The translations under genes were made by a program, and so were the position numbers. Source: Candidatus Omnitrophota bacterium (GTDB taxonomy: Bacteria > Omnitrophota > Gorgyraeia > Gygaellales > Profunditerraquicolaceae). Taken from it: a DNA stretch of 64,000 bases. Each line of letters starts with the position of its first letter. Positions within the stretch are counted from its first letter, which is position 1. Positions 1-64,000 of this stretch are shown piece after piece. The notes beneath the pieces were generated by a model. It saw nothing but the letters and a program-made list of their open reading frames with translations, had not been told where the DNA came from and made no database searches. Location: positions 154,514 through 218,513 of the forward strand of contig JAQUQW010000002.1 in assembly GCA_028716245.1 (NCBI GenBank). The letters are read 5' to 3'.

Positions 1-3
1 ACC

Positions 4-702
4 ATGGTTACCCGTACTCTCCCTACAAAAAGAGAAAGGATTATCGCCACTATCCTGCTGGCTTTGGCCATTCCCTGTTCAGCTCAGTTAGGGGTGATTC
101 TTTCTTTACTCCACGGAACCTCCAAAGGGCTATTGATTTGGGCCGGGGTGGTAAGTTTAGTCTTTCTTTTTATAGGGTTCCTTTCTTCTAAGATATTACC
201 AGGTGATTCACCGTCGTTTTATATGGAAGTTCCGCCGCTGCGGTTACCAAAATTATTCAATGTGTTTATTAAAACTTACAGCCGGGTTAAATGGTATTTT
301 GCCGAGATATTTCCCATGTTTATATTGGCAAGCATTATAATCTGGATCGGCCAGCTTACCGGGCTATTCGTTATTTTCACCAGAGTATTAGAGTATCCCG
401 TGCGTTGGATAGGTTTGCCGGATAAAACAGCGGTTGCTTTTTTATTCGGGTTTTTTAGGAGAGATTACGGAGCCGGCGGGCTCTACGATATTAAGAAAGC
501 CGGTTTGTTTTCTACAAATCAGCTGGTTGTGGCTTGCGTTACCTTAACTTTATTTCTTCCCTGTATTGCCCAGTTTCTGATGAATGCCAAGGAGAGAGGG
601 TGGAAAACAGGAATTGCCATATCGGTATTTATACTCTTCTTTTCTTTTTTTGTAGGTTTTCTTCTCAATTCAATATTCAATATTTCAGGAGTTCATTTAT
701 GA
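4..702 (+). CDS. feoB: Ferrous iron transporter FeoB, C-terminal membrane (Gate) portion; 5-prime end lies outside the window
   Basis: Open frame from the window edge. Polytopic membrane protein that resembles the FeoB C-terminal gate region. A FeoA-domain gene follows immediately. Confidence 0.6.
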   Translation: MVTRTLPTKRERIIATILLALAIPCSAQLGVILSLLHGTSKGLLIWAGVVSLVFLFIGFLSSKILPGDSPSFYMEVPPLRLPKLFNVFIKTYSRVKWYFAEIFPMFILASIIIWIGQLTGLFVIFTRVLEYPVRWIGLPDKTAVAFLFGFFRRDYGAGGLYDIKKAGLFSTNQLVVACVTLTLFLPCIAQFLMNAKERGWKTGIAISVFILFFSFFVGFLLNSIFNISGVHL

Positions 703-1076
703 AGTGCAGCCTTTGCGGGTTTGTATTTAAAGAAGATCAGGCTCAAGCGGCTTGTGGAAATTGCCCGTTAATAAAAGGGTGCAAACTGATTAGGTGCCCA
801 AAGTGCGGATTTGAAACTCCGCCTGAACCAAAATGGGGAAAATACCTTAAGAAAGGGGGAGGGTTTGTAATGACTGATTTAAATGTTAACCAAAGCGGCA
901 GGATTTGCAGGATTAATACATGCGACCATAAGAAATTGAATAAAATTATGGCCATGGGCGTTTTACCCGGAATGACTATCACTTTGATCCAGAAATTTCC
1001 TTCCTACGTTTTCCAGATTGGCCAATCCCAATTTGCAATAGATAAAAGATTAGCCGAATGCATTTTTGTCGAGTAG
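699..1076 (+). CDS. FeoA-domain protein with an N-terminal Cys-rich zinc-ribbon extension
   Basis: ATG at 699 overlaps the feoB stop. N-terminus MKCSLCGFV..CGNCP..CKLIRCPKCGF gives CxxC/CxxC/CPxCG knuckles. C-terminal approximately 70 aa (LNVNQSGRICRI...MGVLPGMTITL...) resembles the FeoA SH3-like fold. Confidence 0.55.
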   Translation: MKCSLCGFVFKEDQAQAACGNCPLIKGCKLIRCPKCGFETPPEPKWGKYLKKGGGFVMTDLNVNQSGRICRINTCDHKKLNKIMAMGVLPGMTITLIQKFPSYVFQIGQSQFAIDKRLAECIFVE

Positions 1077-1227
1077 ATGTTTATAGGCAGGCAGATGGAA
1101 AGCTTGATGCTCTTCTTCTGAAGAATACCCAAAAGGCAATTTGTCAAATATCGTACTGCCTTTCAGATTACTACAGGTAAAATTGTTTAGATTCGGCGGC
1201 GAGGAAAAAAGTTAAGCTTGAGGTGTT

Positions 1228-1887
1228 TTATTTAAGAAACTGCTCAGCAATCTTTCTTTTACGATTTAAGCAAGGTAGGTTGGGTTTGTAGTAGAGCCAG
1301 GATAGAAGTTTTAAAGAATCATTTTTAGCAAAACGAAGTTGCCAAATAGGAAATTCTCTATTTATTTTAAGATAGTGAGTTAATGACCTTTCTACATTCA
1401 ATGTTTCTTTTATTTTTCCCCTAATCCAGCTAATTTGGTTAAAATTAGTTGAGATAAATTTAGTATATAATCTATGGTAGGTATATCTTTTCCCTTTATA
1501 TTTCATGTATTTATCGGTATAAGTAAAAACAGAACCATCACCATCAAGATGCCCACGCAAGAAATCAACGAAATATTGATCTGGAATATCTAATTTACCC
1601 ATTAACATTGTTTTCTTGGGCAGCAACCCAATTTTTTGCAACCATTGGTAAAATTTTATATTTCCAAAATTTATTCTATAAGTGAGTTTCTTTCCAAATC
1701 CGCTTGGAGGCGTGACCATTGTTTTATTTTTGATACCAAGACACTCTTTGAAGGTATTTGCTAACTGCTGGTCAGTTGTGGTGAAGAGGATGTGCCTTTT
1801 GTCTTTTGATAGGTTTCCATCAGTCGCTATAAGGCCGATAGCGTACGCTAAATTTGAATTCCATTCGTGGTTAATATTTTGTCTCAT
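1228..1887 (-). CDS. LAGLIDADG-family homing endonuclease, free-standing
   Basis: Two LAGLIDADG-type motifs are present: LAYAIGLIATDGNL and FLRGHLDGDGSV. The start is set at Met MRQNINHEW because the longer track ORF (to 1980) reads through the tRNA-Leu gene. Confidence 0.65.
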   Translation of the reverse strand: MRQNINHEWNSNLAYAIGLIATDGNLSKDKRHILFTTTDQQLANTFKECLGIKNKTMVTPPSGFGKKLTYRINFGNIKFYQWLQKIGLLPKKTMLMGKLDIPDQYFVDFLRGHLDGDGSVFTYTDKYMKYKGKRYTYHRLYTKFISTNFNQISWIRGKIKETLNVERSLTHYLKINREFPIWQLRFAKNDSLKLLSWLYYKPNLPCLNRKRKIAEQFLK

Positions 1888-1895
1888 TAAAAAAG

Positions 1896-1978
1896 TACCG
1901 GGAGAGGGACTTGAACCCACATGAGCTTGCGCTCGGCAGCTTTTGAGGCTGCTGCGTCTGCCATTTCGCCATCCCGGC
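1896..1978 (-). tRNA. tRNA-Leu (anticodon CAA), type II with a long variable arm
   Basis: Reverse complement folds as GCCGGGA acceptor stem, D-stem GCG/CGC, anticodon stem GCAGC/GCTGC with loop CTCAAAA, variable arm GAGC-GCAA-GCTC, and T-loop TTCAAGT. There is one U-U mismatch in the T-stem. Confidence 0.75.
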
Positions 1979-2043
1979 ATATATTTTTAAGTTGACGCTA
2001 AGCATTTTATATTCTAAAATAGCAAAGGTCAATACATAAATTT

Positions 2044-2120
2044 TGGGGCTGTAGCTCAGCTGGGAGAGCACTTGCATGGCATGCAAGGGGTCAGGAGTTC
2101 GATCCTCCTCAGCTCCACCA
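2044..2120 (+). tRNA. tRNA-Ala (anticodon GGC) with encoded CCA
   Basis: GGGGCTGTAGCTCAGCTGGGAGAGC...CTTGC-ATGGCAT-GCAAG...GGTTCGATCC...AGCTCCACCA. The G3:U70 alanine identity pair is present, the cloverleaf is canonical, and CCA is encoded. Confidence 0.9.
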
Positions 2121-2205
2121 ACTTTTTACAAAGGGCGGATAATCTCCGTCCTTTGTTTTATAAGCTATTGACGCTCATTTTAGGAGGGGGTATAATCTAA
2201 GCATT

Positions 2206-3054
2206 ATGATTCTAGGCGCGCATATTTCCGGGGCAGGAAAGATTTACCAGACACTGGATATCGCTCACGATTTAAAATGCGATACCATGCAGATCTTCAG
2301 CCGTTCCCCGCAGTCCTGGCGTAACGGCGCTCAAATTGCCCCTGAAGATATCGAGGAATTTATCGCCCGGCGCAAGAAATATAAAATTAACCCGGTTTTT
2401 ATCCATATATCTTACCTGATTAATTTGGCTTCTCCTGATGCGCGCCTCTACCACGGTTCGATCCAGGCTTATATTGAGGATATTCAGGAGGCGGATAAAT
2501 TAGGCGTTGATTATATTGTTACGCATATGGGCAGCCATAAGGAGACCTCCGAGGATGCCGGAATTAAGCGGTTGATTGAAGCGCTAAATAAAATAATCGA
2601 GAAGACCAAAGATTCTAAAGTCGGAATATTATTGGAAAATACTTCCGGCAGCGGATCCTGGCTGGGCTACAGGTTTTATCATCAACATAAAATTATCAAA
2701 GGCATCAAAGAAAAATCCCGCGTAGGTTTATGTCTGGATACCGCCCATGCTTATTTAGCCGGATATAACCTGGCTACCAAAGAAGGCCTTGAAAAAATGA
2801 TCGATGAGATTGATGAGATGGTTGGGACAAAATTGATTAAACTCATCCACCTTAATGACGCAGCAGGAGAATTGGGTTGCCACCATGACCGCCACGACCA
2901 TATCGGACAGGGCCACATTGGCCTGGCCGGGATGAAAAGAATTATCAATCATCCTAAATTAAAGAATATCCCGATGATTTTAGAAACACCCAAAAGCACT
3001 GAAGACAGCGATAAGAAAAACTTGGCTTTGGTAAGAAAACTGGGGCGTAAATAA
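2206..3054 (+). CDS. nfo: Endonuclease IV (AP endonuclease family 2, xylose-isomerase-like TIM barrel)
   Basis: 282 aa. [35 protein letters not shown] and IHLNDAAGE are Nfo metal-ligand motifs. Confidence 0.85.
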
Positions 3055-3055
3055 A

Positions 3056-5455
3056 ATGCATTATAATTTTAAAAAGATCGAAGAAAAATGGCAAAAAAAA
3101 TGGCAGCAAGCTTATGCCTTCCGCGCGCAAGCCGATCCTAAACGTAAAAAATATTATCTGCTGGAAATGTTTCCCTACCCCAGCGGTAAAATTCACATGG
3201 GCCATGTGCGTAATTACACTATCGGCGATGTTGCCAGCCGTTTTAAAAGTTTAGAGGGTTATAACGTAATGCACCCGATGGGCTTTGATGCTTTTGGCCA
3301 GCCGGCGGAGAACGCGGCGATAAAAAACAAAACCAAGCCTGGCGACTGGACGCGTAAATGTATCAAGGAGATGGAAACAGAATTAAAGAAAATGGGTTTT
3401 TCCTACGATTGGGAGCGGGAAGTTTCCACCTGCCAAAGCGATTATTATAAATGGAACCAGTGGATTTTCCTCAAGATGCTTGAACGCGGCCTGGCTTATA
3501 GGAAGGCTTCACAAGTTAACTGGTGCCCCAGCTGCGCCACAACTTTAGCGAATGAAGAAGTGATCGAAGGCGAGTGCTGGCGCTGCCAGACAAAAGTAGA
3601 GCAAAAAGATTTAGAGCAATGGTATTTAAAGATTACCGGATATAAAGAAAGATTATTGGAGGATTTAAACCAGCTTAAAAATTGGCCGGCGCGGGTTTTG
3701 GCAATGCAGAATAACTGGATCGGCAAAAGCAGCGGCGTGGATATTTATTTTCGCCTGGAAAATAGCGATAAATTGATTTCGGTTTTTACTACCCGGGTGG
3801 ATACTATTTTTGGGGCAACTTACATTGTCCTGGCTCCGGAGCACCCTTTAGTTTTAGATTTAATTAAGGGCAAACCTCAGGAAAAAGAGGCTTTAGAGTT
3901 TATCAAAAAGGTTGCCAGCGAAAGTAAAATAGTGCGCGCCGCATCCGACGTTAAAAAAGAAGGGGTTTTTACCGGAAGCTTCGCGATTAATCCGGTAAAT
4001 AATGAAAAGGTCCCGGTTTGGATTGCCGATTATGTTTTAATGGAATATGGAACAGGGGCGATTATGGCTGTGCCCACGCATGATCAGCGGGATTTTCTTT
4101 TTGCCAAAGAGCATAAGCTGCCAATGCGCATTGTCATTTCGCCTGAAGATAATTCTCTAAAATCCGCGGAAGTATTAACCCGGGCATATGAAGGCGATGG
4201 CATTCAGGTGAATTCCGGAGAATTTGACGGGTTAAACAATCAGGAGGCCAAGACAAAAATTGCCCAATGGATGGAGGCTAAGGGCATCGGTAAAATACAA
4301 ACCCATTGGCGCCTGCGTGACTGGTTGATTTCCCGCCAGCGTTATTGGGGCACTCCCATACCGGTGATTTATTGCCCGGCTTGCGGCATTGTCCCGGTTC
4401 CTTTTAAAGATTTGCCCGTTGAGCTGCCGGCTGATGCGCCTTTTACCGGAGAAGGCGGAAGCCCTTTAGGCAAGGTTAAGCAATTTGTAGAAGTAAAATG
4501 TCCTAAGTGTAAAGGAAAAGCTCGCCGGGAAACCGATACCATGGCTACTTTTTTTGACTCCTCCTGGTATTTCTTAAGGTTCTGCTCGTCTAAATTTAAC
4601 GCGGCGCCGTTTGATGTAAATGAAGCCAAATACTGGATGGCCGTTGATCAGTATATCGGAGGTATTGAGCATGCGATCCTGCATTTGTTGTATTCGCGGT
4701 TTTTTACTAAATTTTTCCAGGATTTAAAGATGATTGATTTCAGTGAGCCGTTTGATAAGCTGCTCACTCAGGGGATGGTTTTAAAAGACGGCGAAGTTAT
4801 GTCAAAGTCCAGGGGTAATATCGTTGATCCGGATTCGATGATTAAGAATTACGGCGCCGATGCCCTGCGCCTGTTTATCTTATTTGCCGCTCCGCCGGAG
4901 ACGGAGTTGGAGTGGGAGGAGCGCGGGTTAGAAGGAGCGTATAAATTTTTAAACCGTGTCTGGCGGATCCAGGAAAATTTAAAGGGTAACGCTGATCCGC
5001 AGGTATTAAAAGCCCTGCACAAGACAATAAAAAAAGTAGGCGCGGATTTTAGCGAATTTAAGTTTAACACCGCCATTGCCGGTTTGATGGAGCTAACCAA
5101 CATTATTTATCAATTAGGCGCAGATAAGCAGGTATTTTCCAGCCTTGTCATTATGCTTAGCCCGATTGTCCCGCATTTTTCCGAAGAGCTTTGGCAGATT
5201 TTAGGCAACAAGGAAAGTATATTTAAAACCAGCTGGCCTAAATATGATCCTCAGTTGCTGGTTGAAGAAAATGTGGAGTTGGTAATTCAGGTTAACGGTA
5301 AAGTACGCAGTAAAATCGAAGTTGCCCGCGGTATGTCCGAAGATAAACTTAAAGAATTGGTGCTTAAAGATGAAAAATTAATTCCCTGGCTGGAAGGCAA
5401 AACCCCGAAGAAATTCATCATTGTCCCGCAAAAACTCGTCAATATCGTAATTTAA
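3056..5455 (+). CDS. leuS: Leucyl-tRNA synthetase
   Basis: 799 aa. Class I HMGH motif ([13 protein letters not shown]), KMSKS (VMSKSRGN), and a bacterial-type CP1 editing domain. Confidence 0.95.
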
Positions 5456-5458
5456 TAA

Positions 5459-5495
5459 GGGGGACAATAAGGGGGACGTCCTCTTAGGGGACACC
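5459..5495 (+). repeat. REP-like left end of the RayT element (GGGGAC-rich; GGGGGACGTCCTCTTAGGGGACAC)
   Basis: Its reverse complement is found at 6155-6177 (GGGGACGTCCT-AAAAA-GGGACAC). The two copies bracket the transposase gene in inverted orientation. Confidence 0.6.
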
Positions 5496-5562
5496 CTTTT
5501 ATTAAAATAATTGTTAGAAGCGGCCTCTTTTTACGTCAATTAAAGTAAAAGGAGGATTTTTT

Positions 5563-6153
5563 ATGCCAAGAAAAGCGCGAAGGTTGATTGACGGGGGACA
5601 TTACCATGTTGTAACCAGGGGTATTGACTGCAGAAAATTGTTTAGAGATAAAGCGGATAATCAGTATTTTTTAAACATCATATCTGCTAATCTGCCAAAA
5701 TTCAAAATTTCAATTTTTCATTATTGTCTTATGGTAAACCACATCCATCTATTGATTAAAGCTATAAGAGCAGCGGATCTGCCAAAGTTTATGCAGGCAG
5801 TTCTACAAGGATACGCTCATTATTTCAGAAAGAAATATCTTTCGGTAGGATTTGTTTTCCAGAATCGATATAAAAGTCGGTTAATTGATAATGATACATA
5901 TCTCTTGGAATGCGGTCGATATATCGAAAGGAATCCTTTGAGATCAAAAACAGTGCTAGAGCTTTCCAGGTATCATTGGAGCAGTTATCTGCTATATGCA
6001 ACAGGTGAACAAAATGGCATAGTTAGAGTATTGGATCCTTTATATTTAGATTTAGCCAGTACAGACGAGAAACGCAGGGAGGCGTATGTTAATTATGTCT
6101 TACAGGGGCGGCCGTATGAAGATATTTTAGATAAGGAATTTCATATTAAATAG
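5563..6153 (+). mobile_element. REP-associated tyrosine transposase (RayT) / IS200-like HUH transposase gene
   Basis: 196 aa. GHYHVVTRG N-terminus, HUH motif in CLMVNHIHLLIKA, C-terminal Tyr-containing helix (RYIERNPLRS...WSSYLLY). Inserted between leuS and a response-regulator gene. Confidence 0.75.
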
Positions 6154-6154
6154 A

Positions 6155-6177
6155 GTGTCCCTTTTTAGGACGTCCCC
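6155..6177 (+). repeat. REP-like right end, inverted copy of the 5459-5495 motif
   Basis: GTGTCCCTTTTTAGGACGTCCCC is the reverse complement of the left-end motif with a short loop change. Confidence 0.6.
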
Positions 6178-6178
6178 T

Positions 6179-6562
6179 TTATTCTTCTAAAACATCCTTA
6201 ATATCAAAAAGTAGCCTTTGGTAATCGATGGGTTTTTCGACATAGACGGTGATCCCGCTTTTGGCGGCGATATGCTTGTCAATTTCTTCATGTTTTAAGG
6301 AGGTGGCGATGATCGGGGTATCGATAAATTCCGGCAGGCTTTTTATGTCCTGAGCAACTTTAAAACCGCTTTCATCCGGCAGGACCAGATCAAGGAGTAT
6401 GCAGTCAGGTTTCTCCGCCTTAACTTTTTCTACGCCTTCCTGACCACTGTAGGCAGTCACTACCCGGTAACCTGCTTTAAGCAGCTTTTCCTTACTTTCC
6501 TTGACGATGTTATAATCATCGTCAATAATCAGGATCTTCTTAGGCATAGATAAATTATACAC
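6179..6562 (-). CDS. Single-domain response regulator (CheY-like receiver)
   Basis: 127 aa. KILIIDDD, phospho-acceptor context LLDLVLPD, conserved T/S (IIATS) and K (EKP). Confidence 0.8.
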   Translation of the reverse strand: MYNLSMPKKILIIDDDYNIVKESKEKLLKAGYRVVTAYSGQEGVEKVKAEKPDCILLDLVLPDESGFKVAQDIKSLPEFIDTPIIATSLKHEEIDKHIAAKSGITVYVEKPIDYQRLLFDIKDVLEE

Positions 6563-6589
6563 TAAAAAACCTATGATTACAATTAGATA

Positions 6590-6629
6590 AGACCCTGTTT
6601 CCCGATTGACTGGGAAACAGGGTCTTATA
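6590..6629. promoter_or_regulatory. Perfect 16-bp inverted repeat (AAGACCCTGTTTCCC-N8-GGGAAACAGGGTCTT) in a divergent promoter region
   Basis: Read directly from the sequence. No flanking U-tract on either strand. Lies between the divergently transcribed response regulator and comEA-like gene. Confidence 0.4.
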
Positions 6630-6681
6630 AATAGTTAGATTATGGGGTTTTGTGCGTCTATTAAAACGAGGAGGGTTGGCC

Positions 6682-7011
6682 ATGTTTAATTTTACCCCGG
6701 AAGAAAAAAAGGTAATTTTGTTTATTTTAGGCCTGGCGTTTTGCGGGTTAGCGTTAAGTAATTTAGCCAAAGCCGGCTGCCGCGTAGAGAAAATGGTCTA
6801 TCCGCAAGTCCAATTAGCCAGGATAAACCTTAACCAAGTAACTTTGGCAGAGTTAATCCGGTTTAAATGCGTCTCGGGAAAATTGGCTCAAGCCATCGTA
6901 GAGTACCGTAATTTACATAAAGAGTTTGCTAGTTTAGAAGAACTAAAAGAAATTAAAGGGATAGGGGAGAAGCGTTACGAGAAGCTAAAGGAGATATTTT
7001 TTGTTGAATGA
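6682..7011 (+). CDS. comEA: ComEA-like competence protein (signal anchor plus helix-hairpin-helix DNA-binding domain)
   Basis: INLNQVTLAELIRFKCVSGKLAQAIVEYRN...LEELKEIKGIGEKRYEKLKE is the ComEA HhH signature. An alternative upstream start is at 6652. Confidence 0.75.
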   Translation: MFNFTPEEKKVILFILGLAFCGLALSNLAKAGCRVEKMVYPQVQLARINLNQVTLAELIRFKCVSGKLAQAIVEYRNLHKEFASLEELKEIKGIGEKRYEKLKEIFFVE

Positions 7012-8423
7012 AAACTCCGTTTGTAGCGCTAACCGTATTTTATTGCTTAGGAATTATTTTAGCCGAATTTATACCGGCTAACTTTTGGCTGATTATGGCA
7101 GTAGGAGCAATTATCTTTTTTGCGGCAAGCTTATCGAAGGCAAAAAATTATATATTTTTGGTTTTGCTATCATTTTTAGTGCTGTTTTTGGGAATTCTAA
7201 GCTTAAAGAATTCTTATCGATTACCTAAATGCCATATTAGTAATTTTGTTTACTACAAGAATAATTCTTTTTATAGCTTAAGCGGATCTATCGATAGCCA
7301 GCCAGTATTAAACAATAATCGGCTTTGGTTTAGTTTTCGCACACAAGAAATCCAGGTTAATAAATTAAAGTGGCATTGTTGCGGCCAGGTTCTGGTTAAA
7401 ATTGATTTTCCACAAGAATTAAATTATGGAGATAACTTAACGCTGTTGGGGAATTTAACCCGCCCGTATAATTTTAACAGTACCAGACAGGGGTATAAAG
7501 ATTTTTTGGCGCGTCAGGGTATTCATTTAATCATGCGTATAAAGGATCCCCGGCAAATTATCCGCCGGAGCGGCTTTGGCGGATCCCGATTAATTGGCGC
7601 TTCATTTTGGCTGCGCTCTAAGATGGAAGAGGTGGTTAACCACAATCTTCCGGATTTACCGGCAAGCATACTTTCGGCGATGATTTTAGGCCAAAGGCGC
7701 AATATTCCCTGGGTAGTAAATGATTCGATGATTAAATCCGGCACGGTGCATATTTTAGTTGTCAGCGGTTTTAACGTTGGCATTGTCGCTTTTAGCATTA
7801 ACCTATTGTTAAAAATTTTGCGGATTGCGCGTAAGGGGCGGATTATTTTGACAATAATCTGCCTGCTCGCCTATTGCTTAATCACCGGCTCAAGCAATCC
7901 GGTTATCCGCGCTACGGTTATGGGGATAGTTTTTTTAGCGGCGTATCTCTTAAAAAGAGATCCGGATATATATAATTCTTTGGCTGGTGCTGCGTTATTT
8001 ATTTTAATAATCAATCCCCGGCAATTGTTTGATGTTGGTTTTCAATTATCTTTTATTAGCGTACTGGCAATTGTTTACCTTTACCCCAGACTAAAAGCTT
8101 TAACTCATTTAGAGAATTACAAAAATAAAGTATGGAAATTTATCGGTGAGGGGTTTTTGGTTTCATTTTCTGCCTGGTTGGGCACACTATGGATTATTGT
8201 TTTTAATTTCAGGATTATTGCCCCGGTAACAATTTTGGCCAATATTTTGATTGTTCCCCTGGCTACCGTAATTACTTTATGCGGGTTTACCCTGGTTCTC
8301 TCCGGCCTGATTTATCCGCACCTGGCCAGCCTCTTTAGCGCTCCCGCCTCAGCGTTGATTACCCTGCTTTTAAATATAAATTGCGCGGTAATCCGGCTGC
8401 CACTAGCTTATTTTTACCTTTGA
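7008..8423 (+). CDS. comEC: ComEC/Rec2 DNA-uptake channel protein, short form without the C-terminal metallo-beta-lactamase domain
   Basis: 471 aa polytopic membrane protein with a DUF4131-like N-terminus and a competence domain (HILVVSGFNVGIV). Adjacent to comEA. Confidence 0.7.
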   Translation: MKTPFVALTVFYCLGIILAEFIPANFWLIMAVGAIIFFAASLSKAKNYIFLVLLSFLVLFLGILSLKNSYRLPKCHISNFVYYKNNSFYSLSGSIDSQPVLNNNRLWFSFRTQEIQVNKLKWHCCGQVLVKIDFPQELNYGDNLTLLGNLTRPYNFNSTRQGYKDFLARQGIHLIMRIKDPRQIIRRSGFGGSRLIGASFWLRSKMEEVVNHNLPDLPASILSAMILGQRRNIPWVVNDSMIKSGTVHILVVSGFNVGIVAFSINLLLKILRIARKGRIILTIICLLAYCLITGSSNPVIRATVMGIVFLAAYLLKRDPDIYNSLAGAALFILIINPRQLFDVGFQLSFISVLAIVYLYPRLKALTHLENYKNKVWKFIGEGFLVSFSAWLGTLWIIVFNFRIIAPVTILANILIVPLATVITLCGFTLVLSGLIYPHLASLFSAPASALITLLLNINCAVIRLPLAYFYL

Positions 8424-8490
8424 CAAAGCCATCCGGCTATGATAAATTGAAAAGGTTGCAAAAACCGTTTTTTCGAGGGATCTCAACAAT

Positions 8491-9444
8491 ATGAAACGCA
8501 TAATCTTAAGTTTATTAATAATTTCTTTTTTATCCATCCAGCCGGCGTATTCCTATTGGATCTGGACCCCTAAGAGCGGCAAATGGGTAAACCCCAAAAA
8601 TCTGCCCAAGGATAACCCTAAGGAGCAATTTGCGTATGCCAAGTCTTATTTTGATAATAATAAATACGAAGAGGCAAAGCGTGAATTCCGTAAATTGCTT
8701 AAGGCTTATCCTAAGTCTGCCGAGGCGGCGGAAAGCCAATATTATCTGGGTTTAGTCGAGGAACATCAGGGTAAACTATACGAAGCATTTCAGGCTTATC
8801 AACTGGTTATCGATAAGTATCCTTTTAGTGAGCGTATTCAGGAAATTATCGAGAAGGAATATAAAATCGCCGAGAAATTTATGGCCGGGGAAAAACGTAA
8901 AGCATTGGGCATAGATTTACCTGTGGATAATCCGGCAATTGAGATATTTGGAAAGGTGGTCGAAAATTCTACCTACGGGCCGCTGGCGCCAAAAGCGCAA
9001 TATAAATTAGGCTTGGTTTTAAAAGGGTTGCTGCGTTATTACGAGGCGGAAGAGGAGTTTAATAAAGTGGTTTCCCGCTATCCGGATAGCGAATGGGCAT
9101 CCGCGGCAAAATTTCAGATCGCCTCCTGTCGGGCCAGCCTGTCCAAAGGCTCAGCTTATGACCAGGGCGCAGCGCAGGAGGCAAAAGAAAGGTTCGAGGA
9201 GTTTGTGAAGGAGCATCCTGATGCCGTGCTTTCCCTGGACGCGCAGAAGAATATCGATCAGATCCGGGAGAAAGAGGCGCAAGCCAGCTATGATATTGGG
9301 CGTTTTTATGAGAAACAAAAAGCTTTTGATTCGGCAAAGATCTATTATAATGACATCATCAATAACCACGCAGAAAGCCCCTGGGCTAAGGAAGCGGCGG
9401 CTAGATTACAGATAATGGAGCAGAAAAATGAAAAAAAGAATTAA
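8491..9444 (+). CDS. TPR-repeat outer-membrane assembly factor, BamD/YfiO-like
   Basis: Signal peptide followed by multiple TPR-like repeats (AEAAESQYYLGLVEEHQGKLYEAFQAYQLVIDKYP...). Immediately upstream of the lptE-holA pair. Confidence 0.45.
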   Translation: MKRIILSLLIISFLSIQPAYSYWIWTPKSGKWVNPKNLPKDNPKEQFAYAKSYFDNNKYEEAKREFRKLLKAYPKSAEAAESQYYLGLVEEHQGKLYEAFQAYQLVIDKYPFSERIQEIIEKEYKIAEKFMAGEKRKALGIDLPVDNPAIEIFGKVVENSTYGPLAPKAQYKLGLVLKGLLRYYEAEEEFNKVVSRYPDSEWASAAKFQIASCRASLSKGSAYDQGAAQEAKERFEEFVKEHPDAVLSLDAQKNIDQIREKEAQASYDIGRFYEKQKAFDSAKIYYNDIINNHAESPWAKEAAARLQIMEQKNEKKN

Positions 9445-10009
9445 GTTTTCTTTATTCCTGATTAGCGTATCCTGCCTCTTGAGCGCTGTTTTGGCCGGTT
9501 GCGGCTATACTACCCGTTCAATGATTTCCGGAAAATACAAAACAATCTACATAACTCCTTTCCTGAATAAAGTAGATATAACTCAGGAGGTTTATTCTGC
9601 CAATAAATATCGTCTTTACCGGCCGATACTGGAAACAGATATCACCAAGAAGGTAATTAACCGCTATCTTTTCGACGGGAATCTCAAACCGGTGAAAGAG
9701 GATCGGGCGGATTTGGTGCTTAAAGGGGAATTGATTGAATACCGTAAAGACCCCTTAAGTTATACTGCAGATAATAATGATGTTACCGAATACCGCATCA
9801 ATATTAACGTGAATTTAAGCCTCTGGGACACTAGAGAGAATAAACTGGTCTGGCAGGAGAATAATTTTAATGGTAACTATTCTTATTTTGTCAAAACTCC
9901 CACGATAAATCCAGGGAACGTGGTGGTGGTATCCGAAGATGCAGCGGTAACCAATGCTGTCGAGGATTTGGCCCGCCGGATTGTCGAGCGTACAGTTGAA
10001 CAATGGTAA
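9428..10009 (+). CDS. lptE: LPS-assembly lipoprotein LptE-like
   Basis: 193 aa lipoprotein with lipobox LAGCGY. The E. coli-like leuS-lptE-holA neighbourhood is retained (holA follows directly). Confidence 0.55.
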   Translation: MKKRIKFSLFLISVSCLLSAVLAGCGYTTRSMISGKYKTIYITPFLNKVDITQEVYSANKYRLYRPILETDITKKVINRYLFDGNLKPVKEDRADLVLKGELIEYRKDPLSYTADNNDVTEYRININVNLSLWDTRENKLVWQENNFNGNYSYFVKTPTINPGNVVVVSEDAAVTNAVEDLARRIVERTVEQW

Positions 10010-10010
10010 T

Positions 10011-10649
10011 ATGGTTTATTTGCTTATCGGCCAGGATATCGCGGCCAAAGAAACCCAGCTTAAGAAAATAAAGCAGGAACTCCTTCCAAAAGAGCTGCAA
10101 GATTTCAATCTCGATACCTTATACGCTAAAGAAGTAACCTTAAAAGATATCCAGGAGCGCCTTTTGGCCATTCCGCTAAAAAGCGCTAAAAGAATTATGG
10201 TGATTAAAGACGCGCATTTTCTTAACACGGAATCCCGCAATTTCCTCTTGAGCTATGCCAAAAAACCGCATCAACAATTAGTCCTGGTTTTGGATTTCCA
10301 GCAGCATGATTATAAGGATGAATTTATTAAGGCCGTATCCGCGCATGCCTCGATACTGCGTTTTAAGGAGATAACCGTTCCGGACACCTTTGTTTTAAAC
10401 CGGCAGATTGAATTAAGGAAAACTGATTATGCCCTGCGCATATTAAATCAGCTCCTTAAGGAGGGAGAGGCCCCGGAGCGTATCCTCGGAGGCTTGCGTT
10501 TTGCCTGGGAAAAGCAGGATATTCAGACCCCGGCAGCCAAGCGGAAACTCAAGCTCCTGCTTAGCTGCGATATTGAAATAAAGACAGGCAGGTTGCGGCC
10601 TGCCTTTGCTTTGGAAAAATTAGTGGTTAGTTTATGCGGATTTGCTTAA
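10011..10649 (+). CDS. holA: DNA polymerase III delta subunit (HolA)-like, short
   Basis: VYLLIGQD start and IMVIKDAHFLN match the HolA N-terminal domains. Position after lptE fits. Only about 213 aa, so a C-terminal domain may be missing. Confidence 0.5.
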   Translation: MVYLLIGQDIAAKETQLKKIKQELLPKELQDFNLDTLYAKEVTLKDIQERLLAIPLKSAKRIMVIKDAHFLNTESRNFLLSYAKKPHQQLVLVLDFQQHDYKDEFIKAVSAHASILRFKEITVPDTFVLNRQIELRKTDYALRILNQLLKEGEAPERILGGLRFAWEKQDIQTPAAKRKLKLLLSCDIEIKTGRLRPAFALEKLVVSLCGFA

Positions 10650-10895
10650 GCGGCGCATCAGGCGTGATTTTTTGCGGTTAGCCGCCCCAGCGGGAATTAT
10701 ATTTTTCTTGGCCGCCTTATCTAGCTGGGAAAAGACCCTGGAAATAAATGTTTTGGCTTCAGCGACGCTTTTTTTAGCAATTAACTCCTGAAATTTTTTG
10801 ACGGATTTTTTAAGTTGCACCTTGACCTTAAGATTACGGGTATGTTTTCTTTTATTTACGCGGTTGCTTTTTAATGATGTTTTGCGTCTTGGCAT
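10632..10895 (-). CDS. rpsT: 30S ribosomal protein S20
   Basis: Basic 87-aa protein MPRRKTSLKSNRVNKRKHTRN...KAAKKNIIPAGAANRKKSRL. Start ATG lies 5 nt downstream of the conserved leader element. Confidence 0.8.
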   Translation of the reverse strand: MPRRKTSLKSNRVNKRKHTRNLKVKVQLKKSVKKFQELIAKKSVAEAKTFISRVFSQLDKAAKKNIIPAGAANRKKSRLMRRLSKSA

Positions 10896-10900
10896 ATATT

Positions 10901-10950
10901 CTCCTTGCCCACAAGGGCACACCCGCGCAATACCTTATAAGCGCGGGGTG
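10901..10950 (-). repeat. Conserved 5-prime leader element, copy G (upstream of rpsT)
   Basis: Minus-strand sequence CACCCCGCGCTTATAAGGTATTGCGCGGGTGTGCCCTTGTGGGCAAGGAG matches the 6 other copies. Confidence 0.8.
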
Positions 10951-10987
10951 TTTGGTTAATCGAAGGTAATATTATTAGCATAATTAA

Positions 10988-12544
10988 TTGCCCATGTCAA
11001 CAAACAAATATTCCTTAAATAGCCAGAATCACGCGGTTGCCCGTTCAGCCGGGGTGATTAGTTTGGCTACCCTTGCCTCGCGCATCCTGGGCTTTATCCG
11101 GGACATCGTTATCGCCCGGCTTTTTGGGATTTATGTTTATGCCCAGGCTTTTGTCATTGCTTTCCGCATACCCAACCTTTTTCGCGACCTGGTCGGTGAA
11201 GGAGCTTCTAATGCCGCGATTGTCCCGGTCTTAAGCGAATATAACCTTAAGCGCTCCAAAGAAGATTTCTGGGAGCTGGCCAATATCCTGCTTAACCTGC
11301 TGGTGGTTATCTTAAGCGTAATAACCATCCTGGGGATTATTTTTTCTCCGTTGATTGTGCGCCTGATTGCCCCCGGATTTATTGCTTCCCCGGATAAATT
11401 GCAGGCAACCATTAATTTAAACCGGATCATCTTCCCCTATATACTGCTTATCGGCCTGGCGGCTTATGCCATGGCTGTGCTTAACTCGCTGAAGAATTTT
11501 ACGGTTTCGGCATTCGCGCCCTGCCTTTTAAATATTTCGATAATCATCTGCGCCATGCTTTTGGGGGAAGGTATAAAGGGCCTGGCGACCGGAGTTCTGC
11601 TTGGCGGCATCCTGCAGTTGGCAGTGCAGGTTCCGGTTTTATATAAGAAGGGATTGCGCCCAAAACTCAGCTTTTGTTTTAAACATCCCGGGTTAATCGA
11701 GATTAAAAGATTAATGCTCCCCCGGTTGGCCAGCTCCAGCATTTACCAGCTGAATAATTTTGTGGATTCGATTTTCGGTTCATTGGCAGTTGTTGTCGGG
11801 GAAGGAGGGGTAGCCGTGCTTTATTTTGCCTATCGGCTGATCCAGTTTCCCATCGGTATTTTTAGTAATGCCATTGCCCAGGCAATCCTGCCCACGTTCT
11901 CGACGCAGGTATTAGAAGAGAGCCGCGAGAACCTTAAAATCACCCTCTCCTGGGGATTACGCGCCGTTTTTTTTGTGATGTTGCCGATAAGCGCGCTTTT
12001 TATGGTTTTGGCCCAGCCTTTGGTTTTTACTTTTTTTGGCGGCGGCAGGTTTGATTCTCATTCGGGTTTCTTAACTAGCAATGCCTTATTTTTCTATAGT
12101 ATCGGCTTGTGTGCTTACGGGGGTACAAAAATATTACAATGCTGTTTTTTTGCCCTCAGGGATACGGTTACTCCGACAAAAGTAGCCGGCCTTGCCCTGG
12201 TGATGAATATTATTCTTAATACGCTTTTGATGTTTCCGCTTAAGCTCGGCGGCCTGGCTTTGGCCACCTCGATTTCCGGAATAGTTGCTTTTTTCTTCTT
12301 GTTTTTCATTCTGGCCAGGCGCCTGGGGGGATTTGGAGAACCTCAAATATTATTTTCGTTTTTGCGTATTTTTGCCGCCGCCGTTTGTATGGCCGGGGTC
12401 TGTTTCCTGGTGAACCAGGCGTTAAACCTTGGCTGGGCGTTATTTTGCGGGGTTCTATCTTATATTGTTTTTTGTTTTCTTTTTGGCGTAGTTGAGTTAA
12501 AAGAGCTTATACGGAAATCTTTATGGGGAAGGCAGAGAATTTAA
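10988..12544 (+). CDS. murJ: Lipid II flippase MurJ/MviN
   Basis: 518 aa, 14-TM protein. N-terminal SAGVISLATLASRILGFIRDIVIARLFG is the MurJ signature. Confidence 0.85.
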   Translation: MPMSTNKYSLNSQNHAVARSAGVISLATLASRILGFIRDIVIARLFGIYVYAQAFVIAFRIPNLFRDLVGEGASNAAIVPVLSEYNLKRSKEDFWELANILLNLLVVILSVITILGIIFSPLIVRLIAPGFIASPDKLQATINLNRIIFPYILLIGLAAYAMAVLNSLKNFTVSAFAPCLLNISIIICAMLLGEGIKGLATGVLLGGILQLAVQVPVLYKKGLRPKLSFCFKHPGLIEIKRLMLPRLASSSIYQLNNFVDSIFGSLAVVVGEGGVAVLYFAYRLIQFPIGIFSNAIAQAILPTFSTQVLEESRENLKITLSWGLRAVFFVMLPISALFMVLAQPLVFTFFGGGRFDSHSGFLTSNALFFYSIGLCAYGGTKILQCCFFALRDTVTPTKVAGLALVMNIILNTLLMFPLKLGGLALATSISGIVAFFFLFFILARRLGGFGEPQILFSFLRIFAAAVCMAGVCFLVNQALNLGWALFCGVLSYIVFCFLFGVVELKELIRKSLWGRQRI

Positions 12545-13767
12545 GAGAAAAGATTTTATCGGCTCCGGACTCTGCGGGTGTTTATTTGATGCGCGATAGC
12601 CGCGGAGAAGTGCTTTATGTCGGCAAGGCCAATTCACTGAAAAAGAGGCTTTTTAGTTATCTGGCTAAGGATTTAGACGATAAAACAGCGGCCTTAATGT
12701 CTAGGGTAACCAATCTGGAACTTAAGTTATCCGCTAATGAAGCGATGGCCTTATTACTGGAGGCCAGCCTTATCCATAATCTTAAACCCAAATACAATAT
12801 TTCTCTTAAAGATGACAAAAGTTTTCCTTTGGTTAAAATTTCCGGCGAGGAATTTCCGTCAATTTCTATTACGCGTAAAAAAAATGGAGCTGCCGGACAA
12901 TACCTGGGCCCCTATACCAACGCCAAACTCCTGAAAAATGCCCTTAAAATTATCCGGCATAGTTTTGGGTACCGCTCCTGCCGGCGCCTGCCCAAACAGA
13001 GCTGTATTTATTACCGGATCAATCTCTGCCCGGCTCCCTGTATCGGTAAGATCAGCCCTAAAGAATATAAGGCCCTCATTGATAAAATTATTTTTGTTTT
13101 AAAGGGCCGAACGGATTTGTTAATCCGCAAGCTGAATAAATCAATGCGGGATAAATCCCAAACTCAGGATTTTAAGGCAGCCGCCAGGATCCGCGATCAG
13201 ATTATTGTTTTATCTGAAATGTCGGCAGCTCCGGGCAAATTCACCCGCCGGGGGGAATTAGAGGATTTAAAAAACAGGCTGGGTTTGAAAAATCTGCCTA
13301 AAAGGATCGAGGGGTTTGATATTTCCAATATTTCGGGAAAACAATCCGTTGGTTCAATGGTCAGTTTTAAAAATGGCAGCGCGGATAAAAATAACTACCG
13401 CCGTTTTCGCATAAAGACGTTTGCCGGGATTAATGATTATAAAATGCTTGCGGAGGTGGTGGCCCGGCGCTATAGTAGGCTGGCCAAGGAAAAGGCGGCC
13501 CTGCCGGATCTCCTGCTTATCGACGGAGGCAGGGGGCATCTTTTGGCCGCTTCTTCAGAATTAAGAAGGCTCAACCTTGCCATCCCCCTGGCGAGCATTG
13601 CTAAAGAAAAAGAGAATATTTATAGCAGCCGGAAATCTGGCGTTTTAGTTTTTCCTAAAGATACGCCAGCGATAAATTTAATCCGCCGCATACGCGATGA
13701 GGCGCATCGGTTTGCTTTGAGTTATCACCGTATCTTGCGCGGAAAAGAGATATTTAAAAAATGTTAA
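12523..13767 (+). CDS. uvrC: UvrC-like excinuclease subunit (GIY-YIG + UVR + RNase H-like endonuclease domains) lacking the C-terminal (HhH)2 domain
   Basis: GVYLMRDSRGEVLYVGKANSLKKR (GIY-YIG), AAARIRDQI (UVR), IEGFDISNISGKQSVGSMVSF...YRRFRIK (endonuclease domain). Ends at 414 aa. Confidence 0.7.
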   Translation: MGKAENLREKILSAPDSAGVYLMRDSRGEVLYVGKANSLKKRLFSYLAKDLDDKTAALMSRVTNLELKLSANEAMALLLEASLIHNLKPKYNISLKDDKSFPLVKISGEEFPSISITRKKNGAAGQYLGPYTNAKLLKNALKIIRHSFGYRSCRRLPKQSCIYYRINLCPAPCIGKISPKEYKALIDKIIFVLKGRTDLLIRKLNKSMRDKSQTQDFKAAARIRDQIIVLSEMSAAPGKFTRRGELEDLKNRLGLKNLPKRIEGFDISNISGKQSVGSMVSFKNGSADKNNYRRFRIKTFAGINDYKMLAEVVARRYSRLAKEKAALPDLLLIDGGRGHLLAASSELRRLNLAIPLASIAKEKENIYSSRKSGVLVFPKDTPAINLIRRIRDEAHRFALSYHRILRGKEIFKKC

Positions 13768-14753
13768 CCCCGTTAGAGAAAAATCATACCCCAAGAGAAC
13801 ATGGTTCTTTAGCGGGGTTAAATTTTCAAAGGATAAGAGGGACCTTGTTTTATTTAAGCGTATTTTTGTTTTTTGCCGGCCTGCCGCTTATTCTTTCTTT
13901 TGCTTTAGGGTATAAATTTAACGCGCGTACTTTAAAATTCACCAAGACCGGGCTGATTTTTGTCAAGACCCAGCCCGACGGGGCAAAGATATACCTTAAC
14001 GGGAAGCTTCTCCCCCAAAAAAGCCCGGCAAGTATGCAGGAGCTGGTCCCCGGTGTTTATAAAGTTACCATAGAATTAAAGCAGCATTATCCCTGGAAAG
14101 GGGAAGTCGATGTTGAGGCAGGCAAGATCAGCCGCCTGGATAAGGTTATCCTTTTTCCGTTGCGGCCCAACCTGCAGCAGTTAAACCAGGAAAAGTTTTC
14201 TTCTTTTCACATTGATACTGAAAAGAAACTAATTTATTATCTGGATCAGGAAAATAAGGTTGTTTACCGGTCGGATTTAGAGGCAAACAATTTTGAGGAT
14301 GTGGCAAGCTTACCTGAAAAATTCACGCAGATTGCCGGTTGGCAGGTTTCTGAGGATAAAAGAAAACTGTTTGTTTTTAATCCGCATCAGATTAGCGTGG
14401 TTTTTTTTGATAATCAGGGTGATTATGGGTACCCGGATTCCCCCGTGTTCTTGGATTACCCGCAGGAGAAGATCGCCAATGTTTTTTGGCATTCGGACAG
14501 CTACCATTTAATCGTCCTGACCGACAGGCACGTCCAGGTAATTGAATCCAGGGCGAGGGCCTTGCCGGTTAATTTGGTGGAATTAAATAAGGAAGGGGCA
14601 TCGGCATTTTATGACAGCCAAGAAAACGCGCTTTATTTTAGCGACAGCCAAAGAAGCCCCGATGGCAGTTTTTATAATAACCTGTATAAGCTGGATTTAA
14701 GCCCCAGTTTTCTTTTATTGGAAAGGTTGATGAAAAAGAAGGCAAATGGATAA
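13761..14753 (+). CDS. Membrane-anchored PEGA-domain protein
   Basis: One TM segment, then a PEGA-like beta-sandwich (GAKIYLNGKLL...PGVYKVTIELKQHYPW). Confidence 0.45.
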   Translation: MLTPLEKNHTPREHGSLAGLNFQRIRGTLFYLSVFLFFAGLPLILSFALGYKFNARTLKFTKTGLIFVKTQPDGAKIYLNGKLLPQKSPASMQELVPGVYKVTIELKQHYPWKGEVDVEAGKISRLDKVILFPLRPNLQQLNQEKFSSFHIDTEKKLIYYLDQENKVVYRSDLEANNFEDVASLPEKFTQIAGWQVSEDKRKLFVFNPHQISVVFFDNQGDYGYPDSPVFLDYPQEKIANVFWHSDSYHLIVLTDRHVQVIESRARALPVNLVELNKEGASAFYDSQENALYFSDSQRSPDGSFYNNLYKLDLSPSFLLLERLMKKKANG

Positions 14754-16239
14754 GAGAGCATGCTTAAGGCGTATCTTTGAAATTATACCCGGAGGATTAT
14801 CTTGGGGGATAATCATTTCGTTAATCCTGTTGTCTATTGTGCATCCGGTAGCCAGCGCGATAATAATTATTACTTTTGATTTCTATTGGATTATCCGTAC
14901 GGTTTATCTGACCACTCTTTTGATTATGGCCCATCACCGGCTTTTCCGGCTTCGGGGCGAGGACTGGTTGCAGCGTTGTTTGAGTCTGCCCGAGGATAAA
15001 GGCTTCTTGCAGTTATATCAATTGGTCATATTTCCGGTTTATAATGAGGGCCTGGAGGTTTTGCGGCCGTCTTTGTCCTCTTTAAGCAGGAGCCATTATC
15101 CGAAAGAAAAGATCATCGTCGTTATGGCTTTTGAAGAACGCAATATCCACGCGCATGATAATGCTTTAGTTTTGGAAAAAGAATTTGGAGGCCGGTTCGG
15201 CGCCTATTTGTCCACCTTTCATCCTGATGGTTTAGCCGGCGATGCCCGTACCAAAGGGGCAAATGCCACCTGGAGCGCTAAAGCCGCCAGAAAGTTCATC
15301 GATAGCCGCAGGATTGCTTATGAAGATGTCGTCGTTTCCTGTTTTGATGCGGATACCTGTGTTGAACCGGAATATTTCGGCTGCCTGGCCTATCATTTCT
15401 TAACTTCCGATAAGAGGCATCAGGCAAGTTACCAGCCGATGCCGGTCTATAACAATAATATCTGGCAGGCGCCTTCCTTTGCCAGGTTAGTTGAAATCAG
15501 CAGTTCATTTTGCCAGTTGATCGAAAGCATGCGTTTGGAAAAGTTTGTTACCTTCTCCAGCCACAGCATGAGTTTTAAGACGCTGGTGGAGGTGGATTAT
15601 TGGCCGACGAATATGATCTCCGATGATTCGGTGATCTATTGGAAAGGATACTTGCATTATAACGGAGATTACCGGGTGGTCCCGTTATATATTACGGTTT
15701 CCATGGATGTGGCTTACTCCAGCAATATCTGGCGGACCATTGTTGTGCAGTATAAGCAGAAGAGAAGATGGGCCTGGGGGGTGGAGAATTTTCCTTTTGT
15801 CGCAGACGGATTTATAAAAAATAAGAATATTCCGTTTTTCAATAAATTGAGGAGGTTATTCCATCTTTTAGAAAGCCATGTTACCTGGGCCGTCTGGGCG
15901 CTTATCCTGGTGGTGATCGGATACCTGCCCATGCTTTTTGGCGGGGCTTTTTTTAGCCAGATGGCCATTGCTTATAATTTACCGAAAATCACCGGGTTAT
16001 TGTTCCAGTTCACTTTATTGACCAGTTTGACCTGGATATTTTTAAGCTGGACAATTTTACCGCCGCGGCCTAAAGGGGTCAGTTGGCTTAAGAATGTACT
16101 TTTGGTTTTGGAGTGGGTTTTTGTTCCGTTTATAATCTTGATTGTCGGATCCTTTCCGGCAATTGATGCCCAGAGCCGGCTGATGTTTGCCAAATATATG
16201 GAATTTAATCCTACGTTAAAAGGGGATAAGGTGTTATAA
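14746..16239 (+). CDS. GT2-family processive membrane glycosyltransferase (DxD and QxxRW motifs)
   Basis: CFDADT (DxD) and QYKQKRRWAWG (QxxRW). TM helices flank a cytoplasmic GT-A domain, as in cellulose/chitin-synthase-like enzymes. Confidence 0.65.
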   Translation: MDKRACLRRIFEIIPGGLSWGIIISLILLSIVHPVASAIIIITFDFYWIIRTVYLTTLLIMAHHRLFRLRGEDWLQRCLSLPEDKGFLQLYQLVIFPVYNEGLEVLRPSLSSLSRSHYPKEKIIVVMAFEERNIHAHDNALVLEKEFGGRFGAYLSTFHPDGLAGDARTKGANATWSAKAARKFIDSRRIAYEDVVVSCFDADTCVEPEYFGCLAYHFLTSDKRHQASYQPMPVYNNNIWQAPSFARLVEISSSFCQLIESMRLEKFVTFSSHSMSFKTLVEVDYWPTNMISDDSVIYWKGYLHYNGDYRVVPLYITVSMDVAYSSNIWRTIVVQYKQKRRWAWGVENFPFVADGFIKNKNIPFFNKLRRLFHLLESHVTWAVWALILVVIGYLPMLFGGAFFSQMAIAYNLPKITGLLFQFTLLTSLTWIFLSWTILPPRPKGVSWLKNVLLVLEWVFVPFIILIVGSFPAIDAQSRLMFAKYMEFNPTLKGDKVL

Positions 16240-16247
16240 TATTTTTT

Positions 16248-16297
16248 CACTCCGCGCTTATAAGGTATTGCGCGGGTGTGCCCTTGTGGGCAGGAGG
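16248..16297 (+). repeat. Conserved 5-prime leader element, copy A (upstream of pilT), preceded by an extended -10 promoter
   Basis: TGtTATAAT at 16232-16240 predicts a TSS near 16247. The element CACTCCGCGCTTATAAGGTATTGCGCGGGTGTGCCCTTGTGGGCAGGAGG follows and ends 4 nt before the ATG. Confidence 0.8.
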
Positions 16298-16301
16298 AAA
16301 A

Positions 16302-17375
16302 ATGGATATCAAGAAATTAATGCGAGAGATGGTGGACAGGAATGCCTCGGATCTTTTTTACCGGGCCGGAGGCACTCCTCGTCTGCGCATTGACGGCAAG
16401 ATCGTTTCTATGGATACCAGGGTTTTAAGCGTAGAAGAGGTTATGTTTGCCACTGAACAACTGGCCAATACCAAGCAGTTGGAAGTTTTTAGAAACTACC
16501 TGGATGTGGATTTTGCAGTATACCTGGAGGAATTCGGCCGCCGTTTCCGGATAAGTATATTTACGCAAAGAAATTGGCCTTCAATTGTTATTCGAAATGT
16601 GCATAACACTATATCTACATTCGAAGAGCTGAACCTTCCTGCTGAAATATTTAAAAAACTCTCAATGGAAACCCGCGGCCTTGTGCTTATGACCGGAAGT
16701 ATGGGCAGCGGCAAGTCCACCACGATTGCCAGCATGATCGAATATATCAATAATAACTCCAAAAAGCACATCTTAACTGCCGAGGAGCCGATTGAATTTA
16801 CTTTCGAAGATAAACAGTCAATTATAAACCAGCGGGAACTGGGGGTCGATGTTACAACTTATTCTACCGCCCTGCGCGCCTTTACCTTGCAGAGCCCGGA
16901 TGTGATGTTTATCGGCAATATCCGCGATTATGAAACCGTCTCTAGCGCTATAGCTGCTGCGGAGACCGGAGTTTTGGTCTTGAGTACTTTGCACACGATT
17001 AATGCTTCTCAGTCCGTGGAGAGATTGATTAACTTTTTTCCTCCACATCAGCATCAGGAGGTAAGGAATCAATTAGCCTCGCTGCTCAAAGGGGTAATTT
17101 CATTGCGCCTGGTGCCGGCCAAACACGGTATCGGAAGAGTCCCCGCTTATGAGATTATGCTTTTGACTCCCACGATCAGCCGCTTGATCCGCGAAGGGAA
17201 GATTTGGGAGATCCCCGATTTTATCGACGATGGAGCGGTATTCGGCATGCAGTCATTTACCCAGTCCTTGGTTAAATTAGTGCACGAAGGTAAAATAAGT
17301 CCAGAGGATGCCGCGCTTGCTGCGGATAGCCGCGAAGAATTTATGCTGGCTTACAAGGGGATCAAGAAATCTTAA
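16302..17375 (+). CDS. pilT: Type IV pilus retraction ATPase PilT
   Basis: Walker A GSMGSGKST, Walker B region, His box (LSTLHT), PilT-specific AIRNLIRE-like RLIREGK. Confidence 0.85.
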   Translation: MDIKKLMREMVDRNASDLFYRAGGTPRLRIDGKIVSMDTRVLSVEEVMFATEQLANTKQLEVFRNYLDVDFAVYLEEFGRRFRISIFTQRNWPSIVIRNVHNTISTFEELNLPAEIFKKLSMETRGLVLMTGSMGSGKSTTIASMIEYINNNSKKHILTAEEPIEFTFEDKQSIINQRELGVDVTTYSTALRAFTLQSPDVMFIGNIRDYETVSSAIAAAETGVLVLSTLHTINASQSVERLINFFPPHQHQEVRNQLASLLKGVISLRLVPAKHGIGRVPAYEIMLLTPTISRLIREGKIWEIPDFIDDGAVFGMQSFTQSLVKLVHEGKISPEDAALAADSREEFMLAYKGIKKS

Positions 17376-17380
17376 TAAAA

Positions 17381-17410
17381 CAGTTTCCTCTTCAGCTTGG
17401 AAACTGTTTC
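17381..17410 (+). terminator. Rho-independent terminator after pilT
   Basis: Stem CAGTTTCC/GGAAACTG, 10-nt loop, followed by TTTC. Confidence 0.5.
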
Positions 17411-17437
17411 GAAGCTAATCGGGAAATGGGGTCTAAG

Positions 17438-17489
17438 ACACCCCGCGCTTATAAGGTATTGCGCGGGTGTGCCCCTTGCGGGCAAGGAG
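17438..17489 (+). repeat. Conserved 5-prime leader element, copy B (upstream of prfB)
   Basis: ACACCCCGCGCTTATAAGGTATTGCGCGGGTGTGCCCCTTGCGGGCAAGGAG. Confidence 0.8.
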
Positions 17490-17495
17490 ATAATT

Positions 17496-18594
17496 ATGCT
17501 AGAAGAAATTAAAAGTAAGCTTAGTGAAATCGGAGTAAGGATTGAGAACCTACGAGGTTATCTTTGACGTTGCCGACAAAAAAAAGCGGATAGATATTTT
17601 ATCCGGCCAGATGTCTTCTGAAGGATTCTGGAACAACACCGAACAGTCTACCAGGATAGTCAGGGAATTAAAGGATCTTAAAGCCACGGTTGAGCCATGG
17701 GAGTTAGCCAATAAAAAATACCAGGAGTTGGCCGAACTTATTCCCTTGCTTAAAGAAAATGATCAGGATCTGGTTTTAGATTTAACCAGCAATGCCACGG
17801 CCCTTGCGTCGATAATCGATAAATTGGAATTCCAGGTGCTTTTAGGCGGCAGGCTGGATAAGAATAGCACAATCTTAAGTATCAATGCCGGAGCCGGGGG
17901 CACGGAATCCTGCGATTGGGCAGGGATGCTCTTTAGGATGTACAGCCGTTTTGCGGAAAGGCATGGCTACAGCGTAAAGACAATTGATATTCTTGCCGGA
18001 GAAGAAGCGGGGATTAAAAATATAACTATTTTAATCGAAGGCCCGTATGCCTTTGGTTATTTAAAGGCAGAGCGCGGGGTGCACCGGTTAGTGCGCATTT
18101 CGCCTTTTGACGCTAATAAACGCAGGCACACCTCTTTTGCTTCCGTAGATGTGATCCCGGAAATAGAGGAAGAGCTGGATATAAAAATCGAGGAGAAAGA
18201 CCTGCGTATCGATGTTTACCGGTCCAAGGGGGCCGGAGGCCAAAGCGTCAACACCACGGATTCAGCGGTGAGGATTACCCATATACCGACCGGGATCGTG
18301 GCGCAGTGCCAGAATGAGCGTTCGCAGTTTCAAAATAAACAGACGGCCTTAAAAATACTTAAGGCCCGTATTTATGAAGCCCAACAGGCGAAGAAGCAGG
18401 AAGAATTAAAACAGCAGGATGCGGATAAAAAGAAAATTGAGTGGGGCAGCCAGATCCGCTCTTATGTTTTGCATCCTTATAATTTGGTTAAAGACCACCG
18501 CACGGAGTTTGAAACCGGAGATAGTCAGAAAGTTTTAGACGGCGGCCTGGATGAATTTATCGAGGCTTTTCTTAAATATAGTGCCAATAAGTAG
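17496..18594 (+). CDS. prfB: Peptide chain release factor 2 with programmed +1 ribosomal frameshift (frame 0 17496-17567, frame +1 from 17566)
   Basis: Frame 0 MLEEIKSKLSEIGVRIENLRGYL stops at CTT TGA C (17562-17568), preceded by the SD-like GAGG. The +1 frame continues DVADKKKRIDIL... through SPF, GGQ (YRSKGAGGQSVNTT) and the RF2 C-terminus. Confidence 0.9.
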
Positions 18595-18600
18595 CTTGAG

Positions 18601-21531
18601 GTGTTTAAGGTGTTAGGTTTAATTAAAAAAATTATTCTGCAAAATAAACAGAATGCTATTGCCAGCAGGTTCCCTAATTTAAATATAACTTTGCATTCTG
18701 AGATGCCCAGCCCTTCGATGAATAAGATGGTTGAAGTAGCCAGGCTGGTTAATTTGGTGAATTCTTTGGAGCCTAAGATAAGCGCGCTTAGCGATGCGGC
18801 CTTGGCCGCCAAGTCCAATGAATTTAAAGAACATTTAAAAATTAAATCCGCACAATTTTCCCGGGAGCTGGAAGATTGGCATCAGTCCATGCTCAAGGTG
18901 GCTATCCCCGAAGAGAAGGAAAAATTAAAAGAAAAGTTAAAGAACAGCCGTAACAAGATCTTTGCCGATATATTGCCTGAGGCTTTTGCCGTGGTCAGGG
19001 AAGCCTCCAAGCGCACAATCGGCCTGAGGCATTTTGACGTGCAGATTGCCGGAGGGATTATCCTGCACGAAGGCCGGATCGCCGAGATGTCTACCGGAGA
19101 AGGAAAGACTTTGGTGGCTACCTTGGCGGCCTATCTCAATGCTTTATTAGGTAAAGGGGTGCATGTGGTTACCGTCAATGATTATCTTGCCCGGCGCGAC
19201 CGCGAGTGGATGGGTCCGATTTATGAATTCTTGGGTTTATCCGTAGGCACTATCCAGCATGATATGAGCGATGAAGAAAGAAAGGCCGCTTATGCCTGCG
19301 ATATAACTTATGGCACCAACAATGAATTTGGTTTTGATTATCTGCGCGATAATATGAAATATTCTATCCAGGAGCTGGTGCAGAGGCCTTTCTATTACGC
19401 GATCGTGGATGAGGTTGATTCGATATTAGTTGATGAGGCGCGCACCCCGTTGATTATTTCAGGCCCGGCGGAGGAGTCCACGGAAAAATATTACACTGCC
19501 AAAAAAATAGTCGAGCAATTAGATGGCCGCCGGGTTACGGAAAAAGACGAGATCGACGCAAAATATAAAGGGATCGACCTGGGCAAAGGATTTGATTATG
19601 TCGCCGATGAGAAGGCCCAGACCGTGGCCCTGACTGAAGCAGGAGAGATCAAGGCCTCCAAACTCTGGGGGCTAGATTCCCTGCATGCTTTAGAAACAAT
19701 TGAATACCGGCACCATACGATCCAGGCTTTGCGGGCAAAAGAATTCTTTGAGCGCGATGTGGATTATGTAATTAAGGACGGCCAGGTAATTATCGTCGAT
19801 GAATTTACGGGGCGCCTGATGCCCGGCCGGCGCTGGTCAGACGGGCTGCATCAGGCGGTTGAGTCTAAAGAAGGCTTAAAGATTGAGCGGGAGAACCAGA
19901 CTTTAGCCACGATAACTTTTCAGAATTATTTCCGCATGTATGAGAAATTAGCGGGGATGACCGGCACTGCTTTTACCGAAGCCAGTGAATTTAAAAGCAT
20001 TTATCAATTGGACGTGGTTGTTTTGCCCACCAACAAGGTTTTAGCGCGCAAGAACTATTCCGACCGTATTTATAAAACTGAAAAAGAAAAATTTAACGCT
20101 GTAGTCGATGAGATTGCCGAGCTGTACAATTTAGGCAAGCCCGTATTAGTCGGTACGATTACTATCGATAAATCCGAGAGGCTTTCTGAAATGCTCAAGC
20201 GCCGGGGGATTCCGCACCAGGTATTAAATGCCAAATACCATGAAATGGAAGCCCAGATTATCGCCCAGGCCGGCAGCTATAAAGCCGTAACGATTGCCAC
20301 CAATATGGCCGGACGCGGCACGGACATACTTTTAGGAGGCAACCCTGAATTTATTGCCAAAAATGTGGCCAAAGAGAAATTAGATCCCCAGGATCCAAAT
20401 TATCATAGCGAATATAAGAAGATACTCGAGCGTTATAAGTCCGAATCCGCTATTGAACATAATAAAGTAGTGGAATTAGGCGGGTTGCATGTTTTGGGTA
20501 CAGAGCGCCATGAGGCCAGGCGGATTGATAACCAGTTGCGCGGCCGCAGCGGCCGCCAGGGGGATCCGGGTTCTTCGCGTTTTTATGTATCGTTGAAGGA
20601 TGACCTTATGCGCCTGTTCGGCTCAGACAGGATTATCGGGTTGATGGATAAATTGGGCCTTGAGGAAGGCCAGGTTATCGAACACCCCTGGGTCAGCGGC
20701 TCCATTGAGATCGCCCAGCGCCGGGTTGAACAGCATAACTTTGAAATCAGGAAGCAGCTCTTAGAGTATGATAACGTAATGAATAAGCAAAGGGAGATTA
20801 TTTACGGCCAGCGCCTGCAGATCCTGGAAGGTTTTTCTCTGAAAGAAAATATTATTGAAATTATTCCCAGGTTAGTGGATGATTATCTAAAAATTTACGA
20901 TCAGGGGGATTCCTCTGGAGTGGATATAACCGGTTTGGTTAACTCGATAGTTTTAAATTTTGGCCTGGAGTTAGACGCGCAGGTATTTGTGAACCAGGGT
21001 AGCGAAGAATTGAAAGATAAATTAACCCAAAAGATACTTGAAGCTTATGAAAACAAAGAGAAGGCGATTGAACCGCAGCTGCTGCGTAATTTAGAACGCA
21101 TGGTCTTCCTGCAGATTATCGATAGCAAATGGAAGGACCATCTTTATGCCATGGATAGCCTGCGCGAGGGCATTGGTTTGCGCGCCTATGGGCAAAGGGA
21201 CCCTTTAATCGAGTATAAGCGGGAAGCCTTCGGAATGTTTAGCCAGATGATCGGGGCGATCGAAGAAGACGCGGTGCAGACTATTTTTAAATTACAGCCG
21301 GCCAAACCGGACAGGTTTCACGGTGTTTTTAGTTCTTTACCTAAAGAGCTTTCTCATCCAGAGGCAGATAAATTCCAGGCTTCTTTTCAGGAGGAAAGTG
21401 CTCCGGAATTAGCCGTCATGCCGCAGAAGCAGGCAGCTAAACCTGTTCAATCCCATCAACCTAAGGTAGGCCGTAATGACCCCTGTCCTTGCGGTTCGTC
21501 TAAGAAATATAAAAAATGTTGCGGAAAATGA
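18601..21531 (+). CDS. secA: Preprotein translocase ATPase SecA (with C-terminal Zn finger)
   Basis: 976 aa. [28 protein letters not shown]-like NBD motifs, C-terminal [19 protein letters not shown]. Approximately 35-40 aa insertion plus a longer N-terminus before NBD1 relative to E. coli SecA. Confidence 0.95.
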
Positions 21532-23024
21532 GTGCTGTGATCCTGGCTGTCTTAGCCGCAGTCCTGTTGTCGCTTTCCTTCTCCAGTTTTAATCTTTGGT
21601 TATTTGGCTGGTGCGGTTTTATTCCTCTTTTTGTGGCGCTGGAAAATAAATCCCTGCGCCAGTCATTTATTGCTGCTTATCTGTGCGGAATTGTTTTCTG
21701 GAGCCTGACAATATACTGGCTTATCCATGTCACTTTAGCCGGCCAGATAGTTTTAATTCTCTATCTGGCTGTTTATCCGGCTATTTTTGGCGGTGTTTTT
21801 TATTTCTCCCGTTCTTTTTCACCGGCTGGCCGCCTGTTTTTTATGCCCGCATCCTGGGTATTATTGGAATATATCCGCAGCCATTTATTTACCGGATTTC
21901 CCTGGTCGCTCACCGGATTTTCACAATACAAAATTTTGCCGGTTATCCAAATTGCCGATGTTACCGGGGCCTGGGGAGTCAGTTTTTTGGTGGTCTTAGT
22001 TAACGTCGCGCTCTATCTAATTTTACGTAAACAATCAAGAGTAAAGGTTTTTTTAATCTGCGCGGCAATACTGTTTTTATCTTTGGCCTACGGATTTTAT
22101 AAATTAAGTTATAAGCCTGATTTAGCCGGCAAGGGAAGGCGGTTAAAGATTTCCGTAGTCCAGGGCAATATCCCCCAATATTTAAAATGGAATAAACAGG
22201 CGGTTGATTTTATCTTAAATAATTATAAGGAATTGACGGCCGCAGCTGCTCAGGATAAGCCGGACCTGGTTATCTGGCCTGAGGCATCTGTGCCGGGGCT
22301 TTGGGGCCAGGATGATGCCGAATTCAAGCAGGTTTTTTCTTTAGCCAGCCGGCTAAAAATCAATTTATTAACCGGGGCGGTTTCGCGTTTTGGGCAGAGT
22401 TATTTTAATAGCGCCCTATTTATTGATAATTCGGGTGAGCCGATAGCAATTTATAATAAGCTCCATTTGGTGCCGTTTGGAGAATATGTGCCGTTTAAAA
22501 ATATTTTCCCATTTTTGGAGACGATTGCCCCTATCGGGGACATCGAGCCCGGAAGGGATTACACTATATTTAGCCAGCCGGCTGATTTTGGCGTGCTCAT
22601 TTGTTTTGAGGATCTGTTTCCCGAGTTATCCCGCCAGTTTATAAAAAGAGGCGCAAGATTTTTAGTGAATATTACCAACGACGCCTGGTATAAAGAGGGC
22701 AGCGCTCCTTACCAGCATTTTGCCGCTTCGGTTTTTAGGGCAGTTGAGAACCATGTCTATCTGGCCCGGGCAGCCAATACCGGTATCTCCGGGTTCATTG
22801 ATCCCTGCGGCAGAATTTTATCACTAGTGGGGGATGCCCATGGCCGCGAAATTTTTGTAAAAGGTTACAGCAGCCAGGATATTTATTTAATACCGGCTAA
22901 GCGCACTTTTTACAGCCGTTACGGAGATGTCTTCATTATTTTTTGCCTGCTGCTTGAGTGTTTGATTATGGTATTTTCTCAACCACGAATTTATAAGATG
23001 CTAAAATATAACCATGCGCAATAG
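21516..23024 (+). CDS. lnt: Apolipoprotein N-acyltransferase
   Basis: N-terminal multi-TM domain plus a CN-hydrolase domain with E/K/C triad context ([11 protein letters not shown]). Confidence 0.85.
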
Positions 23025-24420
23025 AAAATTTTTGATTTTTTTGCTGCTCTTGTCGCTTGGCGGCTGTACTGCGGTTAAAAAACCGGATTTAAACCGCTGG
23101 AACAGCCTGTCGGAATTAGGGCCGTTTAAAAAAAATGAGCGGGTTTTAATTTTAGCTCCGCATCCCGATGATGAAGCAATTGCTTGCGCCGGGGTTATCC
23201 AAAAGGCGCTTGCAGCCGGAGCCAAGGTGAAAGTGGCTTACTTGACCAACGGTGATCATAATGAGCTGGCGTTTATCGTCTATGAAAAAAGAATAACCGT
23301 CCGCCAGGGTGAGTTTATCCACATGGGGCAGGTGCGCCAGAAAGAAGCAATTAAAGCGATGAAATCTTTAGGACTTTCTGAAAATGACCTTGTTTTTTTG
23401 GGATACCCTGATTTTGGCACCTTTGAAATCTTTTGCAATTATTGGCGCAGCCAGCGGCCGTTTCGTGATCGCCTGACCCGCATATCCTATGTTCCCTACA
23501 AAAACAATCCTTCTTACGGGGCGCCATATTACGGAGAAAGTATTTTAAACGACCTGGTCAGCCAGATTTTAGATTACAAACCGGATAAAATATTTGTTTC
23601 GCATCCAGCCGATGTTAACGTGGATCATAAAGCATTATATCTGTTTCTCCAGGTTGCTTTGAGCGATTTAGAGACTAAGATCCTTAAGCCTAGAGTTTAT
23701 CCATATCTGGTGCATTGTCTGGGCTGGCCCAAGCCGAGTTATTATCATCCGGAACTAGAACTGTATCCGCCGCATAAATTCATCGGCTCCAAGATTAATT
23801 GGCAACGCTTGGATTTGAGTCTTAAGGAACTGGATAAAAAATATCAGGCAATCCTTTTTTATAAAAGCCAGACGCAATCCAGCGCTTTTTATTTATTATC
23901 TTTTGCCAGGAAAAATGAGCTCTTTGGTGATTATCCGTTTTTAGAGCTGACCCCAAGAGCAAGATCAAAAGATAAGCCCGTCGCTTATCCGGATACTCTA
24001 AAAACATTTGGAATGACGCAGCCCGCGCAAGATTCCGAAGAATCCGATGCGGCCGAAGATCGGGGGCTGGTGAGCTACGCGCAGGAAAATAATAATTTTA
24101 TTCTCCGCGTAGATACGCCTAAACAGCTTAGCAGCAGGTTTGGGGTAATGCTTTATATCTTTGGATACGCCAAGAATACCGCCTTTGCCCGGATGCCTAA
24201 AATTCGGATTATTACTGCGGGTAAGAAATTCAAGGTATTCAGCGCCGAAGATAAAGTTGTCAATTCCGGGGTTATCTTGAATCTTGGTAAAAACTATTTA
24301 ATTTTAAGAGTTCCGCTTAAACTTCTAGGGGAACCGGATTACCTGCTTACATCGCTTAAGGTTTACCATGGTAATCTATCCGTTAACGCTATAGGTTACC
24401 GTAAGATAAAGATTAAATAG
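23014..24420 (+). CDS. PIG-L/LmbE-family deacetylase lipoprotein with a C-terminal domain of unknown function
   Basis: Lipobox LSLGGC. VLILAPHPDDEAIACAG...LTNGDH is the PIG-L zinc-deacetylase signature. Confidence 0.6.
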   Translation: MRNRKFLIFLLLLSLGGCTAVKKPDLNRWNSLSELGPFKKNERVLILAPHPDDEAIACAGVIQKALAAGAKVKVAYLTNGDHNELAFIVYEKRITVRQGEFIHMGQVRQKEAIKAMKSLGLSENDLVFLGYPDFGTFEIFCNYWRSQRPFRDRLTRISYVPYKNNPSYGAPYYGESILNDLVSQILDYKPDKIFVSHPADVNVDHKALYLFLQVALSDLETKILKPRVYPYLVHCLGWPKPSYYHPELELYPPHKFIGSKINWQRLDLSLKELDKKYQAILFYKSQTQSSAFYLLSFARKNELFGDYPFLELTPRARSKDKPVAYPDTLKTFGMTQPAQDSEESDAAEDRGLVSYAQENNNFILRVDTPKQLSSRFGVMLYIFGYAKNTAFARMPKIRIITAGKKFKVFSAEDKVVNSGVILNLGKNYLILRVPLKLLGEPDYLLTSLKVYHGNLSVNAIGYRKIKIK

Positions 24421-24472
24421 CACCCCGCACTTATAAGGAATTACGCGGGTATAGCCTTGTGGCCAAGGAGGG
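24421..24472 (+). repeat. Conserved 5-prime leader element, copy C (most diverged)
   Basis: CACCCCGCACTTATAAGGAATTACGCGGGTATAGCCTTGTGGCCAAGGAGGG, 3 nt before the ATG at 24476. Confidence 0.7.
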
Positions 24473-24475
24473 CGT

Positions 24476-24961
24476 ATGTTAGAGCTAAAGATAGTAAAAA
24501 TAGATAAGCCTCTTGATCTGAATTTTATTCTCGGGCAGGGACATTTTATCAAAATAGTAGAGGACCTTTATGAAGCTTTAGTTAATAGCGTCCCGGGAAT
24601 AAAATTCGGCTTGGCATTTACCGAAGCTTCCGGAGCATGTAAAATAAGGTGCGAAGGCAATGATCCTGCCCTTAAAGAGTTAGCTTGTAAAAATGCGCTG
24701 GAGCTTGCCAGCGGGCACAGCTTTATTATTTTCTTAAAAGATGCCTATCCGATCAATGTTTTAAATGCCATAAAAAATACCCCGGAAGTATGTAATATAT
24801 ATTGCGCCACTGCTAACCCTGTGGAAGTAATTGTCGCAGAGAGCCAAAGCGGCCGGGGGATATTGGGGGTAATTGACGGCCTAAGCCCTAAGGGTGCAGA
24901 GAATGATTCGGATGTCGCCTGGCGCAAGGATCTGCTGCGTAAAATTGGCTATAAACTATAG
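24476..24961 (+). CDS. Conserved hypothetical protein, possibly adenosine-specific-kinase-like (PF04008/DUF355-type)
   Basis: 161 aa. Family assignment is from memory of the fold signature (GQGHFIKIVEDLYEAL...IFLKDAYPINVLNA...GILGVIDG). Confidence 0.3.
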   Translation: MLELKIVKIDKPLDLNFILGQGHFIKIVEDLYEALVNSVPGIKFGLAFTEASGACKIRCEGNDPALKELACKNALELASGHSFIIFLKDAYPINVLNAIKNTPEVCNIYCATANPVEVIVAESQSGRGILGVIDGLSPKGAENDSDVAWRKDLLRKIGYKL

Positions 24962-25004
24962 CTATTGAAATTTAAAAGCAGTTTGCTATAATCTGACTAA
25001 ATTA

Positions 25005-25916
25005 ATGGATACTAAAAAAGTTCGTAAAAGCGCCGGCCGTTTTGCGGCATGGCTGGGATTAAATATATGTTCTTTGATTGTTAGGGTTATTCCTGCCGGC
25101 TGCCTCTATGCTTTTGCCAAAAACATTGCTGTTTTGGCTTATTTTTTTGCGAAAAAACAAAAAAAGATCGCTTTGGACAGCTTGAGCATTGCCTTTGGCA
25201 GGGAAAAATCCCGCCGGGAAATTGAAGAAATAGCCAGAAATTGTTTTATCTATATGGCTAAAAGCGCCGTTGAGCTGATGTTCCTTTTTGACAAGCCCCA
25301 GGCTTTAAGAGAACTGGTAGAAATTCAGGGCCGCCAAAATTTAGATAAAGCATTAGCTAACGGCCGCGGCGCGATTTTAGTCAGCGCGCATTTTGGTAAT
25401 TTTCCGCTTCTTTTAGGAAGGCTGGCGCTGGAGGGATACAAAGCCGGCGGAATTATGCGGCCGATGCGCGATGCCAAAGTGGAGAAGATTTTTCTGGAGA
25501 AAAGGGACAAGTTTGGCGTGAAGACAATTTACAGCCAGCCGCGTAATGAATGCGTAAATAATACCATTGCCGCTTTGCGCAATAATGAATTGGTTTTTAT
25601 CCCGATTGACCAGAATTTTGGGACCGGAGGGGTGTTCGTGAATTTTTTCGGAGAAAAAGCGGCAACGGCTACCGGCCCGGTAATTTTTGCGCAGAGGACA
25701 AAAGCTGCGCTTATTCCGTGTTTTATCCTCAGGCAGCCTGGTGATAAGCACAAGATAATTTTTGAAGCGGAATTGGAATTAAAAGAGGGCAAGGGCTCCC
25801 AGGATACCGTCTTGATAAATATTCAGAGGCTCACCGATATTATCGAGTCTTATATACGCAGATATCCTGCGGAGTGGGGTTGGATCCACCGCAGATGGAA
25901 GAGTAAGCCCAGTTAA
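25005..25916 (+). CDS. Lipid A biosynthesis (Kdo)2-lipid IVA acyltransferase, LpxL/HtrB family
   Basis: 303 aa. N-terminal TM, HX4D-like acyltransferase region (VSAHFGNFP) and IPIDQN. Confidence 0.65.
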   Translation: MDTKKVRKSAGRFAAWLGLNICSLIVRVIPAGCLYAFAKNIAVLAYFFAKKQKKIALDSLSIAFGREKSRREIEEIARNCFIYMAKSAVELMFLFDKPQALRELVEIQGRQNLDKALANGRGAILVSAHFGNFPLLLGRLALEGYKAGGIMRPMRDAKVEKIFLEKRDKFGVKTIYSQPRNECVNNTIAALRNNELVFIPIDQNFGTGGVFVNFFGEKAATATGPVIFAQRTKAALIPCFILRQPGDKHKIIFEAELELKEGKGSQDTVLINIQRLTDIIESYIRRYPAEWGWIHRRWKSKPS

Positions 25917-25929
25917 AGGAGGTGTTCTG

Positions 25930-26154
25930 ATGGCACAGGAAGAGAAAAAATGCTGTGGTACAGAGGAGAAATGTTGTGATCCTAAAAAAATGTTTTCTAC
26001 GCTGCTTAAGGTTATTTTAGGTTTGGTATTTTTAGTTTTAGGGGGATTGGCAATTTATAAATTTTGGCCGGATCTTCTTACGATTATTAAAGGCGGAGTG
26101 GGTTTATTCCTGCTTTTAGCCGGCGTAATTACTTTAGCCATAGCTAAGGAGTAA
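25930..26154 (+). CDS. Small membrane protein with an N-terminal CC-x5-CC motif
   Basis: 74 aa. KKCCGTEEKCCD followed by two TM helices. Confidence 0.35.
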   Translation: MAQEEKKCCGTEEKCCDPKKMFSTLLKVILGLVFLVLGGLAIYKFWPDLLTIIKGGVGLFLLLAGVITLAIAKE

Positions 26155-26186
26155 AAATAAAAAGCCAGGTTTTTAAGCTGATTTCT

Positions 26187-27548
26187 TTGTTTCTGTTAGC
26201 CTTCTCCCTCGGCGCCTGCGCCAGTTTTTCCGGGATGAACGCGCATCAGGCTCTTTCCATAGGCATATTCTCCGCCTCAATATTAGGCACTCTTTTCTTC
26301 TGGGATTTCCGCCTCAGTTTTGCTTTTATCGGCACATCCGTATTGTTGATGACCAAGACCATCGATTTGGAGCATGTTATCGAATTCTCATCGCTTGAGG
26401 TCATCCTTTTTCTGGTGGGGATGATGGTGATTATCGGGTTGCTTAAAGACTCCGGAGTTTTCACCTGGATCGTCAGCCTTATCTTACGCATACATAAATT
26501 GACCGGTAGGAAATTCACCCTTTTTATCGCCCTCATTTCGTTTTTGCTTGCCTGCGCGGTATCCGAAGTAATCTCCATTATTTTCATCGTCGCGGCTATT
26601 CTGGAGGTCTGCGATTATTTTGAGGCTGATCCTGTCCCGTTTATTATAATCTCCGTTTTGTCTACCAATATTGGTTCGGCGGCAACGGTTTTAGGGAATC
26701 CTATCGGTATCCTGATTGCTTCTAAGTCCGGCTTGACATTTGAAGATTTTATCATCAAGGCTTTTCCGCTGGCCATAATTTGTTTACTGGCTGCTATTTT
26801 CATTTCCCTGTTTTGGTACAGAAAATCCATCAAATTTCTTAACGAGCAGATGAAAAAATTAGGGGCTAATGAGATATTAATCCGGCTGATTTCCGTACCT
26901 GCGGAGAAAAGCCTAAAGATAAGTTTGTGGATATTTGGGGTAATGCTTATTTTTATATCCCTGCACCATCGTCTGGAGATAGCCTGGGGCCTGCCGCCAA
27001 ATACTGTTTTGTTGGTTGTGCCTTTGGTTGCCAGCGGCGCCGTAATGATCTGGAAGCATCAACGGGCCAGGAAGTTCATTGAAAAAGACGTGGAATGGTG
27101 GACCTTGCTTTTTTTCCTGCTCTTATTCGTGCAGGCAGGGACATTAAAGTATACCGGGGCGACTGTCTTTATCGCCAAGCATATGCTGGAGGCAACCGGG
27201 AATAATTTGAACTTTTTAATTTCTTCCATGCTTTGGGTAAGCACAATCGGCTCAAGCATCCTGGATAACGTGGTTTTGGTGGCAGCTTTTATCCCGGTGG
27301 TGCAGGGGTTCCAAAGTTTGAATATGAACCTACAGCCGTTATGGTGGGCTTTACTTTTTGGCGGCTGCCTGGGGGGCAATATTACTCTTGTCGGCTCTAC
27401 CGCAAATATCGTGGCCATCGGTATTGTTGAAAAGGAAAAACGGATCAAGATAAGTTTCCTTACCTGGTTTTGGATTGGACTGTTGGTGGGTCTGGCCACC
27501 ACTTTGATTGTTATGGCAGCGCTGGTCTTTTTGCCATTTTATAGATAG
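26187..27548 (+). CDS. ArsB/NhaD-superfamily (CitMHS/SLC13-like) anion permease
   Basis: 453 aa, approximately 12 TM, with inverted-repeat transporter halves. Paralogous to the ORF at 40053. Confidence 0.6.
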   Translation: MFLLAFSLGACASFSGMNAHQALSIGIFSASILGTLFFWDFRLSFAFIGTSVLLMTKTIDLEHVIEFSSLEVILFLVGMMVIIGLLKDSGVFTWIVSLILRIHKLTGRKFTLFIALISFLLACAVSEVISIIFIVAAILEVCDYFEADPVPFIIISVLSTNIGSAATVLGNPIGILIASKSGLTFEDFIIKAFPLAIICLLAAIFISLFWYRKSIKFLNEQMKKLGANEILIRLISVPAEKSLKISLWIFGVMLIFISLHHRLEIAWGLPPNTVLLVVPLVASGAVMIWKHQRARKFIEKDVEWWTLLFFLLLFVQAGTLKYTGATVFIAKHMLEATGNNLNFLISSMLWVSTIGSSILDNVVLVAAFIPVVQGFQSLNMNLQPLWWALLFGGCLGGNITLVGSTANIVAIGIVEKEKRIKISFLTWFWIGLLVGLATTLIVMAALVFLPFYR

Positions 27549-27549
27549 C

Positions 27550-27578
27550 TTGACAAACAGAAAAATCTGTGATAATTT
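27550..27578 (+). promoter_or_regulatory. Putative sigma70 promoter (TTGACA-N17-TAATTT) with a 150-nt structured leader
   Basis: TTGACA at 27550. The leader contains GCAGACG...CGTCTGC and GGCCTGAAGGCC pairings before the SD AAAGGAGG. Confidence 0.35.
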
Positions 27579-27731
27579 GATATCTAATAAGGTATACTCT
27601 CTCGCTTAAACGCTTGAAAATTCCTATGAAATTTTCTGCGCAAGCTCGGGATAAATTCGCAGACGGCCTGAAGGCCTACGATTTAGGTCGTTGTACTCCG
27701 TAAGTCGTCTGCTCATTTAAAGGAGGCTAAG

Positions 27732-28277
27732 ATGAATTTCAAAAAATTTGCGTTTTTGTCCGGTTTTATTATTTTAATTATGGTCACAACGCTGATTGCC
27801 TTTGCCGAGGAGCCTGCGGCGGCTCCGGCGGGTTCTGCGGCAGCTGCGGTTGAGCAACAGGCTGCGCCAAGAAGTGAAAATGAGATGCAGTGGGCTTGGG
27901 GAGAGGTAACAAATTTAGATGCGCAGGCAAAAACGCTTACCTTAAAGTACCTGGATTATGAGACTGATCAGGAGAAGGAGCTCGTTTTAAGCGTTGATGA
28001 AAAGACGACTTTTGAAAATATTAAAAGTTTCGATGAGATAAAAATAAACGATACTTTAAGTATAGATTATACGGTTGGCCCCGACGGTAAGAATATCGCC
28101 AAGAATATCAATTTTGAGAAACCGGATTCTTCGCCCGCTGCTCCTGCGCCGGCTGCGGAAAGTACCCAGCCAGCAGCCCAGCCAGCAGAAGCATCCAGCG
28201 GGTCATCTGCGCCAGCAGTAGTAGCAAATGCGCCAGCACCGGCAGAGGCAGCACCGGCAGCCGGCCAAGCCCAGTAA
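27732..28277 (+). CDS. Secreted protein with Ala/Pro-rich low-complexity termini
   Basis: Signal peptide, central beta-rich domain, termini rich in PAAAPA/APAPAEAAPAAG. Confidence 0.5.
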   Translation: MNFKKFAFLSGFIILIMVTTLIAFAEEPAAAPAGSAAAAVEQQAAPRSENEMQWAWGEVTNLDAQAKTLTLKYLDYETDQEKELVLSVDEKTTFENIKSFDEIKINDTLSIDYTVGPDGKNIAKNINFEKPDSSPAAPAPAAESTQPAAQPAEASSGSSAPAVVANAPAPAEAAPAAGQAQ

Positions 28278-28370
28278 TTATCCAGTAGCAATAGGAATCT
28301 CTCCGCAGTTAAAATAGGCAGGGCCTTAAAAACCCTGCCTAAATTTTGTGTTACAAAATTTAATTTTATT

Positions 28371-29024
28371 ATGCAAAATATAAAACTGATTATTTTTGAC
28401 TTAGACGGCACCCTGGTGGATGCTTATGCGGCGATAAACAGCAGCTTTAATTATGTGCTGGCCAGATTGGGATTAAAACCGCAAAGAGCAGATACCATCC
28501 GGCGCTCTGTGGGCTGGGGGGACCTGAATTTACTTAAACCGTATGTTCCAGAGAGGGATTTAAAGCGGGCTTTGGGCCTATACCGTAAACACCATAAACA
28601 TAGCCTGCTTAAGCAGGCGCATCTTTATCCTTATGCCGGGTCTCTTTTGCGCCAGCTTAAAGCAGAAGGCTATAAATTGGCAGTAGCCAGTAATCGGCCG
28701 ACCGAATTTTCCCTTATTTTGTTAAGGCATCTGCGGCTGATAGATTTATTTGATTATGTGCTTTGTGCCGATAAATTAAAATACGGCAAGCCTAATCCGG
28801 AAATATTAAATAAAATAATTAAGCGTTTTCCTTTTAAAAAATCACAGGTTTTATATGTAGGAGATATGGCCATTGATGCGCAGGCGGGCCGGCGCGCCAA
28901 GGTTAAGACAATAATCGTTACTGGTGGTTCCAGCAGTAACCTTGAGATCAAGAGAGAGAAGCCATTCAGAGTCATTCCTTCAATTGGCAAGGTTGCCGGG
29001 ATATTAAAACGCAGTATTCATTAG
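28371..29024 (+). CDS. HAD-superfamily hydrolase (phosphoglycolate phosphatase-like, subfamily IA)
   Basis: Motif I IIFDLDGTLVD, motif II S/T (VASN), motif III K and GDMAID. Confidence 0.75.
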   Translation: MQNIKLIIFDLDGTLVDAYAAINSSFNYVLARLGLKPQRADTIRRSVGWGDLNLLKPYVPERDLKRALGLYRKHHKHSLLKQAHLYPYAGSLLRQLKAEGYKLAVASNRPTEFSLILLRHLRLIDLFDYVLCADKLKYGKPNPEILNKIIKRFPFKKSQVLYVGDMAIDAQAGRRAKVKTIIVTGGSSSNLEIKREKPFRVIPSIGKVAGILKRSIH

Positions 29025-29070
29025 GTTTCCCTTGACAGTCGGGTTAATCGGTAATATTATAAAAATAAGC

Positions 29071-29721
29071 ATGAAGAAAAGTTTGCAATTACTTGGATGC
29101 GCGGTTACGTTGTTATTTCTGGCAGGGTGTTTTTCAACCAAGGCGCATTCTGTATTAGATAAGTCTTTGATGGGCCAGCCTCTTAGCCCATACACCGGAG
29201 CCCACGCTAAAATCGCACTTAACGATTTTGAATTAAAAACCTCCGGGATAGACGCGCAGGCCGGTTTGGCTCTGAAAGAATATTTAATCAGTATTTTAAA
29301 TACTACCAAGCGTTTTGTGGTCGTTGTCCCGCAAGAGGCGGATTTAATCATCACCGTTGGAGTTATTGAGTTTATACCGGAGAGCTCAGGCGGAAAATCC
29401 GGTTTAGCCGGAGGTGGAAGCAGCGCCAGTAGTTTTATGGGAGGCCTGTTGGGGGAGGTTTTAAACAAAGCAAATATGCAATTGAGTTTGCGCATTATTG
29501 ACCGGGTCAGTTCAACGGTGCTAAGCAGCCGGGACATCCAGAGCCAGGCGGTGGAAAATCCCGGGAAGAAAACAAAAACTCCCCGCGATAAGGTTTTTAA
29601 GGCAGGTTTAAGCGAATATGCCGGTAAGCCTATGGGTAAGGTTATCCATGATTGCTTGATTGAGGCAGGCCGTTATATCGCCCAAAACGTACCATTAAGT
29701 TATTATAACACCCCGCGCTAA
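29071..29721 (+). CDS. Lipoprotein, possibly CsgG-like
   Basis: Lipobox LAGC. The fold assignment is weak. Its stop codon lies inside leader element copy D. Confidence 0.3.
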   Translation: MKKSLQLLGCAVTLLFLAGCFSTKAHSVLDKSLMGQPLSPYTGAHAKIALNDFELKTSGIDAQAGLALKEYLISILNTTKRFVVVVPQEADLIITVGVIEFIPESSGGKSGLAGGGSSASSFMGGLLGEVLNKANMQLSLRIIDRVSSTVLSSRDIQSQAVENPGKKTKTPRDKVFKAGLSEYAGKPMGKVIHDCLIEAGRYIAQNVPLSYYNTPR

Positions 29722-29756
29722 TAAGGTATTGCGCGGGTGTGCCCTTTTGGGCAAAA
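29708..29756 (+). repeat. Conserved 5-prime leader element, copy D
   Basis: ACACCCCGCGCTAATAAGGTATTGCGCGGGTGTGCCCTTTTGGGCAAAA. SD AAGGTG lies downstream. Confidence 0.75.
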
Positions 29757-29773
29757 ATTAAGGTGTAGTAGAT

Positions 29774-29854
29774 ATGGGAAAGAGAAAACGCAGGGGAAAA
29801 CTTAACTGGCGTTCCAAGAAAGCTAATAAAGGCAGAAAACCTAATTTAGGTTAA
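29774..29854 (+). CDS. Small basic peptide, candidate ribosomal protein bTHX-like
   Basis: 26 aa, MGKRKRRGKLNWRSKKANKGRKPNLG. Similar pattern to Thermus Thx (GKGDRRTRRGKIWRG..GK.RP). Sits directly behind a leader element like rpsT. Too short for the ORF track. Confidence 0.35.
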   Translation: MGKRKRRGKLNWRSKKANKGRKPNLG

Positions 29855-29864
29855 ATTCCTGTAT

Positions 29865-30605
29865 ATGGTCTTATTCTGGATCTTAGCCAGCACGTCCTTA
29901 GTCAGCCTTATATCCTTAGTGGGGATTCTTACCCTGGCGCTAAAGGATAATTTGCTGCATAAGATTATTTTCTGCCTGATTGGTTTTTCCGCCGGAGCCC
30001 TCATCGGCAGCGCCTTTTTGCACATCCTTCCGGAAGCAATTCAAACATCAAGCAGCATATTTGTTTTTTACTGCCTCATTTTGGGGATAATTTTATTTTT
30101 CCTGATGGAAAGATACCTCCATTGGAGGCATTGCCATGATAAAGATTGCCATATCCACGCTTTTACCTACCTGAACCTTTTTGGAGAGGCGTTCCATAAT
30201 TTTATCGACGGTATTGCCATCGCCGCGAGTTTCATTATTTCGATTAAATTGGGGGTGGCAACCACCCTGGCCATTATTTTTCATGAGATCCCCAAGGAAT
30301 TGGGTAATTTCGGCGTGCTTATTTACGGAGGTTTTAGCCGCAAGCGGGCTTTGCTTTATAATTTTATCTCGGCGCTCATGGCAATATTAGGAGCGGTAAC
30401 GGGTTATTTTATTTCTGATTTTGCGCATGGTTTCTCCCATTTTATTATGCCTTTGACTGCGGGCGGTTTTATTTATATTGCCATGTCGGATCTTATTCCG
30501 GAGGTGCATAAGGAGAACAATCAAAGGCAGGCTACTTTGGCGTTCATCTCTTTTTTACTGGGTATCGTATTTATGGCAATTGCGAAAACTTTCCTGTCAG
30601 ACTAG
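29865..30605 (+). CDS. ZIP-family metal transporter (ZupT-like)
   Basis: HNFIDGIAIA and HEIPKELGNFGVL ZIP signature motifs, 8 TM. Confidence 0.8.
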   Translation: MVLFWILASTSLVSLISLVGILTLALKDNLLHKIIFCLIGFSAGALIGSAFLHILPEAIQTSSSIFVFYCLILGIILFFLMERYLHWRHCHDKDCHIHAFTYLNLFGEAFHNFIDGIAIAASFIISIKLGVATTLAIIFHEIPKELGNFGVLIYGGFSRKRALLYNFISALMAILGAVTGYFISDFAHGFSHFIMPLTAGGFIYIAMSDLIPEVHKENNQRQATLAFISFLLGIVFMAIAKTFLSD

Positions 30606-30627
30606 CTAAACTATTTTAAATATTACT

Positions 30628-31608
30628 GTGAAAATAAAAGCATTAGCTTTGGTTTCCGGAGGTTTGGACAGCCTCCTGGCGGCAAAGCTCATTCAGGACC
30701 AGGGTTTGGAGGTTATCGGGATACATTTTAAAATCCCTTTTTGCAAATTAAACATAAGAAAGGTTTTTCCCGATATTGGCATAGAAATAATCGAAGTTGA
30801 CTTAAGCCAAGAGTTTCTTAAGCTCATTGAAGAACCGCGTTATGGCTTTGGCGCGAACATGAACCCTTGTATCGATTGTAAGATCCTTATGTTCAGCAAA
30901 GCCAAAGAGCTGATGAGCGGGCTGGGAGCCAAATTCATCATTACCGGCGAAGTGCTTGGGCAGCGCCCGATGTCCCAGAATAAACAGGCCTTGAAGTTGA
31001 TTAAGCTGCAAAGCGGGCTTGATGATTTATTGCTGCGCCCGCTATCGGCGCAGTTTTTTCCGCCAAGCTTAGCGGAAAAAGAAGGTTGGGTCAAAAGAGA
31101 AAAGCTTCTTAATTTTAACGGCCGCCGGCGCAGCGCGCAGATGCAATTGGCTAAAAATTTGGGGTTTCTAAAATATTCAACACCTGCCGGAGGATGTTTA
31201 TTGACTGATCCTTGTTTTTGCCGAAGGCTGGGAGAACTTCTTGCGCATAAAGAATTGGACCTGGATAACCTGGCGCTTTTAAAGGTGGGCAGGCATTTTC
31301 GTATAGGGAATAATGCCCGGCTTGTTGTCGGCAGAGATGAAGATGAAAATAACCTGCTTATGCGCTTAGCCAAGCCGGGTGATTATTTATTCGGCCCGCA
31401 AAAGGATTTAGCCGGGCCTACTTCATTAGCCCGGGGCTTAATTACTCCGGATTTAACTTTTTTAGCTTCAGAGATAACTTCTGCTTATACTGATGCTGTT
31501 GATTTAAAAGAAATAGCGGTGCTTTATCGCCAGGTTCCTATAGCCAAAGATGATATACATAAGACAGTTTGTCTGCCCAAAAGCAGGTTTGCGCATTTAT
31601 TAATATGA
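30628..31608 (+). CDS. PP-loop ATPase, ThiI-like sulfurtransferase/adenylyltransferase domain protein without THUMP
   Basis: SGGLDS PP-loop. NPCIDCKILMF...FIITGEVLGQRPMSQ resembles the ThiI adenylation domain. Confidence 0.5.
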   Translation: MKIKALALVSGGLDSLLAAKLIQDQGLEVIGIHFKIPFCKLNIRKVFPDIGIEIIEVDLSQEFLKLIEEPRYGFGANMNPCIDCKILMFSKAKELMSGLGAKFIITGEVLGQRPMSQNKQALKLIKLQSGLDDLLLRPLSAQFFPPSLAEKEGWVKREKLLNFNGRRRSAQMQLAKNLGFLKYSTPAGGCLLTDPCFCRRLGELLAHKELDLDNLALLKVGRHFRIGNNARLVVGRDEDENNLLMRLAKPGDYLFGPQKDLAGPTSLARGLITPDLTFLASEITSAYTDAVDLKEIAVLYRQVPIAKDDIHKTVCLPKSRFAHLLI

Positions 31609-32678
31609 AAGAAGCTTTGCTTTATACCCGGTTAGACGGCCTAAGCGTGCATTGTCAGCTCTGCGCGCATAGCTGTAAAATCCCGGAAGGTAAATTTGGT
31701 TTTTGCGGAGTAAGGCAGAATATCGAGGGGATCCTTTATTCGCATAATTATGGCAAGCTGGTAGCGGTAAATGTAGATCCGGTTGAGAAAAAACCGCTGT
31801 ACCATTTTCTTCCCGGCACAACAACTTTTTCTATTGCCAGCGCCGGGTGTAATTTCCGTTGCGGCTTTTGCCAGAATTGGCAGATTTCCCAGCTTGGTCC
31901 CCGTTCGCTTACGCTTACAGGGACTGCGCTGGATAAAAGATTAAATGTGCTTGATTTTCTTAAGCAGTATCCGGGAGAAGATTTTAGCGCCGATAAGGTT
32001 GTAAAACTGGCTAAGCAGAATAATTGTAAAAGCATAGCTTATACTTATACCGAGCCAACGATTTATTTTGAGTTTGCTTTAGAGGCAGCGATATTGGCTA
32101 AAAAAGCGGGGCTGGCGAATATATTTGTTACTAATGGTTATATGAGCCTTCAGGCAATTTCTTTGCTCAAGCCTTATTTAGACGCCGCTAATGTGGATTT
32201 AAAGTTTTACAAGGAAAGCTCTTACCAGAAGATTTGCGCCGCAAAACTTGCGCCGGTTTTAGATTCTATCCGGCGCTTACATGCTGCCGGAGTCTGGGTT
32301 GAGATTACGACTTTGGTGATCCCCGGTGAAAATGATTCTCCGGAAGAATTATCCGGGATCGCGAAATTTATCGCTGGAATAAGTAAGGATATCCCCTGGC
32401 ATATTTCTGCTTTTCATGCGGATTATAAGTTTATTTCTTATCCCAACACCCCTGAACACGCCCTTAAACTGGCCTATGATTTGGGTAAAAACTGCGGGTT
32501 AGGTTATGTATATGCCGGAAATGTCTATGGTTGGGGCCAGGATACCTCTTGTGGTCGATGCCAAAGAGTCCTTATTAAGAGAGAAGGGTTTGATATAACC
32601 GCATCCCATCTTACAGGGAATAAATGCGTATTTTGCCAGGCAGCCTTGCCTGGAGTATTCTCGCCCGGGTTGGTTTAG
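31569..32678 (+). CDS. AmmeMemoRadiSam-type radical SAM enzyme (PFL-activase-like)
   Basis: N-terminal Cys cluster, VDPVEKKPLYHFLPG, CNFRCGFCQNW radical SAM motif, C-terminal CGRC...CVFC. Confidence 0.6.
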   Translation: MSAQKQVCAFINMKEALLYTRLDGLSVHCQLCAHSCKIPEGKFGFCGVRQNIEGILYSHNYGKLVAVNVDPVEKKPLYHFLPGTTTFSIASAGCNFRCGFCQNWQISQLGPRSLTLTGTALDKRLNVLDFLKQYPGEDFSADKVVKLAKQNNCKSIAYTYTEPTIYFEFALEAAILAKKAGLANIFVTNGYMSLQAISLLKPYLDAANVDLKFYKESSYQKICAAKLAPVLDSIRRLHAAGVWVEITTLVIPGENDSPEELSGIAKFIAGISKDIPWHISAFHADYKFISYPNTPEHALKLAYDLGKNCGLGYVYAGNVYGWGQDTSCGRCQRVLIKREGFDITASHLTGNKCVFCQAALPGVFSPGLV

Positions 32679-32755
32679 GCTCTAGATCCTTGGACTCGCT
32701 AGCGTTGGATCAAGGATTTCGCCAGATCAAACCTTAAAGGTGCTCAAGATTAGTA

Positions 32756-32784
32756 TTGACAGCTTTAAGCGCTAGGTTTAAAAT
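32756..32784 (+). promoter_or_regulatory. Sigma70-like promoter TTGACA-N17-TAAAAT
   Basis: Read from the sequence. A hairpin plus U-tract (32815-32843) lies in the leader. Confidence 0.45.
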
Positions 32785-32814
32785 AAGTTACAAAGTTAAG
32801 CTAACTTACAATTG

Positions 32815-32843
32815 CCCCTATAAAACAATAGGGGTATGTTTTT
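32815..32843 (+). terminator. Terminator-like hairpin with U-tract inside a 5-prime leader (attenuator candidate)
   Basis: CCCCTAT-aaaaca-ATAGGGG followed by TTTTT, 11 nt before the ATG at 32854. Confidence 0.4.
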
Positions 32844-32853
32844 ATAAATTCAT

Positions 32854-33528
32854 ATGGTAGATAAAAATAACCAACTTAACCCTAAAAAGTGTATTGTTTT
32901 TTTTGATTTTGATAATACCATCGCCACCTGTGATGTTTTTGATAACATGCTCTTACTTTTTTCCAAAGATGACCGCTGGGTGGAGCTGGAAAAAAGGTGG
33001 AAAAGCGGCAGGATCGGCTCAAAGACCTGCCTGGAGGGCCAGCTTCGGGGCATGGATTTAAGTAATAAGACGCTGGATGCCTATCTGCCTAAGATAAAAC
33101 TGGATCCTTATTTTAAGCAGGTTTATAAGTTTTTGCAGGCTAAAAAAATTAAAGCCTTTATTTTAAGCGATAACTACGACTACATAATCAACCGGGTTTT
33201 AAAGATCAACCGGATAAACAAGCTTAAAGTTTACGCTAATAAATTGCGTTTCTCTAAGGGTAAAGTAATCACGGATTATCCCTTTAAGAATAAAGATTGC
33301 CAGATCTGCGCGCATTGTAAGACAAAAAACCTTCTGGCAAAAGCACCCAAAGATTCCACAATAATTTATGTCGGCGACGGTGAATCCGATGCCTGCCCGG
33401 CAAAATACGCACAGGTTGTCTTTGCCAAGGACCATCTGCTCAGGCATCTTAAAGAAAGTAAACTAGATCACCTGGCTTTTAATAACCTAAGAGACGTGCT
33501 TATTTATTTAAAAAGGAAGCTAATATGA
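32854..33528 (+). CDS. HAD-IB-like phosphatase (MtnX/PSP-like)
   Basis: FFDFDNTIATCD motif I, YVGDGESDACPA motif III. Confidence 0.6.
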   Translation: MVDKNNQLNPKKCIVFFDFDNTIATCDVFDNMLLLFSKDDRWVELEKRWKSGRIGSKTCLEGQLRGMDLSNKTLDAYLPKIKLDPYFKQVYKFLQAKKIKAFILSDNYDYIINRVLKINRINKLKVYANKLRFSKGKVITDYPFKNKDCQICAHCKTKNLLAKAPKDSTIIYVGDGESDACPAKYAQVVFAKDHLLRHLKESKLDHLAFNNLRDVLIYLKRKLI

Positions 33529-34940
33529 GCCCAAAACAATTGACCAAAACAGCTAAAAATAAGAAAACTTTTACCCATGACGAGCTCCTGGATCTTGAGG
33601 CAAAATACTGTTCATGGGGGGATACGGTGCATTATGCCGAAAAGCTCGATATATTTAAGAGCGCCCAAGGCAGCTATCTTTATGACCGCCAGGGCACAGA
33701 GTATTTAGACTTACAGATGTGGTATTCGGCGGTTAATTTCGGCTATAGAAATCCGCGCCTGAATGAAGCTTTAAAAAAACAGATTGATACCTTACCGCAA
33801 TTGGCCTGTCAGTATCTGCACGAAGAGAAGATCCTGTTGGCTGCGAAATTAGCGCAGAAGAACCAGCGCACCTTTGAAGAAAAAGGGAGGATCCATTTTA
33901 ATGTCGGAGGTTCAAGCGCCTTGGAAGATTCGTTGAAACTGGTGCGCAATCATACCGGCAGGAGCCTGGTTTTCGCTTTTATGGGCGGTTATCACGGCCG
34001 GACATTAGCGGCTTCGGCGATTACCTCAAGCTTTAGGTACCGGGAGCGTTTTGGCCATTTCGGCGACCGGGCGATGTTCGTGCCTTATCCTTATTGTTTC
34101 CGGTGCCCGTATGATAAAAAAAGGGATTTTTGCGATTTATATTGCCTCAAGCAATTTGAGAGGCTTTTTGAAACCGAGTATTATTCGGTCGTAAACAAGA
34201 AGAATAACAAATGTGAATTTGCCGCTTTTTACGCCGAACCAATCCAGGGCACCGGTGGTTATATTGTCCCGCCCCAGGAATATTATGCGGGATTAAAAAA
34301 CATCCTGGACCGTTACGGGATCCTTTTTGTCGACGATGAGATCCAGATGGGTTTTTTCCGCACGGGCAAGTTCTGGGCGATCGAGCATTTTAATATTACT
34401 CCGGATATAATTGTTTTTGGCAAGGCGCTGACCAACGGATTAAATCCGATCAGCGGAGTCTGGGCCAAAGAGGAGCTTATTTCACCGGATGTTTTCCCCC
34501 CGGGTTCAACCCATGCCACATTTTCGTCCAATCCTCTGGGCACAGCCGCGGGCTTAGAAGTGATGAAATTGATCGAGGAATCCGATTTTTCTACCTCGGT
34601 TCCCAAAAAAGGCCGCTATTTTATCGCCCAATTAAAGAAGTTGCAGAAAAAATATCCGCAGATCGGCGATGTGGATGGGATCGGCCTGGCTTTGAGGGTA
34701 GAGATATGCGAGAAGGACGGCTATACCCCGAATAAGGAGCTGACCGACAAGATCGTAAATCTGGGATTAAGCGGATCCTTGAATGTCAGGGGAAAACGCC
34801 GGGGGCTGATTCTGGATGTCGGGGGCTATTATAAAAATGTCTTTACCATTGCCCCGTCATTTTATATTACCGAAGAAGAGATCGACCTGGGTGTGGAGCT
34901 TTTTGAAGAGGCGTTAAACAGGGCGCTTAAGAAATCATAA
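33525..34940 (+). CDS. Class-III PLP-dependent aminotransferase
   Basis: VDDEIQMGFFRTGKFWA and FGKALTNG (PLP lysine), typical of the AT-III fold. Confidence 0.8.
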   Translation: MSPKQLTKTAKNKKTFTHDELLDLEAKYCSWGDTVHYAEKLDIFKSAQGSYLYDRQGTEYLDLQMWYSAVNFGYRNPRLNEALKKQIDTLPQLACQYLHEEKILLAAKLAQKNQRTFEEKGRIHFNVGGSSALEDSLKLVRNHTGRSLVFAFMGGYHGRTLAASAITSSFRYRERFGHFGDRAMFVPYPYCFRCPYDKKRDFCDLYCLKQFERLFETEYYSVVNKKNNKCEFAAFYAEPIQGTGGYIVPPQEYYAGLKNILDRYGILFVDDEIQMGFFRTGKFWAIEHFNITPDIIVFGKALTNGLNPISGVWAKEELISPDVFPPGSTHATFSSNPLGTAAGLEVMKLIEESDFSTSVPKKGRYFIAQLKKLQKKYPQIGDVDGIGLALRVEICEKDGYTPNKELTDKIVNLGLSGSLNVRGKRRGLILDVGGYYKNVFTIAPSFYITEEEIDLGVELFEEALNRALKKS

Positions 34941-34949
34941 GAATTTACT

Positions 34950-35879
34950 ATGCTGGATAAACGCATCCGCGTTTTGAATTTCGATAACAGCGTTATTACC
35001 CAGCTCAAACTCCTTAGCCGCTATCCGGCAGAAATTATTGATTTTACTAGTTTCTCTTCTTCAGCCAGGCTTTATTTCTCAAGAGGCCTGCGCCAAAAAA
35101 TCCTGGATCTTTTTTCCCCGCGAGAGAAAAAATACCCCACCTTTCTGGGTTCGGGTGATTTTCACCATATCAGCGAAATATTAATCAGCCAAATCGATGA
35201 ACCCGCCTGTTTAATCGTGTTTGATTTCCATCCGGACTGGGATATTTTTCCGCCGCGTTTTGCCTGCGGCTCATGGGTAAGTGCGGCGCTAAAAAACAAA
35301 AATATTTCTAAATGCATACTTATCGGCGCTTGTTCCGCTGATTTATCCAGTCCCGCGTTACAGACAGCCAACCTTGGCGGCCTGGCTGGGAATCGCCTGG
35401 AGATTTATCCTTACCGGCACGAACCGAGCAGGGTTTATTTCAGGCGCGTTGCGCCAAACCGCTCAATCACCGTTCAAAAAGGTATTTTCTCGAATAAAAT
35501 CATCTGGCACCAATTGGAGCAGGAAGATTTAGCCGTCTTTACTCTGGAATTGATCAAGCGCCTGCCGGCGCGGAAGGTTTATATCTCAGTCGACAAGGAC
35601 TGCCTAAAAAAGGATTTTGCCTTGACCAACTGGGAAGAGGGTTTTTTGCGTTTAGACCAACTCTTGACCATGCTTAAGCTTATGCGGGAGAATTTGGATC
35701 TAATCGGTTTAGATGTGGCCGGCGACTATTCTGTTCCGGTGATTTTAAACAAAGTAAAGGCGATTATTTCAAAACTGGATCACCCCAGAGAAGTTGCTGC
35801 CAAAAATTACCCAGCTGATTTGATCTCTTCGCTGAATGAACAAACCAACCTGGCCATCCTTGCTGAGGTATTTTCTTAA
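34950..35879 (+). CDS. Ureohydrolase (arginase/agmatinase) superfamily protein, divergent
   Basis: GSGDFHHIS, VFDFHPDWD, SVDKDCL and GLDVAGDYS parallel the GGDHS / DAHxD / SxDxDxxDP / GxDxVE motifs. Confidence 0.4.
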   Translation: MLDKRIRVLNFDNSVITQLKLLSRYPAEIIDFTSFSSSARLYFSRGLRQKILDLFSPREKKYPTFLGSGDFHHISEILISQIDEPACLIVFDFHPDWDIFPPRFACGSWVSAALKNKNISKCILIGACSADLSSPALQTANLGGLAGNRLEIYPYRHEPSRVYFRRVAPNRSITVQKGIFSNKIIWHQLEQEDLAVFTLELIKRLPARKVYISVDKDCLKKDFALTNWEEGFLRLDQLLTMLKLMRENLDLIGLDVAGDYSVPVILNKVKAIISKLDHPREVAAKNYPADLISSLNEQTNLAILAEVFS

Positions 35880-36748
35880 GCTTTGTGTTTTTCAAAAAAA
35901 ACCGCTGTTTGTTCGGCGACCTTGTCTCTTTCCTGATCCGCGGTGATAATGTGGTAAGAATTTTCCAGAAAGAATATTTCTTTTTCCCGGGAGCTTACGT
36001 GGTCACGGATGTAGTAAGAGTTTTTGGGGCTGGTCACATCATCATCCCTGGCCTGCATCAGCTGGATCGGAGTTGTTATGTTTTTAAGTATTGATATTAC
36101 TTCTTTTGAAAGCAGGTAATTTTGATACATGCAGGCAATTGGGATTACCGGATAACCGTAAAGGTGGACCTTGCTGTAATCAAAGAGTTTAGCTCCTTTA
36201 TAGAAACTTTCTATTTTTTTCCTCAAGCGTTCATTTTTTATCCCGTAAGGGTATTCTTCTTTGAAATAAAACCAATATTTAAACGGGGTTCTATAAACCA
36301 AGGGCAGAAAAATTCTGGATTTAGGTTTGCTACCCTTGCTCCATCCGTCAAAGAATAGGGTGGGAGAGAAACAGTTTAGCGCTTTTACTTTTTTAGGAAA
36401 TTCATGCGCAAGCATGATCCCGATTAACGCGCCGAAGGATAGCCCGGCGACAAAGATATTTTCATAATCATCGGCGTATTTAATAAATTCATTGCGCACA
36501 GAGCCATAAAGCTCCTGCCAGGAGGTCCGCTTAAGGCAGGAGATCGATTTATCGTGATTGGCCATCAGCGGGGCGGCTACGGAAAATCCCTTTTTATTTA
36601 GATGCTGGGCAATTGATCCCATTTCTTTGGCTGTGCCGGTAAGCCCATGAATCAGGAAACAAAGATTCTTATCTCCCGGAAGAAAAAAACTGCTATCGGG
36701 TATATTTGTAATTAAACGCCGGTCTTCTTTTAGTGAAAAAATTACCAT
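35876..36748 (-). CDS. Alpha/beta hydrolase (esterase/lipase)
   Basis: GLSFGALIG nucleophile elbow, HGLTGT oxyanion region. Confidence 0.65.
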   Translation of the reverse strand: MVIFSLKEDRRLITNIPDSSFFLPGDKNLCFLIHGLTGTAKEMGSIAQHLNKKGFSVAAPLMANHDKSISCLKRTSWQELYGSVRNEFIKYADDYENIFVAGLSFGALIGIMLAHEFPKKVKALNCFSPTLFFDGWSKGSKPKSRIFLPLVYRTPFKYWFYFKEEYPYGIKNERLRKKIESFYKGAKLFDYSKVHLYGYPVIPIACMYQNYLLSKEVISILKNITTPIQLMQARDDDVTSPKNSYYIRDHVSSREKEIFFLENSYHIITADQERDKVAEQTAVFFEKHKA

Positions 36749-36758
36749 ATTTCCTTTC

Positions 36759-37979
36759 TTAATTTTTTTTAACTTTCTTGATTATATTTTTCAGGTCAGT
36801 TTCTTTCAAAAAGCTGCTTGTGCTTAAGGTCATTGTTTTCTCTGCCAGGATGCGGCTATTTGGGCAATCCGCAGCCGGGATGATATCTTTTAGATAGGCA
36901 TAATCTGTGATTGCGTACAAATATACCTGGGATATTCCCAGCCCGGAATTCCTGAAAGTATGCAGGGCCAGGTCTCTTTTTTGCCGGTTATTAAAAATAA
37001 GGGCCAGGTATGGATAGCTTGCTTTTGTTTGCGGCAGTTCAATAATAGGCTTAACCCCCGGAAGATCAACCAACCCTTTTAAATAAATTTCTACTTTTTC
37101 CCGCTGCGCGTTAATTTTTTCGTTTAAGTGAGGAAAATTAAGATGTCCGATATATTCCCTGAAAGCAGAAACCCTATGCACGGGAAAATCAAGATTAAAA
37201 TATTCGCCCATTGCCCTTATGGGATCATTGCGTATCTGCCAGAATATCTGCGGAAGCCTGAAGGCAAACCAGAATAAGCTCGGCCGGTAAAAAATACTGT
37301 AAGCAAAGAGTTCGGCGACTTTTAAGCATTCAGACGGCATATCCTTTTTCATAATCTCTCCGGAGGTTTCTTTTAAAATCCGCGCGTATTCCGGCCGGTT
37401 GGCTGCGGCTACGCCGCCTTCATAAATACTCAGCCCTTTTCCCCGGCAGAGGCTAAAGAACGAAAAATCTCCTAAAGAGCCGGTTTTTTTACCATGATAT
37501 TGCGCGCCCAAACTCTGCGCGCAGTCTTCGATAATAAAAGAATTTTTGGCTTGGGCGATTTTTTTTAATGCGTCAAAATCTATCGGCAGGCCTCCCAGAT
37601 GCACGGCTAATATCGCCAAAACATCGTTGTTCTCCTCGCAGATACTCTTAAGTTTATCTATATCAAAATCGAAATTAAACGCATTTGTATCGCAGGCCTT
37701 TATCTTAAGGCTGGCCCTTTTAATTGCTAAGGGTATTAACGGGCAAATAAAAGCCGGAATAATTACAGTTTTTTTACCGGAAAGTTTTTTTAAACTTTCC
37801 AGGATTAAGTAAAACGCGGCGGTCCCTGAATAGGTAAGCAGGGCCCTTGGTGCTCCAAGGTAGCTTTTAAAGTCTTCTTCCAACAATCCTTTGGGGTGTT
37901 TTTTAAAAGAGGAGAAGATTAAGCTTTTGATTGTAAGCGGCCAACCGGCGGTTGGCGGTATTTCGCGTATGAGGCTCAA
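36759..37979 (-). CDS. DegT/DnrJ/EryC1/StrS-family sugar aminotransferase (ArnB-like)
   Basis: IEDCAQSLGAQYHGKKTGSLGDFSFFS...K matches the DegT PLP-fold signature. Confidence 0.7.
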   Translation of the reverse strand: MSLIREIPPTAGWPLTIKSLIFSSFKKHPKGLLEEDFKSYLGAPRALLTYSGTAAFYLILESLKKLSGKKTVIIPAFICPLIPLAIKRASLKIKACDTNAFNFDFDIDKLKSICEENNDVLAILAVHLGGLPIDFDALKKIAQAKNSFIIEDCAQSLGAQYHGKKTGSLGDFSFFSLCRGKGLSIYEGGVAAANRPEYARILKETSGEIMKKDMPSECLKVAELFAYSIFYRPSLFWFAFRLPQIFWQIRNDPIRAMGEYFNLDFPVHRVSAFREYIGHLNFPHLNEKINAQREKVEIYLKGLVDLPGVKPIIELPQTKASYPYLALIFNNRQKRDLALHTFRNSGLGISQVYLYAITDYAYLKDIIPAADCPNSRILAEKTMTLSTSSFLKETDLKNIIKKVKKN

Positions 37980-38092
37980 ATTTTAATTCCTTTTCTATTA
38001 TCCAATTTATCTATTTTATGTTAAAATAAGCAAGAATTCAAGTTAACTCTACGGCTTCGCCCAAAGGAAGGCAAACCATAGCTCGCTAGCTT

Positions 38093-39214
38093 ATGCCTAA
38101 AATTAGCTGCAAGGTATTTGATAATATAAACAAGATCGAAGAAAAAGACTGGGATGCTGTTTTCGGAGATATCCCGGAGAGCTATCCTTTTTATAGGGCG
38201 CTGGCTAATTCTGAACTTCCTGATTTTACGTTTTATTATTTGGTTATTTATCGCGATACTGAAATTGTGTTCATCACTCCGTTATTTGCTACTGATTTTA
38301 ACGGGGATATCGCCGCAGAAGGCTGGATTTCCAGAGTTATTAAATTTATTCGCAGAGTATTTCCGCGTTTTCTAACTTTCAATACACTTTTCTGCGGTAC
38401 GCCTTTTGGAGAGTACGGGGTTTTAGGGATCAAGCAGGATTTTCAGGATGATCCCAGGCTCATCCCGTTGTTATTGGAAGGCATAAATAATCTAGCCGTA
38501 AAAATCAATGCTCCGCTGGTAATCTTTAAGGATTTTTTAAAAGAGAGCACGCTGTTTTTAGACGCCTTAACGCAACAAGGCTATTCTAAAGTGAAAAGTT
38601 TTCCCACGGTGCTTTTGGATCTTAATTTTGCTTCTTTTGAAGATTATCTTAAAAGCTTAGGCAGCTCTACCCGCAAGAGCTTAAAGAAGAAACTAAAAGA
38701 AGCATACGGCCGGGGCAAGATAGAGGTTAAGGCAGTCCAGGAGATCCAGGGCCAGATCGACCAAATAGTTAAGCTTTATGAAAATACTTATCGTGAAGGC
38801 CTGACCAAGTTTGAACGCCTGACCCCGAAATTCTTTTTACAGGTTACTCATGATCTGCATCCGCATACCCGTTTTTTCCTCTACTATGTGAATGGTAAAT
38901 TAGCCGCCTTTAATCTTTGTTTTGTCTACCCGGATTTACTTATTGATAAATTTATCGGTTTCGATTATGATATATCCAATCACTACAATTTATATTTTGT
39001 CAGTTGGGCCTATAACATCAAATGGTGCATAGATAATTCCCTGCGCTATTATCATCCGGGACAGACTGATTACCAGCCAAAGATCAGGTTGGGCGGCAGG
39101 ATTATTCCGCTTTACGCTTACTTAAAACATAAAAACGCATTTTTTAATCTATTTGTCAAATTACTCATTCTTCTTTTAAAGCCGGAGAATTTTGATGAGG
39201 ATATCAGAAAGTAA
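38093..39214 (+). CDS. FemAB/BioF2-like GNAT acyltransferase (Acetyltransf_6-type)
   Basis: 373 aa. Tandem GNAT-like halves as in FemAB/CelD-like proteins. Family call is from pattern recognition. Confidence 0.4.
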   Translation: MPKISCKVFDNINKIEEKDWDAVFGDIPESYPFYRALANSELPDFTFYYLVIYRDTEIVFITPLFATDFNGDIAAEGWISRVIKFIRRVFPRFLTFNTLFCGTPFGEYGVLGIKQDFQDDPRLIPLLLEGINNLAVKINAPLVIFKDFLKESTLFLDALTQQGYSKVKSFPTVLLDLNFASFEDYLKSLGSSTRKSLKKKLKEAYGRGKIEVKAVQEIQGQIDQIVKLYENTYREGLTKFERLTPKFFLQVTHDLHPHTRFFLYYVNGKLAAFNLCFVYPDLLIDKFIGFDYDISNHYNLYFVSWAYNIKWCIDNSLRYYHPGQTDYQPKIRLGGRIIPLYAYLKHKNAFFNLFVKLLILLLKPENFDEDIRK

Positions 39215-39219
39215 AAGCG

Positions 39220-39633
39220 ATGTTTAAGAAGAAAATTACGCTGAGAATGTTAGCGGTGCTTATTTTTGTAGATGTGCTGGAGACTTGTACCCACCTGTTT
39301 TTTAAGAAAAGCGCTTTACCTGAAAGCGCGCTGCGAATCGATAATTTGGCCGGAGCGTTAATTTTCCTGAAGGCTGTTTTTTCTTCGCCTTTCTTATGGT
39401 GCGGGCTGTTTATGGTTTTTCTGGTTTTTATCATCTGGTCAACTATCCTTTCTAAGATAGATTTAAGTGTGGCTGTAGCGGTATGCAGCTTTAGCTATAT
39501 ACTGGTCCCGATAGCCTCCATTATTTTTTTAAATGAAAAGATCGGTATTTTAAGGTGGTTGGGGATAGTCTTTATCCTTATCGGGATTATTTTTGTTGCC
39601 TTAAGCAGTAAAGAGAAGATAGGGGCCAGCTGA
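39220..39633 (+). CDS. 4-TM EamA/SMR-like half transporter (ArnE-like)
   Basis: 137 aa. Translationally coupled to a second 4-TM half (ATGA overlap at 39633). Confidence 0.45.
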   Translation: MFKKKITLRMLAVLIFVDVLETCTHLFFKKSALPESALRIDNLAGALIFLKAVFSSPFLWCGLFMVFLVFIIWSTILSKIDLSVAVAVCSFSYILVPIASIIFLNEKIGILRWLGIVFILIGIIFVALSSKEKIGAS

Positions 39634-40016
39634 TGAAGGCAAATTTATTTTTCATTCTTTCTTTAATTGCCTTAACCAGTATTTGCGATACCATCAGCCA
39701 GATTTTTTTAAAATCTACAATTAATTCATTGAGCTTTAATTTCTCCTGGCATTTAACCAGATTTGTTAGGTTCATCCGTAACATTATGCTCACCCCGCTG
39801 GTTTGGGTAGGCTTGTTTTTTAGTACAACCTCTTTGTGCATTTGGTTATTTGTCCTCTCCAAGGCGGATCTCAATTTCGCCTTTTCCGCCGACAGTATGC
39901 ATTATATCTTTATCGCCTTGGCCTCTAAGTTTATCTTAAAAGAAAAAGTCAGCTGGCAGCGCTGGCTGGGGATATTATCCATAATCATCGGGATAGTTTT
40001 TGTAAGCTTAAGTTAG
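39633..40016 (+). CDS. 4-TM EamA/SMR-like half transporter (ArnF-like)
   Basis: 127 aa. Partner of the preceding ORF. Confidence 0.45.
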   Translation: MKANLFFILSLIALTSICDTISQIFLKSTINSLSFNFSWHLTRFVRFIRNIMLTPLVWVGLFFSTTSLCIWLFVLSKADLNFAFSADSMHYIFIALASKFILKEKVSWQRWLGILSIIIGIVFVSLS

Positions 40017-40052
40017 GGCTTAGCACGACGTTAAGATTCAGAAGGCTAATCT

Positions 40053-41321
40053 ATGGATCCTAAAATAATATCATTATCAATTTTCGTCATTTCTTATGTG
40101 TTATTTATTGCCCTTCCCCAAAAGCGTAGCTTGGTTGCTTTAGGAGGAGGGTTTCTTTTGATTTTAACCCAAACCATATCGCCAAAAGAAGCATTTTCGG
40201 CGATCAATTGGAATGTTATGGGTATATTTGTAGGCACCCTGATTATTGCCGATGTTTTTATGCAAAGCCGGGTTCCTGCTTATATAGCAGAGGTGATTGT
40301 TGATAAAGCTAAGAACATTACTTGGGCAATCTTATTTATCTGCCTGTTGACCGGATTTATTTCGGCATTTGTCGAAAATGTGGCTACGGTATTAATTGTT
40401 GCTCCTATCGCTCTGGCTTTAGCCAAGAAGCTTAAAATAAACCCCGCTAAAATGATGATTGCCATTGCCGTCTCAAGCAATCTCCAAGGCGCGGCTACTT
40501 TGATCGGGGATCCGCCGAGTATGCTGCTGGGAGGTTTTGCCAGGATGAATTTCGGTGATTTCTTTATTTACAAAGGCAAGCCAAGTATTTTCTTTGCCGT
40601 AGAACTGGGGGCTTTGGTGTCTTTTTTTGTGCTTTATTTTATATTCAGGAGACATAGCGAAAAAACACAGCTTATTCCGGTTGAGAAAGTAAGGTCGTGG
40701 GTGCCGACGATTTTGTTGGTAAGTCTGGTTATTTTATTGGCGGCATCTTCATTCTTTGATAAGAGTTTTAGTTATTTAGCCGGCCAGATTTGCATGGTTT
40801 TTGGGATTATTGCTTTGGCCTGGGAGAAGTTCATCAATAAAGCTTCCATTAGGGCCGGCCTTAAAAAACTTGATTGGGACACCACGTTTTTTCTTATGGG
40901 TATTTTTGTCATTGTCGGCGGGATCACGCTTACCGGGTGGATCCAGGTCCTGGCCAATTATTTGGCCAGCCTTGTTGGTTCAAATATATTTCTGGGCTAT
41001 ACCGCAATCGTGTTTCTTTCGGTAATCCTTTCGGCTTTTATCGACAATGTCCCGTTCTTGGCGGCGATGCTGCCGGTGGCGATAATTATGTCTAATAAAT
41101 TGCAAATTAATCCTGCGTTGTTTCTTTTTGGTTTGCTTATCGGGGCTAGCTTAGGCGGCAATATTACGCCAATTGGGGCCTCGGCTAACATTGTCGCCTG
41201 CGGCTTGCTTAAAAAAGAAGGCTATCCGGTTAAATTCAGCGATTTTATGAAAATAGGAATTCCTTTTACCCTTACCGCAGTAACCGCCGCTTATTTATTG
41301 ATCTGGTTTATCTGGAGATAA
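40053..41321 (+). CDS. ArsB/NhaD-superfamily permease (paralog of 26187-27548)
   Basis: 422 aa, approximately 11-12 TM. Shares NLQGAATLIGDP-type motifs with the paralog. Confidence 0.6.
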   Translation: MDPKIISLSIFVISYVLFIALPQKRSLVALGGGFLLILTQTISPKEAFSAINWNVMGIFVGTLIIADVFMQSRVPAYIAEVIVDKAKNITWAILFICLLTGFISAFVENVATVLIVAPIALALAKKLKINPAKMMIAIAVSSNLQGAATLIGDPPSMLLGGFARMNFGDFFIYKGKPSIFFAVELGALVSFFVLYFIFRRHSEKTQLIPVEKVRSWVPTILLVSLVILLAASSFFDKSFSYLAGQICMVFGIIALAWEKFINKASIRAGLKKLDWDTTFFLMGIFVIVGGITLTGWIQVLANYLASLVGSNIFLGYTAIVFLSVILSAFIDNVPFLAAMLPVAIIMSNKLQINPALFLFGLLIGASLGGNITPIGASANIVACGLLKKEGYPVKFSDFMKIGIPFTLTAVTAAYLLIWFIWR

Positions 41322-41328
41322 TTTTTTC

Positions 41329-41357
41329 TTGACAAATGATACTAATGTGGTATCATT
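41329..41357 (+). promoter_or_regulatory. Sigma70-like promoter TTGACA-N16-TATCAT containing a 7-7 inverted repeat between the hexamers
   Basis: ATGATAC-N7-GTATCAT at 41336-41356. The predicted TSS lands near the first base of leader element copy E. Confidence 0.5.
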
Positions 41358-41367
41358 AATTATAGTA

Positions 41368-41418
41368 ACACCCCGCGCTTATAAGGTATTGCGCGGGTGT
41401 GCCTTACTGGCAAGGAGG
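41368..41418 (+). repeat. Conserved 5-prime leader element, copy E
   Basis: ACACCCCGCGCTTATAAGGTATTGCGCGGGTGTGCCTTACTGGCAAGGAGG, followed by the ATG at 41428 of a short ORF. Confidence 0.8.
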
Positions 41419-41553
41419 TGATCAGGTATGGATATAACGGTTAAGTATATGCTTAGGCCGGTAGCGCATTGTAAAGAGGGTTGCAGTAGATTGTCCCGGG
41501 CAAGACGATAAACTGCCCAATGCGTTTTTATAAAATATCATAGGGGTATATTT

Positions 41554-41946
41554 ATGAAACTGATTACCAGAGATACCGATTATGCTTTGCGGGCGCTTTG
41601 TTATATGTCAAAGCAGCAGGATGTTGTAGCGGTAGATGAGTTAGTTAAAAAGCTTGGCGTGCCGCGGCCGTTTATGCGCAAGATTCTTCAACAGTTAAAT
41701 AAAGAAAGGATCTTGGAATCTTATAAAGGACAAGGGGGAGGTTTTAAGCTTAAAGTTCCCCCTGCCAAAATTTTTATAATTAAGATAATGCGTATTTTTC
41801 AGGGACAAGTTGGCCTAAACGGGTGTTTTCTGAAAAAAGATATCTGCCCGGATAAAGGTAAATGTGTTTTAAGAAAAAAAATACACGCGATTGAAGATGA
41901 CCTGGTTGACCGGCTTAAACAGATCAATGTCGCTTCTTTAATTTAA
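41554..41946 (+). CDS. Rrf2-family transcriptional regulator (NsrR/IscR-like) with C-terminal Cys ligands
   Basis: TDYALRALCYMS wHTH, three Cys (C..C....C) near the C-terminus. Lies upstream of hcp. Confidence 0.8.
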   Translation: MKLITRDTDYALRALCYMSKQQDVVAVDELVKKLGVPRPFMRKILQQLNKERILESYKGQGGGFKLKVPPAKIFIIKIMRIFQGQVGLNGCFLKKDICPDKGKCVLRKKIHAIEDDLVDRLKQINVASLI

Positions 41947-41957
41947 AGGGTAATTAT

Positions 41958-42167
41958 ATGGCTAGAAGGAAGATCATTAGTATTGATGAAAAGAAATGTA
42001 ATGGGTGTGGCCTGTGTATTCATAATTGTCTTGAGGGGGTAATCCAGATCATTGATAATAAAGCCCGGATAATTAGCGATTTATCTTGCGATGGTTTGGG
42101 TGCTTGTCTTGGGCATTGTCCGCAGGGAGCAATCAGTATAGAGGAGAGAAAACCTGATGTTTCATAA
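41958..42167 (+). CDS. 2x[4Fe-4S] ferredoxin
   Basis: CNGCGLCIHNC and CDGLGACLGHC cluster motifs in 69 aa. Confidence 0.8.
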   Translation: MARRKIISIDEKKCNGCGLCIHNCLEGVIQIIDNKARIISDLSCDGLGACLGHCPQGAISIEERKPDVS

Positions 42168-42354
42168 GTGTCCGGGTCAGGATAAGCGCCTTGCCAAAGC
42201 AGAAAACATAACTTGTTCTAATTGCGGGTAGGCAGCGGAGATTCTTTCCGATGAGCTTAAAGTGCGCTGCCCGCAGTGTAGAGATTTAATCTGCAAGGAG
42301 AGATTGCCTTCCTGCGTGGATTGGTGCAGGGCAGCTAAAAAGTGTATTGGATAG
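42157..42354 (+). CDS. Cys-rich zinc-ribbon-like small ORF interrupted by an in-frame UAG (42229-42231)
   Basis: MFHKCPGQDKRLAKAENITCSNCG-TAG-AAEILSDELKVRCPQCRDLICKERLPSCVDWCRAAKKCIG. CxxC knuckles lie on both sides of the stop in one frame. Confidence 0.35.
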
Positions 42355-42364
42355 GAGGTGCTCA

Positions 42365-43660
42365 ATGTTTTGTTATCAATGCGAACAGACGGCCGGCGGT
42401 ACAGGCTGCACAAAGTTGGGGGTCTGCGGCAAAAATGAGGATATCCAGAGCCTGCAGGATATGCTTTTATTCGGTTTAAAAGGTATTGCTGCTTATGCTT
42501 ATCACGCGCGGCAATTAGGCGCCCGCGATGAAGAAGTGGATGCTTTTATGCACGGAGGGCTTTTTAAAACCGTAACCAATGTTAGTTTTGACCTGAATCA
42601 GTATCTGGAATTGGTTTTAAAATGCGGAGCGATGAATTATAAAACTATGGAGATGCTGGATAAGGCGCATACGCAAAAGTTCGGCAATCCGGTTCCTACC
42701 GCGGTAGAAACCGGCATCAAAGCCGGGCCGGCAATTTTAGTCACCGGGCATGATTTATTGGATCTTTATGAATTGCTTAAACAGTCTGAAGGGGCCGGAG
42801 TAAATATTTATACGCACAGTGAAATGCTACCCGCGCACGGTTATCCGCAGCTTAAGAAGTTTAAGCATCTGGCGGGCAACTATGGCGGGGCCTGGCAGGA
42901 GCAGAAAAAAGAATTCAATGCCTTTAGCGGGGCAATACTGGCAACGACCAACTGTGTATTAATTCCGCCGGAAAATTCCTATCTGGACAGGTTATTTACG
43001 ATAGGCATAACCGGCGTAGCGGGAGCAATACATTTGAAATCCCGGGACTTTAAATCTTTAATTGCAAAAGCTAAATCCCTGCCGCCTTTACCGGAGGCTC
43101 CCGGTAAGAAGATCTGGACAGGTTTTCACCATACGGCAATTTTAGGATTAGCGGATAAAATCGTCAGCTTAGTTAAAGCCGGCAAGATTAAGCATTTTTT
43201 CTTAATCGGCGGTTGTGACGGCGCAAAACCCGGGCGTAATTATTACACCGAGTTTGCGGAAAGAGTGCCCAAGGATTGTGTAATCCTTACGCTTGCCTGC
43301 GGTAAATACCGGTTTAACAAACTTGAATTCGGGGATATCGAAGGGATGCCCAGATTAATTGACATTGGCCAGTGCAATAATGCTTACTCCGCGATTCAGG
43401 TAGCCGTGGCTTTAGCCGATGCTTTTGGCTGTAGTGTAAATGACCTGCCTCTGACCCTGGTGTTATCTTGGTTTGAGCAAAAAGCAGTTGCTATCCTGCT
43501 TACTTTGTTGTACCTTAATATTAAGGGCATCTATATCGGGCCAACCCCGCCTGCCTTTATAAGTAAAAATGTTTTTAAGCTTTTACAGGAGAAATTTGAC
43601 TTAAGGCTGATCTCTACGCCGGATGAAGACTTAAAGCAAATATTAAAGAAATTAAAATAG
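42365..43660 (+). CDS. hcp: Hybrid cluster protein / hydroxylamine reductase, short class
   Basis: MFCYQCEQTAGGTGCTKLGVCGK N-terminal cubane motif, HDLLDLYELL, CGKYRFNKLEFGDIEGMPRLIDIGQCNNAYSA hybrid-cluster ligands. Approximately 110 aa shorter than E. coli Hcp. Confidence 0.9.
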   Translation: MFCYQCEQTAGGTGCTKLGVCGKNEDIQSLQDMLLFGLKGIAAYAYHARQLGARDEEVDAFMHGGLFKTVTNVSFDLNQYLELVLKCGAMNYKTMEMLDKAHTQKFGNPVPTAVETGIKAGPAILVTGHDLLDLYELLKQSEGAGVNIYTHSEMLPAHGYPQLKKFKHLAGNYGGAWQEQKKEFNAFSGAILATTNCVLIPPENSYLDRLFTIGITGVAGAIHLKSRDFKSLIAKAKSLPPLPEAPGKKIWTGFHHTAILGLADKIVSLVKAGKIKHFFLIGGCDGAKPGRNYYTEFAERVPKDCVILTLACGKYRFNKLEFGDIEGMPRLIDIGQCNNAYSAIQVAVALADAFGCSVNDLPLTLVLSWFEQKAVAILLTLLYLNIKGIYIGPTPPAFISKNVFKLLQEKFDLRLISTPDEDLKQILKKLK

Positions 43661-43668
43661 GATAACAA

Positions 43669-43720
43669 TACCCCGCGCTTACAAGGAATTGCGCGGGTAT
43701 GCCCTTGTGGGCAAAGGAGG
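43669..43720 (+). repeat. Conserved 5-prime leader element, copy F
   Basis: TACCCCGCGCTTACAAGGAATTGCGCGGGTATGCCCTTGTGGGCAAAGGAGG, 5 nt before the ATG at 43726. Confidence 0.8.
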
Positions 43721-43725
43721 CAAAG

Positions 43726-44067
43726 ATGTGCATGGTAAGATTATCGCATTTGCTGGCCATTGTACCGATTTCAATTTTATTGACCATAAGTTTTTTTGTT
43801 CTTTTTGTGATGCGCAAGGTTGAAGATAAAGCTCTTAAAACCTTTGGTTATGTGGTAGTCAGCTTTCTTTGGCTGGCGGCACTAGTTGTGTTTTCAGGCG
43901 CGGTTTATAAGACGGCTAAAGGCGCCATGGCAATGAAATGCATGATGCATAAAGACAGTATGCCGGCTATGTCCATGCCTGAGAAAGGACAGCTTCCTAA
44001 GGATGATAAAAAGCCCGCTGTTCCCAGATGCGGCGCGAACAAAGGGATTATTTTTAAAGCCCAATAG
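43726..44067 (+). CDS. Membrane protein with a Met-rich C-terminal tail
   Basis: Two TM helices, then [21 protein letters not shown], an MxxM-rich possible metal-binding segment. Confidence 0.4.
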
Positions 44068-44099
44068 CTGGTTTGGCGGACCATGTTCGGGAGGAAAAA

Positions 44100-44261
44100 A
44101 TGAGCAAATACCGATGTTTAGTTTGCGGCTATATTTATAATCCTGCCGCAGGAGACCCGGATAATGGGGTTGCCCCCGGCACAAGTTTTGAAGATTTGCC
44201 GGATACCTGGGTTTGCCCTGAATGCGGCGTGGGTAAAGATCAGTTTGAGAAAATAGCTTAA
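44100..44261 (+). CDS. Rubredoxin
   Basis: CLVCGYIY...CPECG, two CxxCG knuckles. 53 aa counted from MSKYRC. Confidence 0.9.
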
Positions 44262-44273
44262 GGAAAAAATAAT

Positions 44274-44801
44274 ATGGCCAGGTTGATTACTTTTAAAGGG
44301 GCGCCTTTGGCCTTAACCGGCAGACCGGTTAAGGTAGGTAAGCGCGCTTTTGATTTTAAATTAATTTCTCAGGATTTAAAAGTTGTCAGGTTATCGGATT
44401 TTAGCGGAAAAATCAAAGTAGTCAATTTTTTCCCTTCTTTGGACACTCCGGTCTGCGATTTACAGGTAAAAGAGTTTAATAAAAAGGCTGCCGGGATTTC
44501 CGGCGATATCGTCGTCATCGGGGTAAGCAAGGATTTGCCTTTTGCCCAAGCCCGATTTTGCTCGGTAAATGAAATAAAAAATGAAGTTGTGCTTTCGGAT
44601 TACCGCTTTTCCTCCTTTGGTTTAAATTATGGATTCCTGGTGAAAGAGTTGAATCTTCTGGCCAGAGGCTCGCTGATTATCGATAAAAGCGACCGCATCA
44701 GGTATATCCAGCTTGTTAATGAGTTGACCCATCCGGTTAATTTTGACGAGGTTTTTAGTAAGCTGCAGGAAGTAGTTAATCTGTACCGCCGCAGCGAATA
44801 A
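44274..44801 (+). CDS. tpx: Thiol peroxidase (atypical 2-Cys peroxiredoxin Tpx)
   Basis: FPSLDTPVCDLQ peroxidatic Cys context. Resolving Cys in FAQARFCSV. Confidence 0.85.
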   Translation: MARLITFKGAPLALTGRPVKVGKRAFDFKLISQDLKVVRLSDFSGKIKVVNFFPSLDTPVCDLQVKEFNKKAAGISGDIVVIGVSKDLPFAQARFCSVNEIKNEVVLSDYRFSSFGLNYGFLVKELNLLARGSLIIDKSDRIRYIQLVNELTHPVNFDEVFSKLQEVVNLYRRSE

Positions 44802-44803
44802 GA

Positions 44804-45508
44804 ATGCCCGTAAAGATCAAAACCAAGATAAAAGAAATTATCCAGCGTAACTATAACGTCAAGAGTTTCCGCCTGGAGGCTCCCGGCGCGTTGGATTTTA
44901 AAGCCGGGCAATTCCTGTCGGTTGAGCTTGAAAATAATCCAAAATTAAAAAGATACCTTTCTATTTCCAGCTCCCCGACTGAAAAATGCCATTTGGAATT
45001 TACCAAAAAGCTGACCCAGAGTGATTTTTCCAAGGCGCTGAATAATCTCAAAGCCGGCGATCAAGTCGCAATCGAGTATCCTTTCGGGAAATTTATTCTG
45101 GATGAATCTTTGGCCAAGGTTGCTTTTTTATCCGGAGGCATAGGAATTACCCCTGTCCGCAGTATTTGTAAATACGCGGTTGATAAAAATTTAGGCATCG
45201 ATATGGTGCTGGTCTATTCTAACCGGTCGGTGCGGGACATAGTTTTCAAGGATGATTTTGACGCTATGGCCAAGAGTTATCCCGCTTTGAGAATCGCGCA
45301 TGTCCTCTGCGAGACTGAAGCCGGCTTTAAATGCACTGTCGGTTTGATTAACAGCAGTGTAATCAGGAATGAAATTCCGGATTACCGGGGAAGAAAGTTT
45401 TATCTTTGCGGTCCGCCGCAGATGGTTGAGGCGATGCGTAAGATACTGGTTGAAGAGTTAGGCTTAAATAGCGGCAAGATTATTATCGAAAATTTTCAGG
45501 GCTATTAG
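44804..45508 (+). CDS. FNR-like FAD/NAD(P)-binding oxidoreductase (putative NAD(P)H:rubredoxin reductase partner)
   Basis: RYLSISSSP (RxYS FAD motif), GGIGITP NAD(P) motif, and a CGPPQM-like C-terminus. Confidence 0.65.
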   Translation: MPVKIKTKIKEIIQRNYNVKSFRLEAPGALDFKAGQFLSVELENNPKLKRYLSISSSPTEKCHLEFTKKLTQSDFSKALNNLKAGDQVAIEYPFGKFILDESLAKVAFLSGGIGITPVRSICKYAVDKNLGIDMVLVYSNRSVRDIVFKDDFDAMAKSYPALRIAHVLCETEAGFKCTVGLINSSVIRNEIPDYRGRKFYLCGPPQMVEAMRKILVEELGLNSGKIIIENFQGY

Positions 45509-45521
45509 GAAGGAGGGAAAA

Positions 45522-46709
45522 ATGGCTGCGCTAAAAATATTACCGGGTATATATTCGGTGGGAGTAGTTGATTGGAATGTGCGTAATTTCCACGGGCATA
45601 CTTATACTACCAGAAGAGGCTCAACTTACAATGCCTACCTGATTATCGATGAGAAAATCGCCCTTATTGATACTGTTTATACCCCCTTTTCCGAAGAACT
45701 AATCAATAATATTAAAGAGGTTATCCCCCTGGAAAAGATCGATTATATTATCGCTAATCATGTTGAGGTCGACCACTCCGGAGCCCTGCCGGCCATCATG
45801 CCGCTTTGCCCCAAAGCCAAGATTTTCGGTACCGCCAAATGCAAGGAAGGGCTTTACCGGCATTATTACCAAAACTGGAATTTTCAAACCGTAAAAACCG
45901 GGGATAAATTAGAATTAGGCAAGCGTACTCTTAATTTTATTGAGGCGCCGATGATCCATTGGCCGGACAGCATGTTTACTTATTGCCCGCTTGATTCTCT
46001 GCTGATGCCTAATGACGCCTTTGGCCAGCATTTCGCCACCGCCGAGCGGTTTGACGACCAGGTTGATCAATGCGCGTTAATGGAGGAGGCAGAGGAATAT
46101 TATGCCAATATCCTTTGGCCGCTTAGCTCCGTAATTTCAAGAAAAATCCAGGAAATCCAGAAATTAAATCTACCGATTAAAATGATTGCTCCCAGCCACG
46201 GGATTATCTGGCGCAAGGATCCGGCTAAGATAATCAATGCCTACCGCTCTTGGAGCGCAGGCGATACCAAAAATAAAGCGGTGATTGTTTATGAGACGAT
46301 GTGGGGGGCAACTGATAAGATGGCTAAACAAATAGCCCAAGGCATAGCCAGCCAAGGGATAGAAGTCAAGCTTTATAATATCGCGGAAACCGACCGTACC
46401 GAGGTAATTACGCAGATGTTATCGGCCAAAGGTTTTCTTTTTGGTTCTTCTACCCATGACAATGATATGCTGCCGAATATTGCCGCGTTCCTTGAAATAG
46501 TTAAAGGCTTAAAACCCAAAGGCCGGCAGGTTAGTTTTTTTGGTTCTTATGGCTGGGCTGGCGGGGCAGTCGGCGAGATGCGGGAGTTGCTTAAAGATAG
46601 CGGCGCCGATTTTACTATCCCCGGCATAGCTTTTAAATATATTCCCGATCAAACTGAATTAGGGGGCTGTTTTGAATTTGGCAGTAAATTCGCCCAACTC
46701 TTGAAATGA
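45522..46709 (+). CDS. Flavodiiron protein (rubredoxin:oxygen/NO oxidoreductase, class A)
   Basis: Metallo-beta-lactamase-like diiron site HVEVDHSG plus a C-terminal flavodoxin domain. Confidence 0.85.
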   Translation: MAALKILPGIYSVGVVDWNVRNFHGHTYTTRRGSTYNAYLIIDEKIALIDTVYTPFSEELINNIKEVIPLEKIDYIIANHVEVDHSGALPAIMPLCPKAKIFGTAKCKEGLYRHYYQNWNFQTVKTGDKLELGKRTLNFIEAPMIHWPDSMFTYCPLDSLLMPNDAFGQHFATAERFDDQVDQCALMEEAEEYYANILWPLSSVISRKIQEIQKLNLPIKMIAPSHGIIWRKDPAKIINAYRSWSAGDTKNKAVIVYETMWGATDKMAKQIAQGIASQGIEVKLYNIAETDRTEVITQMLSAKGFLFGSSTHDNDMLPNIAAFLEIVKGLKPKGRQVSFFGSYGWAGGAVGEMRELLKDSGADFTIPGIAFKYIPDQTELGGCFEFGSKFAQLLK

Positions 46710-47176
46710 TAAAGATTCCCGCCGGGGTCATCGATTTTTTACGCGCCCAAAGTTTTGTGGTAATTTCGTCCGTAGACAAAGCCGGTTTTCCGCATAGTTC
46801 ATGCAAGGCGATAATCAAGATTGATCAAGCCGGCAAGATTTTTTTAATGGATGTTTACCATGGCGCAACCTGTGAAAATATAAAACGTAATCCGCAAATA
46901 AGTATTAGCGCGGTGGATGACCATAAGTTTATGGGGTATTGCCTTAAAGGCAAGGGGGAAATTATCTTTGATGACAATGTTAGCCAGGAGATGATCAAAA
47001 TCTGGGAGGACAATATCACGTCGCGCCTGGCAAAAAGACTGTTGCGTAACTTATCCGGAGACCGGGGCCACGGCCACCATCCTGAGGCCAGCCTGCCGCA
47101 TCCCAAACATATTATCGCAATCGAAGTGGAAGAGATAGTCGATCTTGCTCCGTATCATTTAAGGAAGGAGGAATAA
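46706..47176 (+). CDS. Pyridoxamine 5-phosphate oxidase-like FMN-binding split-barrel protein
   Basis: 156 aa, PNPOx-fold pattern. Confidence 0.5.
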   Translation: MIKIPAGVIDFLRAQSFVVISSVDKAGFPHSSCKAIIKIDQAGKIFLMDVYHGATCENIKRNPQISISAVDDHKFMGYCLKGKGEIIFDDNVSQEMIKIWEDNITSRLAKRLLRNLSGDRGHGHHPEASLPHPKHIIAIEVEEIVDLAPYHLRKEE

Positions 47177-47177
47177 T

Positions 47178-47414
47178 ATGGCTAAGAGCGTAATCGTTTA
47201 CAGTACTCCGAGTTGCCCTTGGTGCATCCGGGTCAAGCAGTTTTTAAAAGAGAACAACATATTATTTCTGGATTGGGATGTTTCCGTGGACCAGCTTGCG
47301 GCGGACGAAATGATTAAGAAGAGCGGGCAGATGGGGGTGCCGGTGCTGGATATCGACGGTCAGATTATCGTAGGGTTTGACAAAGAGAAAATTAAATCAG
47401 CTTTAGGAGTATAA
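47178..47414 (+). CDS. Glutaredoxin-like protein (CPWC active site)
   Basis: VIVYSTPSCPWCIRVKQFL...GVPVLDIDGQ thioredoxin-fold signature. Confidence 0.85.
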   Translation: MAKSVIVYSTPSCPWCIRVKQFLKENNILFLDWDVSVDQLAADEMIKKSGQMGVPVLDIDGQIIVGFDKEKIKSALGV

Positions 47415-47431
47415 GTTATATTTTGTACTCA

Positions 47432-47578
47432 GGACTTTGTCGCGTGCGAAATTTTTCGCCGTGTGCTGCGTTTACGACTCACTCTCGGACTGACTTACGT
47501 TGTGTGAAGGTCCTCCGTTCGTCGTAATTCCTTGCACACAGTTGCCGAAAAATTTCTAATTGCACGCTTACAAAGTCC
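47432..47578. ncRNA. 147-nt element with long nested inverted repeats (structured RNA or MITE-like), grx-trxB spacer
   Basis: 5-prime arm GGACTTTGT..GCGTGC..AAATTTTTCG..GTGTGC..TTACGAC pairs in order with the 3-prime arm GTCGTAA..GCACAC..CGAAAAATTT..GCACGC..ACAAAGTCC around an approximately 45-nt core. Confidence 0.4.
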
Positions 47579-47601
47579 TTCGACAAAATATAATTAACAT
47601 T

Positions 47602-48513
47602 ATGTATATCTACGATTTGATTATTATCGGGGCAGGGCCGGCGGGAATTACCGCCAGTGTTTACGCCGCCAGAAAAAAGTTGGATTTTCTGGTGATCAGC
47701 CTGGATATCGGCGGCCAGACCGCCTGGAGCGGTGATATCGAAAATTATACAGGATACCAATTCATTACCGGCCCGGAGTTAACCCGGAAGTTCGAAGAAC
47801 ATATGCGTAAATACGGCATTGCCTTAAAAGAAAATGAAGAAGTTTTAGGGCTTGAGAAAACCGCCGAGGTATTTTTAGTAAAAACCAATAAAGCGGATTA
47901 TCAAGCCCACAGCGTGATTATTGCTTCCGGGAAAAAATCCAGAGAGCTGGGGGTTCCGGGGGAAAAAGAATTCAAGAATCACGGCCTGACATATTGCGCT
48001 ACCTGCGATGGTCCATTATTTGCGGGCAAGGTTGTGGCGGTAATCGGAGGCGGTAACTCCGCGCTGGATGCCAGCCTGCAACTGATAAAAATCGCCAAGC
48101 ATATCTATATTATCAACAATACCGAGCGCTTGGCCGGCGATGCGATAATGCTTCAGAAAGTCCAAGAAGCCGGCAATGTGACGATTTTAAATAATCATCA
48201 GGTTAGTGCCGTCCTGGGGGATAAATTTGTCCGCGCGATTAAAATCAAAAATAAGGACCAGGAAAAAGAGTTGGCTGTCGAGGGAGTATTTGTGGAGATT
48301 GGGCTTATCCCTAATTCCGGGTTCCTTAAAGGTATAGAAAAGAACGCCTGGAATGAAATAAATATAAATTTAGATAACCAAACCAATATCCCGGGAATAT
48401 TTGCCGCCGGCGATGTTACCAATGTTCTGGAGAAACAGATTATTATTGCCGCCGGGGAAGGCTCAAAAGCCGCCTTAAGCGCTTTCCGTTATTTGGCCCA
48501 GAAAAAATTTTAG
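47602..48513 (+). CDS. trxB: Thioredoxin reductase
   Basis: IIIGAGPAG FAD motif, CATCDG redox-active disulfide, GGGNSA NADPH motif. Confidence 0.9.
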   Translation: MYIYDLIIIGAGPAGITASVYAARKKLDFLVISLDIGGQTAWSGDIENYTGYQFITGPELTRKFEEHMRKYGIALKENEEVLGLEKTAEVFLVKTNKADYQAHSVIIASGKKSRELGVPGEKEFKNHGLTYCATCDGPLFAGKVVAVIGGGNSALDASLQLIKIAKHIYIINNTERLAGDAIMLQKVQEAGNVTILNNHQVSAVLGDKFVRAIKIKNKDQEKELAVEGVFVEIGLIPNSGFLKGIEKNAWNEININLDNQTNIPGIFAAGDVTNVLEKQIIIAAGEGSKAALSAFRYLAQKKF

Positions 48514-48577
48514 AAAATAAGTTGCGGGTAATTCAGGCAATGGTACAATGAACTAAAAATTACAGGAGGAAAACAAG

Positions 48578-48799
48578 ATGAGAGACAGAATTGAAAAAGC
48601 GTTAGATAAAGTCCGGCCGATGCTGGCCGCCGACGGCGGAAATGTCGAATTGGTCGATGTCACCAGTGACGGGATAGTCAAGCTAAAGTTAAAAGGAAGC
48701 TGCGGATGCTGTCCGATGAGCTCGATGACTTTAAAGATGGGGATTGAAAAGATCTTAAGGCAGGAAGTCCCGGAAATAAAAGAAGTCATCGCTTTATAG
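48578..48799 (+). CDS. NifU-like (Nfu) Fe-S cluster carrier domain protein
   Basis: [13 protein letters not shown]...GSCGCCPMS is the Nfu C-terminal CxxC motif. Confidence 0.8.
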
Positions 48800-48812
48800 A
48801 AGAAATTTTCTG

Positions 48813-49616
48813 ATGGCTCTTCAGGATAAGCTGACTTTTCTTAAACGCAAAATTTGCGGATATAAATCCTGCGTCGTGGCGTTCTCCGGAGGACAAGACA
48901 GCGCGTTTTTGCTTAAAGTTTGTGCGCTGGCGCTGCCGGCGGATAGAATACTGGCGGTGACGGCAGTTTCTGCTACTTATCCGGAAGCAGAGCTGGCTAA
49001 GGCAAAAATATTGGCTAAAGATATCGGGGTAAGGCTTAAAGTAATCAATACTCGCGAACTGGATAATAAGAAGTTCGCCGCTAACCCCATTAAACGCTGC
49101 TATTTTTGCAAAAAAGAGCTTTTTTCAAAGTTAATTGCGATTGCCAGGCGGAATAAATTACATTCTGTTCTGGAGGCAAGCAACATTACCGATAAAAAAG
49201 ATTATCGGCCGGGAAATATTGCTAAGATTGAATTTAAAATCAAGTCACCTTTGGTGGAAGCTGGTTTTAGTAAAGAGGATATCCGTAAATTAAGCAAAAG
49301 GCTGGGGCTTTCCAGCTGGAATAAACCCAGTTTAGCCTGCTTAGCTTCGCGCATACCTTACGGCACTAAAATTACTGCCAAACTGCTTAGGCGTATCGAC
49401 CAGGCGGAAGAATATCTGGTTAGTCTGGGTTTCAAGCAGGTGCGCTTGCGCCATCATAACGGGCTCTGCCGCATTGAAGTGGATAAAAAAGACATGCCTG
49501 GCCTGTTAAAGAAACGTCAGGCGGTAGTTGAGCGTTTGAAAAATTTAGGGTATAATTATATCACCTTGGATTTAGAGGGGTATCGGCAGGGTAGTTTAAA
49601 TGAGGTAATCAGATGA
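48813..49616 (+). CDS. PP-loop ATP pyrophosphatase, LarE-like sacrificial sulfur transferase family
   Basis: VAFSGGQDS PP-loop and a conserved Cys (LACLASRIPYG) as in LarE/TIGR00268. Confidence 0.55.
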   Translation: MALQDKLTFLKRKICGYKSCVVAFSGGQDSAFLLKVCALALPADRILAVTAVSATYPEAELAKAKILAKDIGVRLKVINTRELDNKKFAANPIKRCYFCKKELFSKLIAIARRNKLHSVLEASNITDKKDYRPGNIAKIEFKIKSPLVEAGFSKEDIRKLSKRLGLSSWNKPSLACLASRIPYGTKITAKLLRRIDQAEEYLVSLGFKQVRLRHHNGLCRIEVDKKDMPGLLKKRQAVVERLKNLGYNYITLDLEGYRQGSLNEVIR

Positions 49617-50782
49617 AAAAAGTATATTTAGATTACGCGGCAACTACGCCAACTGACCCGGAAGTTATGGCGGCGATGGAGCCGTATTATTTTGAGAAAT
49701 TCGGTAATGCCTCCAGCCTTCACGCTTACGGCCAGGAGGCCAAGAAGGCCCTTGAGGATAGCCGCCAAACACTGGCGGATTTTATCGGGGCAAAACCCGA
49801 AGAGATTGTTTTTACCTCCGGCGGAACAGAATCGGATAATTCCGCGCTTTTGGGCGCGGCCTACGCGTTAGAAAAAAAAGGCAATCATATCATTACTTCT
49901 GCCATTGAACATCACGCGATTATCGAGCCGGCAAAATTCCTGGAGAAAAAAGGGTTCAAGGTTACTTATCTGGGCGTGGATAAAGACGGCCTGGTTTCCG
50001 GCGATGATTTAAAAAAGGCAATTACGGATAAAACTATCCTGATCAGCGTTATGCATGCCAATAATGAGATCGGCACGCTGCAGCCGATTGAGCAACTGGG
50101 CAAGATCGCCAAAGAGCAAGGAATTTATTTTCATACCGACGCGGTGCAGACGCTTGGGCATATCCCGATAAACGTTGGCCAACTCAACGTTGATCTCTTA
50201 TCGCTTTCGGCCCACAAATTTTACGGGCCCAAGGGAGTAGGCGCTTTGTATATTCGAAAAGGCACGCGTTTAGAAACATTCCTGCGCGGCGGAGACCAGG
50301 AAAGAGGCCGGCGCGCTTCCACGCATAATATCACCGGCATCGTCGGTTTGGCCAAGGCAATTGAGCTTTGCCAGGAAAAAATGGAGAGTGAAATTAAATT
50401 CCAGAGCGCCCTGCGCGACCGGCTGATTAAAGAGATTCCCCTTAAGGTTCCCGAAGTCAGGCTTAATGGGCATGCGCAAAAGCGCCTGCCGAATAATGTG
50501 AATTTTTCGATTAAATACATTGAAGGGGAGTCAATGCTTTTGAGCCTGGATCTGCTGGGGATTGCCTGTTCCACCGGCTCAGCCTGCACTTCCAGCTCTC
50601 TTGAACCTTCACATGTTTTATTGGCAATTGGTTTAGACCACGCAACCGCCCACGGCTCACTTAGGATAACCCTCGGCCGTTTTACCCGTGAAAGCGATAT
50701 CGATTATCTTCTGGAGAAATTACCCCTGGTTGTGCAAAAGCTGCGCGCCATGTCCCCGCTTTATGAGAGAAAAAATCCTTGA
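49613..50782 (+). CDS. nifS: Cysteine desulfurase (NifS/IscS)
   Basis: YLDYAATTP, PLP Lys in SAHKFYGPKG, active-site Cys in SSGSACTSSS. Confidence 0.9.
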   Translation: MKKVYLDYAATTPTDPEVMAAMEPYYFEKFGNASSLHAYGQEAKKALEDSRQTLADFIGAKPEEIVFTSGGTESDNSALLGAAYALEKKGNHIITSAIEHHAIIEPAKFLEKKGFKVTYLGVDKDGLVSGDDLKKAITDKTILISVMHANNEIGTLQPIEQLGKIAKEQGIYFHTDAVQTLGHIPINVGQLNVDLLSLSAHKFYGPKGVGALYIRKGTRLETFLRGGDQERGRRASTHNITGIVGLAKAIELCQEKMESEIKFQSALRDRLIKEIPLKVPEVRLNGHAQKRLPNNVNFSIKYIEGESMLLSLDLLGIACSTGSACTSSSLEPSHVLLAIGLDHATAHGSLRITLGRFTRESDIDYLLEKLPLVVQKLRAMSPLYERKNP

Positions 50783-51719
50783 TTATTTAAACAAAAAACA
50801 CGACTATCTCTCCGGGGATGAAATCAGCAGGCACCTGGGGATCAGCCGCCAGGGTTTATGGAAGCATATCCAGGAGTTAAAAGATTCCGGTTATGAAATA
50901 GTTGCTGTCCCGCATTTAGGCTACCGGCTTGAGTCCAGCCCGGATCGGCTTTTCCCTTTTGAAATTTCACGTAATCTCCATACAAAATTTATCGGTAAAA
51001 AAATCCATTATTTTGATTATTTGGCTTCCACGATGGATCTGGCGATGCAGTTGGGCCTGCAGGGGGCTGGCGATGGGGCGCTGGTATTGGCGGAATCGCA
51101 GACCAAGGGGCGCGGCAGGCTGGGCAGGAGCTGGTTTTCTCCAAAATACAAAGGGATTTACCTGTCTTTGATTTTAAGGCCTAAGTTTGCCCCGGCGGTT
51201 TCCCCGATTTTAACGCTGCTGAGTGCGGTAAGCATCTGCGAGGCAGTCAAGAATGTTACCGGCCTGGACGCGCAGATTAAATGGCCTAATGACGTATTCA
51301 TCCACAATAAAAAATTTGCCGGCATACTTACCGAGATGAATGCCGAGGTGGATAAAGTTAATTTTGTAGTCATTGGCATTGGTTTAAATGTCAATAATGA
51401 CAAAAAATCTCTGATTGCCCAGGCGACTTCGTTAAAAGAGCAGCTTGGCCATCCGCTAAGCCGTCTTGTCCTGCTGCAGGAGCTCTTGCGCAGGATGGAG
51501 GGTAATTATTTTCTCTTAGAGGATAAGGGGAACCGAGTGATCATCGATAAATGGCGTAATTTCAGCGCTACTTTAGGCAGGCACGTTAAGGTGTATTGCC
51601 AGAACAAGCATATCGAAGGATGCGCCGTGGATATCGACGGTGATGGAAGCCTGCTTGTCCGCAAAGCCTCCGGGATCATCCAAAAGATCTCCAGCGGTGA
51701 CGTCATGCATTGCCGGTAA
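50763..51719 (+). CDS. birA: Bifunctional biotin-protein ligase / bio repressor BirA (HTH + ligase)
   Basis: N-terminal HTH (LSGDEISRHLGISRQGLWKHIQEL), GRGRLGRSW biotin-binding loop, C-terminal SH3-like domain. Confidence 0.85.
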   Translation: MREKILDYLNKKHDYLSGDEISRHLGISRQGLWKHIQELKDSGYEIVAVPHLGYRLESSPDRLFPFEISRNLHTKFIGKKIHYFDYLASTMDLAMQLGLQGAGDGALVLAESQTKGRGRLGRSWFSPKYKGIYLSLILRPKFAPAVSPILTLLSAVSICEAVKNVTGLDAQIKWPNDVFIHNKKFAGILTEMNAEVDKVNFVVIGIGLNVNNDKKSLIAQATSLKEQLGHPLSRLVLLQELLRRMEGNYFLLEDKGNRVIIDKWRNFSATLGRHVKVYCQNKHIEGCAVDIDGDGSLLVRKASGIIQKISSGDVMHCR

Positions 51720-51829
51720 TGGGGGCTGTTTTTTTTATAGTCAGATAAGATTTTGTTGTTAGATTTGGCCTTTTCTTGCGTCAATTGGGCTAGAAGAGAT
51801 TCTACTAACGCGCAAGAGGGGAGGAGCAT

Positions 51830-52648
51830 ATGAAAACAAGAATAGCGGTGTTTAAAGGGCAGAAGGTACGAAAAACTATTCATAATAATGAATGGTGGTT
51901 TGTGGTTGAGGATGTAGTTTTGGTTTTGACTGATTCAAGCGATCCGAAGCAGTACATCCAAAGGATGAAACAGCGGGATGAGGAGCTTGCTAAAGGGTGG
52001 GTACAAATTGTACATACCCTTGCTATTGGAACCGTAGGCGGTAAACAGCGGATGCTTTGCGCTAATACAGAGGGCATTTTCCGTATTATTCAGTCAATCC
52101 CATCGCCCAAGGCAGAACCTTTTAAGCTATGGCTGGCCAGAGTGGGATATGAAAGGATTAAGGAGATAGAAGATCCCGAGCTTGCCACGAAAAGGACCCG
52201 CGCGCTCTACAAAGCCAAGGGGTATAGTGATGATTGGATAGAGAAGAGAATGCGCGGCATTGCTATCCGCGAAGAGTTAACCGATCAATGGGAGAAAAGA
52301 GGCATAAAGCAGGCTAAGGAATATGAAATCCTGACTGCTGAGATATCAAGCGCGACATTCGGCATGACTCCATCGGCGTATAAAAAATACAAAAAATTAA
52401 AACGGGAAAATCTGCGGGATCACATGACGGATTTAGAGCTGATTTTTTCCATGCTTGGGGAGGCCTCAACAAAAGAAATCGCCGTTAATAAAGATGCGCG
52501 GGGATTTGTTGAGAATAAACAGGCGGCGCATGAGGGCGGAACCGTTGCCGGAAACGCGAGGAAGGAATTAGAGAAAAAGAGCGGCAAGAGAGTGTCAACG
52601 CGCGAAAATTATTTAAAGGGGCCGCAAGATAAGAGCTTATTGAAGTAG
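51830..52648 (+). CDS. DinD-like / Bro-N domain protein (DNA-damage-inducible protein D family)
   Basis: WWFVVEDVVLVLTDSSDPKQYIQRMKQRD, GGKQRMLCANTEGIFRIIQSIPSPKAEPFKLWLARVGYERI closely follows the DinD/Bro-N signature. Confidence 0.55.
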   Translation: MKTRIAVFKGQKVRKTIHNNEWWFVVEDVVLVLTDSSDPKQYIQRMKQRDEELAKGWVQIVHTLAIGTVGGKQRMLCANTEGIFRIIQSIPSPKAEPFKLWLARVGYERIKEIEDPELATKRTRALYKAKGYSDDWIEKRMRGIAIREELTDQWEKRGIKQAKEYEILTAEISSATFGMTPSAYKKYKKLKRENLRDHMTDLELIFSMLGEASTKEIAVNKDARGFVENKQAAHEGGTVAGNARKELEKKSGKRVSTRENYLKGPQDKSLLK

Positions 52649-52726
52649 GCAAAAAACTATGGGATGTTTCGGGTTTTTAAAAAAGATGAAGTAGTGATAA
52701 ATAGCCGTTTCTATTTTTTTCGGTAA

Positions 52727-52939
52727 TTAAAATTCCAACAATTTAGAAGGTTTAATTTTAAATGCATTGGCAATTTTTTCTACTGAGTTCAGAGTAGGAG
52801 AAGAAGGTCTCTTACCTTCCAACCGCTGAATGTATTTATAGTCGAGCCCTGAAGCCTCAGAAAGACCTTCCTGCGTCAGTTTATTTTCCTTCCTTAATTC
52901 CTTTAAGCGCCTACCAAATCTAACATTGATGTTTTCCAT
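52727..52939 (-). CDS. XRE-family (Cro/CI-type HTH) transcriptional regulator
   Basis: 70 aa. FGRRLKELRKENKLTQEGLSEASGLDYKYIQRLE is a canonical HTH_3. Confidence 0.85.
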   Translation of the reverse strand: MENINVRFGRRLKELRKENKLTQEGLSEASGLDYKYIQRLEGKRPSSPTLNSVEKIANAFKIKPSKLLEF

Positions 52940-52973
52940 TTGTTTATATTTTCCAATAGAACTCTTCTTTTGA

Positions 52974-53022
52974 ACACCTACAATTGTAGGTGTTTTCTAT
53001 TTACACCTATTAAATTAGGTGG
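52974..53022. promoter_or_regulatory. Two related 20-bp palindromic operators (ACACCTA-N6-TAGGTGT and ACACCTA-N6-TAGGTGG) 29 bp apart
   Basis: 52974-52993 is a perfect palindrome. 53003-53022 shares the half-site. Both sit in the divergent region next to the XRE gene. Confidence 0.6.
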
Positions 53023-53175
53023 TAATCTATATTGAATTTCATAGGAGATCTTCTATAAAGATATGGCGAATAAACAAAATTACCTTTTTGAAGCTGTTGT
53101 CCATTATTTATTAATCTTCCAAAAGGCAGGGTATTAGATTTAGGTTGTGGAGATGGAGATTAAGGAGGGTTAAAA

Positions 53176-53436
53176 ATGCCTAGAAAACCAAAATTCAGGC
53201 CGGTAATTACGCGGGTAAAACTTAATCCAGAGCAGGCGGTGTTGTCGTGTAATTGTTATTATCTCGGAAAACAAGATTCAATTTCATTGGCTTGGCGTAC
53301 TGACATAGTTCCGTTACAAACGGGGTGGTGCGTAGGCGGTTTTAAGTCGCTTGCTCCTTATGGGCGTTGTGATAGTCATACGAAGGGTCGGTATGCAGTA
53401 ACTGGTGATTATGAAGTAGCCTCCGCAAATAGTTAA
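53176..53436 (+). CDS. Small Cys-rich hypothetical protein (86 aa)
   Basis: Basic N-terminus MPRKPKFRPVITRVKLNPEQ, Cys in SCNCYY, GWCVGG and GRCDSH. Good SD AAGGAGGG upstream. Confidence 0.4.
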   Translation: MPRKPKFRPVITRVKLNPEQAVLSCNCYYLGKQDSISLAWRTDIVPLQTGWCVGGFKSLAPYGRCDSHTKGRYAVTGDYEVASANS

Positions 53437-53549
53437 ATTCTTTTGAGAATTCCGGGGACATAATATTTATTTCAAAAGATAAGCAGCTGAAACAAATAAA
53501 TAGAACTGTTTCCCTGATTTTGCTATGTAAACCGTTAAATAAAATTAAG

Positions 53550-53578
53550 TTGACAATATCTCAGCTCTTTTCTATACT
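53550..53578 (+). promoter_or_regulatory. Sigma70-like promoter TTGACA-N17-TATACT for the bio operon
   Basis: Read from the sequence. A single TGTAAACC motif (BirA half-site-like) lies at 53525-53532. Confidence 0.5.
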
Positions 53579-53616
53579 GAAATCATATGAGCTGGGATTT
53601 TTTTATAAAGGATACT

Positions 53617-54534
53617 ATGGAAAAGAAAGCTATCGCTAAACTTTTGGAATTGCCTTTGGCTGAGCTTATCGGTAGGGCCGATAAGGTAAGAAAGCAGTTT
53701 GCCGGCAACAGGGTGGAATTATGCAATATACTCAACGCCAAGTCGGGTTTATGCCCCGAGGATTGCAAATTTTGCGCCCAATCCGCCAGGCATAAGACCG
53801 GCAGCCAGGCCTATCCTCTTAAAAGCAAAGCAGAGATGCTGGAAGCCGCCCGGCGCGCCAAAGTAATCGGCGCGGAGAGATTCGATATTGTGACCAGCGG
53901 GGATAAATTGTCTAAGGAAGATTTTGGCGTGATTGTCGATGCGATTAAGGAAATAACCAGGGAGGTTAAAATCAAGACCTGCGCTTCGCTGGGGAGCATG
54001 GGGGATAAAGAGTTCTCTCTGCTTAAAGCAGCAGGGCTTTCCCGTTATCACCATAATATCGAAAGTTCTCCCCGGTTTTTTGCCAAGATAGTTTCCACGC
54101 ATACCTTTGAAGATAGGTTAAAGACGATTAAGGCGGCAAAGCGCGCCGGTTTAGAGGTTTGTTCCGGAGGTATCATCGGCATGGGTGAAACAATGGAGGA
54201 CAGGATTGAAATGGCGCTGATATTAAAAGAGTTAGATGTTGACTCTGTCCCCCTGAATATTTTAGTTCCGATACCCGGAACCCCGTTGGGAAACAATACG
54301 GTTTTGTCTTGCCAGGAAGTAATCCGGACTATCGCGATCTTCAGGATTATCTTGAAAGATAAAATAATAAAAATTGCCGCCGGCCGGGAATCGCTATTCA
54401 AAGATTTTCAGGCTTTAGGGTTTATGGCCGGAGCAAACGGCATGCTGATCGGCGGGTATCTGACGATTAAAGGAAGATCCGTGGAAGAGGACCGCAACCT
54501 GGTTAGCCAGATTGAGAAATTATGGCAGGCATAG
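53617..54534 (+). CDS. bioB: Biotin synthase
   Basis: CPEDCKFCAQS radical SAM motif plus 2Fe-2S ligand region. An alternative upstream start is at 53587. Confidence 0.9.
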   Translation: MEKKAIAKLLELPLAELIGRADKVRKQFAGNRVELCNILNAKSGLCPEDCKFCAQSARHKTGSQAYPLKSKAEMLEAARRAKVIGAERFDIVTSGDKLSKEDFGVIVDAIKEITREVKIKTCASLGSMGDKEFSLLKAAGLSRYHHNIESSPRFFAKIVSTHTFEDRLKTIKAAKRAGLEVCSGGIIGMGETMEDRIEMALILKELDVDSVPLNILVPIPGTPLGNNTVLSCQEVIRTIAIFRIILKDKIIKIAAGRESLFKDFQALGFMAGANGMLIGGYLTIKGRSVEEDRNLVSQIEKLWQA

Positions 54535-55673
54535 AAGAATTTTTAAAAGAACGGCAGGAGCAGGGATTGTTCAGGAGATTAAAACCCGCCTCTTTGCGTT
54601 TAGGCGGCAAAATTTATTTTGGAAATAAAGAATATGTCGATCTCTCCTCCAATGATTATCTGGGATTATCCGGCCATCCGGAACTTAAAAAAGCGGTAAT
54701 CGAGGCAACAGGCAAATTTGGTTCAGCCAGTTGCGCTTCCCGATTATTAAGCGGTGATTCAGAATTATTCCATGAGTTAGAAGACGCGGTAGCCAAATTC
54801 AAGGGCAAAGAAGCGGGGCTGGTCTTTAATTCCGGTTATCAAGCAAATGTTGGTATCATTAGCTCTCTTTTTACAAGAGGGGATTGTATTTTCTCCGATC
54901 GTCTTAATCACGCCAGCATTATTGATGGGATACTTTTATCGCAGGCGAGAATTTTTCGTTTCCAGCATAATGATTACGGGCACCTAGAGGCGCTTTTAAA
55001 AAAAGAAAGAGCTAAATTCAAGAACGCCCTGATTATTACTGAATCAATTTTTAGCATGGATGGGGATCGGGCTGCGCTAAAAGAGCCGGTGGGATTAAAA
55101 GAAAAATATAATTGCCGATTGATGGTTGATGAGGCACACGCCACCGGGGTCTTTGGAGACAACGGCAGCGGAGTAGTTGAGGAGGAGGGATTAAGCGCCC
55201 AAGTAGATTTGATTATGGGTACCTTTAGCAAGGCCTTAGCCGGTTTCGGCGCTTACCTGGCTACTTCCAAAAATATCGCGGATTATCTGGTGAATACCTG
55301 CAGGAGTTTTATTTATTCTACCGCCTTGCCTCCGGCGGTGATCGCCTCTAATTTAACCAGCCTTAAATTGGTTAAGGATGAGCCGCATCGGCGCAAAACA
55401 CTTTTGTCTTTGGCTAAAATGTTGCGCGAGAAATTGCAAGAAAAGGGTTTTTCCCCCAAAGGCGCTTCGCAAATTATTCCGTTAATCCTGGGAGACAATT
55501 TACGGGCGCTGGAATTTGCCAAAAAAATTCAAGAGCAGGGTTATTGGGTTTTAGCGGTAAGGCCTCCGACCGTGCCTGTGGGGCAGGCGCGCTTAAGGCT
55601 TTCCTTGAGTTATGACCATAACACGGAAACTTTAAATAAACTAATCGATGTTATCTCTGAAATCAGAATTTGA
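54522..55673 (+). CDS. bioF: 8-amino-7-oxononanoate synthase
   Basis: Class II aminotransferase fold with PLP Lys in GTFSKALAG. Confidence 0.85.
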   Translation: MAGIEEFLKERQEQGLFRRLKPASLRLGGKIYFGNKEYVDLSSNDYLGLSGHPELKKAVIEATGKFGSASCASRLLSGDSELFHELEDAVAKFKGKEAGLVFNSGYQANVGIISSLFTRGDCIFSDRLNHASIIDGILLSQARIFRFQHNDYGHLEALLKKERAKFKNALIITESIFSMDGDRAALKEPVGLKEKYNCRLMVDEAHATGVFGDNGSGVVEEEGLSAQVDLIMGTFSKALAGFGAYLATSKNIADYLVNTCRSFIYSTALPPAVIASNLTSLKLVKDEPHRRKTLLSLAKMLREKLQEKGFSPKGASQIIPLILGDNLRALEFAKKIQEQGYWVLAVRPPTVPVGQARLRLSLSYDHNTETLNKLIDVISEIRI

Positions 55674-56349
55674 ATTCCGCGACCGGGGTTTTAAGGATGT
55701 CCTGGTTCTTATTCCCGGTTGGGCAACTGACTGGCGAATATTTGAGGGTTTGGAATTAGATTATAATTATCTTTTGTCAACTAAACTGAATACTTCTGAT
55801 TTTAATCAGCAGCTTTTGAGCCGGATGGAGCAGCTCAAAATCAGTAAGGTTTCTGTGCTCGGCTTTTCTTTAGGCGGGTTTTTAGCAGCCGAGTTTGCCT
55901 GTGCCTATCCTGAGAAGACAGCCAAACTTATCCTTGCAAGCGTGCGCAAGCGCTATGATCCGCAATTATTGGAAAATATTAGAAGTCAAATCCGCTCGGA
56001 TCGGCAGCCATGGCTCTATAAATTCTATCTTAACTGTTTCTCCAAGGCTGATATTCGTGGCAGGGATTGGTTTAGGAAGAATTTGTTAAAAGATTATCTG
56101 GATAAGTTAAGCTCCGATGAACTCATCCAGGGGCTTGATTATTTAGCCGCTTGCGCGTTAAACCTTAAGATTCTCAAAAGCATAGAAGATCTCAGGATGT
56201 TCCACGGTAGTGATGATAGTGTCGCTCCGGTCAAGGAGGCTTTAGAGATTAAAGCGGATTTACCGCAAGCCAAATTTACGCTGCTTGCGGATAGAGGGCA
56301 TCTGTTTTTCTTAAGCGGGGATTTTAGGGAGAAGTTCTACAATGGATAA
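55648..56349 (+). CDS. Pimeloyl-ACP methyl ester esterase (BioH/BioG-like alpha/beta hydrolase)
   Basis: GFSLGG nucleophile elbow. Lies between bioF and bioC. Confidence 0.55.
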   Translation: MLSLKSEFEFRDRGFKDVLVLIPGWATDWRIFEGLELDYNYLLSTKLNTSDFNQQLLSRMEQLKISKVSVLGFSLGGFLAAEFACAYPEKTAKLILASVRKRYDPQLLENIRSQIRSDRQPWLYKFYLNCFSKADIRGRDWFRKNLLKDYLDKLSSDELIQGLDYLAACALNLKILKSIEDLRMFHGSDDSVAPVKEALEIKADLPQAKFTLLADRGHLFFLSGDFREKFYNG

Positions 56350-57106
56350 GTCCAAGATTGCCTATAATTTTTCCCGCTACGCGCGCCTTTACGATCAATA
56401 CGCCTCGGTGCAGAACCAGGCCGCTTTTGAACTGGCGGATTCTTTAAAAAACAATAATTTTTCCAAGATCCTGGAGTTGGGATGCGGGACAGGCAATTAT
56501 ACGCTCATGCTGCGGGAGGAGTTTAACGGCGCAAGGATCAAGGCGTTGGATATTTCAGAGGAGATGATTTCTGTTGCGCAAAACAAATTAAAGAATGAAG
56601 ATATTGAATTTATGGTTGCCGACGCCGAAAAGCCAATCCCGGATCATGATTTTGATCTGATTACCTCCAACGCCTGTTTCCAGTGGCTGGATGATCTAGG
56701 GAAAGCCTTGCGAGGATACGCAACATCACTGCGCAAAGGAGGGGCGGTCTGTTTTTCAATCTTCGGGCCGCGTACTTTTTGTGAATTGAATACGGCCTTA
56801 AAAAGCGTCCGGGAAGAGAGCTGCCTGGATTCGGCTTATTTTTGTAACCGCGCCAGCCTCCAGGCAATGCTTAAAGATAATTTTAAATCCGTGAAGATAA
56901 ACGAGGTTTGTTACAAAGAAAGTTTTAGCAGTCTGAAAGGATTATTGGAGAAAATAAAATACTCCGGAATCAGGGGAAACGGTCTAGGTAAGAAAGTTTA
57001 TGTTAGCCGCGGGCTGTTAGCCAGGGTGGAAAAGGCGTACCGGGATAGATTTCAGGGGATTGGCGCTACTTATCAGGTATTTTTTTGCCGGGGAGTAAAA
57101 CGATGA
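56342..57106 (+). CDS. bioC: Malonyl-ACP O-methyltransferase
   Basis: SAM motif I LELGCGTGNYT, class I methyltransferase fold. Bio operon context. Confidence 0.75.
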   Translation: MDKSKIAYNFSRYARLYDQYASVQNQAAFELADSLKNNNFSKILELGCGTGNYTLMLREEFNGARIKALDISEEMISVAQNKLKNEDIEFMVADAEKPIPDHDFDLITSNACFQWLDDLGKALRGYATSLRKGGAVCFSIFGPRTFCELNTALKSVREESCLDSAYFCNRASLQAMLKDNFKSVKINEVCYKESFSSLKGLLEKIKYSGIRGNGLGKKVYVSRGLLARVEKAYRDRFQGIGATYQVFFCRGVKR

Positions 57107-57780
57107 AAGGGATATTTGTTACCGGCACGGATACCGGCTCAGGTAAATCAACGGTTACCGGTCTTCTGGCGAAATATTTACGGGAAAAAGGCGATAAAGT
57201 AATAACTCAGAAATGGGTGCAGACCGGCAGCCGTTTTAGCACGGATATTAACCTGCATCTTAAAATTATGGGGGTATCCAAAAACGAAATTACGGAGTAT
57301 CTTGATTACGTTTGTCCTTACGTATTTAAACTGCCCGCCTCGCCGCATTTAGCCGCCAAAGCCGAAAATAAAAAAATCAAGATCGCCAAGATCAAACAAA
57401 GCTTCAAATCACTATCCTTAAAATTCGATCTTGTGATTGTTGAAGGTATCGGCGGAGCGCTGGTGCCGGTTGACGAAAAACGTTTGGTAATTGATATAGC
57501 AAATGAGCTTGGCCTGCCGGTGTTGGTGGTGGCGCAAAATAAATTAGGGGCGATAAATCATATCCTGATGACCATTGAAGTTTTAAAACAGAGAAAGATG
57601 AAAATTTTGGGCATCGTATTCAATAATTGCCCGGGCCAGGATAAATTGATCCTTCAGGATAACCCGGAGATTGTCCGCAAAATTACCAAACAAAAGATAC
57701 TGGGTGTTTTACCTCAAGAGAAGAGGCTGGATTTATTGTACAAAAAGTTTTTACCGATAGCCGCAAGGATAAGCGTATGA
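57103..57780 (+). CDS. bioD: Dethiobiotin synthetase
   Basis: MKGIFVTGTDTGSGKSTV P-loop. Confidence 0.85.
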   Translation: MKGIFVTGTDTGSGKSTVTGLLAKYLREKGDKVITQKWVQTGSRFSTDINLHLKIMGVSKNEITEYLDYVCPYVFKLPASPHLAAKAENKKIKIAKIKQSFKSLSLKFDLVIVEGIGGALVPVDEKRLVIDIANELGLPVLVVAQNKLGAINHILMTIEVLKQRKMKILGIVFNNCPGQDKLILQDNPEIVRKITKQKILGVLPQEKRLDLLYKKFLPIAARISV

Positions 57781-59117
57781 AAGATTGGCTGGGCACGGAC
57801 CTAAAACATATTTGGCATCCTTACACTCAGATGAAGGAGGCGTTGCGCCTACCGCCGGTTTTAATTGAAAGGGCCAAAGGAATCAAGCTTTATGACGCAA
57901 AAGGCAACTTTTATTACGATACTATCTCAAGCTGGTGGTGTAATGTTCACGGGCATAACCATCCGTGGATAAAAGCAGCGATTAAAAAACAGGTTGATGT
58001 TTTGGAGCATGTGTTATTTGCCGGTTTTACCCACAAACCCGCGATTGAACTTGCCAGCAAGCTCATCTCTCTTACGAAAAACAAATTTAACCGGGTATTT
58101 TTTTCGGATAACGGCTCAAACAGTGTTGAGGTGGCATTAAAGATGTCATTTCAATATTGGCAGAATTGCGGCAGGACCAGAAAGAAAAAGTTTGTTTCTC
58201 TTGATCACGGTTATCACGGAGACACAATTGGCACGATGAGCGTAAGCGGTTTGGATCTTTTTAACGCGGTATTTTCTCCCCTGTTGTTTCCGTCATATAA
58301 AGTGCCGTCTCCTTATTGCTACCGTTGCCCGATGAAAAAACAGAGGCTTACTTGCGCGCTTGATTGTCTCAAACCGTTGGAGAAACTACTTAAGGGTAAG
58401 CATGAAGAGATCTGCGCTTTGATCATTGAGCCTTTGGTAATGGGCGCAGCCGGGATGATTATTTATCCCAAAGAGTATTTAAAGAAAGCTGCAGCTTTAG
58501 CGAAAAAATACAAAGTTCATCTTATCTTGGATGAGGTGGCTGTTGGTTTTGGCCGCACCGGTAAAATGTTCGCTTATGAGCATACACCCGGGATCAAGGT
58601 GGATTTTCTCTGTCTTTCCAAAGGCATAACCTCTGGCTATCTTCCTTTGGCGGTGACTTTGACTACCGAAGGGATATTCCGCCGGTTTTACGGGGATTAT
58701 GAAAAAAGAAAGACATTTTTCCACGGGCATACTTATACCGCTAATCCGGTTGCCTGCTCTGCCGCTCTGGCGAGCCTGGGTATCTTTAACGAAGAAAAAA
58801 CACTGCTGAAAGTAAAAAAATTGATGCCTTTTTTTCATCGGGGGCTGGAAAAATTCCGGGATCTGGCTTTAGTAGGGGATGTACGCTATATCGGATTTAT
58901 CGGAGCAATAGAATTGGTTAAAAATAAAAAGACCAAGCAGGGTTTTGGACTTAAAAAAAGGCTAGGCTTAGAAGTTTATAAGCGCGGGCTTAAAGAGAAT
59001 CTTGTACTCAGGCCGTTAGGTGATATAATCTATCTGTTTTTGCCGCTTTGTGCCTCTAAGGCGGAAATCGAGGATATTTTAAAAAGGTCGTATTCAATAA
59101 TCAAAACTTTATCTTAA
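57777..59117 (+). CDS. bioA: Adenosylmethionine-8-amino-7-oxononanoate aminotransferase
   Basis: Class III aminotransferase with DEVAVGFGRTGK and LSKGITSGY (PLP Lys). Confidence 0.85.
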   Translation: MKDWLGTDLKHIWHPYTQMKEALRLPPVLIERAKGIKLYDAKGNFYYDTISSWWCNVHGHNHPWIKAAIKKQVDVLEHVLFAGFTHKPAIELASKLISLTKNKFNRVFFSDNGSNSVEVALKMSFQYWQNCGRTRKKKFVSLDHGYHGDTIGTMSVSGLDLFNAVFSPLLFPSYKVPSPYCYRCPMKKQRLTCALDCLKPLEKLLKGKHEEICALIIEPLVMGAAGMIIYPKEYLKKAAALAKKYKVHLILDEVAVGFGRTGKMFAYEHTPGIKVDFLCLSKGITSGYLPLAVTLTTEGIFRRFYGDYEKRKTFFHGHTYTANPVACSAALASLGIFNEEKTLLKVKKLMPFFHRGLEKFRDLALVGDVRYIGFIGAIELVKNKKTKQGFGLKKRLGLEVYKRGLKENLVLRPLGDIIYLFLPLCASKAEIEDILKRSYSIIKTLS

Positions 59118-59134
59118 GAAAGGCGAAAAGGGTC

Positions 59135-59428
59135 ATGTTTATTCACAGCGTGTTATTTGAGATTAAGCCTAAAGAAGTAAGTAAATACCGTAAAGACAGT
59201 TTAATGTGGGCGCGCCAAGCTAAGAAATCCGAAGGTTTTCTGGCCTATTACACGATGAAGCGTTACGGTTTCAAAAACCAGTACGCCTCGGTTTATCAGT
59301 GGATAAAAAAATCCGACCATGACCGTTTCATGCGCAAATACCATGATTGGTTTGTAAGCAAATCCAGGGCTAAAGTAAAGGTCTTAGGTTATTATAATCT
59401 TAAGGCAATAGATAAACTGCCTCTTTAG
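59135..59428 (+). CDS. Hypothetical protein (possibly ABM/Dabb-like alpha+beta barrel)
   Basis: 97 aa, no firm motif. Confidence 0.25.
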   Translation: MFIHSVLFEIKPKEVSKYRKDSLMWARQAKKSEGFLAYYTMKRYGFKNQYASVYQWIKKSDHDRFMRKYHDWFVSKSRAKVKVLGYYNLKAIDKLPL

Positions 59429-59613
59429 CTATATGGGAGTTTTTCTGCCATGCTATATTTCTGGGCGTCCTGAACGGAGAAACCCTTAGCAAGTATCCTG
59501 ACCTAATTGCCAATCCAATATCTTCCAATAAAAAGTTTGACAAACAACATGATTCATAATAATATAGTTGCGAAATCAATTAACTATGAAAATTACTGAA
59601 AGGAAAGGCTATA

Positions 59614-59958
59614 GTGAATAAAGACATGGAAGAAAAAATGTTTCAAATGCATGCCGAGGTTTGTAAGAGCATGGCCAACCCGACACGGCTAAAGATTATA
59701 AACCTATTGCGTGAAGGAGAAAAAAGCGTTGAAGAATTAAGAAAAAGGCTCAAATTGCCAAAAGCGAATCTTTCCCAGCATTTGAGTATATTGCGTCAAC
59801 GTAGAATTGTAGTTACAAGACGAGAAGGGGTTAATATTTACTATAAGTGCGCAAATCCAAAAATGCTCAAGGCCTGCGCGATTCTACGGGAAGTGTTGAT
59901 GGAGCAGCTCGCAGATGGCGGCCGTTTGGGTAAATGGATAAATAAGGGGGAGAAATGA
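59614..59958 (+). CDS. ArsR/SmtB-family metalloregulator
   Basis: ANPTRLKIINLL...EKSVEEL...LSQHLSILRQRRIV wHTH signature. The promoter region holds TTGACA-N17-TAATAT with an ATAGTT...AACTAT inverted repeat. Confidence 0.8.
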   Translation: MNKDMEEKMFQMHAEVCKSMANPTRLKIINLLREGEKSVEELRKRLKLPKANLSQHLSILRQRRIVVTRREGVNIYYKCANPKMLKACAILREVLMEQLADGGRLGKWINKGEK

Positions 59959-62297
59959 AATCCGAACGCTTAACACAAGCTGTTCTGGGCCGTCCGAAGC
60001 TTATTATTGGACTTGTAGTTGCCATTAGTCTTTTCTTCATAGCGCAGTTCCCAAAGATTAAAATCGATACTGATCCCAAGCATATGCTCCCGGCAACTTC
60101 GCCTGTGCGCCAGTATAATGACAAGGTTGAAAAAGACTTCCTCCTTCATCCTGATGTAATTGCGTTGGGGATAGTCAATGCGGATGGAATTTTTAACCCC
60201 CAGACACTTACCTATATTAAAGACTTGACTAATGCCGTTCGACAAGTCACCGGTGTAATCGTGCGGGACGTGGATAGCCTATCAACAGTAGAGAATGTAT
60301 TCTCTGATAAGGGTGAACTCGTTGTCAGGCCTGCTTTAGGCGATATTCCAGAGACTAAAGAAGGGCTGTCAGCTTTACGCAAAAGCATTTTAGATAATTC
60401 ACTCTTTGCAGGCCGATTTATTTCTTCGGATGGGAAAGCCGCAGCGATCTTCATTCCTATAGAGCCAACCGCCAATGGAAAGGAAATCGCAGACAAGATT
60501 CGTGCGTTACTGCCGAAAAATTCAGGCCAAAATCATTTCTATCTTGCCGGAGATCCGGTTGCCCGCGACACATTCGGGACAGAGATGTTTCGTCAGATGG
60601 GGCTTTTTTCTCCGATAGCAGGCCTTGTGATGTGTATTGCCCTTTGGTTCATGTTTCGTAATGTTATCTTGATTGTTGCCAACATAGCTGCCGCGATGAT
60701 CAGTATTATCTGGAGTATGGGAGGCTTGATTGGTTTAGGGCTTCCCGTTCACATCATGAGTTCTATGGCCCCAGTTTTTTTAATGGCGATTGCAACGGAC
60801 TCAGTGCATATTTTTAATGAGTTCGCGTTCCGACTAAGCGAAGGCCAAGATAAACGTAGAGCCATCTTGGAGACAATGAAGGTTGTTGGTCCTCCGGTTT
60901 TTTATTCAGATATTACCACCGCCGTGGGTTTTGCCGCGCTGGCAACAGTCACCATCGTTCCAGTCAAGATTTTCGGGTTAGTTGTCGCGTTCGGGACACT
61001 GGCTATCCTGCTCATGAGTTTTACCTTTATTCCAGCCCTGCTTATGCTTATTCCCGAAAAGCATATTTTAAAGCTTGCATCGGCGCATGGAAAAGGAGAA
61101 AAACTTTCCCCTTCACTTTTACGTCTGGGGCGTTTTTGCGTAGAGAAGGCCAAGTCCATTCTGCTTGTGGGTATTGTGCTATTTATTGTGGCAATAGTAG
61201 GCCTTGTGCGCATTCATGTTAATAACAACATGGTTCATTGGTTTAAATTCAATAGTGAAGTCAGGACTGCAGACCGTGTCATGAATAAATATCTCGGTGG
61301 AACTTCCACAGCCTATTTGGTTATTCAGGCAAAAAATGATGGTGCGGTAGGGGACCCCGCTTTTTTACGTCAAATCGAAGGCCTTCAGGTTGAATTGGAA
61401 AAAGATCCTCTTATTGGGAAAACTTTTTCCTTGGCAGACTATATTAAACGCGCGAATCTGGTTATGCATGATAACGCGCCTCTATTTAATCGCATACCGG
61501 ATTCTAAGCAAGAAGTAGGGCAATACCTATTTCTTTTACAGTCAGCGGCAAAACCCCGGCACCTTGATAACGTTGTCGATTTTTCCCTTAAAACTGCCAA
61601 TATCATCATCCAGTTGAAAAGTTGGGATGCTGATGCGATGAAATCAGTCATTAGCCGCGCCAATAGTTTCTTTGCTTCGCATCCATTGCCGGAAGGAGTG
61701 AATTTTAAGCCAGCCGGGATCGCCTATTTTAATATGGTCTGGAACCATGAGGTGCTTTGGGGGATGGTTACTAGTTTTCTCTGGGGGCTCATTCTGGTAT
61801 TGATACTTCTTATCTTTCAGACTCGCTCGTTTCTCTGGGGGGTTTTAAGTTTTCTGCCGCTTCTTTTCACAATAGCATTGATTTATGGCGTCGTAGGCTT
61901 AATCGGAAAAGATTTTGATATGCCGGTTGCCGTGTTATCCACGCTTTCCTTGGGTATGGCGATTGATTTTGCTATCCATTTCGTCGGCCGGTTCCATCAG
62001 CGGTATAAAGAAGACTCCCGCAAGCCAGAGGGCAGTGGTTTGGCTTCCGATAGCCAAAGCCACTTGAAAGAAGCGCTGATTTGGACCGTAGCCCGGCCAG
62101 GCAAGGGGATTTTTCTCAATGCATTACTTTTTGCCCTGGGGTTTGCAGTAATGGCTTTTGCAGCCTTAACCCCGTATATCACCGTTGGAGTTTTTATGGC
62201 GGCGATTATGGTTCTTTCATCGGTAATGAGCGTGATTTATTTACCAGCCCTTATTCAATTAGGGCATCGAAAACTAATCAAGGAAGGTGGCGTATGA
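59955..62297 (+). CDS. MMPL/RND-superfamily transporter (HpnN-like, 12 TM with two periplasmic domains)
   Basis: 780 aa. Duplicated SSD-like halves. ATGA-coupled to the ArsR gene. Confidence 0.7.
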   Translation: MKSERLTQAVLGRPKLIIGLVVAISLFFIAQFPKIKIDTDPKHMLPATSPVRQYNDKVEKDFLLHPDVIALGIVNADGIFNPQTLTYIKDLTNAVRQVTGVIVRDVDSLSTVENVFSDKGELVVRPALGDIPETKEGLSALRKSILDNSLFAGRFISSDGKAAAIFIPIEPTANGKEIADKIRALLPKNSGQNHFYLAGDPVARDTFGTEMFRQMGLFSPIAGLVMCIALWFMFRNVILIVANIAAAMISIIWSMGGLIGLGLPVHIMSSMAPVFLMAIATDSVHIFNEFAFRLSEGQDKRRAILETMKVVGPPVFYSDITTAVGFAALATVTIVPVKIFGLVVAFGTLAILLMSFTFIPALLMLIPEKHILKLASAHGKGEKLSPSLLRLGRFCVEKAKSILLVGIVLFIVAIVGLVRIHVNNNMVHWFKFNSEVRTADRVMNKYLGGTSTAYLVIQAKNDGAVGDPAFLRQIEGLQVELEKDPLIGKTFSLADYIKRANLVMHDNAPLFNRIPDSKQEVGQYLFLLQSAAKPRHLDNVVDFSLKTANIIIQLKSWDADAMKSVISRANSFFASHPLPEGVNFKPAGIAYFNMVWNHEVLWGMVTSFLWGLILVLILLIFQTRSFLWGVLSFLPLLFTIALIYGVVGLIGKDFDMPVAVLSTLSLGMAIDFAIHFVGRFHQRYKEDSRKPEGSGLASDSQSHLKEALIWTVARPGKGIFLNALLFALGFAVMAFAALTPYITVGVFMAAIMVLSSVMSVIYLPALIQLGHRKLIKEGGV

Positions 62298-63115
62298 AAA
62301 AAATACTCTCTGTTTCAGTTATTGTTTTTCTGTTATTTGTGAGCGTATTTTGGACCAAAAATGTCTATGCTCAAGACGCGCAAAGCGGCAAGGCAGCGAT
62401 GAATGAAATGCTTTTAGCTTATTACTATCCTCAGACAGATGCTAAAAGCGATATATCCATGCGTATCGTGAACCGTCAAGGCCAGGCCCGCCAAAGGCGC
62501 CTGACTATGCTGCGCCTTAATAAGACAGCCGGTGGCGATCAGTTTTATTACATCTATTTTCACGAGCCTGCCGATGTCAAGGGGATGAGCTTTTTAGTCT
62601 TGAAGCATATTGGCTACGATGACGACCGCTGGCTGTATTTGCCGGCGATTGATCTGGTCAAGCGCATTGCTACAAGCGACAAGCGTACCAGCTTTGCAGG
62701 GTCAGACTTTACTTATGAGGATGTTTCCGGCCGCGCTCTTGATGAGGACGCTCATGGACTGATAGGAGAAGAAAATCTTGGCACGCAACCTTGCCTTGTA
62801 GTTAAAAGTACGCCGAAACGCCCGGGAGAGGCGGAATTTAGCTATCGGAAATTCTGGATTGATAAAGTAACGCATCTTCCACTCAAAGTAGAGCATTACG
62901 ATCTTAAAGGGAAGCTTTACAAAGTTTATGAAACCCAGGAGATTCAAACCATTCAGGGTACCCCAACGATTACAAAAGCGGTGATGAGGGATCTTGAGAA
63001 CGAGCGCTATACCGAGATTGCTATGAAAAACGTCTCCTATAATGTGGGGATTACTTCAGATATCTTCCAAGAGAGGCTATTGAGCAGGCCTCCCAGGCAA
63101 TGGATTGGAGAATAA
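62294..63115 (+). CDS. LolA-like outer-membrane lipoprotein-sorting family protein
   Basis: Signal peptide, approximately 270 aa. Commonly paired with HpnN-like MMPL transporters. Confidence 0.5.
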   Translation: MKKILSVSVIVFLLFVSVFWTKNVYAQDAQSGKAAMNEMLLAYYYPQTDAKSDISMRIVNRQGQARQRRLTMLRLNKTAGGDQFYYIYFHEPADVKGMSFLVLKHIGYDDDRWLYLPAIDLVKRIATSDKRTSFAGSDFTYEDVSGRALDEDAHGLIGEENLGTQPCLVVKSTPKRPGEAEFSYRKFWIDKVTHLPLKVEHYDLKGKLYKVYETQEIQTIQGTPTITKAVMRDLENERYTEIAMKNVSYNVGITSDIFQERLLSRPPRQWIGE

Positions 63116-63125
63116 TTCCTTGGGC

Positions 63126-64000
63126 AAGGTTTGTATTATTATCCTTATATGTTTTATTCTGTCCATATCTAGTACCAGAGTCTTATTTGCCGAAACTGCG
63201 CCCCTTGATACTGAAAAAATAACAGATATTGCTCAAATTAAAAAGAAACCTCCAGAGTCATGGACTAAAATTTTCGATTCAGTACATGGATTTATGGAGG
63301 CTGCTTACGGCCCTAAATTCTCAGGAGATAAGCTGACGCAAAAGAACGACTATAATCTTTTAGAGCAGCGCCTTCAGCTTAAAGCGGACTATCGGCCGCA
63401 GAAACCTGCATGGCTTGCCTCGTGGAATCCGGAATTTTTTTTCAAAGGAGATCTCCTGGCGGATGAATATAAAGAAACCCTGCGCTATCAGATCCGCGAG
63501 GCAAACGGGCTTCTTAGCCCTCTTTCATGGATGGATGTTAAACTAGGAAGGCAGATTCTTACCTGGGGTGTGGGAGATTATCTTTTTATTAATGACGTAT
63601 TCCCAAAGGACTATGAGTCGTTCTTTATAGGCAGGGATGATGAGTATCTTAAAGTTCCATCAGATGCTGCAAAATTCTCGATCTACAGCAAGTTGGTTTC
63701 GATGGACATGGTAGTTATTCCTTCTTTTACGCCTGATGTTTCTGTCAATGAATCCGCAGACCGATTGAGTTTTTATGATAGTTTTCTTGGCAGGATTGCA
63801 GGCGTGGATTCAAGCCAGACATTTATAGAACCAGTGTTCCAATTTAAGAATACGCAAGTAGCCGCTCGGCTGTACCGTAATTTCGCTGAGTACGAAACTG
63901 CTATTTACGCATTTAAAGGTTTCTATAACGAACCCGTCGGAATCAAGAATGAAAATACAAAAGAACTCTTTTACCCAAAACTTGCGGTTTTTGGCTCAAG
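63126..64000 (+). CDS. Secreted/outer-membrane protein (DUF1302/DUF1329-like), partial; continues beyond the window
   Basis: Uninterrupted frame from a TTG at 63126 to the window end. Signal peptide. Completes the MMPL-LolA-like-OMP triad. Confidence 0.35.

Follow-up and report, generated by a model that had tools for sequence, protein, structure and literature searches.

The gene at 1228-1887 (minus strand) of the window, the 64-kb stretch of DNA analysed here, is best read as a selfish, free-standing LAGLIDADG homing endonuclease gene (HEG) specialised on the chromosomal gene for tRNA-Leu(CAA), which it directly follows. We put the probability of this reading at roughly 0.75; within it, both cleavage of the tRNA gene and expression from the tRNA 3' trailer are predicted from sequence comparisons. 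Judged by its alleles in related genomes, the gene behaves as a mobile element, and the unit that appears to move is a real cassette of tRNA plus HEG. A free-standing HEG with the tRNA-Leu locus as its target or landing pad was one of two options offered in the preliminary description, and the linkage of the family to this tRNA, the empty sites and the tRNA remnants described below all support it. The main addition lies at the level of the family, whose members in more than 500 genomes of several phyla appear to be specialised on tRNA-Leu(CAA), to travel with the tRNA allele and to be expressed from its trailer. The enzyme type is a known one; the tRNA-specialised architecture is absent from the literature searched. 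Full-text searches returned no description of a free-standing LAGLIDADG family linked to tRNA-Leu(CAA), and such a family goes unmentioned in papers on rRNA insertions and tRNA introns of Patescibacteria (PMC11270868, PMC13011429).

The tRNA-Leu(CAA) gene lies on the minus strand at 1896-1978 (Rfam tRNA model, 51.5 bits; called by ARAGORN at 1895-1978). It is uninterrupted, has no encoded CCA, and carries a G1-U72 wobble pair and a U50-U64 mismatch. As first described, the longest six-frame ORF at this place (1228-1980, minus strand, 250 aa) runs into and across the tRNA. We place the start of the HEG at the ATG at 1887, 8 nt (CTTTTTTA) past the discriminator A1896, which gives a protein of 219 aa ending at a TAA stop at 1228-1230; the junction from discriminator to AUG (CUUUUUUA) occupies 1888-1895 on the minus strand. 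ARAGORN, Rfam and Pfam agree on the initial observation of a 219-aa, two-motif LAGLIDADG ORF located 8 nt past an intact minus-strand tRNA-Leu(CAA). The HEG stands alone between tRNA-Leu and feoA. One flank of the locus holds feoB and a Zn-ribbon/FeoA gene (4-1076, plus strand), the other nfo (2206-3054) and leuS (3056-5455), and the GC content of the ORF region is about 0.30 versus 0.40-0.45 in the flanks. No second HEG or tRNA-Leu copy was found elsewhere in the 64-kb window. A sigma-70-like promoter (TTGACC-17-TAAAAT, 2004-2032, minus strand) lies upstream of tRNA-Leu, and on the opposite strand a tRNA-Ala(GGC) gene (2045-2120, plus strand; with tRNA-Leu one of two tRNA genes that ARAGORN called in the window) is situated 66 nt from the tRNA-Leu 5' end. 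This spacing is essentially as first reported, but the divergent tRNA-Ala had also been taken as the sign of a mobile hotspot, and the pair with its shared promoter spacer occurs in HEG-free relatives too, which makes it a native arrangement and by itself no evidence of a hotspot.

By motif and predicted fold, the ORF product is an intact two-domain LAGLIDADG enzyme, an ordinary member of its family and a predicted nuclease. Enzymes of this kind make site-specific double-strand cuts at targets of 18-22 bp and leave 4-nt 3' overhangs. The protein matches Pfam LAGLIDADG_3 (PF14528; E = 3e-7, 31 bits, cutoff 22.5), and NCBIfam holds no specific curated family for it. Motif 1 (LAYAIGLIATDGNL, residues 13-26) is encoded at 1810-1851 and motif 2 (FVDFLRGHLDGDGS, residues 106-119) at 1531-1572, both on the minus strand, with the codons of the catalytic residues D23 and D117 at 1819-1821 and 1537-1539, respectively; D23/G24 and D117/G118 are invariant in an alignment of 37 homologues. 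The AlphaFold2 model built on these 37 homologues (pLDDT 89.6) has the secondary-structure order of the tandem alpha-beta-beta-alpha-beta-beta-alpha LAGLIDADG fold. The top Foldseek matches are all LAGLIDADG enzymes with a probability of 1.00, and the best structure matches in the PDB are the monomeric enzymes I-Tsp061I (E = 2.5e-10), E-DreI/I-DmoI and I-SceI, while a PDB search by sequence gave weak I-CreI matches only. With I-Tsp061I, I-DmoI and I-SceI the protein shares two motifs with a catalytic Asp, the predicted double alpha-beta-beta-alpha-beta-beta-alpha fold and a length of about 200-235 aa, but identity to them is just 13-19%, and these three are intron-encoded, whereas the gene in the window follows a tRNA gene in a bacterial chromosome and is free-standing. 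Five pairs of HEGs with unsaturated dS gave dN/dS values of 0.10-0.16, indicating that the protein is maintained by purifying selection.

The gene belongs to a large family, for which a protein search returned 472 homologues, mostly from Omnitrophota metagenome-assembled genomes (MAGs) and with more distant ones from Patescibacteria, at identities of 50-92% and a constant length of about 220 aa. Scanning a single genome for each species revealed family members in at least 536 genomes, and 80 loci from MAGs of Omnitrophota, Patescibacteria, Rokubacteria/Methylomirabilota and Anaerolineales (Chloroflexi) were sampled for their neighbourhood. In 77 of the 80, tRNA-Leu(CAA) adjoins the ORF on the same strand, and two others have a tRNA truncated where the contig ends; the HEG-only unit recurs in all 80 loci, and the C-terminus of the protein is highly conserved across phyla. 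In the type 1 arrangement (Omnitrophota and Patescibacteria) the tRNA lies directly upstream of the ORF. Type 2, seen at eight loci of Rokubacteria/Methylomirabilota and Anaerolineales, has the gene 6-147 nt upstream of the tRNA or overlapping it, and its proteins carry an additional N-terminal helix-turn-helix-like segment of about 60 aa. With both gene order and N-terminus differing in type 2, no one geometry suits all members, which counts against the reading favoured here. A scan of IMG/VR with the family alignment gave a single distant match (26%), which indicates that members are practically lacking in viral contigs and that the family is not phage-borne. One locus (L045) hints at movement across phyla, as far as the unreliable host labels of MAGs allow: its leuS is 59% identical to that of the window, against 45-47% for Patescibacteria leuS, and its tRNA and HEG are Patescibacteria-like.

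Among relatives of the window, loci without the HEG are the rule. The sample of sites came from a metagenome scan anchored on nfo, which leaves it unbiased with regard to the HEG, and was restricted to relatives in which tRNA-Leu(CAA) is followed by 700 nt or more of sequence (n = 26). The HEG is missing from 25 of these 26 sites, L088 being the sole occupied one. Comparison with allelic loci that lack the ORF, suggested as a check in the preliminary description, was therefore readily made; empty sites are abundant and both catalytic Asp residues are kept, the opposite of a locus with no empty alleles and an enzyme that has lost its catalytic acids. One empty allele (L083) is syntenic with the window on both sides (feoB 93%, feoA-like 86% and nfo 90% amino-acid identity) and delimits the inserted DNA. 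In L083 only about 22 nt lie between the feoA stop and the 3' end of the tRNA. The window has about 806 extra nt here (about 1090-1895): the ORF with 660 nt, the junction with 8 nt and, after the HEG stop, a tail of 138 nt (1090-1227, minus strand) that lacks a counterpart in L083, homology to which restarts at about 1089. We used L083 for this purpose instead of the pair L088 and L101, which is unsuited to defining the insertion, since the indel there also holds a response-regulator gene. Two relatives, L162 (HEG 87%, nfo 92%, leuS 88%) and L164 (HEG 81%, nfo 85%), carry the HEG in the same synteny as the window. The occurrence of occupied and empty loci side by side indicates that the HEG is polymorphic within a narrow clade, yet has also persisted there by vertical descent for a while. 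The identities to L162 look like vertical inheritance within the clade of the window, which counts against presuming a recent homing event into this genome.

The tRNA-Leu gene itself also differs between the window and L083, and more so than its neighbours. Nucleotide identity between the two loci is 86% for feoB, 88% for feoA, 83% for nfo and 83% for tRNA-Ala, and falls to 72-73% for tRNA-Leu; for a tRNA gene one would expect the opposite. The two tRNA-Leu alleles differ at many positions between 13 and 44, and the allele of the window is 95% identical to that of the HEG-bearing locus L002 and 92% identical to that of L001, which also bears the HEG. On one side, loci with and without the HEG share a conserved promoter spacer between tRNA-Leu and tRNA-Ala, so that the discontinuity begins at the tRNA body; on the other, homology among the HEG-bearing loci (the window, L001, L002/L164 and L162) stops at the HEG stop codon, and their right flanks are all different. 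The tRNA-Leu allele of the window thus appears to travel with the HEG, on evidence that is comparative and does not come from a cross.

Further traces of exchange are found within the tRNA gene. L166 and L164 have identical HEG proteins and tRNAs that are identical from position 22 onward, while the 5' flank and tRNA positions 5-7 and 21 differ; the hybrid tRNA of L166 has two acceptor-stem mismatches and scores 39 bits against 52 in Rfam. Co-conversion of flanking markers, a feature of intronless homing, is accordingly represented by comparative evidence of two kinds, the tRNA-Leu swap relative to L083 and the L166 hybrid. No tRNA position was found that separates loci with the HEG from those without: tRNA types A and B each occur in both states, and the tRNAs of L088 (with HEG) and L101 (without) are identical. 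If immunity resides in the tRNA sequence, L101 must therefore be a resistant allele that secondarily lost its HEG. Classically, HEGs go through a cycle of gain, decay and loss, and two HEG-less loci (L100 and L085) carry scars of 18-19 nt downstream of the functional tRNA that match exactly the tRNA 3' end of the type common locally, the functional tRNA there being a different one; these scars are consistent with HEG losses in such a cycle.

A search with an nhmmer profile of 78 tRNA-Leu(CAA) genes detected a second, partial tRNA-Leu on the same strand, at or just past the HEG stop, in 12 loci (E 5e-14 to 4e-3). The longest of these remnants cover tRNA positions 25-85 (L043, E = 5e-14), 30-85 (L009, E = 3e-12), 32-85 (L005, E = 3e-10) and 38-85 (L022, E = 2e-9), and shorter 3' fragments occur in L020, L014, L012 (only 31-67), L052, L048, L003, L010 and L016 (E 2e-6 to 4e-3). 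In L009, L005 and L012 the conserved HEG C-terminus RKRKIAExFL runs into the remnant at position ~30-32, just 5' of the anticodon loop, with at most a few codons in between, and in these three loci and L016 the remnant provides the HEG stop codon. Identity of the remnants to the adjoining functional tRNA is 57-92% and reaches up to 95% to the tRNAs of other loci, which points to displaced older copies and not to att-type repeats. At one locus (L031) the functional tRNA is directly adjoined by 26 nt from the 5' part of another tRNA-Leu. A detail that counts against the homing reading is the 3' strand of the anticodon stem, which in L009 and L012 is common to remnant and functional tRNA.

In the window itself, a search of 340 nt surrounding the HEG stop with the same profile, filters off and E values up to 1000 admitted, found no tRNA-Leu remnant, which likewise counts against the homing reading. 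The minus-strand sequence at 1211-1227 is AACACCTCAAGCTTAAC, at the place where relatives have the anticodon loop of the displaced remnant, and the string ACCTCAAGCT aligns by position with that loop when L005, L009, L012 and L162 are compared. This string is a possible vestige of tRNA-Leu, non-significant on its own.

Several of these features would also suit a LAGLIDADG protein domesticated by the host for a function tied to tRNA-Leu(CAA), as a regulator, processing factor or maturation factor encoded beside its client gene. Strong purifying selection, constant length, a C-terminus highly conserved across phyla, constant adjacency to one tRNA and vertical-looking retention in the window's clade all speak for such a role. 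A host function is difficult to square with the absence of the protein from 25 of 26 close relatives, in which both the tRNA and the synteny are the same, and the remnants, the hybrid tRNA and the allele swap point to insertion events. Domesticated proteins of the WhiA type have, moreover, lost the catalytic acidic residues and have a C-terminal HTH, whereas the protein of the window keeps both invariant Asp residues and has no C-terminal HTH; WhiA is a distant fold match only (Foldseek ranks 10 and 50). We consider domestication unlikely.

We likewise find it improbable that the true target of the enzyme is some other locus, such as an rRNA gene, with the site behind a tRNA merely offering transcription and resistance to deletion and with the variation of the tRNA being unrelated. 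The nearest solved structures are indeed those of rRNA-intron enzymes, and many LAGLIDADG genes of rRNA introns are known from Patescibacteria (PMC11270868). A target outside the tRNA gene, however, leaves unexplained why independent lineages of four or more phyla have the gene sited at tRNA-Leu(CAA), on either side of it, and why displaced tRNA-Leu fragments flank the HEG.

The 3' end of tRNA genes is a classical att site for integrase-type genomic islands, and partial tRNA 3' copies downstream of the inserted DNA are typical of such islands, so that the HEG might be leftover cargo of an island at the tRNA-Leu 3' end and the tRNA fragments its attR repeats. This is very unlikely: the extra DNA amounts to just ~806 nt, with no other ORF and no room for an integrase, the remnants (57-92% identical) do not duplicate the neighbouring tRNA end, the same HEG-only unit is found at all 80 loci, and viral contigs practically lack the family. 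The integrase-type island was rejected on the first two of these grounds, the size of the insert and the non-identity of the repeats.

The preliminary description had appealed to tRNA-Leu as a classical group I intron host; that host is tRNA-Leu(UAA) and not CAA, which leaves an analogy only. Its second option, the remnant of an excised group I intron that once split the tRNA, can draw on group I introns in bacterial tRNA genes, including those of Patescibacteria (PMC13011429), and on remnant junctions that in some cases adjoin the anticodon loop, but is hardly credible given a complete, uninterrupted tRNA before the ORF, non-coding DNA around the ORF of only 8 nt and 138 nt, and an Rfam scan of window positions 1-4000 and seven related loci that returned tRNAs only and no Intron_gpI match at E <= 1. 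An intron-encoded HEG was rejected along with it, there being no ribozyme core and the host tRNA being unsplit.

Under the homing reading, the enzyme would cut HEG-less tRNA-Leu(CAA) genes, and the break would be repaired from a HEG-bearing copy, so that the HEG is copied in behind the tRNA and the recipient tRNA, whole or from about position 22-32 on, takes on the sequence of the allele linked to the HEG, which is presumably resistant. Where donor and recipient have homologous flanks, the outcome would be a clean replacement, as in the window compared with L083. Where the tRNA is the only homology between them, the far end would be joined illegitimately, and such joining would leave the 3' part of the old tRNA as a remnant after the HEG stop; both parts of the old tRNA may survive, as in L031. 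Tentatively, we place the break near tRNA positions ~22-32 (D-arm/anticodon-arm), since the longest common remnants begin at 30-32, the L031 fragment extends to 26 and the L166 crossover falls after 21. It is also possible, with the odds somewhat against it, that these loci represent a cross-phylum class in which a LAGLIDADG gene carries its own resistant copy of an essential tRNA, the ~85-bp tRNA would be the only homology arm needed, homing could take place between unrelated genomes, and expression would proceed as a 3' trailer through a near-leaderless mRNA.

Expression of the HEG in the window would have to start upstream of the tRNA. The only candidate promoter for a tRNA-HEG transcript is the one at 2032-2004 (minus strand), which overlaps the divergent tRNA-Ala promoter. 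No promoter is present between tRNA-Leu and the ORF, the 8-nt junction being too short for one, and no Shine-Dalgarno sequence precedes the HEG AUG, whereas the nearby nfo has GGAGG. With a promoter only upstream and neither signal in the junction, the HEG is probably expressed from the tRNA 3' trailer. The family shows the same close spacing: across 66 type 1 loci, the gap from discriminator to start codon has a median of 8 nt and a minimum of 1-3 nt, and is no longer than 12 nt in 43. Such short gaps are found with 41 of 53 CCA-less tRNA genes and with 2 of 13 CCA-encoding ones (Fisher's exact test, p = 6e-5, a value that ignores phylogenetic non-independence). Gaps at CCA-encoding genes are longer, and two of these loci (L006 and L032) have an SD-like GGAGG/AGGAG just before the AUG. 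RNase Z cuts CCA-less tRNA precursors exactly after the discriminator. The HEG may thus be co-transcribed from the tRNA promoter, and in CCA-less lineages a cut of the RNase Z type at the discriminator would free an mRNA with a leader of 1-12 nt, near-leaderless and translated without a Shine-Dalgarno sequence. The proposed release of an mRNA by tRNA 3' processing is comparable to tRNA punctuation in mitochondria.

Three known systems resemble this arrangement in part. Free-standing HEGs of the seg/mob type, which spread by intronless homing, include SegB of phage T4, likewise encoded in the company of tRNA genes, in a tRNA cluster. The site that SegB recognises includes the conserved T-psi-C motif of a tRNA gene, and the enzyme biases inheritance in favour of its gene and the tRNA markers that flank it (PMC2330249). 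SegB is, however, a GIY-YIG enzyme of a phage and spreads in co-infections, while the HEG of the window encodes a LAGLIDADG protein in a cellular chromosome and belongs to a family tied to a single tRNA species, with a start codon abutting the tRNA. The mORFs of fungal mitochondria (Glomus atp6/atp9/cox2/nad3; Allomyces atp6) share the combination of a replacement 3' part, a LAGLIDADG ORF and a displaced native remnant. A displaced native 3' part of this type is seen at the 12 related loci, the window having just the non-significant vestige at 1211-1227, and divergence of the copies is of a similar kind, with 63.5% identity between inserted and native Glomus atp6 (PMC3630166) and 57-92% between the tRNA-Leu remnants and the functional copy. 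The fungal host genes are protein-coding, whereas here the host gene is a tRNA and the setting bacterial, in several phyla; unlike a mORF, the HEG is not fused in frame with its host gene and follows the tRNA as a 3' trailer. Group I introns in bacterial tRNA genes, including those of Patescibacteria, in some cases encode LAGLIDADG enzymes (PMC13011429). The HEGs of introns in tRNA-Leu(UAA), tRNA-Arg(CCU) and Patescibacteria tRNA-Asn thus have a tRNA gene as target in common with the present family, which differs from them in having no ribozyme and no split tRNA, and in which harmlessness to the host would come from a whole tRNA copy and not from splicing.

To our knowledge, free-standing LAGLIDADG genes in bacterial chromosomes are routinely annotated and rarely explained. 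The present family is tied to one conserved target locus at which empty, occupied, scarred and hybrid alleles can all be compared, and offers a natural system for studying how HEGs persist in cellular genomes that are neither organellar nor phage, including the tiny genomes of Patescibacteria. It comprises hundreds of diverged enzyme/target pairs with a predictable tRNA target, which could serve as meganuclease scaffolds, and allows a coupling of protein expression to tRNA 3' processing to be put to the test. The comparisons also imply that horizontal replacement may affect tRNA-Leu(CAA) alleles in these phyla. As to annotation, several database homologues have N-terminal extensions that are translated tRNA T-arms, which indicates that gene callers repeat elsewhere the read-through error seen in the window; such ORFs are often extended through the tRNA.

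The tRNA-Leu(CAA) gene beside the LAGLIDADG homing endonuclease gene (HEG), at 1896–1978 on the minus strand of the window, carries two pairing peculiarities. One is a G1-U72 wobble at its GGTA end, common to the HEG-occupied loci L001, L002, L162 and L164. The other, located in the T-stem, is a U50-U64 mismatch, scored as non-canonical by Rfam. The same U-U mismatch is likewise present in L104 and L109, two type B tRNA-Leu alleles that lack the HEG. A further departure was seen in locus L166, where the tRNA-Leu(CAA) (L166:56-139) is a hybrid: compared with L164 (L164:1997-2080), both the HEG and the tRNA from position 22 onwards are identical, while the 5' part of the tRNA differs. Because of this difference, the acceptor stem in L166 contains the mismatches A5xC68 and A6xC67 and the Rfam score falls to 39 bits, versus 52 for L164. 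The L166 tRNA may be recently recombined and in part defective.

In the HEG-less relatives L085 and L100, scars lie within the initial ~120 nt 3' of the tRNA-Leu, on the minus strand of these loci. That of L085 comprises two identical copies of a 30-nt unit, TAAACTCTTGAGGAGGGACTCCTTCAGCAT, followed by CAACTCCCTTCTTCGGCA, and that of L100 is CAACTCCCTTCTTCGGCAC, preceded by a hairpin; the scar strings of both loci match the 3' end of another local tRNA-Leu type.

A different arrangement was found in metagenome-assembled genomes (MAGs) of Rokubacteria/Methylomirabilota and Anaerolineales (L019, L046, L066, L068 and L070–L073), in which the LAGLIDADG gene (for example, L070:3842-4657) lies immediately 5' of tRNA-Leu(CAA) rather than 3' of it. 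The encoded proteins belong to the window family, with an additional N-terminal HTH-like segment of ~60 aa that gives sub-threshold Pfam HTH matches. Two of these loci, L072 and L073, have an open frame that extends into the tRNA-Leu(CAA) itself. As for the MAG L045, its tRNA-Leu (acceptor GGGGATG...CATCCCC) and HEG are nearest to Patescibacteria versions, while its leuS matches the window leuS at 59%, and the leuS genes of Patescibacteria do so at 45–47%. The L045 cassette may represent a cross-phylum transfer; the host label of this MAG is unreliable.

On the other side of the tRNA-Leu, a ~66-nt spacer shared with tRNA-Ala(GGC) (window 1978–2045) holds overlapping divergent promoters, at 2032–2004 on the minus strand and 1992–2020 on the plus strand, and is kept in relatives (loci compared, L083–L160). 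The tRNA-Ala is inverted, lying on the same strand as tRNA-Leu, in L085, L086, L089, L091, L100, L101, L103, L105, L109, L131 and others. The Rfam tmRNA model matched the window's tRNA-Ala(GGC) (2045–2120) end to end at 36 bits, below its gathering score of 47; a tmRNA gene was rejected here, since the match is artefactual and stems from the resemblance of tmRNA ends to a tRNA.

Among neighbouring genes, a small ORF overlapping the feoB stop codon (window 699–1076, plus strand) joins a Cys-rich N-terminal segment (CxxC ... CPxC) to a second, presumably FeoA-like, segment. It is 86% conserved in the syntenic HEG-less allele L083 and missing from the remaining relatives, whose feoB-like gene is merely ~32% identical. 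L088 is the sole nfo-anchored locus besides the window that is occupied, and there the HEG and feoB are separated by a gene for a CheY-like response-regulator receiver (L088:2500-2940, minus strand); this gene is absent from the HEG-less relative L101, and the indel between the two loci therefore spans ~1.1 kb and two genes.

Follow-up and report, generated by a model that had tools for sequence, protein, structure and literature searches.

A Y1 transposase gene between two inverted palindromes

The spacer between leuS and a response-regulator gene harbours an open reading frame (ORF) of 196 codons, in which the motif NHIHLL occupies residues 59 to 64. It is bracketed by two copies of a 25-nt palindromic motif, GGGGACGTCC-N6-GGGACAC(C/T)C, in inverted orientation (Table 1). 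Such near-identical inverted ends had been described in an earlier, sequence-only reading of this locus, and they hold up well. A repeat search of the window, by which we mean the whole 64-kb stretch of DNA that was analysed, recovered inverted arms of 35 nt (5466-5500 and 6149-6183) that are 80% complementary. The pattern GGGGACGTCCT-N5-GGGACAC has two matches in the window, 5472-5494 (+) and 6155-6177 (-), compared with 0.01 expected from shuffled sequences. The observation of a Y1 gene with inverted ends is thus confirmed.

Table 1. Features of the unit and of its immediate surroundings (positions in the window)
Feature	Positions	Strand	Remarks
First copy of the 12-nt tandem duplication AATAAGGGGGAC	5454..5465		Second copy at 5466-5477; copies 100% identical
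Left terminal inverted repeat	5472..5496	+	Imperfect palindrome GGGGACGTCC-TCTTAG-GGGACACCC; includes GGGGACAC
Conserved box TTGTTAGA(A/T)	5511..5519	+	Between the left end and the leader hairpin
Leader stem-loop CCTCTTTTTAC...GTAAAAGGAGG	5524..5555	+	Shine-Dalgarno AAGGAGG (5549-5555) paired with an upstream anti-Shine-Dalgarno arm (5524-5534)
Y1 HUH single-strand-DNA transposase gene, RayT-like, 196 aa	5563..6153	+	H60-I-H62, F99-Q100, Y120-IER-N124-P125, W139-S-S141
Right terminal inverted repeat	6153..6177	-	Minus strand reads GGGGACGTCC-TAAAAA-GGGACACTC

The arms differ chiefly in their 6-nt centres, TCTTAG on the left and TAAAAA on the right, and the right arm has one departure from the family consensus, ACTC for ACCC. 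The GGGGACAC sequence of the left arm (5487-5494) fits the GGGGWSAS box of TIRYT ends discussed below; in the right arm, the window has AGGGACAC, and relatives have either this or GGGGACAC. The same arm shares one base with the ORF, the G of the TAG stop codon (6151-6153). It also abuts the regulator gene, as had been noted: it reaches to 6177, a single nucleotide short of the regulator's stop codon (6179-6181). This spacing is a family trait: in 11 of 11 homologous loci, the left end lies 70 to 110 nt upstream of the start codon and the right end 0 to 10 nt past the stop codon.

The ends had also been called 'GGGGAC-rich', which needs correction. The inverted ends are real, but the additional 5459-5471 stretch stems from the AATAAGGGGGAC duplication, which is specific to the window and missing in the closest relatives (L001 and L062). 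Its first copy includes the final two bases of the leuS stop codon (5453-5455). The duplication copies the left end's outer junction and so yields a partial outer-arm copy, GGGGGAC, at 5459-5465. GGGGAC by itself is not enriched in the window, with 14 occurrences for 19 expected. No third copy of the 25-mer was found in the 64 kb, even when 4 substitutions and loops of 4 to 8 nt were allowed.

As DNA, the end hairpins are short and of modest stability (-2.1 to -5.6 kcal/mol); the left end folds as a hairpin, and its complementary strand does so better (-5.6 kcal/mol, z -2.5). Because the stems are nearly invariant, the hairpins have no covariation support. A consensus scan made terminator-like calls at both ends and on both strands (6 found, 1.2 expected). 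Neither a target-site duplication nor a conserved target is visible around the gene-flanking arms or around the doublets described below, and Rfam gave no match in 5400-6250 at E up to 1, nor in six related spacers.

Between the left end and the gene, the conserved box (GTTAGA) is kept in seven of the nine aligned loci. It may represent an extended -10 promoter element; a sigma-70 scan made no call at that position. The stem-loop that follows has a predicted minimum free energy of -14.1 kcal/mol as RNA. Although the sequence has changed, 10 of the 11 loci are predicted to form the same hairpin, which occludes the Shine-Dalgarno sequence, and two of the five consensus pairs show compensatory changes. 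The 91-nt stretch made of the end and the leader is 99% identical to that of L062, with a synonymous divergence there of 0.3-0.5. In IS200, a leader hairpin that occludes the Shine-Dalgarno sequence limits translation, which offers a parallel to the leader of the window.

The protein is a class 2 Y1 HUH enzyme

The product of the gene is a class 2 Y1 HUH enzyme. Pfam Y1_Tnp (PF01797) scores 55.5 bits for a cut-off of 23, residues 13-124 matching positions 6-121 of the 121-position profile, and homologues are of uniform length, 195-196 aa across hundreds of them. Sequence searches of the PDB were poorly informative: phmmer returned a chance Cas2 match only, a profile of the family gave weak matches to ISDra2 TnpA, IS608 TnpA and 4ER8 (E 0.009-0.16), and 4ER8 was not recovered at all by a profile restricted to the C-terminal half. 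The sequence profiles having been weak, we took residue equivalences from an hhalign alignment with Escherichia coli RayT (MG1655) and from a fold search.

The alignment places H60/H62 on H59/H61 of RayT, Y120 on Y115 and N124 on N119, residues whose roles in the E. coli enzyme have been described (PMC3479197). H60, H62, the Q100 region, Y120, N124, P125 and S141 are invariant in 31 homologues. The HUH motif first noted in the 196-aa ORF is therefore borne out by the invariant histidines and their RayT counterparts, and the alignment to RayT that had been proposed as a check does reveal the catalytic tyrosine. The latter had been expected at the C-terminus; it is present, but it sits in the YIERNP motif and not far C-terminal. 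In the AlphaFold model (pLDDT 90.4), Y120 is within a predicted helix, residues 111-122.

Foldseek ranks 4ER8, E. coli TnpA-REP, first among PDB entries (E 2.8e-8, TM 0.77 over 158 columns), with the IS608 and ISDra2 transposases behind it. The 30 fold matches with E up to 0.001 consist of 4ER8 and IS200/IS605-type transposases (IS608, ISDra2, IS200 and related chains). Of the initial description as 'RayT/IS200-like', the first half stands with 4ER8 as the top fold, but the second does not, as the protein has a Y---NP motif and scores 19 bits with NCBIfam transpos_IS200 (NF033573), whose cut-off is 55.

An old insertion, inherited in place

All 11 homologous loci share the inverted hairpin ends, the leader and the spacing; their proteins range from 94% down to 46% identity, and unrelated genomic contexts are among them. 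In 55 related metagenome loci, leuS and the regulator gene are adjacent without a Y1 element, so the element is an insertion, as had been surmised, though an ancient and not a recent one. The 25-mer is absent from all 55 of these loci (369 kb, sampled without regard to the motif), and their leuS/regulator spacers contain no remnants of the gene or of its ends.

The order leuS-Y1-regulator-comEA-comEC recurs in relatives with protein identities of 94, 90, 83 and 78%. As this synteny is kept at dS values up to 0.77, the insertion must be old. The Y1 gene has a dN/dS of 0.09-0.17 and has diverged in step with the neighbouring genes. On comparative grounds, these data show that the unit entered the convergent leuS/regulator spacer in an ancestor of the clade and that it has been passed on at that site ever since, under purifying selection. 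On a rough host tree, Y1-bearing loci nevertheless occupy at least two positions, so the unit may still move as a whole, which blurs the distinction between 'domesticated' and 'selfish'. Relatives also have partial duplications of the ends and degenerate pieces of the leader.

The palindrome is dispersed in related genomes

The prediction that further copies would be scattered in intergenic regions fails in the window, which has none, but it succeeds in relatives. Related Omnitrophota genomes contain at least 7 (in the closest), at least 19-20, at least 11, at least 12 and at least 25 copies of the 25-mer. The closest species representative (90% nucleotide identity) has at least five further copies at three or more sites, and in a syntenic relative the 19-20 or more copies are spread over at least 10 contigs. 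Among the matches listed, 67 of 93 copies (72%) are outside ORFs of at least 100 aa, while such ORFs cover 87% of the bases. The listed matches also comprise 19 inverted doublets of '+/-' polarity, which is that of the gene's flanks, and none of '-/+' polarity. Four species have retained one of the doublets at a common site. By comparison, the sampled loci amount to a single Y1 locus in each genome, and the 64-kb window has one copy. These sequence comparisons show that the palindrome is dispersed in related Omnitrophota genomes, mostly in extragenic DNA and often as inverted doublets. The doublets resemble derivatives without a gene, such as MITEs or REPINs.

A different arrangement is found in contig JBDRLG010000012.1, where eight or nine co-oriented left-end copies are located upstream of a Y1 gene, each after a toxin-antitoxin pair or a small gene.

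Relationship to known Y1 systems

The unit belongs to an already described class, the TIRYT/REP-associated tyrosine transposases. TIRYTs and their TIRtrons, the ends of which share GGGGWSAS (Di Nocera, De Gregorio & Rocco 2013, PMC3733652), are the TnpA-Y1 subclass 2.1 of Quentin et al. 2018 (PMC6006769) and the RAYT group 1 of Bertels et al. 2017 (PMC5581495). The key motifs of subclass 2.1 are NHVH/NH[YF]H, W[EQ] or FQ, YIELNP/Y[IV]HLNP and SS in the proximal tail (PMC6006769), and the NHIH, FQ, YIERNP and WSS of the window protein match that row of Table 1 in the same paper. As judged from its motifs, from pairwise homology and from its GGGGWSAS ends, the unit matches the TIRYT/TIRtron, subclass 2.1 type. 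The REPtron organisation first proposed is sound insofar as the ends are kept in 11 of 11 loci; however, they have no GT[AG]G foot, and TIRYT/TIRtron 2.1 is the nearer published name.

The features shared with this subclass are a Y1 HUH protein whose motifs are NH[VI]H, FQ, YIE-NP and, in the tail, W-S-S, GGGGWSAS terminal inverted repeats (TIRs) at fixed short distances with the right arm overlapping the stop codon, a low gene copy number, and ends that occur in some genomes as moderately repeated singles, dimers and clusters. Plasmid-borne members from Pseudomonas aeruginosa and R. rubrum are 33-41% identical to the window protein over nearly its full length; their motif is YIELNP, and their perfect TIRs contain GGGGACAG or GGGGTCAG. 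The window protein is a shorter variant: it has 196 aa whereas the median in the subclass is 238, and the distal, helix-turn-helix-like domain at the C-terminus is missing. Its alignment to the 230-aa P. aeruginosa relative stops at window residue 188 and that to the 235-aa R. rubrum relative at residue 142, both relatives being some 35-40 aa longer in total. Furthermore, its arms are internally palindromic 25-mers, GGGGACGTCC-N6-GGGACACCC, unlike the simple TIRs of TIRYTs, one identical 25-mer accompanies proteins that are as little as 46% identical, and the host belongs to the phylum Candidatus Omnitrophota.

E. coli RayT (TnpA-REP, subclass 2.2, 4ER8) is the top structural match, with aligned catalytic His-x-His, Tyr and Asn residues and a Y---NP motif. 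Its REPtron likewise has a single-copy gene with inverted hairpin repeats on both sides, gene-less inverted doublets dispersed in extragenic DNA (REP/BIME/REPIN) and vertical inheritance at a fixed locus. In contrast, sequence identity with RayT is about 17%, and the window-family hairpins have much shorter stems, lack the 5' GT[AG]G foot and so far number tens, not hundreds. Canonical RAYTs of subclasses 2.2, 2.4, 2.5, 2.7 and 2.8 share with the unit the Y---NP motif and inverted hairpin repeats flanking the gene. We rejected an assignment to these GTAG-REP groups for want of the GT[AG]G foot and because the protein is below the cut-off of NCBIfam REP_Tyr_transpos (52.4 bits for 80); the plasmid TIRYT-type relatives are also just under it, at 75.6 and 77.4. 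None of the approximately 100 copies listed has a GTAG or GTGG foot; one strand has GGGG there and the opposite strand (A)GGGT.

Two other candidates were discarded. The ACGTC of the motif recalls the CGTC-tagged REP superfamily, which has an unpaired terminal CGTC, stems of 8-9 bp opening with A-T pairs, and CCA tails (PMC3733652). That description does not fit, as CGTC in the window motif sits inside the palindrome GGACGTCC. IS200/IS605 TnpA enzymes (subclass 1.1; IS608, ISDra2, IS200) share the HUH/Y1 fold and recognise their ends as hairpins, but YIERNP is of the Y---NP and not of the Y---Q type (Table 1 of PMC6006769). In addition, their ends are co-oriented subterminal hairpins without TIRs whereas those of the window are mutually inverted, and the window unit has neither tnpB nor multiple near-identical copies.

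Discussion

We consider it likely that the 706-bp unit at 5472-6177 is a TIRtron, or a REPtron in the broad sense, composed of an intact RayT-like Y1 HUH gene and its two inverted cognate palindromes. By analogy with the biochemistry of E. coli RayT and IS608, the enzyme would bind the palindrome as a hairpin in single-stranded DNA and cut near the hairpin foot, with Tyr120 forming a 5'-phosphotyrosine while His60, His62 and Asn124 hold the metal. The recurrent partial duplications point to the GAC|GTC centre as one candidate for the cleavage site. It would then rejoin the strands, so that ends and doublets are moved or amplified. Synthesis of the enzyme might be kept low by the leader hairpin, which would hide the ribosome-binding site. 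In addition, both ends probably act as terminators of leuS, the Y1 gene and the regulator gene, or as hairpins that stabilise their mRNAs. The lack of dispersed copies in the 64-kb window counts against the TIRtron interpretation, as do the modest hairpin stability, the REP_Tyr_transpos score below cut-off and the missing distal C-terminal region of about 40 aa.

Alternatively, the unit might be a still-active, autonomous and selfish insertion sequence that moves whole, with ends and gene, rather than a resident or domesticated enzyme acting mainly on short repeats. Like units are indeed found in unrelated contexts of other genomes (L006, L022, L046, L051, L069), presence in the leuS/regulator spacer is patchy on the host-gene tree with many empty sites, plasmid-borne relatives have perfect TIRs of 19-32 bp, one plasmid having three matching places, and RAYT group 1 is rated the most IS-like of the RAYT groups (Bertels 2017, PMC5581495). 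We nevertheless find this unlikely. The gene is present once in 64 kb and once per sampled genome, and short doublets are far more numerous than gene copies; species separated by dS values of up to 0.77 have the gene at the same position, its divergence tracks that of the neighbours with dN/dS at 0.09-0.17, and the arms in the window are imperfect, the right one departing from the consensus. Selection of that strength, together with the uniform protein length and the doublet retained in four species, would also suit a host enzyme that processes single-stranded DNA, for instance in repair or in replication restart at hairpins, with the repeats as chromosomal recognition sites and not mobile DNA. 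Diverse non-transposition roles have been suggested for class 2 proteins (Quentin 2018, PMC6006769). However, most close relatives have no gene at the leuS/regulator locus, the numbers and positions of motif copies vary widely between genomes, and the degenerate leader fragments and partial end duplications are as expected of mobile DNA, which makes such a host function highly improbable to us.

The palindromes might also be ordinary bidirectional terminators or mRNA-stabilising hairpins whose similarity is functionally unlinked to the Y1 protein. The excess of terminator-like calls fits this idea, as does the location of both arms in the window, directly after stop codons and followed by T-rich runs. 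Yet the T-run is not kept in relatives, the same 25-mer accompanies the gene where the neighbours differ (L006), the motif is missing from every one of the 55 gene-less spacers, and the strict '+/-' polarity of the doublets mirrors the gene's flanks. Taken as the primary explanation, the terminator-only reading is scarcely credible and we rejected it; a terminator role is compatible with a TIRtron as a secondary use of its ends.

The unit is a well-resolved example, from an uncultured phylum, of the least-studied RayT-like subclass (TIRYT, 2.1), for which we found no biochemistry in the literature compared. It bears on whether REPIN-like, vertically persistent mobile DNA occurs beyond Gammaproteobacteria. 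It is tempting to speculate, although we regard this as rather improbable, that the Omnitrophota system is a long-lived, vertically inherited partnership of the RAYT/REPIN type outside Proteobacteria, in which one 25-nt hairpin has persisted with its enzyme down to 46% identity and across metagenome-assembled genomes labelled as several phyla, and that one-ended activity at left ends might build integron-like arrays of small accessory genes. For annotation, the gene is better named a RayT-like (TIRYT) Y1 transposase with two ends than an IS200 transposase. The system is also unusually tractable: the cognate DNA site is known to single-base precision, gene-less doublets have a strict polarity, dozens of empty sites are available for comparison and the putative translational-control hairpin is conserved, all of which make the enzyme-site pair easy to test in vitro.

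Identity of the unit

As the sequence-only reading had it, the spacer of 723 bp between the convergent leuS and response-regulator genes contains a Y1 transposase gene, its sole ORF. The near-identical inverted sequences seen around this gene are 25-nt repeats (25-mers, or arms; table), whose pattern has exactly two matches in the 64-kb window, against 0.01 expected from shuffles. The right arm shares the last base of the TAG stop of the ORF and ends one base before the stop codon of the regulator gene, which it had been said to abut. The ends had also been described as GGGGAC-rich. There is an additional GGGGGAC at 5459-5465, but it is part of a 12-nt tandem duplication absent from the two closest relatives, L001 and L062, and GGGGAC by itself is not enriched in the window.

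The Y1 protein matches Pfam Y1_Tnp with 55.5 bits. Its AlphaFold model (pLDDT 90.4) is most similar to E. coli TnpA-REP/RayT with a REP hairpin (4ER8; E 2.8e-8, TM 0.77, 158 columns), followed by the IS608, ISDra2 and IS200 transposases. In a profile-sequence alignment to E. coli RayT, H60/H62 correspond to H59/H61, F99-Q100 to W94-Q95, Y120 to the catalytic Y115 and N124 to the metal ligand N119 (residue roles from PMC3479197). The catalytic tyrosine expected by the sequence-only reading is thus present. Across 31 aligned homologues (55-94% identity), H60, H62, N101-R-Y-K-S105, E116, R119-Y120-I-E-R-N124-P125, Y137 and S141 are invariant. We found 745 homologues; nearly all of the 120 listed are 195-196 aa long, and their named sources are all Candidatus Omnitrophota/Omnitrophica or 'putative transposase'.

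Y1 proteins have been divided into IS200-type (Y---Q) and class 2 (Y---NP) enzymes (Quentin et al. 2018, PMC6006769). The motifs that define subclass 2.1 are NHVH/NH[YF]H, W[EQ] or FQ, YIELNP and, in the tail, SS; the subclass was equated there with RAYT group 1 of Bertels and the 'TIRYT' group of Di Nocera et al. 2013 (PMC3733652). On both sides of TIRYT genes, at similar distances, lie terminal inverted repeats with a common GGGGWSAS; in some genomes these repeats are moderately abundant, as families that include singles, dimers and clusters (PMC3733652). The window protein has NHIH, FQ, YIERNP and W-S-S, and the left arm includes GGGGACAC. Plasmid homologues from cultured P. aeruginosa and R. 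rubrum (33% and 41% identity) both have YIELNP and score slightly under the NCBIfam RayT cut-off. Their genes are flanked by perfect inverted repeats with GGGGACAG and GGGGTCAGACCCC, the right arm overlapping the stop codon or coming straight after it. From these motifs, arms and homologues, we therefore file the window element under TIRYT/subclass 2.1, as a short-form member, an assignment based on published motif tables and pairwise homology rather than on the authors' HMMs. Unlike known members, it has a shorter protein, the C-termini of the two plasmid proteins being about 35-40 aa longer, and internally palindromic ends.

Two other identities were considered. An IS200 transposase would share the Y1 fold, but the motif is Y---NP rather than Y---Q and the NCBIfam IS200 model scores 19 against a cut-off of 55. 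As for a canonical GTAG-REP RayT, the REP-associated tyrosine transposase model is the best NCBIfam match, yet it remains under its cut-off (52.4 versus 80), and the motifs and GGGGWSAS box are of the TIRYT type. Both were rejected. Of the label 'RayT/IS200-like', the RayT-like part holds for organisation and fold and the IS200 part does not; the original interpretation of an intact REPtron was essentially right. The class is already in the literature, and the window element adds a member from an uncultured phylum.

Features of the window and of related loci
Feature	Locus and position	Strand	Remark
leuS	window 3056-5455	+	
Y1 ORF	window 5563-6153	+	196 aa
Response-regulator gene	window 6179-6562	-	127 aa
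Left 25-mer	window 5472-5496	+	GGGGACGTCC-TCTTAG-GGGACACCC
Right 25-mer	window 6153-6177	-	GGGGACGTCC-TAAAAA-GGGACACTC
Leader stem-loop	window 5524-5555		same position in L001, L003, L005, L006, L022, L046, L051, L062, L069
Outer-arm duplication, left end	window 5454-5477		AATAAGGGGGAC x2, 12 nt, outer junction
Other outer-arm partial duplications	L005 10591-10630 (and L048); L051 about 3108-3150; L006 7076-7124		GGCACGTCCCCTTTCAGGACGTCCCC in L005
Outer-arm partial duplications, right ends	L046, L069		
Shared-site doublet	L012 3875-3976; L109 1072-1172; L101 1617-1712; L107 4751-4850		
Extra solo 25-mer	L003 1750-1774; L167 2976-3000; L168 3419-3443		
CAYNVQ01 loci	L019-L020, L035, L058, L071, L079, L085, L098, L102, L115, L117, L119		
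JBGUED01 loci	L031, L038, L065, L068, L088		
Spacers with other elements	L181, L194, L195, L196, L208; L134, L137, L151, L171, L182, L186, L190, L203; L158; L189, L192, L205, L209		
tRNA-Leu(CAA)	window 1895-1978	-	
250-aa ORF	window 1228-1980	-	
tRNA-Ala(GGC)	window 2045-2120	+	adjoins tRNA-Leu(CAA)/250-aa ORF

An old insertion under selection

That the unit is inserted, as first proposed, is borne out by a metagenome scan with the response regulator (80 loci, orthologues 74-86% identical). leuS and the regulator gene are adjacent without Y1 in 55 of the 60 loci with enough sequence, with spacers of 6-445 nt, and the Y1 gene is present in four; a fifth contig stops just past the regulator, yet has the right arm. 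In this 369-kb sample, picked independently of the motif, the 25-mer co-occurs with the Y1 gene, and none was found in Y1-less leuS/regulator loci.

The insertion is old. The order leuS-Y1-RR-comEA-comEC (RR, response regulator) is kept in the clade of the window at 94, 90, 83 and 78% Y1 protein identity, and Y1 has diverged in step with its neighbours (90% versus 93% for LeuS and 94% for RR, relative to L062). The dN/dS of the gene is 0.09-0.17 at a dS of 0.28-0.77, and the left end and leader (91 nt) are 99% identical to L062, where synonymous divergence is 0.3-0.5. These comparisons show, at the sequence level, an intact HUH enzyme under selection and conserved cognate hairpin ends. A rough host tree (LeuS C-terminus and RR; quick neighbour-joining, 428 columns) separates the loci with Y1 into at least two places; either losses or repeated insertions into the leuS/RR spacer have occurred.

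The layout of the unit recurs in 11 loci with Y1 protein identities from 94% down to 46%. A left 25-mer lies 70-110 nt before the start codon and is followed by a leader hairpin and the ORF, and a right 25-mer lies 0-10 nt from the stop codon. It is kept even with unrelated neighbour genes (L006), and Omnitrophota members have a TTGTTAGA box between the left 25-mer and the hairpin. In 10 of the 11 loci the Shine-Dalgarno sequence is predicted to pair with an upstream anti-SD in the hairpin, with differing sequences, energies of -11.5 to -24.2 kcal/mol and compensatory changes in two of five consensus pairs. The hairpin likely throttles Y1 translation by occluding the ribosome-binding site. IS200 limits its own translation likewise, by a leader hairpin that occludes the Shine-Dalgarno sequence.

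Several Y1-less spacers contain other palindromic elements: another repeat, of GGGGTCAG type and likewise GGGGWSAS, in inverted doublets; a GGGGACGG palindrome; 170-200-nt modules occurring in both orientations; and an insert of 130-173 nt with a terminator-like hairpin at its end. None has an Rfam match among the six related spacers scanned, and no remnants of the Y1 gene or 25-mer ends were found in these Y1-less spacers. The convergent leuS/regulator spacer is a landing pad, or hotspot, for hairpin-type mobile DNA.

Scattered copies and doublets

More intergenic copies of the flanking motif had been predicted. The window holds no third 25-mer, even with four substitutions and variable loops allowed, and no second Y1 gene. 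We scanned one genome per species for GGGGACGTCC-N6-GGGACAC, tallying copies in 8-kb blocks with at most three substitutions; the at least 120 stretches obtained give lower bounds, and taxon labels are those of the records. JAQURC01, the closest species representative scanned (90% nt identity), has at least seven copies, two flanking the syntenic gene and five at three further sites, and PCWB01 (syntenic gene, 78% protein identity) at least 19-20 on at least 10 contigs. The Omnitrophota MAGs JAQTRM01 and JBDRLG01 have at least 11 and 12. The prediction thus holds at the level of the lineage, with tens rather than hundreds of copies. Among Omnitrophota loci, 26 of 93 copies lie entirely within ORFs of at least 100 aa, versus 87% of bases covered by such ORFs. 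Lone matches in Streptomyces and other high-G+C genomes appear fortuitous.

The sampled stretches hold at most one Y1 locus per genome, and those of most matching genomes none. In CAYNVQ01 ('uncultured Eubacteriales'), at least 25 copies are found, most of them within a conserved doublet about 90 nt long, without Y1 in the sampled blocks. The Aminicenantaceae MAG JBGUED01 has at least nine, and a Y1 gene of 52% identity. Either these taxon labels are inexact, or the system has spread between phyla. It is of some interest that one 25-mer is conserved with enzymes so divergent and in MAGs assigned by their labels to several phyla. One sub-lineage has an extra solo 25-mer, not present in the window, in the interval from the regulator gene to comEA; about 470 nt separate it from the right end of the unit.

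Close inverted doublets, dispersed in relatives at extragenic sites, account for 19 copy pairs, with gaps of 7-124 nt. All 19 share the polarity of the arms that bracket Y1 and none has the opposite, as expected of MITE- or REPIN-like derivatives of the Y1 unit that lack the gene. Four Omnitrophota species, with flanks just 73-79% identical, share one doublet at the same intergenic site, which implies that it has persisted for long without a gene. Strict polarity and this shared doublet extend REPIN-like behaviour beyond Gammaproteobacteria.

Folding of the ends and probable mechanism

Each 25-mer is an imperfect palindrome that can fold on itself. One strand reads GGGTGTCCC-loop-GGGACGTCC(C) and pairs through a G+C core of 5 bp plus two G·T and three further G-C pairs; on the complementary strand A·C mismatches replace the G·T pairs. 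Predicted DNA folding is modest (-2.1 to -5.6 kcal/mol; z-scores -1.4 to -2.5), and the right arm of the window, with one deviation from the family consensus, forms a weaker hairpin. Among about 100 copies the stems are almost invariant, which is evidence of conservation rather than covariation, and the 6-nt centre varies in sequence at constant length. Judging by their position and a consensus scan, the arms probably also terminate transcription of leuS, the Y1 gene and the regulator gene, or provide these with 3'-end hairpins.

By analogy with E. coli RayT and IS608/ISDra2 (PMC3479197, PMC6006769), the enzyme would most likely bind the single-stranded 25-mer in its hairpin form, the strand with the G·T pairs being the likelier one. 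With H60, H62 and N124 holding the metal, Tyr120 would cleave near the hairpin foot, and rejoining of the strands would move or copy ends and doublets. The outer half of the arm has been partially duplicated in tandem, recurrently and independently, in several lineages. Cleavage and strand transfer near GAC|GTC may have left these duplications as footprints, hinting at the site of action; replication slippage at the hairpin would explain them equally well.

Other observations

Immediately downstream of tRNA-Leu(CAA) is the 250-aa mechanical ORF of the window, similar by eye to LAGLIDADG-type homing endonucleases; its listed N-terminus is tRNA read-through. A 246-aa gene without Pfam match occupies this place in L005/L048.

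In JBDRLG010000012.1 (L006 2880-9928; also L032, L044), eight to nine co-oriented solo left ends, of the extended form GAATCC-25mer-TGATGGCGCGTAATTT, lie upstream of a 63%-identical Y1 gene. Each follows a small gene or gene pair, at or just beyond its 3' end (DUF5640; DUF6088+AbiEii; hydrolase; DUF6788+NTP_transf_8; Gp49+HTH_37; acetyltransferase+hydrolase), one overlapping the AbiEii end, and the copy at 7169 retains a degenerate Y1 leader and first codons. This layout resembles an integron cassette array.

Follow-up and report, generated by a model that had tools for sequence, protein, structure and literature searches.

What is a 46-nt two-hairpin unit that stands in front of seven functionally unrelated genes: a leader through which those genes are co-regulated, or a repeat that has moved to them one at a time? 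Omnitrophota are uncultured, ultra-small bacteria, and to our knowledge almost nothing is known about their gene expression. We addressed this question in a 64-kb stretch of Candidatus Omnitrophota DNA (the window), in its syntenic relatives and across species genomes. In our assessment the unit, which is confined to Candidatus Omnitrophota, is probably one family of a small mobile repeat of the non-autonomous kind that targets (TAA)GGAG and is tolerated or mildly useful as an insulator.

Copies of the unit in the window

The window was examined by repeat search, by pattern search and with a covariance model (CM; filters off). The top family of the repeat search comprised six plus-strand copies, the pattern search added a minus-strand copy, and the CM returned exactly these seven (54-76 bits; E-value 1e-12 to 1e-18). 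All other CM matches in the window scored ≤ 17.6 bits, six of them lying on the opposite strand of the seven copies, and a broader CM gave the same seven. All seven copies of the original prediction are thus present, at the coordinates and in the orientation given there. The copies, all of them intergenic, and one unoccupied target site are as follows (SD: Shine-Dalgarno sequence):

10906-10951, minus strand: copy G, rpsT 5′ leader; CM 76 bits; SD AGGAG at 10901-10905; ATG at 10893-10895
16247-16292, plus strand: copy A, start of the pilT leader; CM 68.9 bits; GGAGG at 16293-16297; ATG at 16302
17438-17484, plus strand: copy B, pilT/prfB gap; CM 66.6 bits; AGGAG at 17485-17489; ATG at 17496
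24420-24465, plus strand: copy C, gap between the PIG-L deacetylase gene and the PF04008 gene; CM 54.1 bits; AGGAGGG at 24466-24472; 24420 is the last base of the upstream stop codon TAG
25913-25922, plus strand: site H, unoccupied target site (gttaaa/GGAGG) before a 74-codon ORF at 25930; the orthologous site in L021 is filled
29708-29753, plus strand: copy D, before a 26-codon basic ORF; CM 71.9 bits; AAGGTG at 29760-29765; the upstream CsgG-like ORF terminates on the TAA of the hairpin-1 loop (29719-29721)
41368-41412, plus strand: copy E, upstream of a 27-codon ORF that precedes the Rrf2 gene; CM 63.4 bits; AGGAGG at 41413-41418; ATG at 41428
43668-43713, plus strand: copy F, gap between hcp (prismane; stop at 43660) and the gene for a 113-aa membrane protein; CM 70.6 bits; AAGGAGG at 43714-43720; ATG at 43726

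A start codon lies 9-20 nt past hairpin 2 in all seven copies, and AGGAG or GGAGG starts 0-1 nt after hairpin 2 in six, the exception being copy D with its AAGGTG 6 nt downstream. Pfam assigned the genes downstream of window copies to S20, T2SSE/PilT ATPase, RF2 (PCRF and RF-1), PF04008 and, after the 27-codon ORF, Rrf2, and gave no family for the 26-aa peptide after copy D or the 113-aa membrane protein after copy F. The unit had been described as sense to its downstream gene, adjoining the SD and preceding functionally unrelated genes, and that description is supported. Identification of the 26-aa peptide as ribosomal protein bTHX was rejected, as neither Pfam nor NCBIfam supported it.

Structure and covariation

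The unit is ~46-47 nt long and consists of hairpin 1, directly followed by hairpin 2 and a terminal A. Hairpin 1, (C/U)AC-C-CCGCGC / GCGCGG-GU(G/A), has a GC-rich stem of 9 bp, one bulged C and a 12-nt loop, UUAUAAGG(A/U)AUU; hairpin 2 has a 5-6 bp stem of free sequence. The consensus and the two hairpins drawn earlier were correct, with the bulged C best set after CAC. Compensatory changes were found in 5 of 5 hairpin-2 pairs and 6 of 9 hairpin-1 pairs (11 of 14 in all), doubly changed cells numbered 77 as against 13.4 in shuffles, and 96.5% of cells were paired as against 32-65% with the partner slid, all of these values coming from an alignment of related sequences that was fitted to the model. 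The base pairs thus appear to be maintained by compensatory substitutions, as in structured RNA. In copy F the closing pair of hairpin 1 is altered on both sides (U-A replacing C-G), hairpin 2 of an orthologous copy pair has changed from UGCCC/GGGCA to UGUCU/AGACA, and a decayed copy in L096 has kept only hairpin 2.

The loop is the most conserved part of the unit, its core (UUA..GGA/U..AUU) persisting while the stems covary. Of 105 copies, 60 have GGA in the loop and 37 have GGU, an SD follows in ~75%, and the loop GGA lies ~26 nt upstream of the GGA of the SD. An alternative fold pairing CACUCC with the SD (copies A and C) was rejected as a general feature, since copies with a covarying hairpin 2 lose the complementarity. 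SD accessibility predicted in silico was 0.546 with the sense unit, 0.526 with the unit deleted and 0.475 with a shuffled insert; the predicted gain over deletion was marginal (p = 0.04) and the antisense orientation scored equally, so that SD occlusion was rejected as the cause of the orientation bias described below.

Distribution

When 185,579 species genomes were scanned for the exact pattern, 76 loci were returned from 41 assemblies, all of them Omnitrophota MAGs or unclassified MAGs with the same flanking genes. The unit was not found in viral contigs, and it was missing from 11 non-Omnitrophota prfB loci. Rfam 15 gave no match over the window at gathering thresholds and none at E ≤ 10 over 16200-17520, and a literature search found no description of an Omnitrophota hairpin, repeat or RNA motif, or of an intercistronic repeat with an SD, that matches the unit; the earlier remark that no named leader motif with this sequence is known therefore stands. 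Five syntenic relatives held no analogous repeat families above chance matches. Among 53 proteins encoded downstream of copies, 71 Pfam families were found, and the genes include many that are highly expressed and housekeeping (EF-Tu, DnaK and ribosomal proteins S3, S16, S20, L20, L35 and L7/L12).

Gain and loss among relatives

Syntenic relatives (70-88% nucleotide identity) show clean empty sites opposite window units, and 20 of them (about 250 kb, 70-80% nucleotide identity) together hold two copies, compared with seven in the 64-kb window. A relative at 88% identity has sites G, A and B in common with the window and is empty at C. At the rpsT site (G), L006 and L082 have a unit, L096 and L085 a decayed one, and L078 and L080 none. 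The same unit stands at the pilT site (A) in L006 and a covarying variant in L078, while in other relatives there is either another hairpin or no hairpin. The prfB site (B) is filled in L055 and cleanly empty in L078, with no copy detected in the other 19 syntenic relatives. Site C is empty in L055 and L078, site D is filled in L021 and in L051, where hairpin 2 carries compensatory changes, and site H, empty in the window and L078, holds a full unit in L021 (3933-3978), exactly between ttaaaaaaa and (A)GGAGGTG.

Junctions could be read from filled and empty pairs: empty ‘ctaat/aggagaaag’ is matched by filled ‘ctaag[unit]aggagataa’ at prfB, empty ‘aaatag/ggggaggg’ by filled ‘aaatag[unit]aggaggg’ at site C, and ‘ttaaa/ggaggtgtt’ of the window stands against ‘ttaaaaaaa[unit]aggaggtgtt’ of L021 at site H. 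No target-site duplication was seen in four such comparisons. The SD had been taken as part of the element, but it is not: orthologous empty sites already have it, and insertion takes place at its 5′ edge. Insertion is also recurrent, with different subfamilies occupying one nucleotide in the window and L021 (site C) and different subfamilies occupying the pilT site in the window and L078. Orthologous copies differ at 2-4 of 46 nt where overall identity is 88%, a divergence close to that of the flanking DNA.

Whole units are nested in the hairpin-1 loop of other copies, just 5′ of (A)ATT, in L004, L042, L051 and L054 (twice), the L054 nest lying where its orthologue L031 carries a simple copy, and abutting tandem copies occur in L017, L025, L026 and L069. 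This presence and absence among relatives is the pattern of a mobile repeat. A MITE-like repeat scattered at random had been named as the outcome that would overturn the leader reading; the dynamics are indeed MITE-like, but orientation and position are both far from random.

Position, orientation and the proposed mode of insertion

About 86 of 105 copies stand directly before a start codon, and GGAG or GAGG begins 0-4 nt past hairpin 2 in 79 of 105. Four of the seven window copies and most copies elsewhere fill the space from an upstream stop codon to the SD that follows, many beginning 0-7 nt past the stop, and the adjacency to the SD (0-2 nt spacing) persists even with the upstream gene 100 to > 600 nt away. 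TA(A/G) is found at the 5′ edge in 37% of copies as against 7-10% of ordinary ribosome-binding sites, by crude gene calls. No antisense copy was found in ~90 mRNA contexts. Outside mRNAs, one copy lies between tRNA-Leu and tRNA-Gly and abuts the 5′ end of the tRNA-Gly gene (GCG/GGAG), and another, conserved in four species, abuts the reverse complement of the tRNA-Thr 3′ end (TGGAG); ~7 orphan copies have no GGAG after them (L027, L040, L057, L044, L071, L029:315).

In the reading that we favor, the unit brings no SD itself: it inserts directly 5′ of an (A)GGAG that is already there, without evident target duplication and often splitting an extended SD, TA(A/G)/GGAG, and its 3′ ...CA-A end restores an AAGGAG site. 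Copies would then be sense-oriented, right before starts, and intercistronic or at the start of a leader because the target motif is on the sense strand of genes; they would nest in the loops of older copies because their own loop (UAAGGA) resembles the target; and they would abut in tandem because the same SD is hit repeatedly. The loop may accordingly serve as target mimic or guide. Nested junctions (after AAGG, before AATT) are two bases off the ribosome-binding-site junctions (before GGAG), and with this offset one cut rule for both kinds of junction could not be derived. The putative mover would be a trans-acting recombinase, possibly acting on single-stranded hairpin DNA; tblastn with IS200 TnpA and RAYT/YafM queries gave no match in the 828 kb of Omnitrophota DNA searched, which is a limited and biased sample.

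Once inserted, the unit would be transcribed with the gene, and its two self-contained hairpins are predicted to leave SD accessibility as before. Hairpin 2, which adjoins the SD, is kept by compensatory evolution, which implies that the RNA form is at least tolerated. The unit probably serves the downstream cistron as a structural insulator or as a protective 5′ cap, and may thereby benefit expression. Targeting is not the only possible source of the adjacency to the SD: selection could have fixed just those insertions that were beneficial, and the data do not separate the two. We put forward more tentatively a stronger form of the proposal, in which a miniature mobile element homes to the SD motif genome-wide, the loop (UAAGGA / TCCTTA) guides it or mimics the target, the 3′ end regenerates the SD, and the unit is retained as a portable insulator or stabilizer. 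We know of no described case of ribosome-binding-site-targeted transposition by a 46-nt element.

The unit might instead be a purely selfish REP/MITE-type repeat with neither an RNA role nor a target preference, the gap between stop codon and SD being the only harmless place in compact operons. In favor of such a repeat are the gains and losses seen between relatives, the copies in tandem or nested, one lineage with a burst, the existence of decayed copies and the flank-like divergence of orthologous copies. We nonetheless consider it rather unlikely: the unit abuts the SD even where 100 to > 600 nt of non-coding DNA is free, independent insertions have hit the same nucleotide, antisense copies are missing from mRNA contexts though folding predicts no antisense penalty, and hairpin 2 outlasts hairpin 1 and differs between orthologous copies by compensatory changes. 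Replication-strand orientation was rejected as the cause of the bias, the rpsT copy being on the C-rich strand yet sense (skew and gene direction are confounded).

Regulation, RNA processing and promoters

The original prediction had offered a control cassette for co-regulated genes. As a cis-regulatory leader, the unit would have its hairpin 1 and loop bound by a dedicated trans-acting RNA-binding protein (e.g., CsrA-like) that co-regulates translation or stability, and the conserved loop core, the loop GGA spaced from the SD GGA, the strict sense orientation and the many highly expressed housekeeping genes downstream speak for such a leader. The same genes are, however, wholly without the unit in syntenic relatives, including relatives with 81-88% identical PrfB, so that it does not belong to their regulation as a conserved component. 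Close species differ sharply in copy number, GGU takes the place of GGA in 37 of 105 loops, conservation of the stem is far above what a loop-binding protein needs, and copies lie between tRNA genes and antisense beside a tRNA. A search of 828 kb for a CsrA homologue gave no match, although this was a weak test. We judge a regulatory leader unlikely.

Intercistronic positions, the copy in the tRNA-Leu/tRNA-Gly gap that abuts the mature tRNA 5′ end, the conserved loop and bulge, and the other 5′-terminal hairpins that relatives hold at the same place in the pilT leader could also suggest RNA processing, in which the folded unit is cut by an endonuclease or by itself, parting the cistrons and leaving a protected 5′ hairpin on the downstream mRNA or tRNA. 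This is very unlikely, given that no Rfam ribozyme or processing family matched even at E ≤ 10, that the unit has no candidate pseudoknot and no conserved unpaired core besides the loop, and that relatives dispense with it. The unit does not have the form of an intrinsic terminator, as AGGAG and not T-rich sequence follows hairpin 2; no window copy coincided with a listed sense-strand terminator, and the only overlapping site (43686-43671) is on the opposite strand of copy F.

Three promoter-like sites lie upstream of window copies:

10971-11000, minus strand: TTGACA-18-AATAAT, 11 of 12 matches, ~20 nt before copy G; consensus match only
16232-16240, plus strand: pilT extended -10, TGTTATAAT, from which the predicted transcription start is the first base of copy A or one adjoining it
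41329-41356, plus strand: TTGACA-16-TATCAT with TG, 11 of 12 matches, 11 nt before copy E; consensus match only

The extended -10 of pilT is present ~7 nt before the element in all syntenic relatives and is near-invariant, one position varying in three of them; because of this conservation, copy A probably begins its mRNA. The unit had been proposed to form the extreme 5′ end of the mRNAs of copies A and E, which probably holds for copy A and for copy E has the promoter match in its favor. As a general property it fails, since 98 copies have no conserved promoter signal upstream, most copies occupy stop-to-SD gaps and one lies between tRNA genes. That the unit is itself a promoter or promoter-proximal element setting transcript 5′ ends, as the sites before copies A, E and G might suggest, is highly improbable: information is ~0 from -60 to -5 over the 98 copies with no preferred position for a -10-like hexamer, an upstream stop codon ends only 0-7 nt before many of the copies, and promoter-like sites in the window, like terminator sites, are no commoner than in shuffled sequence.

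Comparison with known elements

REP/REPIN sequences are short GC-rich imperfect palindromes with a bulge, extragenic, high-copy, lineage-specific and clustered, and their numbers differ between close relatives (PMC3337134). Their proposed movement is in the form of single-stranded hairpins, with no target duplication, mobilized by RAYT (IS200-like HUH tyrosine transposases) (PMC3337134). The unit is likewise a short imperfect palindrome, extragenic and present in many copies per genome. REPINs are inverted doublets in both orientations and typically follow genes, whereas the unit is single, has two different hairpins, is always sense and sits at the 5′ edge of the SD. CM searches of both strands found no inverted partner, neighbors being direct tandems or same-orientation nests.

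The unit shares with MIRUs its intercistronic, sense-oriented placement and an insertion that is polymorphic between strains or species. MIRUs, which are mycobacterial, contain a small ORF that is coupled, at -4 spacing, to the start that follows it, form tandem VNTRs and sit at the start codon; the unit, in another phylum, is a double hairpin before the SD and has no ORF, its SD and start lying outside it, the loop presenting a stop in one frame and the loop TAA ending an upstream ORF only in copies of the site D type. IS200/IS605 ‘peel and paste’ elements insert in one orientation beside a 4-5 nt motif without duplication and have hairpin ends, and IS1397/ISKpn1 insert into REP loops. The unit may be like these elements in its manner of insertion; it is far smaller than an IS and has no associated transposase gene.

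The MITEs Correia/NEMIS, ERIC, BOX and RUP are non-autonomous, become part of mRNAs and can change their stability or processing; they measure 100-150 bp, are found in both orientations, are bounded by terminal inverted repeats and duplicate their target (TA for Correia). The unit's own ends, CACC... and ...GGGCAA, do not form inverted repeats of each other, and the four filled/empty comparisons set it apart from MITEs in duplication as well. Among 5′ stabilizers, the ompA, ermC and aprE leaders and the cryIIIA STAB-SD are single-gene features; the unit may be analogous in placing a stable hairpin 5′ of the ribosome-binding site, with SD-like UAAGGA in its loop. CsrA/RsmA leaders resemble it in having one GGA in a hairpin loop and a second in the SD, and differ from it in that one third of unit loops have GGU, its stem sequence is conserved and it is absent from orthologous genes of relatives.

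Uses of the unit

If insertion is truly aimed at the ribosome-binding site, the unit would represent a new target rule for bacterial mobile DNA and a natural portable insulator, like the devices that synthetic biologists make by hand. Its gain and loss between close species provide a natural experiment in which translation and mRNA decay could be compared with and without a structured 46-nt insert before the SD, and offer a handle toward the enzyme that moves it. The unit is also an easily recognized, phylum-specific marker before many of the most highly expressed Omnitrophota genes. Annotation pipelines should mask it and not label it as a regulatory leader, and should avoid calling starts within it, such as the ATG at 43699.

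Structure of the repeat unit and its copies in the window

The best-supported reading of the ~46-nt two-hairpin unit is that of a non-autonomous mobile repeat specific to Omnitrophota. As originally noted, the window holds seven copies: all were recovered (54-76 bits, filters off) with R1, a covariance model built from 84 copies with the Shine-Dalgarno (SD) bases purposely excluded. Beyond these, no R1 match in the whole window exceeded 17.6 bits with filters off, and six of the weaker matches were the opposite strand of the same seven copies. By repeat search the unit was the largest repeat family of the window, with six plus-strand copies, and a core pattern search of the window added the minus-strand copy at 10915-10928. 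Pfam confirmed the earlier gene calls, giving S20 (copy G), a PilT-type ATPase (A), RF2 (B), PF04008 (C), Rrf2 after a 27-codon ORF (E) and hcp upstream of copy F. The window copies consist of:

Hairpin 1: 9 bp with one bulged C and a 12-nt loop, TTATAAGG(T/A)ATT
Hairpin 2: immediately 3′ of hairpin 1; 5 bp, loop mainly TTGT; followed by A

AGGAG or GGAGG begins 0-1 nt past hairpin 2 in six window copies, AAGGTG begins 6 nt downstream in copy D, and the start codon lies 9-20 nt past hairpin 2. For the ORF listed at 43699..44067, the first ATG (43699-43701) falls inside copy F, in its hairpin 2, and translation more likely begins at the ATG at 43726, which has an SD ahead of it; copies of this kind could therefore lead automatic annotation to wrong start codons.

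Distribution and subfamilies

The pattern CCGCNCTNANAAGGNATTNCGCGGGT was scanned over one genome per species (185,579 species) and matched 76 loci in 41 assemblies. These were Candidatus Omnitrophota MAGs, bar a few labelled ‘uncultured Planctomycetales’ whose genes flanking the unit are near-identical to those of Omnitrophota MAGs. The viral contigs searched held no match, no Rfam 15 family matched the unit at thresholds as permissive as E ≤ 10, and full-text literature searches yielded no description of it, the main Omnitrophota genomics paper having an Rfam run only. A census of the collected DNA with the broader model R2 gave 105 copies in total and uncovered subfamilies with compensated changes in the hairpin-1 stem, such as CACC-UGGCGC/GCGCCA-GUG and CACC-CGACGC/GCGUCG-GUG. 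These subfamilies retain the CACC/GGUG base and the UUA..GGA..AUU loop.

Folding and covariation

In a 98-copy alignment that was itself fitted to the model, 11 of 14 pairs showed changes on both sides, and doubly changed cells numbered 77 vs 13.4 when columns were shuffled. Pairing was kept in 96.5% of cells vs 32-65% with the partner slid. Hairpin 2 covaried at 5/5 pairs; orthologues at site D (the position of copy D) replace UGCCC/GGGCA by UGUCU/AGACA. These changes point to a role of the unit as folded RNA, or as single-stranded DNA. The minimum-energy structure was the two hairpins for most window copies. Predicted accessibility indicates that the unit is self-contained, leaving the ribosome-binding site unblocked.

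Predicted unpaired probability from SD through AUG (69 copies)
Unit present (sense): 0.546
Unit deleted: 0.526
Unit reversed (antisense): 0.549
Unit shuffled: 0.475

Filled and empty sites among relatives

The window RF2 was used to scan metagenomes, yielding 20 contigs syntenic with the window over ~7.6-28 kb at 70-80% nucleotide identity. Neither R1 nor R2 found the unit on these except in contig L082, whose rpsT site has a decayed copy, and in contig L078, whose pilT site has a variant; neither model found it in 11 non-Omnitrophota control loci. A reading of the unit as the control element of a gene set is weakened by the occurrence of the same genes in relatives without it. Alignments of orthologous junctions gave clean filled and empty states.

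Orthologous junctions (↓, junction at the empty site; site C precedes the PF04008 gene, site H the 74-codon ORF at 25930)
prfB site: empty in L078, gttctaat↓aggagaaagatatg; filled in the window, ggtctaag[unit]aggagataattatg
Site C: empty in an 88%-identical relative and L078, attaaatag↓ggggagggtatatg; filled in the window, attaaatag[unit]aggagggcgtatg
Site H: empty in the window, gttaaa↓ggaggtgttctgatg; filled in locus L021, ttaaaaaaa[unit]aggaggtgttttatg

In all cases the SD, and the distance from it to the start codon, were clearly orthologous across the two states. This makes the SD resident, with hairpin 1, hairpin 2 and A as the insert; the earlier inclusion of the SD in the element falls, since empty orthologous sites already have it. 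No target duplication was visible at the filled/empty junctions. At the rpsT site, three genomes had the unit, two had a decayed copy (in L096 hairpin 2 alone remains) and two were empty. Copies in the 88% relative differed from their orthologues at 2-4 of 46 positions, about the flank rate. The rpsT leaders of L081 and L090, aligned to window 10900-10990, carry unrelated GC-rich insertions of 40-110 nt, and this alignment suggests that the rpsT leader may be an insertion hotspot.

Position of insertion

GGAG lay 0-2 nt from copies even where 100 to >600 nt of non-coding DNA stood upstream. At site C the window and L021 have units of unrelated subfamilies inserted at an identical nucleotide, closer relatives being empty, and the pilT site holds different subfamilies in the window and L078. 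GGAG also directly follows the unit at both non-mRNA sites:

tRNA-Gly 5′ end: GCG↓GGAGUAG
Complement of the tRNA-Thr 3′ end: TGGAGAC

Tandem copies directly adjoin each other ahead of one SD, the outcome expected from repeated hits on one site. Whole units are nested within the hairpin-1 loop, which reads UAUAAGGA and resembles an extended SD, always just 5′ of (A)ATT (loci L004, L042 and L051, and twice in L054); the SAH-hydrolase gene has a nested copy in L054 and a simple copy in L031. The 5′ edge of the unit is the exact end of TA(A/G) in 39/105 copies vs 4.5% per position in the flanks, with 27 of the 39 not terminating a long ORF; at ordinary ribosome-binding sites, from crude calls, TA(A/G) reached 7-10%. 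Together, the spacing, same-site hits, non-mRNA GGAG, tandems, nesting and TA(A/G) edge suggest that the unit inserts into TA(A/G)↓GGAG-like sites. No one cut rule fitting both SD and loop junctions was obtained. Adjacency to the SD might instead reflect selective retention of insertions that happened to lie next to it. The exact spacing, the recurrent same-site hits and the survival of hairpin 2 weaken the case for a purely passive repeat.

Upstream of copy D, a CsgG-like ORF (window 29032-29721) enters the unit by 14 nt and stops at the hairpin-1 loop TAA, an arrangement also seen in L021 and L051; insertion at site D seems to have replaced the last codons and stop of this gene.

Genomic context and transcript starts

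An SD and then a start codon followed ~74 of the 105 copies, and a start codon without a clear SD followed ~12 more. The others included ~8 copies that stand upstream within tandem or nested arrays, one copy between tRNA-Leu and tRNA-Gly, four adjoining the tRNA-Thr 3′ end on the other strand (one orthologous site in four species) and ~7 orphans, three of them just past terminators of opposite-strand genes. These three (L027 990-1090, L040 7609-7700, L057 1564-1660) adjoin intrinsic terminators with an A run between and are antisense to every neighboring gene. The upstream gene was almost always on the same strand as the unit, its stop codon often 0-20 nt before. Downstream genes represented 71 Pfam families among 53 proteins, including EF-Tu, DnaK, S3, L20, glutamine synthetase, Amt, P-II, PEPCK and SAH hydrolase; N-terminal sequences added S16, L35, L6, L7/L12 and the ATP synthase c subunit.

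The C-rich strand carried 9/75 copies. One is the rpsT copy, which is nevertheless sense to its gene; of the remaining eight, seven are orphans or adjoin the tRNA-Thr 3′ end. GC skew in the window is positive in each 4-kb bin (0.03-0.15) with genes mostly on the plus strand, and averages 0.11 on the unit-bearing strand of 8-kb Omnitrophota loci.

Positions -60 to -5 upstream of copies held about zero information and no favored position for -10-like hexamers; in most cases, therefore, the unit lies between cistrons and is not a marker of transcript starts. Three window copies depart from this: the extended -10 ahead of copy A is conserved in every syntenic relative, and 11/12 matches to a promoter consensus precede copies E and G by 11-20 nt. 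The proposal that the unit forms the mRNA 5′ end probably stands for copy A but not in general. The pilT leaders of L080, L082, L084, L085 and L086 (aligned to window 16240-16300) lack the unit and have another, 13-bp hairpin, e.g. ACAATCGCCTGCC-TATA-GGCAGGCGATTGT, directly after the conserved TGTTATAAT -10. Its sequence varies among relatives while the stem stays paired; a 5′-terminal hairpin on pilT mRNA thus recurs, supplied by different sequences.

Proposed mechanism and known systems

The mobile unit would land at the 5′ edge of an SD motif, which would explain its sense orientation before start codons; SD accessibility was rejected as the cause of this bias, the predicted values being 0.546 for sense and 0.549 for antisense. 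After insertion, mRNAs would carry the unit as a compact double hairpin. Hairpin 1 and its SD-like loop would be the conserved recognition part, which may serve a recombinase, target pairing or an RNA-binding factor, and hairpin 2 a structure-only module retained beside the SD.

In its working the unit comes closest to REP/REPIN elements (PMC3337134) and to MIRUs; the latter enter operons at the starts of genes and affect expression little (PMC12548453). It lacks defining features of both: unlike REP/REPIN elements it has no inverted doublet and no RAYT was seen; unlike MIRUs it has no internal coupled ORF. It also lacks TIR and TSD. A tblastn search of 828 kb of Omnitrophota DNA with approximate IS200 TnpA/RAYT queries gave no match to a mobilizing enzyme. 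The unit is best placed among the dispersed intergenic hairpin repeats, as a variant unusual in its position at ribosome-binding sites and possibly targeted there.

Other features of the window and its relatives

A very basic 26-codon ORF (MGKRKRRGKLNWRSKKANKGRKPNLG; window 29774-29851) is conserved in three species (window, L021, L051), with the unit ahead in all. It had no Pfam or NCBIfam match; it may resemble ribosomal protein bTHX. In L029 and L039, another basic mini-ORF (MPCGKKRKRQKIKTHKRKK...) likewise has the unit ahead of it. Divergent tRNA genes at 1896-1978 (minus strand) and 2045-2117 (plus strand) were the sole Rfam matches in the window. The window prfB is split into a 23-codon ORF (17496-17567) and a main ORF (17542-18594), as is that of L055, a split that fits the programmed +1 frameshift usual for RF2.
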